From assembly GCA_965178125.1 (NCBI GenBank), contig OZ237753.1, forward strand, positions 1,054,001 through 1,099,322: a stretch of 45,322 bases of DNA. Direction: 5' to 3'. Positions 1 to 45,322 of the stretch are shown here, piece by piece. This DNA is from Bilabrum cf. latius (lineage: Eukaryota). The translations under genes were made by a program, and so were the position numbers. The notes beneath the pieces were generated by a model. The model had not been told where the DNA came from, did no database searches, and worked only from the letters and a program-made list of their open reading frames with translations. Within the stretch, counting starts at the first letter, position 1; every line of letters starts with the position of its first letter.

Positions 1-1119
1 GTGATCTCACGGGACGACAAGGACGAGAGCAAGTTCAAGCTGCTGGTGGAGGGCATCTCGCTGCTGCAGGTCATGGGCACGCCGGGCGTGGATGGCCTCA
101 GGACCATATCGAACCACATCATCGAGGTCAAGAACACGCTGGGGATCGAGGCGGCCCGGGGGCAGATCATGAAGGAACTGAACCGGACGTACGGGTCGTA
201 CGGCATCGGCATCGACCCGCGGCACCTCATGCTGCTGGCTGACGTGATGACCTACCGCGCCGAAGTCCTGGGCATCACGAGGTTCGGGATCGCACGTATG
301 AAGGAGAGCGTGCTGATGCTGGCCTCCTTCGAGAAGACCCCCGACCACCTTTTCGACGCCGCGCTGCACTCCAAGGTGGATCGCATCGCGGGTGTCTCCG
401 AGTGCATCGTCACCGGCAGGCCCTGCAACCTAGGCACGGGGGCATTCCGAATCCAGATGATGCCATCCGAACTGCCAACTGCCAAACAGCAGCGCAAGGC
501 GAGGGCGCAGCGCAAGCGAGACCGGTCGCAGATGGAGGCTACCCTCGGCGCCCAGCCGTGGAGGACCCCGGCGCCCCCTGCAGACGTGCAGATCTCAAGG
601 GTGTTGCCCGCGCCCCGGCCGCTCTTGCTCCAGCCAACTCGCGACTCGGCCCCGCTCGCCAGCGTGCGGGCGCAGCGGGAGCGGCTGCGCTCCGTGAGCA
701 CAGACCTGAGCGGCCGAGGGAGTCTCCGGGGGGTGTCGGCTGGGTCCGTGGAGGCAGTTCCGCTGCCGCTCTCCAGGAGAGATTCGGTGGTCTCTGCTGG
801 ATTCGGGGACCTGCCTACCGGACATGGGGGCAGCCCCCGACTTGGGTCGGCCTCGGATGCGGCTGCCAGTGGAGCCAGAGTCAGGGCGGGGGCGGGGGCG
901 GGGGCGGGGGCGGGTGAGGGTGGTGCAGCAGGAGGATCGTCTGAGGCGGAGGGAGGGAGGTCGCTGCGGCCCAGCAGACCGCGCCGGTCTCGGTCTGCTT
1001 CGCTGGCGGACTTTCCTCCTGTAAGCGAAGCCGCCACCCGAGAAGCAGCGGGCGCGCCTGGCAAGGACAAGGCCCTACTCAGCGCGTTCCCATCGGTTGC
1101 AGAGGAAGAGGACAGGTGA
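1..1119 (+). CDS. RPC1: RNA polymerase III largest subunit (RPC1), 3' part; gene begins upstream of the window; long low-complexity C-terminal tail
   Basis: Motifs [58 protein letters not shown] and GVSECIVTG are typical of the RPC1/POLR3A C-terminus; ends TGA at 1117-1119. Confidence 0.93.
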
Positions 1120-1370
1120 TGGTTTGGGCGGATGGCAACGCAAATTTTGTTGCATTGAATAAATCCAAGGTGTTCAGTTATGAGGTGCGATTTGTCTGTC
1201 GTGGTGGTTTGGTGATGGCATGGTCTGGAGCATCGACTCGAAGTCGCCGGCCCGAGCCGCGGCGGACTCGGAGCCGAGCGCGGCAATCAAGATCAAGATT
1301 CGTTCGTTCGTTCGCGGTACCCGCTTCAGATTGATCACCTTGGCCTAGGTTTGGGCATGATTCAAACACA

Positions 1371-2813
1371 ATGAAGATCACTATACGGCCATTTCTAGCG
1401 ACTGGTACCGCGCCAGCAGTATCGCTGGACGTTGATAGGCTCTCCACGACAGAAGACTTGCTTGTCGCTCTAGAGCGAAAGATCGGCATCTCCCGATGCC
1501 AAGGGCAATTAAAGACAGCAGAGGGCATGTTGATGCTTCCCGGCTCAACATGCGAACACTGCTGTCTCTCCAAAGGGGGTGAGCTGCAGGTCTCGCTGCG
1601 GTGTCCGTCGTTGCGTTCATCAGACCTGTCTCGGTAGCTTGTTGAGGTCACGCCGGTGCACTTGTCCAAACATGTTGATCCCGATTTGAAGCACGGTGTT
1701 AGGCTATCGCTAGGCTCCACCATACGGCCAGCCGACGGCTTACTATCCTGCCTCGGAGGCAAGGCGAGTGCTGCGCCGAACCCCACTGCCAGTGGCAGCA
1801 AGCTCCGACTCGTGCACTGCCCTGCAGGAGGGATGCCCCGCGAGGTGGAGTGCTCTTTGTCGTATGACAAGTTCTCGCGCACCATTGTGCTAAGACCCAC
1901 CTCGGCGCTCTCTTCGTTCCAGCGGTATCGTGTGCAAGCTATGGAAGGGGCCTTCGCTCGGATCCCGCAGGCAGGTCGAAGGCGAGGCGGGGTCGCTCCA
2001 GGCAAGTCAGCAGGCACTGCCTACTGGTGGTCGGATTTCTAGACTTGTGGACCCCCCTTGCACTGCCATATGATGGTGCCCACAGCGTGTGCAGGAGGCG
2101 AAGGCAGCCTCAAGGCAGTCCCCATGGACCTCTCACACGGGATCCGCACCCTGCCAGAGTTCAAGAGGGTCGTGGTCCGCAGGTACGTGCAGCACCTGCG
2201 AAGGGTCTTGCCTGGATACCTCAGGCAGGGCGTCCTACCGCCCGGTTGCAACGCTGCCCGAGGGAAGCTCGCTTCCTTGCTGGCCCACGCGAGATCGACG
2301 CTGCCGGTGCTTTCTATCGACAGTGGCAGTAGCCGCGATGGTGCTCATGAAAGCCGCACCCCGGACATGCCGGACGCAGGGCTAGAGAGGGGTGAAGATG
2401 CACCAGGCAGGCAATTGAGCTGTGATTATGCAGCAGGGATTGCAGCTTCTAGTGCTAAATCTAGCAGAAGGGCAAAACTGCCAGCAGATGTCCCAATGGA
2501 AAGGGGGTCCAAAGAGCCCACAGATCGACCAGCGGCAGGGGTGACAAGATCTAGCACACTAAAGCACGCTAGGACGACCGGATGCATGACAAAGATTGCT
2601 TCCGAGTGTGCGGCTCCCGTCCTCCCGTCGGCAACCGCTGCTGTCTCGCTGGGCATGCCAACGCCAGACTGCTGCACAGTGCTGGTAGGCGAGTCCACGT
2701 CCACGCCACGAACTTCTCGAGCAAAACTGTACTCCGCTAAGGCTGCCATGCAGCTGGTGAGTGGTCGTGTTGTGTTTGTTGAACATCCGCGATGGCCAGA
2801 CGGTTCGGCTTGA
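1371..2813 (+). CDS. Hypothetical protein, possibly with a ubiquitin-like N-terminus; might be spliced to the downstream TTL ORF
   Basis: Track ORFs 1371-1637, 1656-2042 and 2058-2813 share one frame and are separated only by TAG (1635, 2040); ends TGA. Confidence 0.55.
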
Positions 2814-5164
2814 ATGGCGAGACTGAGCCCGGCTTGATCCAGGATTTACTAGTACAGGTCCATGCTGAGCTTTCTGTGGTGACTGCCAGTGATTGCAGCA
2901 GCACCGCCGGCGTGACGGCATGTCCGGTGCAGTTCCGGTTTACGAGCGCACCTAGGCCTACCGTGCTGCAGCGAATCAGGTCAGCTTTTCGAACCATTAT
3001 GGATACCGAGGAAGCTTCAAATCTTCGACATTTGGGTGGTTATGTCCGGAGCCCCATGCCACTCCACATGGAGCGCCACACTGAAGAAATGAAGTCGCGG
3101 CATCTATATCGAACCCTGCCTGCGGATGACGGATGCTTCCTTCAAATTGCCCCGCAGAGGCATGTCCGCACATCAAGAATGATAGAATAGAGTTGCTTAG
3201 GCAGCACTCTGCTCGGTCATGGTGTAATTTCAAATAAAGCTCGACTATAGCAGCTTCTCTGCACTCGCGAAATTGAAAAAAAGAAACTAGATGCTGTCCT
3301 GCAAATCGGCTCAGTGAAGCGCAAATTTGGGAGAATTGTGGCGAGTGATCATGATGGTCAATATGATATAGCAATTCATTCCGCAATGCCAGGTGAACTG
3401 TTGAAACTTGCTAGTGGTGTTGTCGAACAAGAACCAATTACGTTCAAGTGCAAGTCGGGTTCTGACAATACCCCGGAAGCCACATTTCGCGATATATAGG
3501 GGGCACTGCAGCGCATGAAAGAAGTGGAAAGAGTGTTGGCACGGCCCGTTTCATGGATCTGCAAGCATGCGCGTCAAAATAACGCATTTGCAGTTCGGTT
3601 GCTGCCGCGAGCCGCGAGCCACCCATCGTGTTTGTCCGACTTGTGTGATGCTGTAGGGGTAGTGCCACAGCTTCTATCTGCTAGTACTGATGCGGTATCA
3701 GGCGGAATTGCTGATGCTGGCGGGGTCCTGCAGTGCAGTAGCGCACCAACGGTTGAGTAGGCTGCAGCGCCGGGAGCCGCCGGGGGACGCGCAGGTTCGG
3801 CTCGCAGCAGCACTCGTCATGCAACGCAGTCAGTACCAGACGAATGGATTGTAGAGCCATACCTGGACCGTCCAATGCTATTGCAGTTTCATACAAGCAG
3901 TCCTGGGTCGACAAAGAGCTCTAAGACTCACCCGATAGCTGCAGCCTCGCACAGCCCACTGCGAAGCGCAGAAGCGGCTATCGGAACCAAGGAGGGATCC
4001 ATTTTGCCGGCCTGCAAGTTCACAATCAGGGTGAACGTCATGGTGGTGGGTCGCACCGCCGTGCTGGTCCACGGCGAGCCCATCCTGCATTGCGCCACGC
4101 AGGCATACCGGGAGCCGGACCCGAACCCTCGTTCGATGACAGGGGGCGAGGCCGATAGCGCCGGTGATACTGCTGCAAAACCAGCCCATAGGACAACAAC
4201 AGCGAGGCGAGCACACATTACGAACCACAGTGAGCGGCATGGAGACGCGAAGTACAACAGGCTGCAGCACACCCAGAGCCTAGGGGAGGCCATCCGAAGG
4301 GCAAGGCTTGGCCAGATGCGCCTGTGCGATCACAGCGGCAAAGCCATTTCGCCTGATGGTCTGCTGTGGAAAGACAGCTTGTCAGTCTCGCGATCTGGGG
4401 TAGAGGGTGTTGCTGAGAGACGCGAACACGGCGGCGGGTGCGGAGCTGGGCCACTAGCGGCAAAGCGATCAATAAGCAAGGAAGTCCTGGAATGTCCCCT
4501 GTTCTTGGAAATTTGCTTGTGTGCGCAAGAAGTAATGAACGCTGCAATGTACAGGGGTCTGCCTAAGGGCGGCCGCTTGATGCCGTGCCCCTCTGGCTTC
4601 GAGGTGTTCGGTCTCGATTTCCTCCTGCAGAGCGACCTTCCAGAGCAGGCTCCTTCCCGCAGTTGCCCAGCCTCCACGTTCATAACCCCTCCTTGGCGAA
4701 TCGCGTTACTGGAGTGCAACGAAGGGCCCGCTTTAGGTGCGCTAGCTAGGCCTGATCTGTGCAAGGCTATCATCAGCGACATGTGGGTTGCCTGCGTGGA
4801 TCCAGTGTTGGCTGCAGCGGTTCATCTCGCTCGGGTGGTGGAGACCAAGGACTCCGATGCCGACATCCACGTCAAAGTTGCAGCTAGTTCGGCCGAGCCG
4901 ATGCCTGCAGCAGCTGCGAGCAAAACGAAGAGCGAGACTAGTGCACGGCTCGAGCAGAGCACGCCTGCGGCGCGTGCGCTTGCAGAGCATTGCCCCGAGG
5001 TCTACGGAACCCTAGAGGATGGGTAGGGCTGGCCTGCACCAGTTCGAGGGACTGCTTTCTGTGTGGTATCGAGGGAATACGGTTCAGTGCCCTCGCGGCT
5101 GGCTCTGTGCGCAGCAACGATCATGCGAGCGCGCGAGGCAGCCGATGCTGCTGACTCAGATTGA
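2792..5164 (+). CDS. Tubulin-tyrosine ligase (TTL/TTLL) family ATP-grasp protein; start uncertain
   Basis: One frame through TAGs at 3188, 3248, 3497, 3758 and 5024 to TGA 5162-5164; motifs ISNKARL, WIVEPYLDRPMLL, KFTIRVNVMV, HITNHS, FEVFGLDFLL, LLECNEGP. Confidence 0.8.
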
Positions 5165-5330
5165 CGCCTGGAGTGTACGTGCGCAACTGCACACAGAGTA
5201 TGGCTGAGCATCGTATTACGATCAATCAAAGGATGAAGCTACCACCCCCCACACAGACTCGATTGATCTGCCGCGGGGCACCCTGCGGCACGAATCGGCG
5301 GGCCCGTTTCAGAAAGACCCCTCCTTAAGT

Positions 5331-7283
5331 TTAATCCCAGCCCTTCAACCATCGCCGCCTCGCGTGGTCATCGTGACTTGCCTCGAGGCAGTACACCCAA
5401 GGCGCGAAGTGCAGCCAAACGAGAAGGACGCCCAAGGTGAGATACTTGGTGACCCGCGGCGCGAACTGGTTGCACAACCGATCCACAAGAACCCCGAAGA
5501 TAAGCTCGCCGTAAAGGAGAGCAGGCATGTAGTGGTAGATGAATGCCGAACGGCTCACCAGGATGTACGGGAGGAGGTTGCACAGGTACACCAGGCACAG
5601 GTAGGTGACTATGCGCATGGTGGCTCCCCAGGAGCGAGGCAGGCGCAGCTCGGAGTCATGGCGGTATCGGCAGTACACGAACGCGAACCCGAACGCCACA
5701 CACACTCCGACTAGGATGAGCCAGATAACAGCAGGGTTTCCCAGCAGGTACACGAGCCGCTGCGTCTTCTTCACGCGGTCGACGTCCTCTGAAAAGTAGA
5801 GCAAGCCCCTCAGGTTGAGGGGCCAGGACCACCACTTGCTCATCCAGTGGTGAGGGGTGTCGATGCGGGCGTTCGCAGACAGCATCTCGTTGTTGAGCTG
5901 CCAGAAACTCGTCAAGAACCCCTGCTTGGGTGCATTGGCGTCGTAGTACTGGTTCCCCTCGAGGTTGCGCTGGAACTCGATCCTCATGAAGCCGTCGCCG
6001 TCGCCCGACAGGGGGAGAAGTTTGAAATGCCACCAGAACCAGTACGTGTAGATGGCGATGGCGCTCATGCCCATGACCAGCAGGTCAAGCAAGGCCACTG
6101 CCTCGCGCAGGAAGTACAGGCCGAACGCACACTCGAGCGCGATCATCCCGGGCGTTGCCAGCGCAGTCCACTTGATGCTCACCGCGCACCCGCACGCCAA
6201 GCCGAGCACCACTGCCCAGCGCATCCGCTCCCAGAACGACATGGTGCGCAGGGGAGCCGTGCTCCCTGCGTTGTCGACGATCTCACTCGCCACCTTGGTC
6301 TCGGAAGCGGCCAGCGGGTTCTTGAAGGTGCACGTTGCCCGCCAGCCAAGAGACCCGTACCCAGCCTGCGAGAGGCCCTTGCAGCGCTCATTGTCGTACT
6401 CGTCGAACACAAGGTCGTATTTGCTCAGCAGCGGCACCACCACGCGGTCCGCCATCGCAGAGGCGAGCTGAGCGGAGCCCGAGTTGCGGCCGCCATCCTT
6501 GTTGACAGCCGAGCTGACCTCGGCTTGCAACTTCTTCTGCCGCACCTCTGTCAGCTGCAGCAACTTGGCATCCTCGTGCTCGCGGCGACGCTAGAAATAG
6601 CACAGACCAATCCAGAGCGACAACACCGAGTAGAAGATCAGCTGGGAGTCCACCAGGATCAAGCGGCTCTCGATCAGATTCAAGTTGTCGAGGAGGAAAA
6701 AGGTTGTGACAAGAATGCTTGCCCAAACTGAGCAGCCCAGCCGCCGCGCAACGGAGTAAATAAAAGGCACAGTTGCGCAGCCAAATGATGCAGCCGCTAC
6801 TCGCAGTGGCATGAACTTGCAATCCGGGCCGTACTTGTAGTGAATGTGATCGTACCCGCATTTCTCAGCATCGTAACCCACAAGCCACCCCGCAAAGAGC
6901 AGGGTCAGCTTTCCTGCGATACAACATGAAAACATGAAACATACAATATTCACAGTCGCAATTTCTGACCGACTCCGGCAAAAGTTGCGAAGCTACAGCT
7001 GCACAGCTTGAAACTGCCGCTGCATCTCACCAAGAGGCGGGTGAATATCGAACAAGTACTTGCCCCGCATGTACTTCTGCACAAAATTTCCAAAATGGAA
7101 TTCATCAAATACAACAGCTGGGGGCTCCCTCAGCCTCCAAAAGCGCGTCGCCACCCCCAGGATGAACAGGATGAGCGGGGCCACGAACTCTGGCAGCCCA
7201 AAAACCGAGTTTTGGGGCAGTTCTTTGCGCTGGGCCCGAGCTTTGGCATTTTTATCGTCTGGGTCATAACCAGAGGGGGGCAT
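5331..7283 (-). CDS. PMT: Dolichyl-phosphate-mannose:protein O-mannosyltransferase (PMT, GT39), lacking the MIR domain; intron 6914-7030
   Basis: VVFDEFHFGNF, FDIHPPLG|KL across a GT-AG intron, ESRLILVDSQLIF, GLACGCAVSIKW, YLLGNP, FIYHYMPAL; in-frame TAG at 6591-6593; ends ...WLKGWD-TAA; start at 7283 is the most upstream in-frame ATG seen. Confidence 0.9.
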
Positions 7284-7424
7284 GGCGAGCTCAGTGCACC
7301 AGTCCAACCTGTCGTTCGCGCCTGCGATCCCTATTACAGACTGCCCTTTGATTAAATCTGCACGTTATTTGAAACCCAAAAATTCAACCGCATGAATAAA
7401 ACTGTAGATCACGGGCGTGCTAAG

Positions 7425-10400
7425 ATGTCCGGCAAGCGTCAGAGGCCCGAGAACATGAAAAGTACAGAATAGGTCTAGAAACGCCGGGTAGTATCCCTTA
7501 AATCAGGTGGAATGTAGCAGGAACCTGTGACAAGCCTTGCTTCTGTGAGTAGGAGCTGATAATCTCCCCTCCCAAATGAATTAGCGGGCCTCATGAAGTA
7601 ATGTTTCAGCATGATTGTTGTATCATATCGCAGGCCGATCCGTAGTCCTCCGCGTACGCCATGGCACAAAATCGAGCACTCTTTAGCGCAATTCATATGC
7701 ATAGGCTGGCAGCCGAAAGGTCGGGCCGAAGAGAAACCTGGTGGAAGCAAGTTTCTTGGAAGCTACTCAGCATTCTTGCGACCCAGACTGCCGTGCTAGA
7801 ATACGTGAGACTGAACCCATGTGACGGTCAACGATTTCCGGCTACACTTATGCAATTGCTCGCAAACAAGGAGCTTCAAGCGTCTCAATGTCCGCGCAGG
7901 TTAAGGGGGTTACGAGAGGTTCTGCTCGCCGTGCTGCAGGGCGTAGGTTACCGATACCGTCTAGCGGTGGAAGTGCAGCTATGCTCCAGAGCATCCTGCA
8001 AAGCTCACTCGGCCAAGGCCCGCCGCATGCTGCGCCTCTGCAGGTTCACGATATCGCGTCATCCATGATTCAGGACTAGGGTACAGGAAACTCCTCCAGC
8101 AGCAGTGGCGCAGCGGCATCCTCTGCGCAAGCAGACGTCGCGGAGCCGATGCAAGCTGTTCTGGAGGGCGTTTCGGCAGAAAGCGCCAGTCCTGCTGATC
8201 AGGATGAAGACGACGCCAAGATTAGCGCTGAATCCTTCGATAAACAAAGCGCTTCAAATGGTGGCTCTGACCCATTCCTGTGGCTTCGCAAGGACGACCA
8301 GATCGGCAAGCTGGGCCGCGCCCTGCAGCGCAGACTCAGGCGCATGGGGAGGCGCACGCCTGCAGGCGAGGGGCCGGGAGTCGCGGTCAGTGCGGTCCTG
8401 CACGCGGGCGCGAGTACAGCTGCCGAGTTGCTGGGCGTATCAGAGCTTGCTGGCGGCGGCAGCGCGTCGAACTCGGCCACCTCGACTAGCAGCGGTTCCG
8501 GTGCAGGGGAGGGAGCCGGCCATGCATTCGATGCAGCTCTAACGCGCTAGGCAGTGGCGGGGCTTTGCCTCAGCGCCGCCTCCCTAGCCCATGAGCTGGA
8601 GGGGGAGCGAGCTGCGAGGGCCGCCCTGGAGCGAGCCCTGGACCGAATCGAGTATGACCAGCCTGGCGTGTCGGTGGCTGCTGCCTCCATCGCACCGCCT
8701 CGCGAGTGGAACAATACTGGCAAGGTGCCCCGGCAGCTCGAAATAGAGCGAATTGAGGCAGCCCGTAAGGCTATCGTCGCGTCGGATTCCGGTAGCGCGG
8801 GCGAAGAGCCGCAAGTAGCCACCGGTGCCGGACAGTCCGGGGCGCAAGATCCGCAAGCGCTTGCCCGGGATGATGAAGCTGACCCGACCGAGATGCGCGA
8901 GCTGCGATAGTCTGTCTAGGAGCACGAGGCTGAGTCTTTGCGTTTGAAAGAGGAAATTGAGGAGTTGCGCCGCCAAGTGACAACTGGGGAGGAGCGCGTG
9001 ATTGAGCTATAGGAGGACGCGGCTCTGCAGAAGTAGCTGGCCGATGGTCGGCTGCAGGAGAGTCGTGACTTGCGAGATAGGTTGCGGGGTCTGGAGGAGG
9101 AGCTCCGGAAGCTGCGGGTCGTGGAGGTTCCCGAGACCGCCGTCCGGTCCCATCCACTGTTCAAGGCTGATGCCCTCAAGCTGGCCGAATCGCAGTCGTA
9201 GCTTAAGTCAGTCCGCGCCAGTCACGCTGCCCTCTCCCAGCAGCTCGAAGATTGGAACCGCGCGTCTGGTTCACTGCTCTAGCAGGTGCAGGATGGCCTT
9301 GCTTCCCATGACTCCAAGCTGCAGGAAGCATTGCAGTCCCTGCAAGCGCAAGTATCCGGCCTGCAGCGGGAGCGAGCAGTAGCCCAATCGCGCGTTGCAG
9401 AGCTTGAGGCGTAGTTGTAGACCGCCTCGCAGTCCATCGCACTGGCAGAGAAACGGTCGAATGCGTGCAAGCAGGTGCAGGATAGAGCTATAGATGTGGC
9501 AGGAAGGTTGCAGACAATGATGCAACGGCTGCGAGAGCCGCAAGAGGTGCTCCGAAAGCAGCTGGCAGAAGCTCTCGAGAAGCAGCCAGAAGGCGGGACA
9601 GATGCCACTGCAGCAGGAGCTCCTGCTGAATCGCCAGCAATGCAGGCAGTTCGGGGGGAGTTGGGTGCTGCTTAGGCGAACGTGGAGGCGCTCACCGAGA
9701 TGATCGAATCCACCCAGCAAGACTACATCAATGTCGAGACACAGTGCTCTGCATTGCGGAAGCAGCTCACCGAGGAGCAGGGGCGGCGGGCCGCGCTCCA
9801 GAAAATTGCTGCCGTCGCTTCGCAAGAGGCCAAGCAAGCCAAGGACGCGCTTGAGGCGCAAGAAATGGAGAACGGCTAGGTGCGAGGGGCGTTGTAGCAG
9901 GCCGATGCGGCCGTTCAGGCGGCTGCTAGGACTGCAAGCGAGGCACAGCAGCTGGCTCGTGCCGAGGCGGCAGGAAGAGCAGCTCTTGCCTCGGAGTTAG
10001 ACGGGGCAAGAGAAGCCATCAAATCCCTGCAGAGAATAGCTCAGTCGGCTGGTTCACACTCAGCTAAGCCGGATAGCAAAAGTCACGGGTCTGCGCCCCA
10101 GGCAGAGCTGCGGGAGAAGCTTGTGGCCGCGTGCAAGGCAGAAAAGCATGCCAGGGATGCACGCGATGCCGCAGATGCGAGCACCTCAAAGCTGAGAGAG
10201 CAAGCCAAGCGCGATGCTGCTGCTAGTCGCAAGGAAATCCGTCGATTGCAGAAGGCCAATGAGCGCCTAGCTGCTGCCGCCGCTGCCAGTCGCGGCAAGA
10301 GCGCAGGCAGCGGCAGTGCAGGGGCGGCCTCGGGCGGGGCATCCGACGAAGCTCGGGCTAGGCTGCTTGCCAAGTACAAGCGGGTGCTCCGGTGCCCGGT

Positions 10401-10572
10401 CCGCACCGACCGCTTCAAGGACGCGGTGCTGTCGACTTGCTGGCACTGCTTCAGCGAGGAGGCGCTACAGGACCTAATCAAGCAACGCAAGCGCAGCTGC
10501 CCGTCTTGTGGGAAGCGCTTTGGTGCAGGGGATGTGCACAAGATCTTCATGACCGAGGCTGATGTGTCGTGA
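7425..10572 (+). CDS. BRE1: BRE1/RNF20-like coiled-coil E3 ubiquitin ligase with C-terminal RING; introns 7545-7633 and 7805-7899
   Basis: Long coiled-coil frame with 17 in-frame TAG and no TAA/TGA until TGA 10570; C-terminal LRCPV..KDAVLSTCWHCF..KRSCPSCGKRFGAGDVHKIFM matches the BRE1 RING pattern; introns are phase-compatible GTGAG...CAG. Confidence 0.8.
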
Positions 10573-10648
10573 TACCGGTGCCTATACATAATCTCGCATC
10601 CCAAACCATTCGGAATGAACCCTTCACCACAGCAAAAACGTAGGATGC

Positions 10649-11950
10649 TCACATGAAGCCATCGTCAGACCCAGCATCACCGCCACAAGCCTCACCGTCT
10701 GACTCGCTGCTGATGTCACCGAACTCTGCGCCCACGTCGGCAGTCAAGGCAACGGCAGGTGCCTGTGATGTCTTCGCGGCTGGCTTGCCTCCTTCTGAGT
10801 CGCTCCCAAACAGGCTGTCTTCGTCGTCTCCTTTCTTCGTCGAAGCACTACTGATGGCTTGGCCCGCACGAGTCGTCTCGACCTTTGACGCTGGGTCTGC
10901 CTTCGAGGCAGCAGTTGATCCCTTCTTGCCGCTTGCCGCCTTACCTCGCCGCTGGCGGTCCTATTTCTTGTCTTTCTTGCCGGCTTTTCCCGCCCCGTCC
11001 GACTTTTTCCCTGCCTTTCTCCTCTCGCGCCTGTCTCTGGCCCTCGCCCTGCGCTCCTCTTTGGACAGGCTCGACGTGCCCACGGCTGCCACATGGCCAC
11101 TAGACCCCGACCCTGCCCCACCAGCTGCTGCGCCACCAGCTGCGGCAGATTCCGCTTCATCAATGCTGCCCACACCCTTCTCGTGCCCCGCCATGATCTC
11201 GTCCTCGTCGAACAGGCCGTCGAAGCTGTGCAGCTTGGCGAGCCTCTCCCGCTCTTCCTACTCGGCTCGAGCAGCCTCTAGCGCACTCTTACGCTCTTGC
11301 TTGGATAGCTTGCGCTCACGGTCGTCGCGTTCAATTCGTAGCTTGCGATAGTCGGGAGTTTCGTCGCCGGATTTGGTCCTCAAGATTCGCCGGAGCACCG
11401 CCTTGTCCTTGCTCACTGTCCTGTACGTGCATTTGCGCATGTCGTGGAACCCAATCGTCCCAACATCCATAGATGTCTTGTCTTTGCGTAAGTTCTCCCA
11501 AGGTGTAAATACTACTTTTACTGACCCCTGCTTGCACCCCTCGATCGAGTTCTCCTTGACAAGCTGGCAGCACTCTTCCATTGATGCCTCTGGCACATCA
11601 ACCAATGTCTCTCCCTGTGGCGCTAGCAACGACGTGCAGGGAAATTTAGTGGCATACATAACATGTCACGTTACGGCAGGGACGGCAAAGCCAATGGCAC
11701 TTACTCGATTTAGCCGAATGTACACGTGAGCGGAAGACAAATTATCTACGTGGAACCAGTAATCTTCTGGCCACCCGTTCTCGATAAGCAACTCATTCTC
11801 GAACTTGTCCCGTCCCATGTACACAACATACCCGTCTGTGATAACCACGAAAGGGGGTTCTACAATCCAGTAATCACTTGCGCAGAGTCTTGCAAGAGAA
11901 GTGATAGGTCAAACATGATAATACTCACCCGATGTCTTGAACCAAAACAT
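10649..11950 (-). CDS. CCDC25: CCDC25/Jlp2-like NFACT-R (DUF814) protein; introns 11836-11928 and 11615-11704
   Basis: [80 protein letters not shown]; the family-type DDGFM-TGA terminus is reached only through TAGs at 11258 and 10961. Confidence 0.9.
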
Positions 11951-12026
11951 TCGCACTGATTGATATCGTTCAGACCAGACTCAATAGCCTATACTTGGTG
12001 TAGTCAATAAACATTGACCAAAAAAA

Positions 12027-12446
12027 ATGGTGGTGGAAGATGCAGCGCACTGCAGCACTGCTGGCAGTACGGCACAGCCTTTTCGCCACGATTCTCACGT
12101 TGCTAGAATGGATGCAGATAGCAAGGCTTCTACTGAACTCATGCAGAGATTTTTGCGGGCGGTACAGGCTTAGAATGCGATTTTTGCGCTCCCACTTGCC
12201 GAGGAGATCCTCAAGCTCGAGCCAAAGAATGAGGTCGTACTGAAATCAATAGACATGATTCGCGAGCAGTATGCATCAGACATGGAAAAACTAGGCTCTG
12301 AACGCAAACGATCAGACTCGCGCTCTTCGGAGAGTGGCAATGGTGCAGCAGGGAGCGGTGGTGATAGAAGCGGCAGCGAAAGCAGTAGTGATAGTGACGT
12401 TGAATCCAGCAACGTGGCCGCTGGACAAATGCAAAAAACGTCCTAA
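12027..12446 (+). CDS. Small TPR-like helical protein with a Ser/acidic tail, resembling ERICH2 (glutamate-rich 2)
   Basis: ELMQRFLRAVQA-TAG-NAIFALPLAEEILKLEPKNEVVLKSIDMI; one TAG at 12171; ends TAA 12444-12446; family call is from recalled similarity only. Confidence 0.55.
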
Positions 12447-12548
12447 ATGTATTCAATTTCATCAGTCCTAGCAGTCTTGCCTGCTCTGGCAGGACTCGAT
12501 ATTCGCCGGCGGTTATTGACACGTTGTCCCGCCGAGTTAAGCTAAGTC

Positions 12549-15215
12549 TCAAGGGCTCCAAGCCAGCATGTGGTCGTCACCCATCGCGGCAAGTTTACCG
12601 CAAGCGCGCACCAGAGTGTCAACTGCCGCAAGGCCAAGCCCCCCACCTTGCTCGCTGGCAGCCGATTTGCCCGCTCCCACGGCATCGTGAATGTCCTGCA
12701 GCGGCACTTGAGTGGGCTCCGCTTCATCGCTCTGCTCAGCAAGCGCGATGCCACTCACGCTCCCGTCTTCGCCCCGGTCGAGCCGCGCCACCAGCCTGAA
12801 CTGTACCATATCGCCTCTTGCCACCGCCTGCACCACGTGCTGAGGCTGGCTGCCGTCCTTGTTGGGCTTCCCAAATGCGTGTGCGATGATTGGGCACAGC
12901 GTCAGTGCAGTGGGGTCCACTGCCGGGGGCTGGGAGTCTTGCGTGTCGCTAGCAGTTCCCTTGGGTAGCAGCTGCTAGTCTGCCCATGCGCGCAGCTCGG
13001 CAGTCTCACAGACAGCCAGCTCGCACACCATTCGCAGCATCTCCGCTTCCCTCTCCGGCTCTAGCAGCTGCGAGGGCAGGTGCCCCTCGAGCGCGGGGAA
13101 GGTGCCCCTGGTGCCGGTGGCTGCATCCAGCCCTCCCTGCCAGTGGCCTGCGTGAAACACCAGCCGGCGCTCGTCTCCAGAGCTGGGGTCGAACGACACC
13201 AGGACGAAGAGCCGAGCCTGCCCGCCCGCGGATCCACCCTTCCCTGTTTCCTGTCCTCTTTGAATCGTCAGCCGGAGCACCCTGCTACCTCCTGCGCGCT
13301 GGTGCTGGGCGCTGCGGTCCAGCTGCCCTGGGTTGCCCATTGCAGACTCTTTCTCGTGCACGAGGGCGCGGCCCAGGGCAGTCTGCACTGCGACCGGATC
13401 CAGGCCCCTTGCCCGTGCCAGCTCCTGCCGCAGGGCCTTGCTGCAAGCCACGCTAGGTCCCATCGGAGCCTCCCTGGTGGCTCGAGCCAGGACGTGACCC
13501 ACCGGTTGCGGGGCATCCGGCGCATCGGACGGAGCCACAGCGGCTTGCGATGCAGTCCGGCCACGCGATGCGTCATTTTCTTTCTTTCCATCTTCTAGCC
13601 CAGGCGCCGAAGCCTTGTCATCTCCTGCGTGGCCATCGGCCGCTCTAGCCTCCAGGACGAGCTGCAGCGAGTCACCTCTCGCCTGACTGACGCGGATCCT
13701 TTCGGTAGCTCGCAGCAGCAGCGGCAGCAGCCGAGCCTCCGCCCACGTGTCTACACGGTCCATGGAATGTCCGCCTCCCGCTCCACTGCCCACAATGGCC
13801 GCCACTGCCTATTCGATGGGCATCACAACTGGGCTGAAGTCGGGGACTGCAGCCTCGCTCAGCACTGGGCCAGAGGGGTCGCTCCTGTCCAGCGAGGCGT
13901 GCAGGCAAAAGGACACAGAGGCGCCCTGGCAGCGCCCTTCGACGATGTACCCGCCGTCCAGACTCATTCCGCGCGACAGCACAGGGGCAAGGCACAGGGC
14001 CCCGCGCCCCGCCGCCGCTGCATCTCGCGCGGCCTCGCCCAGCGCTGCCTCGTCATGGTCCCCGTTGCCCCACACCCTCTCGGCGTACCCCAGCCGCATC
14101 TCGGCGAGATGACGTACCAGCACGTGTTCTGCCTCTGGGGCCAGCAGGCTCTCTGGCACGGTGCCCCTGAGGCCAACCACCAGCGTGGACACCGCCCCCG
14201 CCTCGCCCTGCGCGTGCGTTGTGCTGTGGAGATCGTCCTCGTCCTCGTCCCCGCCACCCTTCGCACTGCCAGATGGCTGCAGAGCAGCGGCTTGTCGGAG
14301 CTGTTTGATCTGCTTTTGGACAGGGATAGACCCCGGGGCATTTGTCGCTAGCAGGGCCCTCGAGGTCTGGGTGGTTGGCTCGAAGGTGTGCAGGATGTAC
14401 ATCCGCACTCCGGACGATTCGTGGCCGGAGGAGCCGCCTGGATCTGCATCACCTGCCCCTAAAATTCCGCCATACATTTCTAGCTTCCTAGCATCGGCTT
14501 CATCCTCCAAAATGATCTTCTCTGCTGTCACTATCACCGTTGGATCTGACTCCTGCGCTCTAGCCTGCGCAGCTACTTGCGACTCGCCGCGCTTGCGCGC
14601 TTCTACTGCAGCTGCAAGGTCAGCCATCATCTTTGCTGCAAGTTCGTCTCCGTCGTCCGCTATCTCTGCTTTTCCGGATGCCTTTCGCCCTCTCTCGCGA
14701 GCCAATACTTCCGTCACTGCTTTCGAATTAGCCACCAGGCCACGCATTCCATCGGACCGGTGGCACCTAAACAGAAACGTTTTTGCTCCCTGGCCGCTCT
14801 GACGGGCTGCTGCTTCGACCATTAGGGATCGGGTGGACATGGACGGCTGTGGAAGACGGCTGGCCCGTGGCCTCTCGCCACTCCCGTCGTCAGAGGCGTT
14901 CCCCTTGCCAGTGGTAGCGTCCTCCAGCACATCAATTATGTGTGGAGTTGGATCAGACGAGGGCGCTGCCTCTTGTGTCTGGACGGCAGCCATGTTCTTG
15001 CTTGCCACCGCTTGCGATTTAACAGATGGCGCGACTTGGTTTGACTTGGGGCGCTAGCCCTAACTCTAACTCTCATTCCCTGAAGTATCTTCCAACTTAG
15101 GGATGGGAGACGACCCACAGATACCCATTAACCCTAGCGCTGCTGTGTCTGTGAAGCGTCGAAGTTCTTTATTAATAAATGCTTTTCCGTTGCGGGTGTT
15201 GTCTTCATCTTTCAT
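12549..15215 (-). CDS. Hypothetical protein (~890 aa); start uncertain
   Basis: Track ORFs 15066-15251, 13809-15008, 12975-13805 and 12549-12920 form one frame linked by TAGs (15066, 15060, 15054, 13809, 12975); ends TGA. Confidence 0.65.
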
Positions 15216-15353
15216 TAAAGGCGAAGGTCGCACCGTGTGGTGACCAGGCAAGATCTCAGCTAGGTATAGTCAGCTAGGGTTAGGGGATGTCGCGAGATTT
15301 AGCCGGACAAAAGCAGCACGAAATCCCTCCACAACCATCATAACCGTACCAGC

Positions 15354-18300
15354 TCACTTCATAGGCTTAGGCGTGCCGCAGTGCTACACTGGTGGCAGCA
15401 CGGTGTGGCTTAGAGTACGCTCTACGCCACCGCTGGTTTGCACACGAACGCCCACCCAATCCACGACCTTATACACCTTTGGCTAATCCTGCAGCGCGAT
15501 ATCCTGCTCATCGCTACCAGAGCTATCATGGATAACTTCTGGCATGGTTGAGACGGCAGTTGCAGGCCCTCCTTGCTACATCCCCATCTCGAGGCCCAGC
15601 GGCACCTCTGCTGGGGCAGTAGATACTGCATCCCAACGACCACAGCACCCACACGACACGAAGTACAGGAACCTGTCCCAGCATCCAGGCTCCCCGTCTA
15701 CTCCCGAGGCATGCCTCCCAGATCCAGCTCGATACCCGCCGCTTGCAGCAGCTGATTCTGCGTGCTGGGCTTGTGGTGGTGGGGAACCTGCGACGAGACG
15801 GCCCGGGGGTTCGTCGACCTGCCCATCAACCTGCCCGTTGATCTGCCCTGGCAGCAAACCGATCCCAACCCCCTGTGAGTCCACTGGTACCCGATGCAAC
15901 GATGCTTCTATCGCATGCTGGCCGACTTGAAGCTGAGCCGCAAGCTGCGGCCTTGTCGTTTCCGCACCCCCAGCATGCCGTCTCTTCCTGGCATGCGGTC
16001 CTGTGAGGTGCAGATCGTCCAACGCGGTGGTGGTGGTGGTGGTGGTGGTGGCTGTTTCTCCTTCTGCGCGCGGCCCTGTCTCTACCTGTGCTCCTGAATT
16101 GCCTCGTCCGCTCATTTTTTCATCGATTCCAGTCCACACTTCCGGACAGTTGGCCAGCGTGCCGTACCGCGACAGCCAGTCTGCAAGGCGGTCCGCCGAC
16201 AGTACAGCCCGCTGCTCGTCCATGCCAGCGCTAGCATCGGTTGCTGTGCAATCTGCTGAGGCAGCTCCAGCCACTCGCTTTAGTTCCCGCTCGATGCGTT
16301 GCAACTCGCCCACCAACGGCAGCTGGGTGCGACTGAGACGCGTGTGATCAACCTCAATCGGTGCATGGCAGCCGGCAAGCAGAACCGGGTGCTACGGTGG
16401 ATCTGCACACTACGCTCCGTCTCTCGAGTGCGGTGTTGGCCAGGCCCACTCGATGGCAGTCACGTTCTCTCCGCATGTCACGCCGTGAACTACCGGGGCG
16501 CAGGACTGCCCAGCAGCGTGAATCTCGAATGGCCGTGAGTATGCCTCCGCGGCCCCGCACTGCAGATGCAGGCGCACTGGTCTCTTAATGCGCAAAACAG
16601 TATCTGATTCCTCCCGGCCCGTCGGTGCGTCCATTTCTGCTGCATCCACATCGCCTGGGTTAACCATCGTGCGCAGCCATCCGGGCGACCCAAGCCGAGG
16701 CAACTTGGACGATGTGGTTCCCCACACATACAGGTCCCCGCTCGCAGACACCGCAGCAGAATGGTGTGTTGATGTACTCATGTCAACGATCCGGACCGGG
16801 GGCCCTTCTGAGCTGCCTCCGCCGAGAATGTGCATCGGAACACGCTGACGCCCAGCCCCCATCCGCTCCCTCTCGTGCGAACCACTGCGAGCTACTGTGT
16901 CGCCTATTCGTTCGTCATCGCTGGATGCTCCGAGTGTGGCAGCTTGGTGCGACTCCTGTGGGACAGCTCCCGTGGCTCGGATACCCCAAGCAAACAGTCT
17001 GCCGGTGTCGTCGAGGGCGAGCGTGTGGGTTGGGCCGCAGCACACTTTCCTCACTTTGGGAGACCCACTGCCTGTACGATCTGCACCGGCTGCAGCCTCC
17101 ACTAGCGGTAGCTCAACCCGATGGGGAGTCATCGTGTTGATATCCCGCCCATCATCCGTTGTAAAGCACAGAGTGCCATCCATATTGCTGCCCCACGTGT
17201 ACAGCCGCCCATCCCGTGTCACGCATGCTGCGTGCACCCGGCCCATCGAGGCTTGCACAACAGCACAACCCTCCTCCATGCCCCCGCCTGCATGCACATT
17301 GACTTCCTCCAGCCGCTTCACGCTCCTCACATCAGTGCTTAGGCCGAGCTAGCCGTGGCTATTGCGGCCGGCAGCAAACAGTCGGCCGCCCCGCGTCCAG
17401 ACGAGGCTCGAAGCTGGCCCGCAGGACACGCCGACCGCCCGCAAGGAAGGATCATCGGGGACCCCCTCGGCCCACGCGCAAGACTTCCGAGTACCGCCCG
17501 CTCCACCCAGCGCCCGAGGCCCCCACTCCACGGCCACGTCGACAGCAGCAGCTCCTTCGCTCTACGTGCAGCCCTCTTGATCGATCGGGGCTGCAGCATC
17601 GGCGCTGCCGGCAGCCTGGCCGCCCCGACGAGCCGCCTCTACGCGCTCGGAACGATCAAGTCGGCTGCGCTTAAAGAATCGCGCGGAAGGCACCACCGCA
17701 GGAGTGATCACTCGGCCCCCAGTGTCCATGCCCATCGCGCCGTCTCGGGATCGGCCCCAGGCCCATAGTCGGCCCAGACGGTCTGTTGCAAGGGTGTACT
17801 CGTGTCCACAGGATACAGATGTAAAACCGACCGGTTGGGAAACCTGGGCAGCTACAATCTACGGAAAGCAGGCGGTACGGACTGGCGGGCTCGCCAGGCT
17901 GTCTCCAACAGGGCCGTCGCTCGAAGCTTCTGTGGGAACCGCAAGTAGGCGCTCGAGCTACTGCCTATTGATACTCAATTGCTTGAACACGTGAGAGACT
18001 CCGTCTCCCAGTTGCCCGTTTAATCCATTCCCACAGCAATACAGACTACCGCCTGCGTCTTCACTGCCACCCGAATGAATCTATCCGCCTGAACCAGGCT
18101 GATTTAATGTCGAGAGAACCAACAAAGCAGAATGGTTGAGGCCAATCTCAACCTAAATTCTTTGGCGGCGCGCATCACCACTGGCAGCAGCTGCGTCGGT
18201 TGCTCTTGAGTTGCCTTGATTGTCTTGCCGCACCTATAGCCAGCCAGGAGGCGCTGTCACTGGACATGGTACGCTACATGGTAGACCAGTTCCAATGATG

Positions 18301-18461
18301 TCACTTTGCGCACCAACAGAGCTCAAGAAGGAGCTACACGGCCTGGTTTCTGCGGGTCCATGCGCCAACCAAGAAACTGCAATGTCCTCGGTAGAATCAT
18401 TTTTTCGTACAAAAGAGAAACCAAATCGTAAATAGTCAATTCTTTCTAAATCCGCTTCCAT
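15354..18461 (-). CDS. RCC1-repeat (RLD) beta-propeller protein with a C-terminal extension
   Basis: Repeats GSLYCCGNGLNGQLG, VSCGHEYTLA..GRLWAWG, GRLFAAGRNSHG-TAG-LG, GRLYTWGSNMDGTL, VCCGPTHTLALDDTGRLFAWG, GDLYVWG in one frame crossing multiple TAGs; ends TGA 15354-15356. Confidence 0.82.
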
Positions 18462-18748
18462 AAGCTCTAGATCTTTCAGGTCGGGCCTCTATAGTACATA
18501 TCGAATCCATCGGTGCGCCGGTTGCAACCACTTATCTGCTTGAGCTTGATGAAGATGAATGCAACAAACATCAACTCACAACTTCAACTGTTACCTCCTG
18601 CTCAAGCTCCTTAGAGAAGCATATTAGTCGCGTTGGTGGATCCATCATGTAGCGTAAGTGCAAGAAATTGAGCATCTTTCATCCATTCCTGCCTGCAGGC
18701 GAATCAAGATGCCCCAGCTTGCTATTGCACCCAGTTGGCAAGATTGAA

Positions 18749-20715
18749 ATGTATCTCCAACTGGCACCGGTCCGCGCAGAGAACTCATCCACGTTGGAAG
18801 CTGCATTAGCAATGGCTTTACAAGAAGGTTCCGGCACGGGTGCCACATCTGGTCGAGGTGGTGCCATGAGCAGCTCGCATGCTACCGCTGCAACTGCGAA
18901 TGATGCAGCAAGCACATTGGCGTAGCAGCTCGTGGCTGGCAGGCAATTGCTTTCGGTGAGTCCTTCCCATACAGGTATACGAAGCCTTGAATGCAATCGA
19001 GCACAACTTTACCGTCTGTATGGATGCCTCTCACGCCGCAGTCTAGTGCACCTGCAAACAGCTTGGCGCCTGCGGATACTACGGACCGAACTGGTCGTCT
19101 GGGCCAGAGCAGTACGGGTGCATATATGAACACAGTGCCGCCTATTGCTGCGCAGATGCCCAACTAGGCTGCGACAACCAACCAAGCAACTGCGCGTGGA
19201 GGCGCAGGGTCATCGGCAGCCACCGCACCATTTCAAGGCGGAATACGGGCAAGTGGCTCCTCTGCACGAGCTGTTTCCACAGGGCGGCCTGCTTCCATAT
19301 TTACCGGCGGCGGTGCCATATCAGCGAGTCCGTCTGCAATGGTGGCGCCGAACGTGGCAGGCTCCCCGGGTGTGCAGCTCTCCGGTAGAGGTGGGCGAGT
19401 AGAGTCCTGGTCAGGGACGACGCACCGACCACTAATCGGGCAGGCTTCATTGGGCCCGTCTGAGAGTGGGCCCAGATCCACTGCTGCCCCGGGCCTTCCA
19501 TTGCGAGGATCTCGCCAGTCCTCGCGAAGGACCAGTCGAGCCTCCAAGCAGGCGCAGCAGCAACAACAGCAACGGCAGGCAAGGGGTGCGAGCCAGACAG
19601 CTTCCCGCGCGCCCGCCCATGCAGACGTAGGCACGCGGACACCCCGATCTACCGCGGGTGCAGCCGGATCCAGCACCGGTGCCAAGCCGATGACCGGTGC
19701 CCCGTCCTCCTCCTCGTCGACCTCGTCCACCGCCAGGCACCCTCCCGCTCAGGGACCGGACTAGCACGCACATGCGGGGCTTGCGACAGCCAGCACAATG
19801 CACTCCACCCAATTTCGACTGACTGCCCCGCAACTTGCTTCGCCTGCTGGACAGACTGGCATGCAAGGCCAATTCGGGCTGCAGCCGCTGGCCAGCTCTG
19901 CCTCGCTGCCACCTGGCCCGGCACGTGAGGCTCTGAAGCAACTCGAGGCGAGCGAAATCGAAAGACAGCGCAAGGAGGACCGCCGAAAACGCATGCAGCA
20001 GGTCGCCGCTAAGCACATGGAGAAGGCCCGGCCCACTGCGGTAGGTCCCGCCGGTGTGCTGGCCATGCACCTCAGCAAGCGGCTAGTGAAGAGATAGAAG
20101 GACTCCGAGAGCCAAGCGGCGCAGCGTGCAATCGATAGGTTACGTTAGATGGAGCAGGATGGATTTGGCCTGCAGCAGGTTTTGCGAAAACTGGTCGAGA
20201 GCGGGTGCATGGACGCAGCCAGCCGGGTGTGCGTTCAGCTCGGTGTGCGCAAGAGTGAGACCCGTAAAATCGAGAGAGAGGCCGTGGACGCGGCTCGCAG
20301 TGCCTCCGCAGGCTCTGATGGAGCAAAACTGGATGCTGCAGACGCCGCGGGCGATACCAAGCCAGCCAGCGGAGAAAAGGGCAGCAGCAGCAGCAGCAGC
20401 AGCCAGCAGGGCCAGTCTCCAGAGAGCTCAGAGGCTTACCGCGCCGCATACATTAAGGCAGCCAGGTAGAGAATCGAGCAGCTACTATCCGATGAAGCTG
20501 CCGATGCAGTCATGGACAAGGAACCCCCTATCCTGCCTGAGCTGCCGGAGGGCGCGTAGGAAGTGGCACCGACCTGGCTGGCGGGGGCGTCCGTGCTGCC
20601 TCTCAAGCACATCCTGGTGCTGGTGGCTCGAATGGCGCAAGCTGCTGTTGCCGCTCTTCCATAGGAACCAACAGCCGACGCTGACAACGGCTCGCGGGCT
20701 GAAACATCGGACTGA
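18749..20715 (+). CDS. Hypothetical Ala/Ser/Gln-rich protein; probable intron 18956-19041; start uncertain
   Basis: Track ORFs 19339-19764, 19798-20097 and 20149-20469 form one frame joined by TAGs, ending TGA 20713-20715; a phase-compatible GTGAGT...CAG intron links the upstream exon. Confidence 0.55.
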
Positions 20716-20841
20716 TGACCATGGATTGGGCGGTGGATTGTTGACTGGTTCAGTAATATTGAGCATCAGGCCGGCTGTCATTGATACTAGCCCTCGTGTC
20801 AAATCCACATATCATAGTATACGTATTTGGTGCTCATATCA

Positions 20842-21482
20842 TTACGATGACGCGGCTGCCTCGGAGGCGCCCCCAGCAAACAGGTACGAGTACTTGTCGG
20901 ATGCCAACTGCACGAGCCCGTTGTAGCTCTCCATGTCAAGCTTGGTGCCCCATTGGCTTGACGCCTGCTCCTCAACAGAACCGTCTGCAGATGCGGTACC
21001 GATGATCTCTACGATTGAATCTCTGCGAAAGACGGTTGGAAACTCTGGGCGGCAATCGAATCGATTCGGCAGCAAAAAATCCGTCTTGCAGCCGTTCTAC
21101 ATGCGACGCCTCACGCTGGAAAAATTGATGTTGACTACGTCTTTACATTTACATCTTGGCCGTCCTGCACAGCTTGAAAAGAGACGCTGGGGTGCGATTT
21201 TCGAGCTGTCACATTTGCTCGTGGTGCAACTCAGCTTGTGCAAGTCGATCTCACGGAAGCCTACAGTACTGCTTGTCCAGCTTCAGATGACCTAACTTTC
21301 CCAACCAAAATTACGGGCTTGCCAGCGAATGCAGCCACCATGCTCCCGTTCACGCGAGGAGCGCCAGGAAAATCAACCTGCGCAGTGTTGAGAGACGATG
21401 AAACGTACTACACCAAACACTTTGCGATTTTAGCGTAGAAATAGGTATCATAATCAAATATATTGCTGCATACCTCCACCAT
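20842..21482 (-). CDS. RPA3: Replication protein A 14-kDa subunit (RPA3), about 3 introns
   Basis: APRVNGSMVAAFAGKPVILVGKV, VL-TAG-AS|DGQDVNV, IVEIIGT, LDMESYNGLVQL fit the RPA3 OB-fold pattern; ends TAA 20842-20844; exon borders partly approximate. Confidence 0.75.
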
Positions 21483-21669
21483 AGTAGTTTGAAGTGCCGG
21501 AAAGAGTGGCGATTGTCCGCAAGAGAATTCAAACTAGAGCGACGTGGTGTGATGAGTAGCTCGGATTGTGCATTCAAAATGTCAAAAACAAGTTGTGGCT
21601 GGCGTGGTGGCTGGCTGGAGGCAGCATGCATTGCGGGAACAGCGCCACAAACTTGTCCAATTGCATGCA

Positions 21670-24600
21670 TCACACAGGCGGCAGGGAGCTGCCATCCTTC
21701 TTCTCGGCCAGATTTCTCCCCGGTCGCTATCCAGTGGCTGGGGATGCACTTCCCGGAGGGGCCCGTGGTCCGGCCCTACCGGAGCCAGCGGCAGGCAGCG
21801 GACTGGCACCCCTGCTTCCAGGGCCGTACGAACCCGACTCAGCCCGCGAGGCGCCGTCCCTGTCCATGCTGGCGCCCGACTGAGTCACTGGACGGTTGAA
21901 CACCTGCCCGTTAGGAAGCCGCTTGGTCTCGGCCATGACTGTCTTGGACTCGTCGCCCTGCTGCAGCAGCAGCCTTACCCGCGATGGAGTCTGTTGCGCA
22001 GGGAACTGCCCGGTCGGGAGGTGCTGCGGGGGCGGTTCCACCATGGGGTCGATCACCGTGCTGCAGGACAGGCACCTCATGTCCCTAATCGGCTTCCCGG
22101 CGAAGAAGGCCCAGTCGCTCTCTCCCTACTTGCCCTTGAGCTAACTTAGCTCCTGCTGCAGCCGCCGCAGCATCCTCGACAGCTGCGACACCTCGGTACG
22201 GTCCGCCTTGGACCGCACGTCTCCCTCGTGCGCGAGCCCGTGCAGCCCCTCCCGATCCACTTTGCTCTCGATGGCGCCCCACAGCCGCTCCAGCTCCTCG
22301 TCATCCACCGGAGAGGCCGCCGCCGAGGAGCTCGCCGCAGGCCCACCCGCCCCTCCCGCCAGTGACGAGTTTGCGAGGTTGGTCATCTGCTCGCGGAGAG
22401 CGGAGGACTCGTCGGACAGCTTCTGCTCAGCGCCAGCTGCGCGATCCTGCGCCTCGCGTGCCGTGCGCAGTGCATCTGCGAGCTCCGCGTGATCTGCCTT
22501 GTGGCGGGCTCGAGGGGCTGCCGTCTCGAGCAAAGCCTACAGGCCCTGCATGGCACCCTCAACGCTGCTGGAGGGATTCACGCCGGACCCGCCTCCTTGC
22601 TTCCCACCCTCAGCGGCCCCCGTAGCACCTGCGAGCCCGTCCGTCTCTGCATTCGCCTAATCCCGCTCGCTCGCTGCCTACGACACCTGCTTGGCCTGCT
22701 CGAAGGCACCCTTCCACTCGCGGGTGGCCTCGCCCACCTGGTCCTCGGGAACCCCTGCCATGCGGGCTGCCTGCGCGCCCACCTCGGAGAGCGCCCGGCC
22801 AAGCGCGGCTTCGGCCGTTTCAAGACCGGCCACGCGGCTGGCAATCGCATGCACACGCCCGGCAAGCCGAGCGTGCGACTCACCGCCCGCGCCGCCGTTC
22901 GAGCCATCTCCGGCGGCGCCTTCCTCCAGTCGCGCCACCCGCCTCCCAAGCGCGTCAACGTCCGACGACGCCTGGCCCGCCTTGTCGCTTGCAGATCGCG
23001 CGGCATCGGCCGCCTGCGAAGAGGCCCGGTCGGCCCTGTCCGCCTTGGCCCTGATATCTGCCAGCGAGGCACGAAGCTCGTCCAGCCCTGAGCTGTCCCC
23101 CCTGCTGCGCGTGGGCAGCTGTGCCTGGCCTGGGCTCGCAACCCCAGAACCATCGTTACCACCGGAACTGTCCCGCTGGTTGCTTTTGAATGCATCGAGC
23201 GCCTACCGCAGAGCTCTGACGTCCTCCACGCACCTGCCTGCCTCTTCCTTCGCCTCACGGGCCACTCGCAGGGCTTCGCCTGCGTCTGCCGAGGAACCGC
23301 CTTCGCTCTTTTCCGTGGCGCTGGGCACTCGCTGCCGAGCGTCTCTCTCAAGAGCATCCATCCTTCGTTCCAGTGCTTGCAGCCTGCTAGCAGCTGCAAC
23401 GGCCCCTGCATCCCTCGAGGGCGCAACGGCGGAGGCGGAGGAATTGCTGCCATCGGAGCCAGCCGAACCATCGGCCCCCGTGGCCTGGATCTGGGTCTCG
23501 AGCGTCTCCAGTCTAGACTCGGCAGCACGCAGCCTCTCCTTCAGCGCATCTGCGTCCTTCCTTGCAGCCCCCGCGGCCTCATTCGCCTCCCGCAGCTTCT
23601 CGAGCGCCTCGGCGCCCACACCGGCCTCCTCTCGAGCTGCCTCCTCGCTCGAAGGTTCGGCACCCCCATCCCCATCCCCATCCCCCACACTGGCACCATG
23701 GTCTTCCACACTCGCACCAGCCCCAGCCCCCGCAGCCTCCAGCTCGCTGACCCTGGACCTGAGGCCCTTCACGAGCCGCTCCAGCACCTTGATGCGGCCA
23801 AGCACGCTGCCAGCCGAGGCAGGCCGGTCCATGCTCGAATGAGAACCGCGAGACTCCCGACCACTAGGCAGATCAAGGGTCATTCCATCGCCCCCTGCCC
23901 CGCCCAGGTCCCGCAGATCCACTCGCATCCTCCGCCGGTCGTCTCCTGGCTCCCCGACACCCCCCTAGGCCTAGTCAGACGCGCCCCCGTCCGCGCCTGC
24001 CTCGCCATCGCCGCCCCTCGCTGCTCCTCCTTCTGCATCCAGGCCCGTACCACCGCTTGCTTCAACAACAGCAGATCGCTCCAACTGCTCTGCGGCTGCC
24101 TGCAGACCGTCTTTGCCGCCCTTGCCACCTTTGCCCGGCGCGTCGCCAGCAGCGCCTGCATCGGCCCCTTCGCCATGCCTGTCCGCCGCCTCCTTGCTCT
24201 CACCTGCCCCCGAGCCAGCAGCACCATCCTAACCTGCAGAATCCGACTTTGCAGTGGGTCCACGGGCCCTCGGGGTGAAGGCGCTGGGGGTCGCCTGGCC
24301 ACTGGCCGACGCAGCTACCGAATCGGGGCCCTGTGGCACCCCGAATATCACCCGCTCCGAGTCAGAAATTCGCTGCAACACGTCATCCATAGGCGACGCT
24401 GCTAGGCGGATGCCATCTACACCTGTCGCATCACCAGCAACTCCGGGTTCATGATCGGCATCCGTCTGCTGCACCTTGGCTTCGCGTGACGACCTGCGGT
24501 TCGGTGGGAGCAGCGTGATGGAGTTTGCACCCGGCAATATCGAATTCGAAGCATGGATAAAATAATTACGCTGCCTTCATATCAAAGACGGGTGGAACAA

Positions 24601-24906
24601 AACCAAGTGCCCACGTGGACTACAGCTCCCAAGGCTGCACACCGACAGGTGCTGGGTCCCTTCAACATTGCAGCTCTCATTTGCTGCACCCATTACACCG
24701 AACCAGAAGGTGCATGCCGTATTGCACTGCCAAAAAATATCTCACAGTTTTGGGCAGCCTGGGGTGTTATCAAGTCGGTCCTTTTGGTCCTTCACTTGCT
24801 GCAGCAGTTTCGCAAGGATCGCCTTCAGGGGATCGTAGGACAGCAGAGAGTTCAGATCAAACTCTTGTTCCTGTGGACTGGTGTCATCAACTTTCTACTC
24901 TGACAT
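21670..24906 (-). CDS. Long coiled-coil protein with a DUF4795-like (QRICH2/C16orf96-type) C-terminal CLSC motif; 5' exon structure uncertain
   Basis: One frame from ~24537 to TGA 21670-21672 through many TAGs; KADRTEV...AFFAGKPIRDMRCLSC; probable first exon MSE-TAG-KVDD...FDLNSLLSYDPLKAILAKLL from 24906. Confidence 0.6.
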
Positions 24907-25054
24907 ATCTCGCACAGTTGCTTGAAACAACCTCCTAGGTCTGCAAAGAGCCAATACACCAAAAATATTTCCGCTGAGGATTTTGCGCGGCGCCACTGGA
25001 ACCACGGCCGGTTCCGCAAGCAGAAAAAAAATCACATTCTTGCAGAGCATTCCA

Positions 25055-26760
25055 ATGCCAAAGCGTTTCTCAGGCAATGATCTAGGAGGCTTATCGTTTA
25101 CTTCGTCAGAAAGGTGAGTGCTGTGACAAACTGCGCATACTACACGAAATAATGTTGATCCTCAATATTTCCGGAGTAGTCTTCGCGTTCGATTGATCAT
25201 CTATTTTTGCGCAGCAAAACCGGATTAAAGCGACCGAGTCAAAAGGGTGGTGGTCCACCTAAGCGAGCATTTAGGTACCGAGCCGGCAAGGTCCCTGATT
25301 GGGCGCAACAGGACACTGTAGGGCTTGCGGGGCAGGCTTCGAAGCCCCCCACACTACCGGAACAGCGCTCGAAATTGCCTCCACGTCAGAGTCCCGACCA
25401 GTCGTCTACTTAGAGTACAGCATAGGGTCAAGTTGATCTTGAACCCGTGGGAGGTGTGGCCGAGTATACGTCGGAGAGAGGTGGTGTAAGTATCCCAGGC
25501 GAACGCTCCCCCCCGCAAGTACAGCAGTCTCCCCACTCACACCCTTCGGCAGTGCCTTAGAATCAATCAAATATAGACTCAGAGACGAGTACGAGCAGCC
25601 CGGATCCCGACTCAGATGATAATGGCACCAGTTCATCCGATGACGAAGCCGACGAGCTGGCTGCCCGTCGAGCGAGGATACTGGCAAGAAAGTAGGCGGC
25701 AGTAGCTGGACTTGTTCCAGCGTCTAGCCACGTGTTAGCATCAGCGACTCATTCGCCTGGTCCGTCCACTGCAGCAGCGGCTGCATCAGGGACACGAGCT
25801 GACACTCGACGTGCCACGGACCGGGAGCACCTGTCGCCCAGCTCTAGCAGCGGCGACAGCAGCGGGTCTGATAGCGATAGTGATAGCGATAGTGATAGTG
25901 ATAGTGATAGTGATAGTGATAGTGATAGTGAAAATGAGAGCAGGATGGCCTTTGGTCGGTTCCGCCGCCGACGCGACAGGTCCACAGTGAGGGAGCGGGA
26001 GGCCGAGGCGGCCCTGGAGGAAGCCCGGGCAGCGGCTGCGGCTGAACTGCAGGCGGAGCGCAAGTAGCGCAGCAAGCGTCTCGTTGCGCAGAGGCTAAGA
26101 GAGGAGGAGGAGGCCGCCGCCGCCGCTGCTAAGGCATCAGCCACTGCTGCCCATGGTCGGCCGGATGACACGGACCTCCCCCAGGAGGAGGAGGCTGACT
26201 TCGAGAGGTGGAGGGTGAGGGAGCTCCAGAGGGCGGTGAAGGACTGGAGGGAGAGACATGGTACCGGAAGATCTAGTGAAGCCGATGTAGCAGATCCAAA
26301 TATTAATGCCAGGGGGGGGGCGAACAACAACCGCACTGGCCCTGGTCCTGCATCTGGCTCTGGTTCAGGCCCTGGCAGGCCATCGAGAGGGTTCATGCAG
26401 AAGTACTACCACCGCGGTGCTTTCTACATGGACGATGACTCGGTTGCATAGGACCCTAGCGACGTGAGGCACAAGGCCAGCGAGTATGCAGCCGGGCGCA
26501 CTGGCTAGGACCTAGGCATGAACAAGGTGCTTATGCCCAAGATGATGCAGGTCAGGGACTTTGGCAGGAGGAGCCGCAGCAAATGGACACACCTTTCGAA
26601 CGAAGACACATCGGCAGAGGGCGAGCGCTTGCGAGCTCGACTAGCCCAGCGAATGGCGGATGATGCCAAGCAGGGACTTGCATCCCAGTCCATCCACGTG
26701 CGACGTGCTGCCGAGACGGCCATAGAAGAGGCAGAGACCCGTCGATCTGGCCGTGGGTGA
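25055..26760 (+). CDS. MFAP1: MFAP1/Spp381 spliceosomal B-complex protein; intron 25114-25214; last gene before the telomeric region
   Basis: RYRAGKVPDWA, DDTD..EEEADFERWRVRELQR, FMQKYYHRGAFY, NKVLMPKMMQVRDFGRRSRSKWTHLSNEDT; 7 in-frame TAGs (25411, 25423, 25558, 25693, 26065, 26449, 26506); ends TGA. Confidence 0.9.
25870..25930 (+). repeat. (GATAGY)n coding microsatellite giving a (DS)n tract in MFAP1
   Basis: About 10 tandem GATAGC/GATAGT units. Confidence 0.85.
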
Positions 26761-26880
26761 CCGTCCTCCCATTGGTTTGGTCACAGCAATGTATCAATAG
26801 TGCGGCCAAACAGGATTCTCTTGACCTCTTCAATATCCCGGATACGCTTATCACCGCCTATCCACCATCCCAGGGTTCTA

Positions 26881-27236
26881 GGCCCCATCCACCGCGCTGC
26901 CCACCAACCCGCTGACCACTCAACCACCAATCTGGGCCCCATCCACCGCGCTGTCCACCAACCCGCTGGCCACCCAACCACCACTCTGGGCCCAATCCAC
27001 CGCGCTGCCCACCAACCCGCTGACCACTCAACCACCAATCTGGGCCCCATCCACCGCGCTGCCCACCAACCCGCTGGCCACCCAACCACCACTCTGGGCC
27101 CAATCCACCGCGCTGCCCACCAACCCGCTGACCACTCAACCACCAATCTGGGCCCCATCCACCGCGCTGTCCACCAACCCGCTGGCCACCCAACCACCAA
27201 TCTGGGCCCCATCCACCGCGCTGCCCACCAACCCGC
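26881..27236. repeat. 54-bp subtelomeric minisatellite, ~6.6 copies, alternating variants (108-bp dimer)
   Basis: Unit GGCCCCATCCACCGCGCTGCCCACCAACCCGCTGACCACTCAACCACCAATCTG recurs at 26881, 26935 and onward; cut off by TTAGGG at 27237. Confidence 0.92.
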
Positions 27237-27281
27237 TTAGGGTTTAGGGTTAGGGTTAGGATTAGGGTTAGGGTTAGGGTT
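27237..27281 (+). repeat. Innermost short telomeric tract with variant units (TTTAGGG, TTAGGA)
   Basis: About 7 TTAGGG-like units. Confidence 0.9.
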
Positions 27282-28058
27282 AAGGGCACGCTGGAGCTGC
27301 AGGCTGGTTGCGATGAGGAGCAGAGCCTGGAGGCGCTCATGAATGGGCAGCTGTCGACCTTGCGCGATACAGTGGGCAACATGTGCATGCAGGAGCTGCC
27401 AAGCCACAACGCAGCGCGCATCATGGCAACATGTGGGTCGAAGGGCAGTGTTCTGAATATCTGCCAGATGACGGCTTGCGTGGGGCAGCAGAACGTAGGG
27501 GGCAAGCGCATTCCCGAGGGATTCGTGAGCCGCACCCTCCCCATTTTTAGAACAGGGGCCAAGGAGCCTGCGGCCAAAGGGTTCGTTGCGAATAGCTTCC
27601 GGTCCGGTCTGAATGCCACCGAGTTTTTCTTCCATACGATGGGTGGCCGGGAGGGGCTCGTGGATACCGCGGTGAAGACGGCCGAGACGGGGTACATGCA
27701 GCGCCGGATGGTCAAGGCGCTGGAGGACCTGTCTGTGCAGTACGACAACACCGTGCGGACGTCGAATGGAGACGTGGTGCAGACAATCTACGGGGATGAC
27801 TCCCTTGATCCGGGCCAGATGGAGAGCAATGGCAGGCCGGTGCACCTGGACCGGCTGTGGACGAACGTGCAGAATGACATGCCGTGCCCTGAGGAGCCAC
27901 CTTTGGGCAAGACGGAGATCGGGGAGGTGGTGGCCGCGGAGATGAAGTCGAACGTGTGGAAACCTTTGAACACGGACAGTTAGGGCAGTCGCGGGGCGCT
28001 AGCTGGTGGTCCCAAGTTCTGCGAAGACGTCAAAGAGTTCATGACAGGTCTGGCAGGC
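27282..28058 (+). pseudogene. RPC1: Internal fragment of RPC1 (funnel/bridge-helix region) flanked by telomeric repeats
   Basis: [91 protein letters not shown]; the frame is open from the junction and continues through TAG 27981 to KFCEDVKEFMTGLAG; both ends cut by TTAGGG. Confidence 0.9.
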
Positions 28059-28627
28059 TAGGGGTTAGGGTAGGGTTAGGGTTAGGGTTAGGGTTAGGGT
28101 TAGGGTTAGGGTTAGGGTTAGGGTTAGGGTTAGGGTTAGGGTTAGGGTTAGGGTTAGGGTTAGGGTTAGGGTTAGGGTTAGGGTTAGGGTTAGGGTTAGG
28201 GTTAGGGTTAGGGTTAGGGTTAGGGTTAGGGTTAGGGTTAGGGTTAGGGTTAGGGTTAGGGTTAGGGTTAGGGTTAGGGTTAGGGTTAGGGTTAGGGTTA
28301 GGGTTAGGGTTAGGGTTAGGGTTAGGGTTAGGGTTAGGGTTAGGGTTAGGGTTAGGGTTAGGGTTAGGGTTAGGGTTAGGGTTAGGGTTAGGGTTAGGGT
28401 TAGGGTTAGGGTTAGGGTTAGGGTTAGGGTTAGGGTTAGGGTTAGGGTTAGGGTTAGGGTTAGGGTTAGGGTTAGGGTTAGGGTTAGGGTTAGGGTTAGG
28501 GTTAGGGTTAGGGTTAGGGTTAGGGTTAGGGTTAGGGTTAGGGTTAGGGTTAGGGTTAGGGTTAGGGTTAGGGTTAGGGTTAGGGTTAGGGTTAGGGTTA
28601 GGGTTAGGGTTAGGGTTAGGGTTAGGG

Positions 28628-29725
28628 TATCTAATATAAAGTCAGGGACAGGGTCGGGGAAAAAATATTTTCATCTTCATTTTTTTGTCGAAAATGTGCC
28701 CTCTGCGATCTCAGCAACTAGAATAGGTATGAAGATGATTCAAACTGTTTTGGGATGGCCTAGGGCCATATCATGGGGCAAATGTTCCCCAGGTTCCGTT
28801 TTGACCGCGCGGCGACGATACTGGCTGATGAAGATTTACATGCCGAAAATGTGCCCTCTGCGATCTCAGCAACTAGAATAGGTATGAAGATGATTCAAAC
28901 TGTTTTGGGATGGCCTAGGGCCATATCATGGGGCAAATGTTCCCCAGGTTCCGTTTTGACCGCGCGGCGACGATACTGGCTGATGAAGATTTACATGCCG
29001 AAAATGTGCCCTCTGCGATCTCAGCAACTAGAATAGGTATGAAGATGATTCAAACTGTTTTGGGACGGCCTAGGGCCATATCATGGGGCAAATGTTCCCC
29101 AGGTTCCGTTTTGACCGCGCGGCGACGATACTGGCTGATGAAGATTTACATGCCGAAAATGTGCCCTCTGCGATCTCAGCAACTAGAATAGGTATGAAGA
29201 TGATTCAAACTGTTTTGGGACGGCCTAGGGCCATATCATGGGGCAAATGTTCCCCAGGTTCCGTTTTGACCGCGCGGCGACGATACTGGCTGATGAAGAT
29301 TTACATGCCGAAAATGTGCCCTCTGCGATCTCAGCAACTAGAATAGGTATGAAGATGATTCAAACTGTTTTGGGACGGCCTAGGGCCATATCATGGGGCA
29401 AATGTTTGCCAGGGTTTGTTTACATCATGCAGCGGAAGTATGGAGTTTTCAAACTCACCCGGTGGGGGTTTGCAAACCTACCCAAGGGGGTCTACAAACC
29501 TACACTGCTTGGTTCGAGAAGCTAGCGGTTATTGACCGATGTTAGATGCCATGGCTCGTTCTACCTAGCTATTTGTATGCGTTAAACCCACTTTGCTAGA
29601 TACATTGCTTTGATATCAGGCTTCCATTGGGTGATGGTCAAGACTAAACAGAATGCCTCCTGGCTCGTACAAATGCGTCCTAAATTGGATCACTGGCAGG
29701 CACTTTGGCAAACTCCTCTCACAAG
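28628..29725. mobile_element. Telomere-inserted element copy 1 (155-bp subfamily A, ~4.6 units, plus unique tail)
   Basis: Common head at 28628; units contain GTGCCCTCTGCGATCTCAGCAACTAGAATAGG; tail ends ...CTCCTCTCACAAG. Confidence 0.75.
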
Positions 29726-29830
29726 GGTTTAGGGTTAGGGTTAGGGTTAGGGTTAGGGTTAGGGTTAGGGTTAGGGTTAGGGTTAGGGTTAGGGTTAGGG
29801 TTAGGGTTAGGGTTAGGGTTAGGGTTAGGG

Positions 29831-31295
29831 TATCTAATATAAAGTCAGGGACAGGGTCGGGGAAAAAAAATTTTCATCTTCACTTTTTGTCGAAAAAATG
29901 CGCGCGACGATCTCGGCAACCAGATGAGATATGAGGACCGTTCAAACTGCATCGGGACGGCCTGGGGGTACAATGTTGGGCAAATGTTCCCCAGGTTCCG
30001 TTTATACCGCGCGGCGACAATATGGCTGGACGAAGATTGTCATGCAGAAAAAATGCGCGCGACGATCTCGGCAACCAGATGAGATATGAAGACCGTTCAA
30101 ACTGCATCGGGACGGCCTGGGGGTACAATGTGGGGCAAATGTTCCCCAGGTTCCGTTTTGACCGCGCGGCGACAATATGGCTGGACAAAGATTGTCATGC
30201 AGAAAAAATGCGCGCGACGATCTCGGCAACCAGATGAGATATGAAGACCGTTCAAACTGCATCGGGACGGCCTGGGACCACAACAGGGGGCAAATGTTCC
30301 CCAGGTTCCGTTTTGACCGCGCGGCGACAATATGGCTGGACGAAGATTGTCATGCAGAAAAAATGCGCGCGACGATCTCGGCAACCAGATGAGATATGAA
30401 GACCGTTCAAACTGCATCGGGACGGCCTGGGGGTACAATGTGGGGCAAATGTTCCCCAGGTTCCGTTTTGACCGCGCGGCGACAATATGGCTGGACGAAG
30501 ATTGTCATGCAGAAAAAATGCGCGCGACGATCTCGGCAACCAGATGAGATATGAAGACCGTTCAAACTGCATCGGGACGGCCTGGGGGTACAATGTGGGG
30601 CAAATGTTCCCCAGGTTCCGTTTTGACCGCGCGGCGACAATATGGCTGGACGAAGATTGTCATGCAGAAAAAATGCGCGCGACGATCTCGGCAACCAGAT
30701 GAGATATGAAGACCGTTCAAACTGCATCGGGACGGCCTGGGGGTACAATGTGGGGCAAATGTTCCCCAGGTTCCGTTTTGACCGCGCGGCGACAATATGG
30801 CTGGACGAAGATTGTCATGCAGAAAAAATGCGCGCGACGATCTCGGCAACCAGATGAGATATGAAGACCGTTCAAACTGCATCGGGACGGCCTGGGGGTA
30901 CAATGTGGGGCAAATGTTCCCCAGGTTCCGTTTTGACCGCGCGGCGACAATATGGCTGGACGAAGATTGTCATGCAGAAAAAATGCGCGCGACGATCTCG
31001 GCAACCAGATGAGATATGAAGACCGTTCAAACTGCATCGGGACGGCCTGGGGGTACAATGTGGGGCAAATGTTCCCCAGGTTCCGTTTTGACCGCGCGGC
31101 GACAATATGGCTGGACGAAGATTGTCATGCAGAAAAAATGCGCGCGACGATCTCGGCAACCAGATGAGATATGAAGACCGTTCAAACTGCATCGGGACGG
31201 CCTGGGGGTACAATGTGGGGCAAATGTTCCCCAGGTTCCGTTTTGACCGCGCGGCGACAATATGGCTGGACGAAGATTGTCATGCAGAAAAAATG
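29831..31295. mobile_element. Element copy 2 (subfamily B, ~9 units, ends inside the array)
   Basis: Common head; units contain ATGCGCGCGACGATCTCGGCAACCAGATGAG. Confidence 0.75.
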
Positions 31296-31728
31296 GGTAG
31301 GGTTAGGGTTAGGGTTAGGGTTAGGGTTAGGGTTAGGGTTAGGGTTAGGGTTAGGGTTAGGGTTAGGGTTAGGGTTAGGGTTAGGGTTAGGGTTAGGGTT
31401 AGGGTTAGGGTTAGGGTTAGGGTTAGGGTTAGGGTTAGGGTTAGGGTTAGGGTTAGGGTTAGGGTTAGGGTTAGGGTTAGGGTTAGGGTTAGGGTTAGGG
31501 TTAGGGTTAGGGTTAGGGTTAGGGTTAGGGTTAGGGTTAGGGTTAGGGTTAGGGTTAGGGTTAGGGTTAGGGTTAGGGTTAGGGTTAGGGTTAGGGTTAG
31601 GGTTAGGGTTAGGGTTAGGGTTAGGGTTAGGGTTAGGGTTAGGGTTAGGGTTAGGGTTAGGGTTAGGGTTAGGGTTAGGGTTAGGGTTAGGGTTAGGGTT
31701 AGGGTTAGGGTTAGGGTTAGGGTTAGGG

Positions 31729-33263
31729 TATCTAATATAAAGTCAGGGACAGGGTCGGGGAAAAAATATTTTCATCTTCAATATTTGTCGAAAAACGACG
31801 TGCTACGATCTCGGTAACTACAGGTGATATGAAGACCGTTCAAACTGCATCGGGACGGCCTGGGGGCACAACATGGGCCAAATGTTCCCCAGGTTCCGTT
31901 CTGGCCGCGTGGCGCCGATATGGGTGTATGAAGAATTTCACACCGAAAAACGACGTGCTACGATCTCGGCAACTACAGGTGATATGAAGACCGTTCAAAC
32001 TGCATCGGGACGGCCTGGGGGCACAACATGGGCCAAATGTTCCCCAGGTTCCGTTCTGGCCGCGCGGCGCCGATATGGGTGTATGAAGAATTTCACACCG
32101 AAAAACGACGTGCTACGATCTCGGCAACTACAGGTGATATGAAGACCGTTCAAACTGCATCGGGACGGCCTGGGGGCACAACATGGGCCAAATGTTCCCC
32201 AGGTTCCGTTCTGGCCGCGCGGCGCCGATATGGGTGTATGAAGAATTTCACACCGAAAAACGACGTGCTACGATCTCGGCAACTACAGGTGATATGAAGA
32301 CCGTTCAAACTGCATCGGGACGGCCTGGGGGCACAACATGGGCCAAATGTTCCCCAGGTTCCGTTCTGGCCGCGCGGCGCCGATATGGGTGTATGAAGAA
32401 TTTCACACCGAAAAACGACGTGCTACGATCTCGGCAACTACAGGTGATATGAAGACCGTTCAAACTGCATCGGGACGGCCTGGGGGCACAACATGGGCCA
32501 AATGTTCCCCAGGTTCCGTTCTGGCCGCGCGGCGCCGATATGGGTGTATGAAGAATTTCACACCGAAAAACGACGTGCTACGATCTCGGCAACTACAGGT
32601 GATATGAAGACCGTTCAAACTGCATCGGGACGGCCTGGGGGCACAACATGGGCCAAATGTTCCCCAGGTTCCGTTCTGGCCGCGCGGCGCCGATATGGGT
32701 GTATGAAGAATTTCACACCGAAAAACGACGTGCTACGATCTCGGCAACTACAGGTGATATGAAGACCGTTCAAACTGCATCGGGACGGCCTGGGAGCACA
32801 ACATGGGCCAAATGTTCCCCAGGTTCCGTTCTGGCCGCGCGGCGCCGATATGGGTGTATGAAGATTTGCATGTTTATTCAATATGCATGGTTTATCTGTC
32901 AATTGTAGAATGGGTATGGTGTACATGACAGTTGTATTTGCTGTGTGGATTGCTTTGATCTAAGGTATTAACTGGTTGACACGTCAAGACTCAACAGAAT
33001 GCCTCCCGGCTCCTAATGCTGCGTCCGAATGGGTCAATGGCAGACACTTTGGCAAACTCCTCTCACAAGCTGGCCCAGCTGCCACTGACCTCAATTGCCG
33101 TCCCCCTGCCTGCCTCTCACTCGTCACCGAAAGCTGCTAGGAGCGCTTCCACAGCGTCGACGTCTGCCGCATTGAGATCTCCTTTCGCCGTCTTCTCGAG
33201 GGCCGTCATCAGGTTTGCGAACATTTCCAACTCGCGGTCCCTCTCTTCAATTGTTGCCTCGGT
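31729..33263. mobile_element. Element copy 3 (subfamily C, ~7 units, longest tail, including a minus-strand ORF end)
   Basis: Common head; units contain ACGACGTGCTACGATCTCGGCAACTACAGG; tail homologous to the copy 1 tail, then ~195 extra bp. Confidence 0.75.
33117..33263 (-). pseudogene. 5'-truncated C-terminal ORF fragment at the distal end of copy 3
   Basis: TEATIEERDRELEMFANLMTALEKTAKGDLNAADVDAVEALLAAFGDE-TGA, open up to the telomere junction, protein-like helical composition. Confidence 0.5.
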
Positions 33264-33646
33264 TTAGGTTAGGGTTAGGGTTAGGGTTAGGGTTAGGGTT
33301 AGGGTTAGGGTTAGGGTTAGGGTTAGGGTTAGGGTTAGGGTTAGGGTTAGGGTTAGGGTTAGGGTTAGGGTTAGGGTTAGGGTTAGGGTTAGGGTTAGGG
33401 TTAGGGTTAGGGTTAGGGTTAGGGTTAGGGTTAGGGTTAGGGTTAGGGTTAGGGTTAGGGTTAGGGTTAGGGTTAGGGTTAGGGTTAGGGTTAGGGTTAG
33501 GGTTAGGGTTAGGGTTAGGGTTAGGGTTAGGGTTAGGGTTAGGGTTAGGGTTAGGGTTAGGGTTAGGGTTAGGGTTAGGGTTAGGGTTAGGGTTAGGGTT
33601 AGGGTTAGGGTTAGGGTTAGGGTTAGGGTTAGGGTTAGGGTTAGGG

Positions 33647-34956
33647 TATCTAATATAAAGTCAGGGACAGGGTCGGGGAAAAAAAATTTTCATCTTCACT
33701 TTTTGTCGAAAAAATGCGCGCGACGATCTCGGCAACCAGATGAGATATGAGGACCGTTCAAACTGCATCGGGACGGCCTGGGGGTACAATGTTGGGCAAA
33801 TGTTCCCCAGGTTCCGTTTATACCGCGCGGCGACAATATGGCTGGACGAAGATTGTCATGCAGAAAAAATGCGCGCGACGATCTCGGCAACCAGATGAGA
33901 TATGAAGACCGTTCAAACTGCATCGGGACGGCCTGGGGGTACAATGTGGGGCAAATGTTCCCCAGGTTCCGTTTTGACCGCGCGGCGACAATATGGCTGG
34001 ACAAAGATTGTCATGCAGAAAAAATGCGCGCGACGATCTCGGCAACCAGATGAGATATGAAGACCGTTCAAACTGCATCGGGACGGCCTGGGACCACAAC
34101 AGGGGGCAAATGTTCCCCAGGTTCCGTTTTGACCGCGCGGCGACAATATGGCTGGACGAAGATTGTCATGCAGAAAAAATGCGCGCGACGATCTCGGCAA
34201 CCAGATGAGATATGAAGACCGTTCAAACTGCATCGGGACGGCCTGGGGGTACAATGTGGGGCAAATGTTCCCCAGGTTCCGTTTTGACCGCGCGGCGACA
34301 ATATGGCTGGACGAAGATTGTCATGCAGAAAAAATGCGCGCGACGATCTCGGCAACCAGATGAGATATGAAGACCGTTCAAACTGCATCGGGACGGCCTG
34401 GGGGTACAATGTGGGGCAAATGTTCCCCAGGTTCCGTTTTGACCGCGCGGCGACAATATGGCTGGACGAAGATTGTCATGCAGAAAAAATGCGCGCGACG
34501 ATCTCGGCAACCAGATGAGATATGAAGACCGTTCAAACTGCATCGGGACGGCCTGGGGGTACAATGTGGGGCAAATGTTCCCCAGGTTCCGTTTTGACCG
34601 CGCGGCGACAATATGGCTGGACGAAGATTGTCATGCAGAAAAAATGCGCGCGACGATCTCGGCAACCAGATGAGATATGAAGACCGTTCAAACTGCATCG
34701 GGACGGCCTGGGGGTACAATGTGGGGCAAATGTTCCCCAGGTTCCGTTTTGACCGCGCGGCGACAATATGGCTGGACGAAGATTGTCATGCAGAAAAAAT
34801 GCGCGCGACGATCTCGGCAACCAGATGAGATATGAAGACCGTTCAAACTGCATCGGGACGGCCTGGGGGTACAATGTGGGGCAAATGTTCCCCAGGTTCC
34901 GTTTTGACCGCGCGGCGACAATATGGCTGGACGAAGATTGTCATGCAGAAAAAATG
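33647..34956. mobile_element. Element copy 4 (subfamily B, ~8 units; same variants and end point as copy 2)
   Basis: Shares the diagnostic unit variants and the GCAGAAAAAATG-GGTAGGG junction with copy 2; 155 bp shorter. Confidence 0.75.
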
Positions 34957-35059
34957 GGTAGGGTTAGGGTTAGGGTTAGGGTTAGGGTTAGGGTTAGGGT
35001 TAGGGTTAGGGTTAGGGTTAGGGTTAGGGTTAGGGTTAGGGTTAGGGTTAGGGTTAGGG

Positions 35060-36054
35060 TATCTAATATAAAGTCAGGGACAGGGTCGGGGAAAAAATAT
35101 TTTCATCTTCACTTTTTGTCGAAAAAATACAACATAGGATCTCGGCAACCACAGGAGATATGAAGACCGTTGAAACGGCATTAGGACCGCCTAGGGGCAC
35201 AACATGGGGCAAATGCTCCCCAGGTTCCGTTTTTGTCGCGCGGCGCCGATATGGATCGATGAAGATTTACATGCTGCAAAAATACAACATAGGATCTCGG
35301 CAACCACAGGAGATATGAAGACCGTTGAAACGGCATTAGGACCGCCTAGGGGCACAACATGGGGCAAATGTTCCCCAGGTTCCGTTTTTGTCGCGCGGCG
35401 CCGATATGGATCGATGAAGATTTACATGCTGCAAAAATACAACATAGGATCTCGGCAACCACAGGAGATATGAAGACCGTTGAAACGGCATTAGGACCGC
35501 CTAGGGGCACAACATGGGGCAAATGTTCCCCAGGTTCCGTTTTTGTCGCGCGGTGCCGATATGGATCGATGAAGATTTACATGCTGCAAAAATACAACAT
35601 AGGATTTCGGCAACCACAGGAGATATGAAGACCGTTGAAACGGCATTAGGACCGCCTAGGGGCACAACATGGGGCAAATGTTCCCCAGGTTCCGTTTTTG
35701 TCGCGCGGTGCCGATATGGATCGATGAAGATTTACATGCTGCAAAAATACAACATAGGATCTCGGCAACCACAGGAGATATGAAGACCGTTGAAACGGCA
35801 TTAGGACCGCCTGGGGGCACAACATGGGGCAAATGTTCCCCAGGTTCCGTTTTTGTCGCGCGGCGCCGATATGGATCGATGAAGATTTACATGCTGCAAA
35901 AATACAACATAGGATCTCGGCAACCACAGGAGATATGAAGACCGTTGAAACGGCATTAGGACCGCCTAGGGGCACAACATGGGGCAAATGTTCCCCAGGT
36001 TCCGTTTTTGTCGCGCGGCGCCGATATGGATCGATGAAGATTTACATGCTGCAA
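35060..36054. mobile_element. Element copy 5 (subfamily D, ~6 units, followed by G10)
   Basis: Common head; units contain AATACAACATAGGATCTCGGCAACCACAGGAG. Confidence 0.75.
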
Positions 36055-36365
36055 GGGGGGGGGGTTAAGGGTTAGGGTTAGGGTTAGGGTTAGGGTTAGG
36101 GTTAGGGTTAGGGTTAGGGTTAGGGTTAGGGTTAGGGTTAGGGTTAGGGTTAGGGTTAGGGTTAGGGTTAGGGTTAGGGTTAGGGTTAGGGTTAGGGTTA
36201 GGGTTAGGGTTAGGGTTAGGGTTAGGGTTAGGGTTAGGGTTAGGGTTAGGGTTAGGGTTAGGGTTAGGGTTAGGGTTAGGGTTAGGGTTAGGGTTAGGGT
36301 TAGGGTTAGGGTTAGGGTTAGGGTTAGGGTTAGGGTTAGGGTTAGGGTTAGGGTTAGGGTTAGGG

Positions 36366-37360
36366 TATCTAATATAAAGTCAGGGACAGGGTCGGGGAAA
36401 AAATATTTTCATCTTCACTTTTTGTCGAAAAAATACAACATAGGATCTCGGCAACCACAGGAGATATGAAGACCGTTGAAACGGCATTAGGACCGCCTAG
36501 GGGCACAACATGGGGCAAATGCTCCCCAGGTTCCGTTTTTGTCGCGCGGCGCCGATATGGATCGATGAAGATTTACATGCTGCAAAAATACAACATAGGA
36601 TCTCGGCAACCACAGGAGATATGAAGACCGTTGAAACGGCATTAGGACCGCCTAGGGGCACAACATGGGGCAAATGTTCCCCAGGTTCCGTTTTTGTCGC
36701 GCGGCGCCGATATGGATCGATGAAGATTTACATGCTGCAAAAATACAACATAGGATCTCGGCAACCACAGGAGATATGAAGACCGTTGAAACGGCATTAG
36801 GACCGCCTAGGGGCACAACATGGGGCAAATGTTCCCCAGGTTCCGTTTTTGTCGCGCGGTGCCGATATGGATCGATGAAGATTTACATGCTGCAAAAATA
36901 CAACATAGGATTTCGGCAACCACAGGAGATATGAAGACCGTTGAAACGGCATTAGGACCGCCTAGGGGCACAACATGGGGCAAATGTTCCCCAGGTTCCG
37001 TTTTTGTCGCGCGGTGCCGATATGGATCGATGAAGATTTACATGCTGCAAAAATACAACATAGGATCTCGGCAACCACAGGAGATATGAAGACCGTTGAA
37101 ACGGCATTAGGACCGCCTGGGGGCACAACATGGGGCAAATGTTCCCCAGGTTCCGTTTTTGTCGCGCGGCGCCGATATGGATCGATGAAGATTTACATGC
37201 TGCAAAAATACAACATAGGATCTCGGCAACCACAGGAGATATGAAGACCGTTGAAACGGCATTAGGACCGCCTAGGGGCACAACATGGGGCAAATGTTCC
37301 CCAGGTTCCGTTTTTGTCGCGCGGCGCCGATATGGATCGATGAAGATTTACATGCTGCAA
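36366..37360. mobile_element. Element copy 6 (duplicate of copy 5)
   Basis: 1306-bp period, same variants and G10 junction. Confidence 0.75.
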
Positions 37361-37671
37361 GGGGGGGGGGTTAAGGGTTAGGGTTAGGGTTAGGGTTAGG
37401 GTTAGGGTTAGGGTTAGGGTTAGGGTTAGGGTTAGGGTTAGGGTTAGGGTTAGGGTTAGGGTTAGGGTTAGGGTTAGGGTTAGGGTTAGGGTTAGGGTTA
37501 GGGTTAGGGTTAGGGTTAGGGTTAGGGTTAGGGTTAGGGTTAGGGTTAGGGTTAGGGTTAGGGTTAGGGTTAGGGTTAGGGTTAGGGTTAGGGTTAGGGT
37601 TAGGGTTAGGGTTAGGGTTAGGGTTAGGGTTAGGGTTAGGGTTAGGGTTAGGGTTAGGGTTAGGGTTAGGG

Positions 37672-38666
37672 TATCTAATATAAAGTCAGGGACAGGGTCG
37701 GGGAAAAAATATTTTCATCTTCACTTTTTGTCGAAAAAATACAACATAGGATCTCGGCAACCACAGGAGATATGAAGACCGTTGAAACGGCATTAGGACC
37801 GCCTAGGGGCACAACATGGGGCAAATGCTCCCCAGGTTCCGTTTTTGTCGCGCGGCGCCGATATGGATCGATGAAGATTTACATGCTGCAAAAATACAAC
37901 ATAGGATCTCGGCAACCACAGGAGATATGAAGACCGTTGAAACGGCATTAGGACCGCCTAGGGGCACAACATGGGGCAAATGTTCCCCAGGTTCCGTTTT
38001 TGTCGCGCGGCGCCGATATGGATCGATGAAGATTTACATGCTGCAAAAATACAACATAGGATCTCGGCAACCACAGGAGATATGAAGACCGTTGAAACGG
38101 CATTAGGACCGCCTAGGGGCACAACATGGGGCAAATGTTCCCCAGGTTCCGTTTTTGTCGCGCGGTGCCGATATGGATCGATGAAGATTTACATGCTGCA
38201 AAAATACAACATAGGATTTCGGCAACCACAGGAGATATGAAGACCGTTGAAACGGCATTAGGACCGCCTAGGGGCACAACATGGGGCAAATGTTCCCCAG
38301 GTTCCGTTTTTGTCGCGCGGTGCCGATATGGATCGATGAAGATTTACATGCTGCAAAAATACAACATAGGATCTCGGCAACCACAGGAGATATGAAGACC
38401 GTTGAAACGGCATTAGGACCGCCTGGGGGCACAACATGGGGCAAATGTTCCCCAGGTTCCGTTTTTGTCGCGCGGCGCCGATATGGATCGATGAAGATTT
38501 ACATGCTGCAAAAATACAACATAGGATCTCGGCAACCACAGGAGATATGAAGACCGTTGAAACGGCATTAGGACCGCCTAGGGGCACAACATGGGGCAAA
38601 TGTTCCCCAGGTTCCGTTTTTGTCGCGCGGCGCCGATATGGATCGATGAAGATTTACATGCTGCAA
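37672..38666. mobile_element. Element copy 7 (duplicate of copy 5)
   Basis: 1306-bp period, same variants and G10 junction. Confidence 0.75.
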
Positions 38667-38875
38667 GGGGGGGGGGTTAAGGGTTAGGGTTAGGGTTAGG
38701 GTTAGGGTTAGGGTTAGGGTTAGGGTTAGGGTTAGGGTTAGGGTTAGGGTTAGGGTTAGGGTTAGGGTTAGGGTTAGGGTTAGGGTTAGGGTTAGGGTTA
38801 GGGTTAGGGTTAGGGTTAGGGTTAGGGTTAGGGTTAGGGTTAGGGTTAGGGTTAGGGTTAGGGTTAGGGTTAGGG

Positions 38876-39652
38876 TATCTAATATAAAGTCAGGGACAGG
38901 GTCGGGGAAAAAATATTTTCATCTTCAATATTTGTCGAAAAACGACGTGCTACGATCTCGGCAACTACAGGTGATATGAAGACCGTTCAAACTGCATCGG
39001 GACGGCCTGGGGGCACAACATGGGCCAAATGTTCCCCAGGTTCCGTTCTGGCCGCGCGGCGCCGATATGGGTGTATGAAGAATTTCACACCGAAAAACGA
39101 CGTGCTACGATCTCGGCAACTACAGGTGATATGAAGACCGTTCAAACTGCATCGGGACGGCCTGGGGGCACAACATGGGCCAAATGTTCCCCAGGTTCCG
39201 TTCTGGCCGCGCGGCGCCGATATGGGTGTATGAAGAATTTCACACCGAAAAACGACGTGCTACGATCTCGGCAACTACAGGTGATATGAAGACCGTTCAA
39301 ACTGCATCGGGACGGCCTGGGGGCACAACATGGGCCAAATGTTCCCCAGGTTCCGTTCTGGCCGCGCGGCGCCGATATGGGTGTATGAAGAATTTCACAC
39401 CGAAAAACGACGTGCTACGATCTCGGCAACTACAGGTGATATGAAGACCGTTCAAACTGCATCGGGACGGCCTGGGGGCACAACATGGGCCAAATATTCC
39501 CCAGGTTCCGTTCTGGCCGCGCGGCGCTGATATGGGTGTATGAAGATTTGCATGTCTATTCAATATGCATGGTTTATCTGTCAATTGTAGAATGGGGATG
39601 GTGTACATGACAGTTGTATTTGCTGTGTGGATTGCTTTGATCTAAGGTATTA
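38876..39652. mobile_element. Element copy 8 (subfamily C, ~4 units, partial tail)
   Basis: Tail matches copy 3 up to TCTAAGGTATTA, then telomeric repeats. Confidence 0.75.
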
Positions 39653-39901
39653 GGGTTAAGGTTAGGGTTAGGGTTAGGGTTAGGGTTAGGGTTAGGGTTA
39701 GGGTTAGGGTTAGGGTTAGGGTTAGGGTTAGGGTTAGGGTTAGGGTTAGGGTTAGGGTTAGGGTTAGGGTTAGGGTTAGGGTTAGGGTTAGGGTTAGGGT
39801 TAGGGTTAGGGTTAGGGTTAGGGTTAGGGTTAGGGTTAGGGTTAGGGTTAGGGTTAGGGTTAGGGTTAGGGTTAGGGTTAGGGTTAGGGTTAGGGTTAGG
39901 G

Positions 39902-41656
39902 TATCTAATATAAAGTCAGGGACAGGGTCGGGGAAAAAAAATTTTCATCTTCACTTTTTGTCGAAAAAATGCGCGCGACGATCTCGGCAACCAGATGAGA
40001 TATGAGGACCGTTCAAACTGCATCGGGACGGCCTGGGGGTACAATGTGGGGCAAATGTTCCCCAGGTTCCGTTTTGACCGCGCGGCGACAATATGGCTGG
40101 ACGAAGATTGTCATGCAGAAAAAATGCGCGCAACGATCTCGGCAACCAGATGAGATATGAAGACTGTTCAAACTGCATCGGGACGGCCTGGGGGTACAAT
40201 GTTAGGCAAATGTTCCCCAGGTTCCGTTTATACCGCGCGGCGACAATATGGCTGGACGAAGATTGTCATGCAGAAAAAATGCGCGCGACGATCTCGGCAA
40301 CCAGATGAGATATGAAGACCGTTCAAACTGCATCGGGACGGCCTGGGACCACAACTGGGGGCAAATGTTCCCCAGGTTCCGTTTATACCGCGCGGCGACA
40401 ATATGGCTGGACGAAGATTGTCATGCAGAAAAAATGCGCGCGGCGATCTCGGCAACCAGATGAGATATGAAGACCGTTCAAACTGCATCGGGACGGCCTG
40501 GGACCACAACTGGGGGCAAATGTTCCCCAGGTTCCGTTTATACCGCGCGGCGACAATATGGCTGGACGAAGATTGTCATGCAGAAAAAATGCGCGCGACG
40601 ATCTCGGCAACCAGATGAGATATGAAGACCGTTCATACTGCATCGGGACGGCCTGGGGGTACAATGTGGGGCAAATGTTCCCCAGATTCCGTTTTGACCG
40701 CGCGGCGACAGTATGGGGGGACGAAGATTTTCAGGCAGAAAAAATGCGCGCGGCGATCTCGGCAACCACAGGAGATATGAAGACCGTTCAAACTGCATCG
40801 GGACGGCCTGGGACCACAACTGGGGGCAAATGTTCCCCAGGTTCCGTTTATACCGCGCGGCGACAATATGGCTGGACGAAGATTGTCATGCAGAAAAAAT
40901 GCGCGCGGCGATCTCGGCAACCAGATGAGATATGAAGACCGTTCAAACTGCATCGGGACGGCCTGGGACCACAACTGGGGGCAAATGTTCCCCAGGTTCC
41001 GTTTATTCCGCGCGGCGACAATATGGCTGGACGAAGATTGTCATGCAGAAAAAATGCGCGCGACGATCTCGGCAACCAGATGAGATATGAAGACCGTTCA
41101 TACTGCATCGGGACGGCCTGGGGGTACAATGTGGGGCAAATGTTCCCCAGATTCCGTTTTGACCGCGCGGCGACAGTATGGGGGGACGAAGATTTTCAGG
41201 CAGAAAAAATGCGCGCGGCGATCTCGGCAACCACAGGAGATATGAAGACCGTTCAAACTGCATCGGGACGGCCTGGGACCACAACAGGGGGCAAATGTTC
41301 CCCAGGTTCCGTTTATACCGCGCGGCGACAGTATGGTGGGACGAAGATTGTCATGCAGAAAAAATGCGCGCGGCGATCTCGGCAACCAGATGAGATATGA
41401 AGACCGTTCAAACTGCATCGGGACGGCCTGGGACCACAACTGGGGGCAAATGTTCCCCGTGATTCTATTACATCAAGCATTGCAAGTATGGGGTTTGCAC
41501 ACCTACATGGTTGGGTTTGCATACGTACATGGGTTCGGGTTAGGTAAGAGGTTTTCCTTAGGGGCGTTCATTAGCTGTAAATGAGATTTCTTGATTTCAG
41601 CCGTTCATTCGCACTTTGAGTCATCATCATGTGTCATGTGTGCGAAGTTTGGAGAA
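39902..41656. mobile_element. Element copy 9 (subfamily B variant, ~9.6 heterogeneous units, plus unique tail)
   Basis: Common head; B-type units with a 465-bp internal duplication; tail related to the start of the copy 1 tail. Confidence 0.75.
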
Positions 41657-42039
41657 TAGGGTTAGGGTTAGGGTTAGGGTTAGGGTTAGGGTTAGGGTTA
41701 GGGTTAGGGTTAGGGTTAGGGTTAGGGTTAGGGTTAGGGTTAGGGTTAGGGTTAGGGTTAGGGTTAGGGTTAGGGTTAGGGTTAGGGTTAGGGTTAGGGT
41801 TAGGGTTAGGGTTAGGGTTAGGGTTAGGGTTAGGGTTAGGGTTAGGGTTAGGGTTAGGGTTAGGGTTAGGGTTAGGGTTAGGGTTAGGGTTAGGGTTAGG
41901 GTTAGGGTTAGGGTTAGGGTTAGGGTTAGGGTTAGGGTTAGGGTTAGGGTTAGGGTTAGGGTTAGGGTTAGGGTTAGGGTTAGGGTTAGGGTTAGGGTTA
42001 GGGTTAGGGTTAGGGTTAGGGTTAGGGTTAGGGTTAGGG

Positions 42040-42816
42040 TATCTAATATAAAGTCAGGGACAGGGTCGGGGAAAAAATATTTTCATCTTCAATATTTGTC
42101 GAAAAACGACGTGCTACGATCTCGGCAACTACAGGTGATATGAAGACCGTTCAAACTGCATCGGGACGGCCTGGGGGCACAACATGGGCCAAATGTTCCC
42201 CAGGTTCCGTTCTGGCCGCGCGGCGCCGATATGGGTGTATGAAGAATTTCACACCGAAAAACGACGTGCTACGATCTCGGCAACTACAGGTGATATGAAG
42301 ACCGTTCAAACTGCATCGGGACGGCCTGGGGGCACAACATGGGCCAAATGTTCCCCAGGTTCCGTTCTGGCCGCGCGGCGCCGATATGGGTGTATGAAGA
42401 ATTTCACACCGAAAAACGACGTGCTACGATCTCGGCAACTACAGGTGATATGAAGACCGTTCAAACTGCATCGGGACGGCCTGGGGGCACAACATGGGCC
42501 AAATGTTCCCCAGGTTCCGTTCTGGCCGCGCGGCGCCGATATGGGTGTATGAAGAATTTCACACCGAAAAACGACGTGCTACGATCTCGGCAACTACAGG
42601 TGATATGAAGACCGTTCAAACTGCATCGGGACGGCCTGGGGGCACAACATGGGCCAAATATTCCCCAGGTTCCGTTCTGGCCGCGCGGCGCTGATATGGG
42701 TGTATGAAGATTTGCATGTCTATTCAATATGCATGGTTTATCTGTCAATTGTAGAATGGGGATGGTGTACATGACAGTTGTATTTGCTGTGTGGATTGCT
42801 TTGATCTAAGGTATTA
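42040..42816. mobile_element. Element copy 10 (duplicate of copy 8)
   Basis: 3164-bp period. Confidence 0.75.
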
Positions 42817-43065
42817 GGGTTAAGGTTAGGGTTAGGGTTAGGGTTAGGGTTAGGGTTAGGGTTAGGGTTAGGGTTAGGGTTAGGGTTAGGGTTAGGGTTA
42901 GGGTTAGGGTTAGGGTTAGGGTTAGGGTTAGGGTTAGGGTTAGGGTTAGGGTTAGGGTTAGGGTTAGGGTTAGGGTTAGGGTTAGGGTTAGGGTTAGGGT
43001 TAGGGTTAGGGTTAGGGTTAGGGTTAGGGTTAGGGTTAGGGTTAGGGTTAGGGTTAGGGTTAGGG

Positions 43066-44820
43066 TATCTAATATAAAGTCAGGGACAGGGTCGGGGAAA
43101 AAAAATTTTCATCTTCACTTTTTGTCGAAAAAATGCGCGCGACGATCTCGGCAACCAGATGAGATATGAGGACCGTTCAAACTGCATCGGGACGGCCTGG
43201 GGGTACAATGTGGGGCAAATGTTCCCCAGGTTCCGTTTTGACCGCGCGGCGACAATATGGCTGGACGAAGATTGTCATGCAGAAAAAATGCGCGCAACGA
43301 TCTCGGCAACCAGATGAGATATGAAGACTGTTCAAACTGCATCGGGACGGCCTGGGGGTACAATGTTAGGCAAATGTTCCCCAGGTTCCGTTTATACCGC
43401 GCGGCGACAATATGGCTGGACGAAGATTGTCATGCAGAAAAAATGCGCGCGACGATCTCGGCAACCAGATGAGATATGAAGACCGTTCAAACTGCATCGG
43501 GACGGCCTGGGACCACAACTGGGGGCAAATGTTCCCCAGGTTCCGTTTATACCGCGCGGCGACAATATGGCTGGACGAAGATTGTCATGCAGAAAAAATG
43601 CGCGCGGCGATCTCGGCAACCAGATGAGATATGAAGACCGTTCAAACTGCATCGGGACGGCCTGGGACCACAACTGGGGGCAAATGTTCCCCAGGTTCCG
43701 TTTATACCGCGCGGCGACAATATGGCTGGACGAAGATTGTCATGCAGAAAAAATGCGCGCGGCGATCTCGGCAACCAGATGAGATATGAAGACCGTTCAT
43801 ACTGCATCGGGACGGCCTGGGGGTACAATGTGGGGCAAATGTTCCCCAGATTCCGTTTTGACCGCGCGGCGACAGTATGGGGGGACGAAGATTTTCAGGC
43901 AGAAAAAATGCGCGCGGCGATCTCGGCAACCACAGGAGATATGAAGACCGTTCAAACTGCATCGGGACGGCCTGGGACCACAACTGGGGGCAAATGTTCC
44001 CCAGGTTCCGTTTATACCGCGCGGCGACAATATGGCTGGACGAAGATTGTCATGCAGAAAAAATGCGCGCGGCGATCTCGGCAACCAGATGAGATATGAA
44101 GACCGTTCAAACTGCATCGGGACGGCCTGGGACCACAACTGGGGGCAAATGTTCCCCAGGTTCCGTTTATTCCGCGCGGCGACAATATGGCTGGACGAAG
44201 ATTGTCATGCAGAAAAAATGCGCGCGACGATCTCGGCAACCAGATGAGATATGAAGACCGTTCATACTGCATCGGGACGGCCTGGGGGTACAATGTGGGG
44301 CAAATGTTCCCCAGATTCCGTTTTGACCGCGCGGCGACAGTATGGGGGGACGAAGATTTTCAGGCAGAAAAAATGCGCGCGGCGATCTCGGCAACCACAG
44401 GAGATATGAAGACCGTTCAAACTGCATCGGGACGGCCTGGGACCACAACAGGGGGCAAATGTTCCCCAGGTTCCGTTTATACCGCGCGGCGACAGTATGG
44501 TGGGACGAAGATTGTCATGCAGAAAAAATGCGCGCGGCGATCTCGGCAACCAGATGAGATATGAAGACCGTTCAAACTGCATCGGGACGGCCTGGGACCA
44601 CAACTGGGGGCAAATGTTCCCCGTGATTCTATTACATCAAGCATTGCAAGTATGGGGTTTGCACACCTACATGGTTGGGTTTGCATACGTACATGGGTTC
44701 GGGTTAGGTAAGAGGTTTTCCTTAGGGGCGTTCATTAGCTGTAAATGAGATTTCTTGATTTCAGCCGTTCATTCGCACTTTGAGTCATCATCATGTGTCA
44801 TGTGTGCGAAGTTTGGAGAA
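43066..44820. mobile_element. Element copy 11 (near-duplicate of copy 9)
   Basis: 3164-bp period; at least one substitution and one junction difference versus copy 9. Confidence 0.75.
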
Positions 44821-45096
44821 TAGGGTTAGGGGTTAGGGTTAGGGTTAGGGTTAGGGTTAGGGTTAGGGTTAGGGTTAGGGTTAGGGTTAGGGTTAGGGTT
44901 AGGGTTAGGGTTAGGGTTAGGGTTAGGGTTAGGGTTAGGGTTAGGGTTAGGGTTAGGGTTAGGGTTAGGGTTAGGGTTAGGGTTAGGGTTAGGGTTAGGG
45001 TTAGGGTTAGGGTTAGGGTTAGGGTTAGGGTTAGGGTTAGGGTTAGGGTTAGGGTTAGGGTTAGGGTTAGGGTTAGGGTTAGGGTTAGGGTTAGGG

Positions 45097-45139
45097 TATC
45101 TAATATAAAGTCAGGGACAGGGTCGGGGAAAAAATATTT
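45097..45139. mobile_element. Element copy 12: head only (~43 bp)
   Basis: TATCTAATATAAAGTCAGGGACAGGGTCGGGGAAAAAATATTT followed by AGGTTAGGG. Confidence 0.75.
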
Positions 45140-45322
45140 AGGTTAGGGTTAGGGTTAGGGTTAGGGTTAGGGTTAGGGTTAGGGTTAGGGTTAGGGTTAG
45201 GGTTAGGGTTAGGGTTAGGGTTAGGGTTAGGGTTAGGGTTAGGGTTAGGGTTAGGGTTAGGGTTAGGGTTAGGGTTAGGGTTAGGGTTAGGGTTAGGGTT
45301 AGGGTTAGGGTTAGGGTTAGGG
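45138..45322 (+). repeat. Final (TTAGGG)n tract, probable chromosome end
   Basis: Pure TTAGGG to the end of the window, G-strand running 5'->3' outward. Confidence 0.85.

Follow-up and report, generated by a model that had tools for sequence, protein, structure and literature searches.

Probable use of UAG as a sense codon, most likely for glutamine, with UAA and UGA retained as terminators in a gene-dense chromosome end

The genes of the window analysed here (the whole stretch of DNA, 45,322 nucleotides long) carry TAG in frame as sense, an observation that is real and confirmed, and we consider it highly probable that the code is one in which UAG is a sense codon, most likely for glutamine, and UAA and UGA still terminate, a pattern which we take to be NCBI table 15. 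The window is a real new case of the rare UAG-only code type, otherwise reported in few eukaryote lineages. The entire data set is one 27-kb gene-bearing stretch, for which 13 gene models were spliced from joints in RNA-type contigs; their 7,923 codons include 73 in-frame TAG, 0 TAA and 0 TGA, the two zero counts being circular with the ORF definition, and independent support from domains, spliced contigs and family C-termini therefore matters. Reading TAG as sense is the sole way in which ORFs of 330–1,057 amino acids stay open. Off frame, these coding sequences contain 66 TAA and 287 TGA in 15,846 codons (two frames combined), a rate that predicts ~33 and ~144 in frame where none of either is observed; in-frame TAG (73) is nearly equal to its off-frame expectation of 77. 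It accounts for 0.92% of codons and, should it encode Gln, makes up ~18% of the codons for that residue.

Domains flank TAGs on either side in five families (PMT, MFAP1, RCC1, NFACT-R and Rep_fac-A_3 in Pfam). The protein O-mannosyltransferase PMT (5331..7283, minus strand, intron 6913–7029) matches Pfam PMT and PMT_4TMC, has one TAG at 6591–6593 and ends in WD-TAA at 5331–5333; its intron joint occurs in runs X5, X6 and X7. The raw PMT ORF contains a second TAG, which lies within this 117-nt intron. CCDC25, with its NFACT-R domain (10649..11950, minus strand, introns ~11615–11704 and ~11836–11928; 2 TAG, ending in TGA), matches Pfam NFACT-R_1 and CCDC25 in the PDB (E 9e-19), and the spliceosome-associated MFAP1 (25055..26760, plus strand, intron ~25112–25212; 7 TAG, ending in TGA) matches Pfam MFAP1 (E 1.3e-36) and human MFAP1 in the PDB (E 1.3e-20). 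The RCC1-repeat protein g7 (15354..18461, minus strand; 12 TAG, ending in TGA) matches Pfam WD40_RLD, RCC1 and RCC1_2, and a contig covers 15301–18479 with 0 differences. RPA3, replication factor A subunit 3 (20842..21353, minus strand, introns 21023–21114 and ~21165–21254; 2 TAG, with a TAA-TGA end), matches positions 60–100 of 105 in Pfam Rep_fac-A_3 (E 5e-7); its start codon was not found. The 3' end of RPC1, the RNA polymerase III largest subunit (1..1119, plus strand), has 0 TAG, ends in TGA and matches Pfam RNA_pol_Rpb1_5 over positions 168–266 of 267 (E 6.9e-21).

All but one of the remaining models end in TGA. A BRE1-like RING coiled-coil protein (7425..10572, plus strand, introns 7545–7633 and 7805–7899) contains 17 TAG and has weak RING-type Pfam matches, below the cut-off; a 3,006-nt spliced contig spans 7410–10599 with 0 differences. 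The label TTL given previously to g2 (2792..5164, plus strand; 5 TAG) was not confirmed, with no Pfam match at E<=1 and no PDB match for the C-terminal 451 residues, and its C-terminus is 52% identical (97/188) to that of the environmental relative L001. The same holds for the label ERICH2-like, attached to a small acidic ORF (12027..12446, plus strand; 1 TAG, ending in TAA at 12444–12446) which has no Pfam match at E<=1 and is covered by no listed RNA contig piece. Three proteins are of unknown family: g1 (1371..2813, plus strand; 2 TAG), which has no significant Pfam match; g6 (12549..15215, minus strand; 5 TAG), spanned from 12442 to 15153 by an RNA-type contig with 0 differences; and g8 (18647..20715, plus strand, introns 18654–18779 and 18955–19040; 9 TAG). 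The second codon of g8 is a TAG. The coiled-coil protein g9 (21670..24906, minus strand, intron ~24492–24743) has 10 TAG, or 11 if it starts at ATG 24904–24906, and a weak match to DUF4795, below the cut-off. The per-gene TAG counts of the preliminary description were reproduced exactly (BRE1-like 17, MFAP1 7, g2 5, CCDC25 2, PMT 1).

The same description had looked to spliced mRNA for persistence of TAG, and this was borne out. In runs X5, X6 and X7, from two studies, the contigs lack eleven GT..AG introns yet carry the TAGs unchanged, with no base differences; in run X1 (DNA-type) the introns are unspliced. The run type labels are guesses (X5 'RNA? (probably DNA)', X6 and X7 'RNA?'), and it is the splicing of their contigs that points to RNA in these three runs. 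Comparison with contigs covered 6800–26799, where at least 55 of the 65 TAG codons lie inside listed contig pieces with 0 base differences, although contigs omit rare variants and partial editing could escape notice. TAG is kept in the spliced mRNA-type contigs of at least seven genes.

UGA is the main terminator (10 of the 13 genes) and UAA a minor one (3 of 13); in agreement with the earlier description, no model ends in TAG, and the TAA stops proposed earlier at 5331–5333 (PMT), 12444–12446 (the small acidic ORF) and 20842–20844 (RPA3) all stand. TAA is a genuine stop. Both TAA and TGA, which the reading frames lack, stand at C-termini conserved in the families. PMT ends ...RRRWLKGWD-TAA, which was previously judged a plausible family C-terminus and proves to be one: 47 of 60 homologues end in the same alignment column, 23 of the 60 end in WD, and the PMT of L001 also terminates WD-TAA. 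In RPA3, TAA is followed directly by TGA, 17 residues past the end of the Pfam match, the last matched profile position being 100 of 105.

Glutamine is the best reading of TAG, judging from aligned sequences, in which close relatives exchange TAG for CAG, CAA and Q. Good alignment to close relatives surrounds only six non-shared TAG sites, a small sample, and four of these pair with CAG, CAA or Q: TAG in L001 lies opposite window CAG at PMT aa18 and aa69 and opposite window CAA at BRE1 aa52, and the MFAP1 relative P0195 (63% identical) has the Q of 'RTGQDLG' at a window TAG. The other two pair with Lys, at PMT aa382 (AAA; window versus L001) and g7 aa322 (K in P0391). TAG is common to the window and L001 at PMT aa192 and BRE1 aa44. 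The enrichment for Gln at TAG columns that was predicted at the outset is found against L001, where 3 of 6 non-shared L001 TAG sites face window Gln codons against a background of 3.1% (Fisher p=5e-4); equivalently, TAG faces 3 of 34 window Gln codons and 3 of 1,058 other residues (Fisher p=5e-4). In g7, the TAG at 17349–17351 (aa393) occupies the Q position of the RCC1 motif G-x-N-x-x-G-Q-L-G, read here as G-R-N-S-H-G-(TAG)-L-G, and in PDB alignments four repeats of RPGR and UVR8 have Q in this column and four of HERC2 have R. The ORF of P0391 stops exactly before this position.

It is possible, but unlikely, that TAG is sense for another amino acid, Lys being the strongest alternative, followed by Glu or Ser. 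The two well-aligned Lys partners favour this, as do two poorly aligned sites where window TAGs lie opposite Ser in L001 (Thr and His also occur opposite window TAGs in such context, and Asn opposite one L001 TAG), and UAG is known elsewhere as Ser, Leu, Glu or Lys (PMC11687900). Columns of distant homologues at TAG sites are polar and rich in K, R and E (K/R/Q/E, E/Q/K/R and E/D; MFAP1 column 432 has E 77, D 19 and Q 5 of 147), and the shared PMT TAG is Glu in L004, the nearest TAG-free relative (read by eye). Against this stand the four well-aligned sites with Gln codons or Q, and the RCC1 column, which in all eight aligned repeats is Q or R, with no K, E or S. There is no Q among the 40 partners of window Lys (all listed) and no K among at least 30 of the 34 partners of window Gln; with no Gln–Lys pair in either listing, a Lys reading needs more rare events than Gln. 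In close relatives TAG lies opposite Glu at no site. When residues are scored with an empirical substitution table built on these alignments, Gln ranks first, 3.5 bits over Ser, 5.2 over Glu and >15 over Lys, which falls outside the top eight residues.

We consider very unlikely an ambiguous code whose reading depends on context, of the kind found in Condylostoma or Blastocrithidia, with UAG read as Gln internally and as a stop near some 3' ends. In g7, g8 and g9 a TAG lies 9–18 codons ahead of the final TGA, such that termination at the last TAG is possible in these three, and where the contigs end does not show which codon is the stop. However, at 0.92% usage ~2 of 13 genes are expected to have TAG in their last 20 codons, all 13 models have TGA or TAA near RNA-type contig ends (27–107 nt away in the five readable genes), and TAG is required as a stop in none of the models. 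Terminators in such codes (Condylostoma, Parduczia and Blastocrithidia type) also serve as in-frame sense codons, and TGA and TAA never do so here.

Codes in which UAA and UAG both encode Gln (NCBI table 6 type) occur in many ciliates, hexamitin diplomonads and others, and there is only a slim chance that the window uses this ordinary code with TAA merely scarce in a GC-rich genome. UAG is Gln in these codes as here, TAA occurs less often than either of the other stop triplets (27.3 kb contain 96 on one strand and 107 on the other), and nuclear codes usually reassign UAA and UAG as a pair (PMC5304391). However, such codes have UAA in frame at Gln positions, and frequent in-frame TAA, named earlier as the sign of such a code, is absent from the window genes: 0 in 7,923 codons against ~29 expected from the observed CAA/CAG ratio of 0.40 (Poisson P(0)=2e-13) and ~33 from the off-frame rate. 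TAA instead terminates three of the 13 genes; in two organisms its position coincides exactly with the conserved end of PMT, and in RPA3 it stands directly before TGA. An artefact (unrecognised introns, RNA editing, pseudogenes or assembly errors) is the least probable explanation of all: the raw PMT ORF does contain one intronic TAG, but TAGs are retained with 0 differences over whole coding sequences in spliced contigs of three runs, L001 independently carries in-frame TAGs in the same genes and partly at the same codons, and the domains are intact.

Were UAG read as Gln, the decoding tRNA would be a tRNA-Gln(CUA), which a single mutation separates from tRNA-Gln(CUG) and which would read UAG and not UAA. 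The eRF1 N-domain would have come to recognise UAG poorly or not at all and would still recognise UAA and UGA. Both proposals follow PMC5304391 and PMC11687900. A tRNA-Gln(CUA) is known from organisms in which both UAA and UAG are Gln (PMC5304391). ARAGORN found no tRNA gene in the window or in L001–L006, and the eRF1 gene is not in the window.

A codon table identical to that of the window, with UAG alone reassigned to Gln and UAA and UGA as stops, is described for the fornicate Iotanema spirale (Metamonada), where a tRNA-Gln(CUA) was postulated (PMC5304391). An eRF1 T32G change has been reported for Iotanema. Set against Iotanema are the ~60% GC, TTAGGG telomeres and ~90-nt GT..AG introns of the window, and neither metamonads nor ciliates appear in the named entries of the 120 best matches to RPC1. 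The identical table also occurs in the ciliate Protocruzia tuzeti, with 316 in-frame TAG reported (PMC10089648), and in two phyllopharyngean lineages (PMC11687900). A ciliate origin of the window DNA is unlikely, because telomeres (phyllopharyngean CCCCAAA/GGGGTTT versus (TTAGGG)n), GC content (phyllopharyngean 27–54% versus ~60%), stop usage (UAA as main stop and UGA least used in those ciliates, versus TGA) and RPC1 matches differ. UAG is likewise uncoupled from UAA, which with UGA stays a stop, in the rhizarian exLh (UAG=Leu) and in Scotinosphaera (UAG=Ser), according to PMC11687900; in contrast, no TAG site here lies opposite Leu in a relative, and Ser is met only at the two poorly aligned sites.

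Nothing points to either a ciliate or a fornicate, and no report of a UAG-only Gln code outside these two groups was found in the literature searched. The RPC1 fragment is SAR-like, in a tree that does not itself resolve. L001, with 522 of 612 PMT residues identical and in-frame TAGs in the same genes, uses the same code on the evidence of its sequence, and the sources of P0391, P0195 and P0001 probably share it; the more distant L004 (49% PMT identity) has no sense TAG. From this RPC1 tree, the genome features and the lack of a matching report, the code may have arisen independently, and we lean slightly towards a further origin of UAG-only reassignment to Gln in an unsampled clade of GC-rich, compact-genome protists, possibly within SAR and neither ciliate nor metamonad, with several environmental members. 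If so, the absence of sense TAG from L004 would make the reassignment recent and phylogenetically bracketed, and the clade would offer a clean system for how eRF1 separates UAG from UAA, in which UGA, and not UAA, is the main terminator.

The long frames of the window are fragmented under the standard code, and with TAG read as a sense codon they become open reading frames of 330–1,057 aa, in which the Pfam domains PMT and PMT_4TMC, MFAP1, RCC1-like repeats, NFACT-R (CCDC25), Rep_fac-A_3 (RPA3) and RNA polymerase Rpb1 were found. Across 13 gene models (7,923 codons), built with introns taken from the joints of RNA-type contigs, TAG occurs in frame 73 times while TAA and TGA do not occur at all; ten models end in TGA, three in TAA and none in TAG. 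In the two remaining frames of these coding sequences (15,846 codons) there are 66 TAA and 287 TGA, from which approximately 33 TAA and 144 TGA would be predicted in the reading frame under neutrality; the 73 in-frame TAGs come near the 77 predicted from the off-frame rate. A preliminary description of this DNA, based on the sequence alone, had likewise stated that no model ends in TAG, and its counts of 17 TAGs in the BRE1-like gene (a RING coiled-coil protein), seven in MFAP1, five in g2, two in CCDC25 and one in the protein O-mannosyltransferase gene PMT were reproduced exactly, as were the coordinates of its three TAA stops in the rebuilt models. Its naming of gene model g2 as TTL found no backing, with no hit in either Pfam or PDB sequences. 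The first ATG of the g2 frame lies 22 nt ahead of the TGA of model g1 (2792–2813), such that the two models overlap, and it is possible that they form a single gene with an intron. In model g8 the second codon, directly behind the presumed start ATG, is TAG (18647–18652).

If TAA shared the meaning of TAG, approximately 29 in-frame TAA codons would be expected at the CAA/CAG ratio of 0.40, compared to none seen (Poisson P ~2e-13), which rules out the ordinary code with both UAA and UAG as glutamine for this stretch. The claim that UAA and UGA remain stops is upheld by the lack of either codon in frame and by the C-terminus of PMT, where ...HARRRWLKGWD is followed by TAA at a column in which 47 of 60 aligned homologues also end, with a WD ending in 23 of the 60. 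The RPA3 gene terminates shortly past the end of the Pfam profile, in TAA directly followed by TGA.

Contigs of four public sequencing runs were aligned to positions 6800–26799. Those of X5, X6 and X7, which come from two studies, contain 11 GT..AG joints, each skipping 86–252 nt and all within gene models; the DNA-like contigs of X1 run uninterrupted across the intron positions. The run labels for X5–X7 give RNA only as a guess (for X5, 'probably DNA') and no matching run is catalogued as RNA, but from the exact excision of 11 introns in seven genes we infer that these contigs are transcript-derived. One further joint (14253 to 19703), seen in X6 only, without GT..AG and with a side of 21 nt, was rejected as an intron and taken as a repeat artefact. 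No base differences or indels relative to the window are listed in any of the four runs, and contig pieces with zero differences span 7410–10599 (spliced), 10617–11613, 12442–15153, 15301–18479, 19041–20745, 21646–22282, 22339–23653 and 25902–26799. Of the 65 TAG codons in 6800–26799, at least 55 fall within these pieces, and the only TAG taken out by splicing is in the PMT intron. Complete removal of the TAGs by editing or by splicing, an alternative raised in the preliminary description, is therefore ruled out by the persistence of these codons in spliced contigs with zero differences; since contigs drop rare variants, such variants may still occur at TAG sites.

In the five genes that allowed a reading, the RNA-type contigs end 27–107 nt past the TGA, which suggests very short 3' UTRs, a weak hint only as contigs do not define RNA ends. 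The convergent stops of the BRE1-like and CCDC25 genes lie 76 nt apart (10572–10649), and their RNA-type contigs end at 10599 and 10617. A (GAC AGC)n-type repeat encoding Ser-Asp in MFAP1 (25884–25931) coincides with contig breaks in all four runs and with a spike in depth; the motif appears to be a genome-wide repeat.

Comparison with homologous sequences makes it very probable that TAG encodes glutamine. The main comparison is with L001, a metagenome contig of 4,062 bp whose PMT is 85% identical to that of the window (522/612) and which has the same gene order, with PMT neighbouring the BRE1-like gene and g2 in the same arrangement. In the codon alignment (codon numbers count TAG as sense), TAGs of L001 lie opposite window CAG at PMT aa18 and aa69 and opposite CAA at BRE1 aa52, with flank identity of 7–10/10 at these sites; TAG is common to both sequences at PMT aa192 and BRE1 aa44, and one L001 TAG lies opposite window AAA (Lys). 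Overall, three of 34 window Gln codons have TAG opposite them, compared to three among the 1,058 remaining aligned residues (Fisher p=5e-4). The conserved stretch RTG-x-DLG of MFAP1 has Q in the database protein fragment P0195 and TAG in the window, and aa322 of g7, an RCC1-repeat protein, is K in fragment P0391 and TAG in the window. Well-aligned sites with a TAG that is not shared number six, of which four have Gln and two Lys. In poorly aligned stretches the residues opposite window TAGs are Ser (twice), Thr and His, and Asn lies opposite one TAG of L001. A further TAG in g7, at aa393, falls at the Q position of G-R-N-S-H-G-x-L-G, a column occupied in PDB alignments by Q in four repeats of RPGR and UVR8 and by R in four of HERC2. 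At other TAG sites the columns of distant homologues are polar, of K/R/Q/E type; those for CCDC25, the TAG of the fragment of RPC1 (RNA polymerase III largest subunit) and RPA3 (the last judged by eye) are uninformative. An empirical likelihood over nine partner residues places Gln at the top, 3.5 bits over Ser and 5.2 over Glu.

The genes of L001 are likewise interrupted in frame by TAG and never by TAA or TGA, and its PMT also terminates in WD-TAA. Three database fragments, P0391 (126 aa, 83% identical to g7), P0195 (162 aa, 63% to MFAP1) and P0001 (374 aa, 78% to PMT), seem to result from gene prediction under the standard code in additional relatives; the last residue of P0391 is exactly one before the window TAG at g7 aa393. 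A metagenome scan with g7 gave 61 pattern matches, none of which was confirmed. A more distant contig from the same collection as L001, L004 (1–8139, 69.5% GC), has a PMT 49% identical to that of the window, and reading by eye its long ORFs (768, 489 and 380 aa) and the two ORF pieces with PMT, an estimated ~2,200 codons, revealed no in-frame TAG. L004 may be a standard-code outgroup to the organisms that read TAG as sense, and the lack of TAG in these frames is no more than suggestive of a code change confined to a subclade.

Positions 1–27,300 of the window, at ~55–69% GC, carry eukaryotic genes crowded on both strands, while 28,062–45,322 is a chromosome end or subtelomere, made up of roughly twelve (TTAGGG)n blocks (17–95 copies each), the final one reaching the window end, and, alternating with them, 155-bp satellite arrays (4–15 copies, 89–99% matches). 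Immediately behind the MFAP1 gene, and ahead of the first telomeric tract, lies a 54-bp tandem repeat (26877–27237; 6.7 copies, 92% matches). Positions 27238–28061 then hold an RPC1 gene fragment of ~770 bp, which covers Rpb1 domain 4 and the first part of domain 5 and has an open frame containing one TAG; a short (TTAGGG)-like tract (27238–27283) lies on one side of it and the first of the long telomeric blocks on the other. At the start of the window lies the terminal part of domain 5 from an RPC1 gene; the two RPC1 pieces do not overlap, and the fragment may be a captured duplicate. Protein clusters for RPC1 and PMT (P0084 and P0004) both have members on contigs of 188,598, 65,231 and 39,848 bp, thus the two genes seemingly share a contig in a more distant relative as they do here, which suggests that their linkage is conserved. 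Scans for tRNA genes in the window and in contigs L001–L006 found none, and an Rfam scan of the window at the gathering threshold gave no matches.

The best named matches of the RPC1 fragment are oomycetes, diatoms, a labyrinthulid, Blastocystis, Cantina and dinoflagellates, with amoebozoans, plants and insects also present; the best 120 matches include no ciliate or metamonad in their named rows. A quick tree search on the RPC1 mid-fragment (40 rows, 209 columns) gave no starred clade with the window, which fell in a group with Blastocystis, Cantina, three dinoflagellates and environmental sequences (SH-aLRT 90). The nearest named homologues of PMT are red algae. In excerpts of the literature, UAA and UAG are described as usually reassigned jointly (PMC5304391), with UAG alone encoding Gln in Iotanema spirale, Protocruzia tuzeti and two phyllopharyngean lineages (PMC11687900, PMC5304391, PMC10089648), Leu in the rhizarian exLh and Ser in Scotinosphaera (PMC11687900, PMC5304391). 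The window is a further member of this known but rare UAG-only=Gln type, and the split code originally proposed is confirmed as an observation and supported in its interpretation. It differs from phyllopharyngean ciliates, as excerpted sources describe them, in telomere repeat (TTAGGG compared to GGGGTTT), GC content (~60% compared to 27–54%) and dominant stop (TGA compared to UAA). Given these differences and the RPC1 matches listed, an independent origin is likely but not proven; the open full-text literature searched, supplements aside, yielded no UAG-only=Gln case beyond the ciliates and Iotanema, and an earlier report is possible.

Such a code could arise through a tRNA-Gln(CUA), one mutation removed from tRNA-Gln(CUG), which would decode UAG and not UAA, as excerpts of PMC5304391 report was demonstrated experimentally in Tetrahymena, together with an eRF1 that would have lost recognition of UAG and retained that of UAA and UGA; candidate eRF1 positions in the same source are T32G in Iotanema and L69A in exLh. 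As a GC-rich, non-ciliate case with public DNA and RNA-type data, this organism offers an independent replicate for the changes in eRF1 and in tRNA or GlnRS that uncouple UAG from UAA, and ideas of codon capture become testable where TGA, rather than TAA, is the dominant stop. The change may also be bracketed, since the code is present in close relatives and apparently absent from a more distant one. Standard-code gene calling shortens the proteins of this clade, and the right translation table is therefore needed for annotation and phylogenomics of the lineage.

What the first reader, a model, noticed from the sequence alone, without database searches (positions are those of the whole stretch)
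27282..28058. Piece of the RPC1 gene embedded in the telomere
Seen: 777 bp of uninterrupted RPC1 coding sequence between TTAGGG tracts, in the same orientation as the RPC1 gene whose 3' end is at 1-1119. The corresponding segment of that gene should lie just upstream of the window. Both junctions have telomere-like microhomology (TT-AAGGG-CACG; GGC-TAGGG). Inference: sense orientation on the G-strand argues against telomere-primed reverse transcription of mRNA, which would give antisense. It favours the 3' overhang looping back ~28-30 kb, invading at AAGGG, copying, and being re-capped.
Basis: partly seen in the sequence, partly recalled or inferred. Interest (0 to 1): 0.78.

Follow-up and report, generated by a model that had tools for sequence, protein, structure and literature searches.

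The report
Polymerase gene piece copied into telomere
A 774-base piece of an essential RNA polymerase gene has been copied into the telomere of its own chromosome, starting next to a chance telomere-like word in the gene, most likely as a repair accident of a kind already known from worms and fungi.

Summary
The fragment is real in the assembly. Window 27283-28056 (774 bp) is a 99.5% copy (4 substitutions) of RPC1 coding DNA 29,156 bp upstream on the same strand. The right junction has only loose homology and resembles new telomere addition. The parent is intronless here, so the intron test is void. The in-frame TAG is shared with the parent; this genome appears to read UAG as an amino acid, probably Gln. 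The copy sits behind a 46-bp tract, under 17 kb of telomeric elements whose arrays are near-identical on other chromosome ends. It was the only host-gene piece among 147 capped inter-tract segments at 75 ends. Best reading (0.6): a short telomere end invaded the TTAGGG in RPC1 in cis, DNA polymerase copied it, and telomerase re-capped it. Rivals: end-joining capture, antisense-RNA templating, assembly artefact. Read contigs carry the copy's alleles, but the junctions could not be tested. It resembles a TALT reservoir or MoTeR-type terminal duplication: a new instance of a known kind.

The parts
1..1119 (+). 3' end of the parental RPC1 gene (stop TGA); the donor segment lies 1,874 to 1,101 bases before window base 1
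25696..26760 (+). last host reading frame before the telomere (MFAP1 family, two of its TAG codons inside the matched stretch's end); context only
26877..27236 (.). subtelomeric 54-bp tandem repeat, 6.7 copies
27237..27282 (+). short innermost telomere tract (46 bp, with variant units); 4th shortest of 58 innermost tracts, median 624 bp
27274..27286 (+). left junction: TTAGGG-TTA-AGGG in the copy against TTAGGG-AGGG in the donor (10 matching bases around a 3-base bulge)
27283..28056 (+). 774-bp copy of RPC1 coding DNA; substitutions 27371 G>A (silent), 27951 C>A (H>N), 27989 C>T (silent), 28044 G>A (A>T)
27981..27983 (+). in-frame TAG shared with the parent (probably a sense codon in this genome)
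28057..28627 (+). right junction and tract of about 570 bp that starts with irregular units (TAGGGG, TAGGG)
28628..45136 (+). array of 12 telomeric elements with a fixed proximal head, 155-bp repeats (absent from the last, 40-bp unit) and ragged distal ends, separated by TTAGGG tracts
31295..36971 (+). part of the array shared with the right end of contig C22 (99.75% over 5,690 bp)
38674..45322 (+). part of the array shared with the right end of contig C4 (99.9% over 6,655 bp)

Best explanation
A one-off, DNA-templated insertion made in cis. Shown: the copy, its donor 29,156 bp upstream on the same strand, a TTAGGG-AGGG seed at the donor's left breakpoint, a 46-bp proximal tract and irregular repeats after the copy. 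Inferred: this telomere eroded or broke down to about 7 repeats; its G-rich 3' end looped back (or invaded the sister chromatid) and paired with the TTAGGG-AGGG in RPC1; a DNA polymerase extended it towards the telomere (microhomology-primed break-induced replication); synthesis stopped, or the product later broke, after 774 bases; telomerase added new repeats; element arrays were then added by copying between ends. The piece lacks the gene's promoter and both of its ends and is most likely a non-functional relic.
For: Donor seed exactly at the breakpoint, p about 7e-4. Donor on the same chromosome and strand, 29 kb from the junction in a 48.6-Mb genome; this is the geometry of a loop-back (inference). 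Proximal tract 4th shortest of 58. TERT is present. Irregular units in the first 36 bases are usual here: 74 of 106 tracts, against 10 of 106 in the last 36 (the tract pattern inflates the first figure). Arrays with the same break points are shared between ends, so DNA is copied between telomeres. 4 of 8 headless element pieces begin right after GGG or AGGG in their donor. The copy's letters occur in read contigs of runs X1 (3 of 3 listed places) and X2 (1 of 3), and not in X5 or X7 (0 of 3 each).
Against: No read was shown to span either junction: the tool skipped both repeat-containing ends. The left junction holds 3 bases (TTA) that simple priming would not give. The other 4 of 8 headless pieces show 0-2 bases of homology, and all 8 could be internal deletions instead. 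Sequence alone cannot separate copying from ligation of a ready-made fragment. The genome has many reverse transcriptases (84 RVT_1 matches) besides TERT. The assembly has 7 chromosome tips where unrelated DNA follows a tract, so false joins at telomeres probably occur in it.
Confidence: 0.6

Rival explanations
1. End-joining capture: a free RPC1 fragment (from a broken sister chromatid or a small circle) was joined to a broken telomere through the AGGG / TTAGGG microhomology, and the far end was capped by telomerase or joined to the old tract.
For: The 3 extra bases at the left junction and the scrambled right junction fit error-prone joining. Rahnama et al. invoke NHEJ with internal sequences at MoTeR ends, and Kim et al. 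2021 ascribe templated insertions after telomere dysfunction to polymerase theta.
Against: A ready-made fragment need not come from 29 kb away on the same strand, nor break beside one of only 5 TTAGGG in 36.8 kb. The parent is intact.
Confidence: 0.17
2. RNA-templated capture: the telomere 3' end primed reverse transcription on an antisense RPC1 RNA, which carries the complement of TTAGGG at this place, by TERT or a retroelement enzyme.
For: The arrays have fixed proximal heads and ragged distal ends, as telomeric retroelements do (pattern recalled for Athena-type elements, read in passages for MoTeR). An RVT_1 element lies 10 kb from one chromosome end. The parent has no introns here, so an RNA step leaves no trace.
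Against: It needs antisense RNA and internal priming. There is no poly(A). No reverse transcriptase was found in the three element ORFs scanned. The closeness of the donor is unexplained.
Confidence: 0.13
3. Assembly artefact: a chimeric read placed an RPC1 piece (possibly from a second haplotype) into the telomere.
For: 7 of the 75 ends with a tract have uncapped unrelated DNA after it; two encode bacterial-type proteins by Pfam and two match nowhere else in the assembly. Junctions untested. Heterozygous sites could also explain the two sets of letters in the reads.
Against: Those tips are terminal and uncapped; this piece is internal, capped and followed by 17 kb of array. A chimera would need two joins, a donor 29 kb away and a breakpoint at TTAGGG. 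Contig depth in X2 is 1.31-fold higher where more of the contig is duplicated; 1.23 is expected if duplicated and 1.0 if not (weak, since contig depth is not copy number).
Confidence: 0.06
4. A selected, functional fragment (a telomeric transcript or a truncated RPC1 peptide).
For: With TAG read as an amino acid the frame stays open into the tract, and the last host gene points towards it.
Against: 2 of 4 substitutions change amino acids. Only one copy was found. Runs X5 and X7 from other studies show only parental letters (contigs show presence, not absence).
Confidence: 0.04

Closest known systems
C. elegans TALT reservoir (Seo et al. 2015, PMC4595603; Kim et al. 2019, PMC6581047; passages read)
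   Same: [quoted passage not shown]
   Different: TALT donors are flanked by interstitial telomere-like sequences (their screen asked for seven repeats); here the seed is one hexamer plus AGGG inside an essential gene. TALTs are amplified (five tandem copies in CB4856, all ends in survivors); this piece was found once.
Terminal duplication of internal sequences at MoTeR telomeres of Magnaporthe oryzae (Rahnama et al., 10.1101/845669; passages read)
   Same: Telomeres interrupted by element arrays; an internal sequence from about 157 kb away duplicated at an end, presumed to start from a de-capped end with fewer than 10 repeats; BIR among arrays.
   Different: MoTeR1 encodes a reverse transcriptase; none was found in the element ORFs scanned here. 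That study could not resolve the boundary of its duplication; here the boundary and seed are resolved to the base.
Templated insertions and FoSTeS after telomere dysfunction (Kim et al. 2021, PMC8034613; passages read)
   Same: Insertions copied from nearby DNA on the same chromosome, with microhomology at junctions.
   Different: Those arose in ALT survivor lines across the genome; this one sits inside the telomere tract of a genome with TERT.
Yeast Y' elements (recalled; mentioned only in a passage of PMC4595603)
   Same: For the neighbouring arrays: elements between internal telomere tracts, with minisatellites and a long ORF pointing to the end, spread by recombination.
   Different: Y' encodes a helicase (recalled); the 2,328-aa ORF here has no Pfam or PDB match and only near-identical hits among protein representatives.

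Membership tests
TALT reservoir | [quoted passage not shown] | tested here: met
   donor 29,156 bp upstream on C19, 99.5% identical
TALT reservoir | donor flanked by interstitial telomere-like sequences in the same orientation | tested here: not met
   one TTAGGG plus AGGG on the left, a G-rich run on the right, no repeat tract
TALT reservoir | amplified or copied to other chromosome ends | tested here: not met
   2 matches in the genome, donor and copy
TALT reservoir | serves as template for telomerase-independent maintenance | not testable with these tools
   needs a telomerase knockout; a TERT gene is present
MoTeR-type terminal duplication | telomeres interrupted by arrays of elements with fixed proximal and ragged distal ends | tested here: met
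   136 of 147 capped segments start with one of three head types
MoTeR-type terminal duplication | the telomeric element encodes a reverse transcriptase | tested here: inconclusive
   no Pfam or significant PDB match for the ORFs scanned and no RVT_1 match inside the fetched elements; no full-length H3 or H4 element was read, and a distant enzyme could be missed
Retrocopy made by telomere-primed reverse transcription of mRNA | antisense on the G-rich strand | tested here: not met
   sense on the G-rich strand
Retrocopy made by telomere-primed reverse transcription of mRNA | loss of parental introns | tested here: inconclusive
   the donor stretch has no introns
Retrocopy made by telomere-primed reverse transcription of mRNA | poly(A) or mRNA 3' end at the priming junction | tested here: not met
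   the fragment starts and ends inside the coding sequence, with no A-run
RPC1 (RNA polymerase III largest subunit) | closer to RPC1 than to RPB1 or RPA1 | tested here: met
   1107 and 1071 bits to two RPC1 chains against at most 686

The most novel reading that the evidence does not exclude
The telomeres of this organism are built by telomerase plus a DNA-level copying system in which element families without a recognisable reverse transcriptase (one with an orphan 2,328-aa ORF) spread by 3'-end invasion at TTAGGG. The RPC1 piece is then an off-target product of that system: a natural TALT-like reservoir seeded by a single hexamer in an essential gene, and now open to being copied to other ends like the elements behind it.
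Probability: 0.2. Interest if true: 0.7.

Novelty: new member of a known kind. Interest (0 to 1): 0.4.

Why it matters
It is a base-resolved natural record of a short telomere using one chance TTAGGG inside a gene as a primer site. That shows how little homology may be needed to move unique DNA into a telomere, the first step proposed for TALT reservoirs. As one probably non-functional relic with precedents in worms and fungi, its weight is moderate. The surroundings may matter more: telomeric element families with no detectable reverse transcriptase, and an apparent reassignment of UAG alone, which PMC11687900 describes as rare.

Tried and rejected
Junction support from reads: not obtainable; all four runs are contigs and both repeat-containing ends were skipped. 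Intron test: void. A second capture at the C14 left telomere was considered: 1,046 bp of a repeat found mostly on C14 follows an H4 element. It joins at the end of a 250-bp segment present at many loci, so a transposon insertion followed by breakage is the simpler reading; it was not counted. The other unique tail (C10 left) matches one more subtelomeric place at 72% and looks like element sequence. A motif search for tRNA-Gln genes gave 3 hits and no tRNA. Aligning element paralogues did not identify the amino acid for TAG (Gln in 2 of 27 sites). A homolog search did not place the organism (22 hits, 56-75% identity, mostly unnamed). The orphan ORF gave no relatives; it was not folded and no atlas result was obtained. 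Earlier findings of the scan: none in two look-ups. Paper searches; these listings showed no report of an RPC1 piece in a telomere, but the library lacks most subscription papers and no search named RPC1. No supplements were read.

Full report
What is there. The window is the right end of contig C19 of a 48.6-Mb genome. After the last host frame (MFAP1 family) come a 54-bp repeat (26877-27236), a 46-bp TTAGGG tract, the fragment, a tract of about 570 bp and 12 elements separated by tracts. A search of the genome with the fragment gave 2 matches: itself and C19:1052121-1052900. Base by base, window 27283-28056 equals the donor from 1052127 with 4 substitutions, two silent and two changing a residue; the offset is 29,156 bp on the same strand. 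The parent is RPC1, and the fragment covers Rpb1 domain 4 and the start of domain 5. The donor stretch is one open frame without introns.

Junctions. Left: the donor reads CAGT-TTAGGG-AGGG-CACG and the copy TTAGGG-TTA-AGGG-CACG. The donor therefore carries a perfect telomere unit at the breakpoint, and the tract end can pair over 10 bases with a 3-base bulge. TTAGGG occurs 5 times in 36,800 bp on this strand, giving p about 7e-4 for such a coincidence (computed after seeing it). Right: the donor continues GCAG-ACAGGG-TGGGGG and the copy GCAG-GC-TAGGGG-TTAGGG-TAGGG. This is loose at best and resembles other tract starts in this genome: 74 of 106 distinct tracts are irregular in their first 36 bases and 10 of 106 in their last 36 (the way tracts were delimited inflates the first number).

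The stop codon. The fragment has TAG at 27981-27983, but so has the parent, which holds 7 in-frame TAG in 1,932 codons. Among 84 RVT_1 matches in the genome many contain TAG, two TGA and none TAA. A tRNA gene with anticodon CTA lies at C23:907607 in DNA of host-like GC (22 of the 48 tRNA loci were scanned). In an alignment with 20 RPC1 relatives (2 of the 22 hits left out), TAG faces Gln in 13 of 20 rows at one column and in 6 of 20 (8 gaps) at another; the other five columns do not point to Gln. So the frame is probably open in the organism's own code. Gln is likely but not proven: the tRNA's acceptor stem resembles tRNA-Tyr.

Is it real? Four runs were laid. All are contigs and the tool skipped both junction regions, so no junction was tested. 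The X1 contig shows the copy's letters at 3 of 3 listed places and X2 at 1 of 3; X5 and X7, from other studies, show parental letters at all 3. The copy's letters thus exist in reads of two samples of one study; X1 may be the source of the assembly, and heterozygosity could give the same picture. The depth ratio of two X2 contigs is 1.31, against 1.23 expected if duplicated and 1.0 if not, which is weak support. Against this, 7 of 75 ends carry uncapped unrelated DNA after a tract, two with bacterial-type proteins by Pfam. I read these as chimeric tips (inference). The RPC1 piece differs from them in being internal and capped.

Survey of other ends. I read 84 end stretches of contigs C1-C44 (about 5-35 kb each; right ends of C41-C44 not fetched, some arrays only in part). 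75 had a tract. Of 147 segments with a tract on both sides, 136 begin with one of three head types, 8 match element sequence, 2 are under 50 bp, and 1 is RPC1. Of 105 distinct headed segments, 2 had 120 bp or more not seen at another end; one looks like element sequence and one like a transposon insertion. The tract before the RPC1 piece is the 4th shortest of 58 innermost tracts (median 624 bp). Window 31295-36971 and 38674-45322 are 99.75% and 99.9% identical to the ends of C22 and C4, so DNA is copied between telomeres. 4 of 8 headless element pieces start after GGG or AGGG in their donor; the other 4 show little homology. TERT is present. The longest element read has a head, 155-bp repeats, an ORF of about 520 aa on the C-strand, a 2,328-aa ORF on the G-strand and 839-bp repeats. 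No reverse transcriptase was detected in it.

Mechanism. The simplest account (0.6) is that a very short end paired with the TTAGGG-AGGG in RPC1 on the same chromosome, was extended by a DNA polymerase, stopped or broke after 774 bases, and was re-capped by telomerase. The donor, seed, orientation, distance and short tract are shown; invasion, synthesis and healing are inferred. End-joining capture of a free fragment (0.17) gives the same sequence but explains the distance and the seed less well. Reverse transcription of antisense RNA (0.13) is not excluded, since there are no introns to lose. Artefact (0.06) and function (0.04) are unlikely. The four substitutions do not date the event, since such synthesis is error-prone (recalled).

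Comparison. The piece looks like the first step of TALT formation in C. elegans (PMC4595603, PMC6581047; passages) and like terminal duplications at MoTeR telomeres (10.1101/845669; passages); see also PMC8034613 (passages). It fails two TALT features (no flanking interstitial tracts, no amplification), so it is not filed as a TALT. It is a new instance of a telomeric templated insertion, a known kind. Interest 0.4.

Noticed in passing
genome-wide; window 27981-27983; L110:1500-1574 (G000:C23:907607-907679): UAG appears to be a sense codon, probably Gln, while TAA seems to remain a stop: 7 TAG in the RPC1 frame, TAG but no TAA inside 84 RVT_1 matches, and a tRNA gene with anticodon CTA; 22 of 80 long frames end at TAA (mechanical). 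PMC11687900 (passages) calls UAG-only reassignment rare and lists Gln cases in Iotanema and some ciliates. The lineage of this genome was not determined.
   Followed up: partly
window 28628-45136; L090, L027, L139, L033: At least three families of telomere-inserted elements with fixed proximal heads and ragged distal ends (200 exact copies of one head). The longest family has two divergent ORFs (about 520 aa and 2,328 aa); another has a 1,591-aa ORF. None matched Pfam; the 2,328-aa ORF has only near-identical hits among 1.84 billion representatives.
   Followed up: partly
contig tips C14L (L033:1-3441), C15L (L049:1-3802), C30L (L063:1-6566), C35L, C35R, C8R, C27R: Unrelated, uncapped DNA directly after terminal tracts; C30L has a Por secretion tail domain and C15L BNR repeats. 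Probably chimeric reads with bacterial DNA; true capture of prey DNA was not excluded.
   Followed up: partly
L033:4401-5449 (C14 left telomere): 1,046 bp of a repeat concentrated on C14 joined to the end of an H4 element and capped by a tract; it looks like a transposon insertion into a telomeric element followed by healing.
   Followed up: partly
L011 (G000:C14, about 699,000-704,000): Telomere tracts and elements in the middle of contig C14, near a run of N; possibly a scaffolding join of two chromosomes.
   Followed up: no
L026:224-3742 (G000:C37): An RVT_1-bearing ORF of 1,172 aa about 10 kb from a chromosome end, coding on the C-rich strand, with no tract beside it; its C-terminal part looked like a restriction-like endonuclease by eye (recalled pattern, untested).
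   Followed up: partly
L009 (C14 right end): An element copy in which about 110 bp are replaced by a 102-bp telomere tract, after which the element resumes at 100% identity.
   Followed up: no
L086 (C20 right end), L088 (C23 right end): 9-kb tips with 38% and 31% GC and no telomere tract, unlike the host's 55-60%; possibly foreign or organellar DNA.
   Followed up: no

Follow-up and report, generated by a model that had tools for sequence, protein, structure and literature searches.

Layout of the chromosome end

The window (the whole stretch of 45,322 nucleotides analysed here) closes with a chromosome end whose last ~17–18 kb form an array of 12 units, E1–E12, all on the + strand with telomere tracts between them (Table 1). 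The contig finishes in telomere repeats; the window end is a genuine chromosome end, and the array is polar and telomere-terminated in the sequence. A junction 20-mer (TTAGGG plus the first 14 bases of the head) was matched 12 times in the window, each time without mismatches and on the + strand, and no match was expected in shuffled sequence (100 shuffles). Perfect (TTAGGG)≥3 tracts numbered 14 in the window, and 12 of them run straight into a head in the same phase; the other two are 27262–27279, which stops at a gene fragment, and the terminal tract. No (CCCTAA)≥2 was present on the + strand of the whole window. Interstitial tracts are 96–552 bp long (16–92 repeats), and all units, as well as the gene fragment, are bounded on both sides by + strand TTAGGG tracts. 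The initial annotation had described copies that join TTAGGG at one base, face the same way, range from ~43 to ~1755 bp and lack poly(A) and terminal inverted repeats, and our measurements agree with this description: sizes range from 43 to ~1756 bp, poly(A) is absent from both element ends, and no inverted repeats of ≥16 nt were found in 28628–33268.

Table 1. Features of the telomeric array and its base, in window coordinates
Feature	Start	End	Strand	Body length (bp, approximate)	Remarks
54-bp tandem repeat	26877	27237	+		6.7 copies; final subtelomeric sequence of unique type ahead of the first tract
Most proximal interstitial telomere tract	27237	27282	+		~7.5 repeats with TTTAGGG/TTAGGA variants
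Captured Pol III largest-subunit gene fragment	27282	28060	+		780 bp; matches human RPC1 residues 734–953
Interstitial telomere tract	28062	28627	+		552 bp perfect, in phase with E1 head
E1	28628	29725	+	1098	Subfamily A; head, ~4.7 monomers, 320-bp tail; break directly past conserved tail block
E2	29831	31295	+	1465	Subfamily B; head and 9 monomers; break within monomer, junction as E4
E3	31729	33260	+	1532	Subfamily C, farthest-reaching; head, 7 monomers, tail, 3' end of minus-strand ORF
Last 48 codons of protein-coding ORF	33120	33263	-		Stop TGA at 33117–33119
E4	33647	34956	+	1310	E2-type truncated copy; 8 monomers, 2 mismatches, junction as E2
E5, E6, E7	35060	38666	+	995 each	Subfamily D; heads at 35060, 36366, 37672; unit periods 1306, 1306, 1204 bp; identical bodies, G10-TTAAGGG junction
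Block of E8 and E9	38876	42039	+	777; 1756	E8 (head 38876): subfamily C, 4 monomers, tail broken at TTA microhomology; 240-bp tract; E9 (head 39902): subfamily B', 10 monomers and distinct 200-bp tail; 378-bp tract
E10 and E11	42040	45096	+	777; 1756	Heads at 42040, 43066; near-exact repeat of the E8–E9 block
E12	45097	45139	+	43	Head-only copy, healed past ...ATATTT
Terminal telomere tract	45143	45322	+		Exits window end

The order within a unit is a conserved 62-bp head, 4–10 monomers of 155 bp and a tail. Head positions 1–38 never vary, and 55 of all 62 are invariant over four subfamilies; just 98 of the 155 monomer positions are common to these subfamilies (consensus identity 0.75–0.84). 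Different subfamilies are interleaved within the single array. Rfam families, hammerhead ribozyme included, gave no match at E ≤ 1 on either strand of 26000–45322. Structured RNA received no support from RNAalifold analysis of five monomers on both strands, in which the covariation terms were positive (penalising) and compensatory changes were found at 1 of 41 and 2 of 35 pairs.

The Pol III fragment lies at the array base, and its frame is open with TAG as a sense codon. The host uses TAG in this way, and among named organisms its closest relatives in Pol III sequence are stramenopiles (~60–69% identity). Fragment and intact gene, the latter ~28 kb inward with its C-terminal part at window positions 1–1119, share one orientation, and the distal end of the fragment is healed with irregular repeats. 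A direct cis-duplication of this kind is predicted by telomere-primed copying of the own chromosome. The fragment lies in sense on the G-strand, and an RNA route would require an antisense transcript. The tract just proximal to it is the most degenerate one (92% matches, compared with 99–100% in the other tracts), which makes a rough age order, older proximally than distally, plausible.

Healed junctions and duplicated units

Each of the distinct distal junctions opens with one or two irregular repeats (e.g., TTTAGGG, TAGGG, TTAAGGG after a G10 run, TTAAGG, and AGG), while heads invariably join the preceding tract in perfect phase. From their sequence, the variable distal ends look like products of de novo telomerase healing, in line with the telomerase capping that had been proposed, and the long perfect TTAGGG tracts together with these irregular junctions suggest that telomerase is active in the host. 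The latter point bears on the telomere-maintenance role originally proposed for the element, which is not supported as it was written.

Part of the array grew by plain DNA duplication. E5, E6 and E7 are identical over 1012 of 1012 positions, and the fifth and sixth units are identical across 1306 bp with the telomere tract included; E8 and E10 are identical at 786 of 786 positions, and E9 and E11 differ by one mismatch. At a larger scale, the two-unit block 38876–42039 (3164 bp) aligns to 42040–45096 with 3056 matches, one mismatch and one 107-column gap, which falls in the last telomere tract, the distal copy being shorter there. E2 and E4 have one healed junction in common, E4 being one monomer shorter with 2 mismatches. 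The 12 units thus have seven distinct distal junctions. In five of the 12 the healed junction is the same as in some other unit, which can arise only if the DNA that was copied had been truncated and capped beforehand. At least five units are therefore secondary copies made at the DNA level. It had been claimed that the copies stop at different points and that the array is a roughly chronological record; variable, telomere-capped ends are indeed present and a rough proximal-to-distal order is plausible, but the stops are fewer than the copies and, with the secondary copies included, the array is no simple chronology. In all three duplicate sets the telomere tract after the most distal copy is shorter than the one after its template (96 vs 426, 192 vs 294, and 264 vs 378 bp), as expected if the donor's tract was copied only in part; three sets could also fall this way by chance (1 in 8).

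Assemblers have difficulty with telomere tracts combined with exact repeats 1306 and 3164 bp long, and we considered whether the units and junctions are real and their order and copy number have been mis-joined or over-expanded from several ends. Long-range order and copy number are given solely by the assembly, and the listed public contig pieces over a 563-bp stretch are 41–539 bases long, none of those listed covering it whole. We nevertheless judge such an artefact improbable: tracts of 96–552 bp are short beside the usual overlap requirements, assemblers incline to collapse tandem repeats and not to expand them, the contig closes in telomere like a real end, and seven junctions and four or five subfamilies keep one consistent orientation.

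In our view the most likely reading, at somewhat under an even chance, is that telomeric ends primed the copying of a DNA template (through unequal exchange, a D-loop or break-induced replication) and were then healed, as with Y' and TALT; we favour it because of the duplicates with common healed junctions, the shorter tracts after the most distal copies, the Pol III fragment, the parallels with MoTeR telomeres, the lack of a reverse transcriptase (RT), helicase or TERT domain in the window ORFs and the lack of Rfam matches in 26000–45322. The duplicates and the captured fragment give direct support to the copying of the BIR/ALT type that had been listed among three mechanisms. For the other seven units we infer a DNA template, as we do the pathway (break-induced replication, unequal exchange or rolling circle). 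In the proposed cycle, priming from a telomeric 3' end would be followed by copying of a template from one fixed point, an early stop and re-capping by telomerase. The template family would be a polar telomere-associated repeat composed of the head, the 155-bp satellite, the tail and a multi-copy gene's 3' end on the other strand. A telomeric end may invade an interstitial TTAGGG tract of its own chromatid, of the sister or of another chromosome end, and break-induced or D-loop replication would then copy distally through the head. Dissociation in the next telomere tract would leave a ready-made telomere, and dissociation or a break within the element would lead to telomerase healing; exact tandem duplicates might be added by unequal exchange or rolling-circle copying.

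A fixed end, a variable end and the absence of terminal inverted repeats are also what Helitron/HUH-type rolling-circle copies would present if their 5' end were fixed and their 3' end variable, and strand transfer of this type had been another of the listed mechanisms. It found no support and we give it hardly any credence: no Rep/helicase domain is present in the window ORFs, the sole element ORF is on the other strand, seven different healed breaks inside a satellite stand at the distal ends in place of one defined terminus, and the duplicates take in telomere tracts. The usual target of Helitrons is an AT dinucleotide, and a perfect TTAGGG tract has none.

The minus-strand reading frame and RNA-templated copying

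The initial annotation stated that no enzyme is encoded. No RT, helicase or TERT domain was found in any window ORF, the window holding only 48 codons of the element ORF, and the statement therefore stands for the window; it overlooked, however, that E3 carries these 48 codons on its minus strand. The first visible codon overlaps the healing junction of E3, and contigs from one public run carry the ORF on beyond this break. The frame scores as real coding sequence (0.391 per codon, a level reached by none of 580 off-frame host windows), its codon usage is fully host-like, and two substitutions in other public runs are both synonymous. The ORF region is multi-copy and was found in runs of three organisms. 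Searches with the 48-residue C-terminus gave no informative relative: none of 101 candidates was at E ≤ 1, a second search gave two weak multi-stretch matches, none at 1e-10, and a further search gave no score ≥ 0.9. The 3' end of the ORF and the presumed 3' UTR point to the centromere, the fixed head end being where a transcript would finish.

This orientation bears on the main rival to DNA-templated copying, a real possibility that we nonetheless hold doubtful on balance, namely that the primary units are a telomere-specific retroelement and some were then duplicated by recombination. A minus-strand RNA comprising the ORF, a 3' UTR with the 155-bp repeats, the head and possibly a CCCUAA end transcribed from the adjoining tract would pair with the G-overhang, or be used where an endonuclease has nicked the telomere, and be copied from its 3' end; an early stop would give 5' truncation and telomerase would extend the cDNA, as may be compared with endonuclease-deficient Athena/Coprina or MoTeR/FoTeR. 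Every telomeric retrotransposon known to us has its ORF 3' end and 3' UTR toward the centromere, as in these units. All 12 copies are strictly polar and share a single fixed base at the proximal side, and the head is much better conserved than the rest, such a terminus being typical of RT recognition. The seven distinct copies all end within 1.76 kb, one of them at 43 bp, which suggests a poorly processive polymerase and 5' truncation; break-induced replication is usually processive, and most of the documented natural arrays with a fixed start and variable stops are retroelements. The coding score, the multi-copy ORF region and the interleaved subfamilies point in the same direction, and the anatomy fits MoTeR arrays and Athena/Coprina as described in published accounts. 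Against these points stand the lack of an RT in the window ORFs, the C-terminus without an informative relative, the lack of hammerhead or Rfam matches and of covariation support in the monomers, the host-like codon usage, and the sense orientation of the Pol III fragment on the G-strand; moreover, DNA copying is needed for five of the 12 units regardless. The Athena/Coprina-like mechanism that had been proposed is thus matched in polarity and ORF orientation but not in a visible RT or ribozyme.

More specifically, an undescribed lineage of telomere-specific retroelements in this TAG-sense protist, copied onto intact G-overhangs and re-capped by telomerase, seems rather unlikely to us. Such a lineage would carry a putative protein of unrecognised type and a conserved 38–52-nt 3' terminus that includes three telomere-like hexamers, and its transcripts would be copied by its own polymerase or by a template-switching telomerase. 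Under this reading the chromosome ends would be a partly chronological log of RNA-templated extensions alongside telomerase.

Few lineages are known with active telomerase plus template-copied non-telomeric inserts at natural ends. Here one 18-kb stretch, in a host outside the usual models, unites a fixed-start/variable-stop family, healing scars, exact duplicates and TALT-like capture of a host gene. Such an end might reveal whether telomerase and ALT-like copying ordinarily operate side by side, and how the cell tolerates interstitial tracts of up to 92 perfect repeats. Should full-length copies prove to encode a polymerase, they would represent a new telomeric retroelement lineage; if they encode none, this would be a natural analogue of Y'/TALT that works mainly through truncation and healing.

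Comparison with known telomere systems

The repeat family is undescribed, and by analogy its layout resembles the telomere arrays of fungi, rotifers and worms. As described in published accounts, MoTeR of Magnaporthe oryzae and FoTeR of Fusarium oxysporum lie in a single orientation in TTAGGG telomeres with the centromere-side end fixed, their distal 5' truncations are capped by a de novo telomere, interstitial tracts separate the units, and growth occurs by break-induced replication, D-loop or rolling circle (PMC7367193, PMC12857005). For MoTeR telomeres, the reported behaviours include identical interstitial tracts arising via D-loop or rolling circle, break-induced copies of specifically truncated elements, and internal sequence duplicated at the terminus (PMC7367193). 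The fixed telomere-joined end, the one orientation and the capped truncated copies are all present here (12 of 12 heads, seven truncation points). According to the same sources, MoTeR and FoTeR encode a non-LTR RT, whereas none is visible in the window ORFs; intact elements have 5' variant telomere repeats or VNTRs, whereas every copy in the window is truncated; and tracts between units have at most ~18 repeats, compared with 16–92 here. The 3' region here is a 155-bp satellite, unlike that of MoTeR/FoTeR.

Truncated copies of Athena/Coprina alternate with telomere repeats. These elements lie in one orientation at chromosome ends with the element 3' end meeting telomere repeats, as here; they are defined by a PLE-type RT and have a hammerhead ribozyme near terminal reverse-complement telomere repeats (PMC8557442). 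Neither the RT (in the window ORFs) nor the ribozyme (Rfam, 26000–45322) was found here, and element-borne reverse-complement repeats would be indistinguishable from the neighbouring tract.

Y' is a gene-bearing subtelomeric repeat with an interstitial tract proximally, tandem with telomere repeats between copies; most of its copies are complete, have both ends defined and carry a helicase ORF pointing to the telomere, whereas the copies here are truncated and their ORF points to the centromere. The likeness to Y' of Saccharomyces cerevisiae is that of a recombination-amplified telomere-associated repeat. TALT1 and TALT2 of Caenorhabditis elegans are genomic blocks (for TALT1, part of a coding gene) bordered by telomere-like tracts of one orientation; a cis-duplication placed them at their own chromosome's end, and recombination then arrayed them in tandem in telomeres (PMC4595603). 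By the same account, TALT amplification was seen in telomerase-deleted survivors, whereas telomerase is apparently active here, and TALT units have two fixed ends, whereas the present units have one fixed and one variable end. The Pol III fragment nevertheless has exactly the TALT anatomy so described, and the duplicated units resemble amplified TALTs. Blocks between same-oriented tracts, arranged in tandem in the telomere and duplicated together with tracts, are present here, as are copies from a DNA donor with common private junctions (five of the 12 units). By analogy, the proposed scheme would resemble Y' or TALT amplification and also the recombinational layer of MoTeR arrays, with telomerase apparently active.

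Anatomy of the array and of the chromosome arm

The arm covered by the window is gene-dense, about 55–68% in GC and eukaryotic; host genes of ordinary type occupy it up to about 26.76 kb, TTAGGG repeats on the + strand close the chromosome end, and no tRNA was found in the window. The 54-bp repeat beyond the genes may be the original subtelomere.

Features of the chromosome end, from proximal to distal (window coordinates)
Feature	Position	Strand	Remarks
Pol III largest subunit, C-terminal part	1-1119	+	human RPC1 match
Other host genes	before 26.76 kb		protein O-mannosyltransferase, RING protein, RCC1-repeat protein, MFAP1-like protein
54-bp tandem repeat	26877-27237		C-rich; 6.7 copies, 92% matches; adjoins proximal side of degenerate telomere tract
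Short degenerate telomere tract	27237-27282		oldest-looking; 92% matches
Pol III gene fragment, 780 bp	between the 27237-27282 tract and the 567-bp tract	+	
Telomere tract, 567 bp	between gene fragment and E1		
E1-E12, then terminal tract	distal of the 567-bp tract		tract continues past window end
E3 (farthest-reaching copy)	31729-33260		
ORF end in E3	33120-33263	-	

The initial annotation described twelve copies whose junction with TTAGGG always falls on one particular base, and the polar telomere-attached array is confirmed in the sequence: the 20-mer at the junction occurs exactly 12 times, always on the + strand (0 expected by chance), and 12 of the 14 perfect telomere tracts in the window end at a head, the fixed proximal 62 bp of a unit, in the same phase. 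C-strand telomere repeats are absent from the + strand of the window. The unit bodies range from 43 to about 1756 bp, and neither poly(A) nor, in 28628-33268, an inverted repeat of at least 16 nt was detected; the absence of poly(A) and of terminal inverted repeats had also been stated.

Nucleotides 1–38 of the head are identical in every copy, 55 of its 62 positions are invariant across four subfamilies (A, B, C and D), and it includes three consecutive telomere-like hexamers. Four to ten satellite monomers of 155 bp each make up the body of a unit, followed by the tail; monomers inside one element are 93–99.6% identical, consensus identity between subfamilies is 0.75–0.84, and 98 of the 155 monomer positions are invariant. 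Units of different subfamilies are interleaved, E1 to E12 being A, B, C, B, D, D, D, C, B', C, B' and a head-only copy. In X1, a public sequencing run whose contigs matched the E3 tail, summed contig depth, which is not a copy number, was about 1,000,000 over the monomer (32700-32870), whereas the C-type tail reached about 1,000, and this roughly thousand-fold depth indicates that the monomer is very abundant. The X1 depth also hints that large satellite arrays of the monomer may exist elsewhere in the genome. No Rfam family was matched in 26000-45322. A structured RNA of ribozyme or retrozyme type was considered for the monomer and rejected after RNA structure and covariation tests gave no support.

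Captured gene fragment and genetic code of the host

The gene fragment at the base of the array (27282-28060, + strand) corresponds to human RPC1 residues 734–953 (E=1e-79), and the ORF at the window start, also on the + strand, to residues 1218–1364 (E=1.2e-51). The source of the fragment probably lies on the same chromosome arm; no second copy was found in 1-28100, as expected if the source sits just upstream of the window. The frame of the fragment is open with TAG as sense, and two telomere tracts of the same orientation flank it at the chromosome end, an arrangement that looks like a TALT-type cis-duplication. Because the fragment has its sense on the G-strand, an RNA-templated origin would require an antisense transcript.

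The nearest named relatives of the fragment protein (27282-27983) belong to oomycetes, diatoms and one labyrinthulomycete, at about 60–69% identity, and unnamed metagenome or Logan proteins reach 74–75%. Judging from these Pol III relatives, the host is probably a poorly sampled protist and may be a stramenopile. It is not Aurantiochytrium limacinum, a thraustochytrid whose telomeres consist of TTAGG and whose subtelomeres are rDNA; the repeat here is TTAGGG. The literature searched yielded no usable account of an organism with reassigned TAG and TTAGGG telomeres.

TAG appears in frame 58 times across seven long ORFs in 1-26760 (e.g. 7825-10572 on the + strand and 15354-18575 on the - strand), with no in-frame TAA or TGA; of ten ORFs, nine stop at TGA and one at TAA. 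Reading through TAG lifts the RCC1-like-domain (PF25390) from 86.5 to 156.5 bits (cut-off 150) and exposes an N-terminal PMT domain. These frames indicate that TAG is a sense codon in the host, and we assumed Gln as its amino acid. The O-mannosyltransferase ORF (5334-7364, - strand) has its conserved PMT motif region split by an in-frame stretch that resembles an unspliced intron left open by TAG read-through.

Duplicated units, healed junctions and the coding sequence in E3

The array had been proposed as a roughly chronological record of end-extension events, but its twelve units do not stand for as many events: we counted only 7 distinct distal junctions. No difference separates E5, E6 and E7 (1012/1012), which have even an unusual G10-TTAAGGG junction in common; E8 equals E10 (786/786), E9 differs from E11 by one mismatch, and E2 and E4 have a common junction and are one monomer and two mismatches apart. 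Between units 5 and 6 the identity extends over 1306 bp, telomere tract included, and a block of two units (38876-42039) recurs with 3056 matches, 1 mismatch and one gap, which falls within a telomere tract. From these shared junctions and identical blocks it follows that at least 5 units were copied from DNA already truncated and capped; that the array order is substantially mis-assembled we regard as improbable. The tract after the most distal copy is shorter than that of the template in all three duplicate sets (96 against 426, 192 against 294 and 264 against 378 bp).

Each distinct distal junction opens with one or two irregular repeats, as does the tract that follows the gene fragment distally, and beyond them the tract is perfect until the next head; microhomology between break and repeat is 0–3 nt, and the head junctions bear no such scar. 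The distal junctions thus look like de novo telomerase addition to a non-telomeric 3' end, and their irregular repeats argue against insertion in a pre-existing tract. Endonuclease-mediated insertion into an existing telomere was judged less likely than terminal addition, considering these irregular junctions and tracts that sum to about 3.6 kb.

The reading that no enzyme is encoded had overlooked an ORF, whose C-terminal peptide gave no informative relative in the collections scanned. E3 continues past the tail block common to E1 into a GC-richer stretch, the minus strand of which holds the last 48 codons of a coding sequence, with TGA as stop. In codon usage the ORF scores 0.391 per codon, host-gene in-frame windows average 0.194 +/- 0.152 (n=116), and none of 580 off-frame windows scores 0.391 or more; two substitutions inside the ORF in public contigs are both third-position and synonymous, and one public contig of the region has a -1 and a +1 indel at a distance of two codons. 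The codon usage and the synonymous substitutions indicate that the coding stretch in E3 is the 3' end of a real gene, directed toward the centromere, with the satellite in its 3' UTR and the head at the predicted transcript end.

Copies longer than E3 exist: two X1 contigs run beyond the E3 break (33260) in non-telomeric sequence; in the 30 nt shown there, the minus-strand frame is open for 10 further codons (hand translation). Two runs from organisms other than that of X1 hold identical pieces of the ORF region, of 191 bp together with diverged variants (X5) and of 151 bp (X6). This comparison covered short public contigs and the E3 tail. Part of E3 was present in nine runs of six studies, and no RNA run was among those listed as containing E3. 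Among 14 of the 44 loose contig ends, none bore telomere repeats, which is uninformative because such contigs were possibly filtered.

Exact scans with the 32-nt head and a 22-nt conserved monomer core gave no match in metagenome contig and viral contig collections, nor did the head in the genome contig collection; a single core match there, in a bacterial MAG with unrelated flanks, was set aside as chance. For the ORF C-terminus, a word-index search among longer proteins gave 0 of 101 candidates at E<=1, the top ESM Atlas score was 0.82 without a family, and HMMER, run against 1.84 billion representatives, gave none at 1e-10 and two at E<=0.001 (1.5e-6 and 2.2e-4), each consisting of 6–8 short stretches and uninformative. 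A literature search found no published description of the element, a weak negative. The element itself matched nothing in the scanned collections; its array resembles telomere arrays known from other lineages.

Template of the primary units and known systems

Telomerase healing and DNA-level duplication via or between interstitial telomere tracts are both directly supported by the junctions and repeats in the window. The seven primary units would likewise have had a DNA template, copied by BIR, D-loop or unequal exchange; we favour this tentatively, at slightly less than an even chance, on the basis of the duplicates, the shorter-tract pattern, the captured gene fragment, parsimony and the lack of an RT or ribozyme signal. 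RNA-templated origin of these units from a retroelement is a substantial possibility that we rate only somewhat lower: the orientation of ORF and UTR, the strong conservation of the terminal 38–52 nt, the shortness of all primary copies (one of 43 bp) and the fact that documented natural arrays of such form mostly belong to retroelements speak for it, but no RT domain was found in the window ORFs, and no Rfam family, ribozymes included, in 26000-45322. The DNA-copying and retroelement readings can be compatible, as they coexist in MoTeRs. A Helitron-type element, which would be a further source of the units, we consider extremely improbable.

In its operation the array resembles MoTeR/FoTeR arrays, Athena/Coprina attachment and Y'/TALT amplification. 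Since the defining RT was unseen and the hammerhead motif of Athena/Coprina termini, as given in PMC8557442, was not found by the Rfam scan of 26000-45322, we do not claim membership in these retroelement families. The array shares the recombinational features of Y'/TALT, but Y'/TALT units have two fixed ends each, unlike the units here, and TALT amplification is reported in PMC4595603 to occur without telomerase. According to the same source, the C. elegans TALT has the anatomy of our gene fragment, an internal gene block between same-oriented telomere tracts, and the fragment has a further counterpart in the 'terminal duplication of internal sequences' described for unstable Magnaporthe telomeres in PMC7367193.

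Follow-up and report, generated by a model that had tools for sequence, protein, structure and literature searches.

Stacked cassettes of orphan genes inside the telomeres of Bilabrum cf. latius

Telomere-dwelling elements and the end of contig C19

The telomere-dwelling elements described so far comprise retroelements (HeT-A, MoTeR, Terminons), the Helitrons of Paramecium and helicase-bearing Y′ units. Here we describe gene-bearing cassettes from the telomeres of Bilabrum cf. latius, which are Y′-like in their working and resemble MoTeRs, Terminons and Paramecium Helitrons in their look; the comparison fails for each of these systems at the characteristic enzyme. In the head-to-tail arrays of the Drosophila elements HeT-A and TART, the proximal end is fixed and the distal ends vary. 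The cassettes share this arrangement, having one orientation, a fixed proximal (3′) end and variable distal truncation, but they show no poly(A) junction and no gag or RT match, telomerase is present, and true TTAGGG tracts lie between the units. No ORF resembling RT or gag was found in the element or in an autonomous array partner.

In Saccharomyces cerevisiae, Y′ elements are ORF-bearing units with internal tandem repeats that are stacked at chromosome ends behind interstitial telomeric tracts and spread by break-induced replication (BIR) or circles in a telomerase-positive host (PMC13177704; PMC4222662). The cassettes are likewise tandem ORF units behind interstitial telomeric tracts, at chromosome ends only, and their shared junctions suggest BIR. 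Y′ carries a helicase and is not cut by de novo telomeres (PMC13177704), whereas the cassettes carry two divergent orphan ORFs, fall into at least four families and are mostly truncated and healed; Pfam, PDB and database searches gave no match indicating a helicase or Y′ homology. Magnaporthe MoTeR1 and MoTeR2 share with the cassettes arrays within TTAGGG tracts, fixed orientation, truncation with de novo telomeres, duplication by BIR or D-loop and capture of internal DNA (PMC7367193); MoTeR1 encodes an RT, and none was found in the cassettes. Paramecium telomeric Helitrons also lie in one orientation in telomeric repeats, are rich in satellites and carry giant ORFs facing either way under purifying selection, with many ORF-less copies (PMC13085455); unlike the cassettes, they possess HUH-Rep and Pif1, a stem-loop RTS and a distal LTS. 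The cassettes have no Rep or helicase match, their fixed end is proximal and family 1 lacks a defined distal end. Bdelloid Terminons (Athena; endonuclease-less Penelope-like) are giant multi-ORF telomeric elements with distal truncation by telomeric repeats and host genes captured between units (PMC6431247), features seen here as well, but they have an RT and a 3′ hammerhead by C-rich repeats, neither of which was found in the cassettes. Thraustochytrid LORE-TEARS are satellite spacers with rDNA and are not reported to bear such ORFs (bioRxiv 2023.06.15.545109). We found no description of this system in the literature searched; a prior description is possible, and within that scope the orphan-gene cassettes of these telomeres form a set that had not been described.

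The window, a stretch of 45,322 nucleotides, is the right end of contig C19 in a eukaryotic assembly of 48.6 Mb. From 28062 to the window end, TTAGGG tracts separate stacked units, with 12 heads counted, all described here on the plus strand unless stated otherwise. The focal copy is attached to a tract of 72 repeats (31298..31729) and begins with a conserved head (31730..31788) at the junction TTAGGGT|ATCT. The head is followed by a 155-bp tandem array of 6.9 units (31789..32864), whose unit is subfamily-specific, and by a spacer or tail that runs from the array to the ORF A stop (32865..33116) and includes the cassette-internal CACAAG (33064–33069). The minus strand of 33117..33260 holds the end of ORF A, its last 47 codons and TGA; complete copies have 512 aa. 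At the truncation point lies an irregular seed, GGTTTAGG (33261..33268), common to copies on C22 and C85 and probably a product of de novo telomere addition. A tract of 63 repeats (33269..33647) caps the focal copy and bears the next head.

Copy 1 (28629..29725) belongs to a different subfamily and is cut just past CACAAG at a unique junction. Two further copies (29832..31297 and 33648..34958) are cut within the 155-bp array at identical junctions. Beyond them stand three tandem copies with identical truncation and seed (35061..38683; period 1306 bp), a block of two copies of 785 bp and about 1760 bp that occurs twice (38877..45097; period 3164 bp) and a last head cut after about 42 bp (45098..45142), followed by the terminal tract.

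An earlier note on this window had reported a minus-strand frame at 33263..33069 with 48 codons before a TGA at 33117–33119, abutting telomeric DNA, in the copy with the longest tail. Translation bears this out, and the non-array tail of the focal copy is the longest among the 12 heads; because the first codon is supplied by the seed GGTTTAGG, the element DNA accounts for 47 codons. An open frame of 48 codons is by itself within chance, given 60% GC and TAG read through. We take the frame as real because 9 of its 12 exact genomic copies continue past 33260, three of them with the whole 512-aa ORF, as the note had supposed in treating it as part of something longer; the other three (C19, C22 and C85) have the window's cut and seed. 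Consistent with this, window 32865–33260 is identical to the donor copy on C25 at 396 of 396 positions, and the window copy and the longer donor diverge past 33260. The 195-bp stretch has at least 42 genome matches (40 of 57 candidates scored), all of them at the ends of contigs except for one on C14, which adjoins an internal telomere array abutting an N gap. At that place (L026/L071, C14 at about 700 kb), the internal array is accompanied by a cassette running into the gap, and two chromosomes have probably been scaffolded together.

Proximal to the stack, a 770-bp piece of the gene for the RNA polymerase largest subunit (Rpb1 domains 4–5; 27285–28060) lies between two TTAGGG tracts. The gene itself stands 29 kb inward, at C19:1052134, and the piece copies it at 99% with orientation kept, so cassette sequence is not needed for end capture here. 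A C-rich minisatellite of 46–56 bp lies immediately before the first telomere tract on many ends, at 26877–27237 in the window and also at L143, L099, L144, L103, L156, L166, L168 and L181; its core is often CCATCC(A/G)(C/T)CGC, its units vary between ends, and it also terminates the family 4 cassette.

Cassette genes and related families

A full family 1 cassette measures about 12 kb. On the G strand, its order is tract, head, 155-bp array, optional arrays of 21, 22, 167 and 410 bp (subfamily-specific), tail, ORF A facing inward, a spacer of about 890 bp, ORF B facing outward and thus divergent, further repeats and tract. The genome-wide search for a longer version of the window's frame found ORF A intact in nine complete variants of 509–526 aa, all open with TAG read through. 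Pairwise dN/dS is mostly 0.43–0.67 overall (about 0.5), 0.26–0.6 in the N-domain and near 1 in the last 85 columns at the C-terminus, where the window's piece falls. All 33 genome matches of the N-domain lie at contig ends, which leaves no internal parent gene. ORF A is restricted to telomeric arrays, and CACAAG is internal to the cassette. The long K/R-rich middle of ORF A predicts nucleic-acid binding. The N-domain model is helical (pLDDT 51), and a fold search with it returned no usable match (best Z 5.8); aa 1–180 had no match in a database search, nor had the ORF A profile among metagenome contigs. Next to a telomere at L142 (C20:1152–1304) lies a weak (49%) match to the N-domain, possibly a relic of another subfamily.

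ORF B encodes 2328 aa with 13 TAG codons and has a dN/dS of 0.16–0.19. It is complete in three single-stretch records and its end was located at four places; in two complete copies the sequence diverges directly after the stop. A leader intron is supported by one contig (depth 4.9) of run X6, a guessed RNA run marked 'probably DNA', which joins L024 4874 to 5238 across GT..AG. The intron signals are retained in 36 of 37 locus records, which counts for spread as DNA, although the retention says nothing if there was an RNA intermediate of the strand antisense to ORF B. A P-loop is lacking in ORF B, which has a single H-x-H; neither ORF A nor ORF B contains a [YF]xDD motif, and a Pfam search of ORFs A, B, B′, A′ and C returned no match. 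Residues 320–1519 of ORF B, searched against 1.84 billion representatives, gave five matches, all 97–100% identical, and the C-terminal 828 aa gave none; a B/B′/C profile retrieved two self-fragments from the database and had no matches among PDB sequences or viral contigs. These searches and those with ORF A were length-limited or word-seeded, and phmmer barely detects B against B′, so that they do not prove the absence of homologues. The structure model of the ORF B core has a pLDDT of 34.

Two candidate features of the cassette were rejected. The spacer between ORFs A and B contains no tRNA gene in 10 loci; at L024:4590–4680 it holds a tRNA-like stretch with a T-arm-like motif by eye, which neither ARAGORN nor Rfam called. 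Terminal inverted repeats were suggested by two 22-bp arrays at the left end of C25 (L096): the one on the distal side of ORF B reads as the reverse complement of the one that precedes ORF A proximally in the same subfamily. In the other complete copy, however, the distal repeat is not the same.

Surveying 60 more stretches from chromosome ends, together with a census of the sequence after each tract, revealed three more fixed heads. Family 2 starts with T|ATCAGGGGG and has a 339-bp array (L145, L148, L153), family 3 starts with T|ATCTGGGGG and has an array of 319–331 bp (L165, L180, L190/L206), and family 4 starts with TT|ACAGTACC. The layout of family 3 is that of family 1, with remote homologues of both genes: in hhalign, A′ and A match along 157 columns with a probability of 91.5% (E 8.6e-7), and B′ and B along 449 columns with 28% identity and a probability of 80% (E 1.4e-5; eight shuffles reached at most 1.1%), the shared core lying at about residues 860–1360 of B. 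The A′ N-domain has a dN/dS of 0.16. Family 4 (L197:2863–9366, L181, L203, L072) carries the inward ORF C of 2167 codons, known in two variants with a dN/dS of 0.22, plus a small divergent frame, and terminates in a 53-bp minisatellite and a tract, resembling a native chromosome end. A weakly scoring colinear segment is common to ORF C, B′ and B; the match of ORF C is moderate to B′ (E 8e-5, hhalign 30%) and weak to B alone (E 0.009, hhalign 0.8%). By eye, families 1–3 have T|ATC as a common junction register and the same succession of motifs, ATCW..GTCA..AGG(G/A)TCGG, their heads otherwise having only short motifs in common; the heads of families 1, 2 and 4 start A-TCT, ATCA and TTAC, respectively. 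The ORFs of the three T|ATC families are conserved across 22–28% identity. Three further homologies were tried and discarded: family 4 ORF D as a counterpart of ORF A (hhalign 0.1%), the ORF A C-terminus with A′ (signal not above decoys) and the end of a family 2 ORF with the A′ C-terminus (weak, with a domain E of 2e-4 and a whole-sequence E of 2).

The direction of the window's frame had been offered as a clue to polarity. This clue is lost, since the 2328-aa ORF B runs the opposite way in the same cassette; the giant ORF faces outward in two families and inward in one (family 4), so ORF direction gives no direction for an RNA intermediate.

Junctions, recombination and candidate enzymes

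The head pattern occurs 231 times in the genome (control 0). Among 100 of the 231 listed, heads are oriented toward the near contig end, the C14 join excepted, and all 158 overlapping locus-level records have the junction TTAGGGT|ATCT. Distal junctions fall anywhere, usually with irregular G/T seeds. We located 212 distinct heads, 174 of them with a distal tract within the same stretch; the other 38, longer or edge copies, were excluded, which biases the lengths toward short. The 174 resolved copies sort into 66 junction types. Of these copies, 33 have a junction of their own, and the other 141 have an exact junction and seed in common with another copy; 23 of the 66 types recur across different contig ends and 19 recur within a single end. 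The bias to short copies is strong, 151 of the 174 ending before CACAAG. Multi-element blocks are also repeated whole, one of 7.8 kb three times on C17 and one of 12.2 kb three times on C36.

The commonest event visible in the sequence is the duplication of units already cut and capped, a DNA event; the shared junctions demonstrate such re-duplication, not the first origin of each truncation. Assembly duplication may account for part of the sharing, C82 and C85 being small contigs. A fixed proximal end with a ragged, healed distal end is thus on its own no proof of retrotransposition.

We consider it somewhat more probable than all contrary readings taken together that these are telomere-resident two-gene DNA cassettes, spread in a Y′-like manner in which break-induced recombination acts together with healing by telomerase. 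In this scheme, a telomere that is short or broken would pair with the TTAGGG tract preceding a donor cassette, from which copying would proceed outward by BIR or a D-loop. Copying, or later breakage, would stop at random points, and telomerase, the likely source of the seeds, would re-cap the end. ORFs A and B may act as helpers at chromosome ends. Pairing in the tract and break-induced copying would explain the fixed proximal junction, and early stops or later breaks healed by telomerase would account for the raggedness of the distal ends as well as for the host piece captured here. The genome has TERT as a single frame of 1767 codons, apparently intact. Published work documents the same route for Y′ acquisition in yeast (PMC4222662) and, as BIR or D-loop duplication, for MoTeR arrays (PMC7367193). 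Against the Y′-like reading, most copies here are truncated by de novo telomeres, unlike yeast Y′ (PMC13177704). Moreover, the common T|ATC, the motif order and the ORF conservation have the look of an end that dedicated machinery recognises, not of a passively inherited junction; the Y′-like model does not readily explain the retention of T|ATC or the selection on the giant ORFs.

These last features would be expected if an enzyme encoded by the element (ORF B, B′ or C), or a Helitron Rep-helicase acting in trans, joined the head to the telomeric 3′ end, a reading that we regard as unlikely. The head would be recognised and joined after TTAGGGT, a DNA strand of variable length would be peeled off, and recombination would multiply the products. 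The shared T|ATC start of three families, the dN/dS of 0.16–0.22 of the giant ORFs and the B/B′ alignment all fit this scheme. Helitrons have a fixed 5′ end and a variable 3′ end, and the G strand of the cassettes has the same polarity. In fixed orientation, satellite load and ORFs facing either way, the cassettes also resemble the Paramecium telomeric Helitrons; the start (LTS) of those elements is distal and they encode their own transposase (PMC13085455), and the comparison of heads rests on the text of that account. The enzyme searches speak against the scheme. No cassette contains an HUH-Rep or Pif1 match; the two genome matches of PF14214 (Helitron_like_N) and the six of PF05970 (PIF1) are all internal, and blastn of cassette parts against the C14 and C21 Helitron regions gave no match. 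The ends of the C21 Helitron are unlike those of the cassettes, the C14 comparison being made without its 5′ end. In addition, ORF B has the motif content given above, no conserved distal end was seen, and head folding is weak (z about −2), with no strong hairpin. A new class of telomere-targeting element, in which B/B′/C recognise the ATC..GTCA..AGGGTCGG head and graft the cassette without RT, HUH or DDE, with ORF A as partner, is a minority possibility. The conserved giant proteins may be new telomere-targeting machinery.

We likewise doubt that the cassettes are non-autonomous telomeric retroelements, comparable to MoTeR2 or Terminon fragments, served by an RT in trans, and this we think rather improbable. 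A C-strand RNA ending in CCCUAA would anneal to the overhang and be reverse-transcribed, and the 5′ truncations would then be healed. The fixed proximal end, the variable and mostly short distal ends and the position of ORF A on the C strand are compatible with this, and the genome offers many RTs (84 RVT_1 matches, some CRE-like by eye). None of the 84 lies in a cassette, however, and the sole end-proximal RT, on C37 about 10 kb from an end, is outside telomeric repeats; no RT was found in the cassettes or in any telomere-inserted family examined. RVT_1 recovers TERT only at E 0.028, so a Penelope-type RT elsewhere could be missed; a TERT-domain query of the genome returned TERT itself and no others. 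The head junction has no poly(A), and no hammerhead was detected by Rfam at E ≤ 0.5 on six loci or as a core with stem II in 87 distinct 400-nt heads. The array and head may be the long 3′ UTR that the note proposed; a weak hint to the contrary, that the ORF A mRNA ends near CACAAG, comes from two guessed-RNA runs other than X6, of separate studies, whose contigs terminate at window positions 33057 and 33070. The hint is weakened further by a contig of run X5 that also ends at 33070. The tail and the 155-bp unit are uncovered in three guessed-RNA runs and covered in X5; a contig gap proves nothing. Part of the earlier note's retroelement layout holds: the element is multicopy and telomeric, its proximal end is fixed, and its distal ends vary and are healed by telomeric repeats. 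A link to an RT found no support, and neither enzyme nor RNA evidence backs the retroelement reading.

The note's alternative, in which a short element would truly end at CACAAG and the ORF piece would be host flank carried once, is suggested by copy 1, which does halt at the identical CACAAG (29720–29725), but it is extremely improbable and is refuted by longer copies: all nine full ORF A variants follow CACAAG colinearly, it is the stop point of one of the 23 copies (one of the 14 junction types) resolved at or past it, and ORF A, with 33 of 33 N-domain matches at contig ends, has no non-telomeric host copy.

Cassette stacks stand at most chromosome ends of a telomerase-positive eukaryote, in at least four old families, and the giant proteins of 1100–2300 residues are under strong purifying selection, with nothing to match them among the databases searched. 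One possibility is that recombination by the host has been enough to maintain several gene-bearing parasites or helpers of the telomere over deep time; the other is that the giant proteins are a new end-joining or mobilisation enzyme.

Genetic code and other loci

TAG is a sense codon in host genes and in RT families and transposons (for example, window 5331–7364), and TAA and TGA are stops. Opposite TAG, Q accounts for 14 of 59 site-residue pairs, L for 9 and E for 7. Glutamine is the likeliest meaning, though not settled, and the ORFs were provisionally translated with it; the Q excess is equivocal, since a transition would give the same. One host TAG aligns with K, and one test gene has no TAG.

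Internal Helitron-like Rep/helicase loci are found at L135–L137 (C21:880–900 kb) and L132–L134 (C14:471–498 kb). The C21 locus is flanked on both sides by tandem units of about 1.24 kb, each with a terminal hairpin and CTAG. At L151, L163, L184 and L198, the DNA beyond telomere tracts at contig ends is gene-dense and bacterial-looking by eye, probably reflecting mis-joins or contamination.
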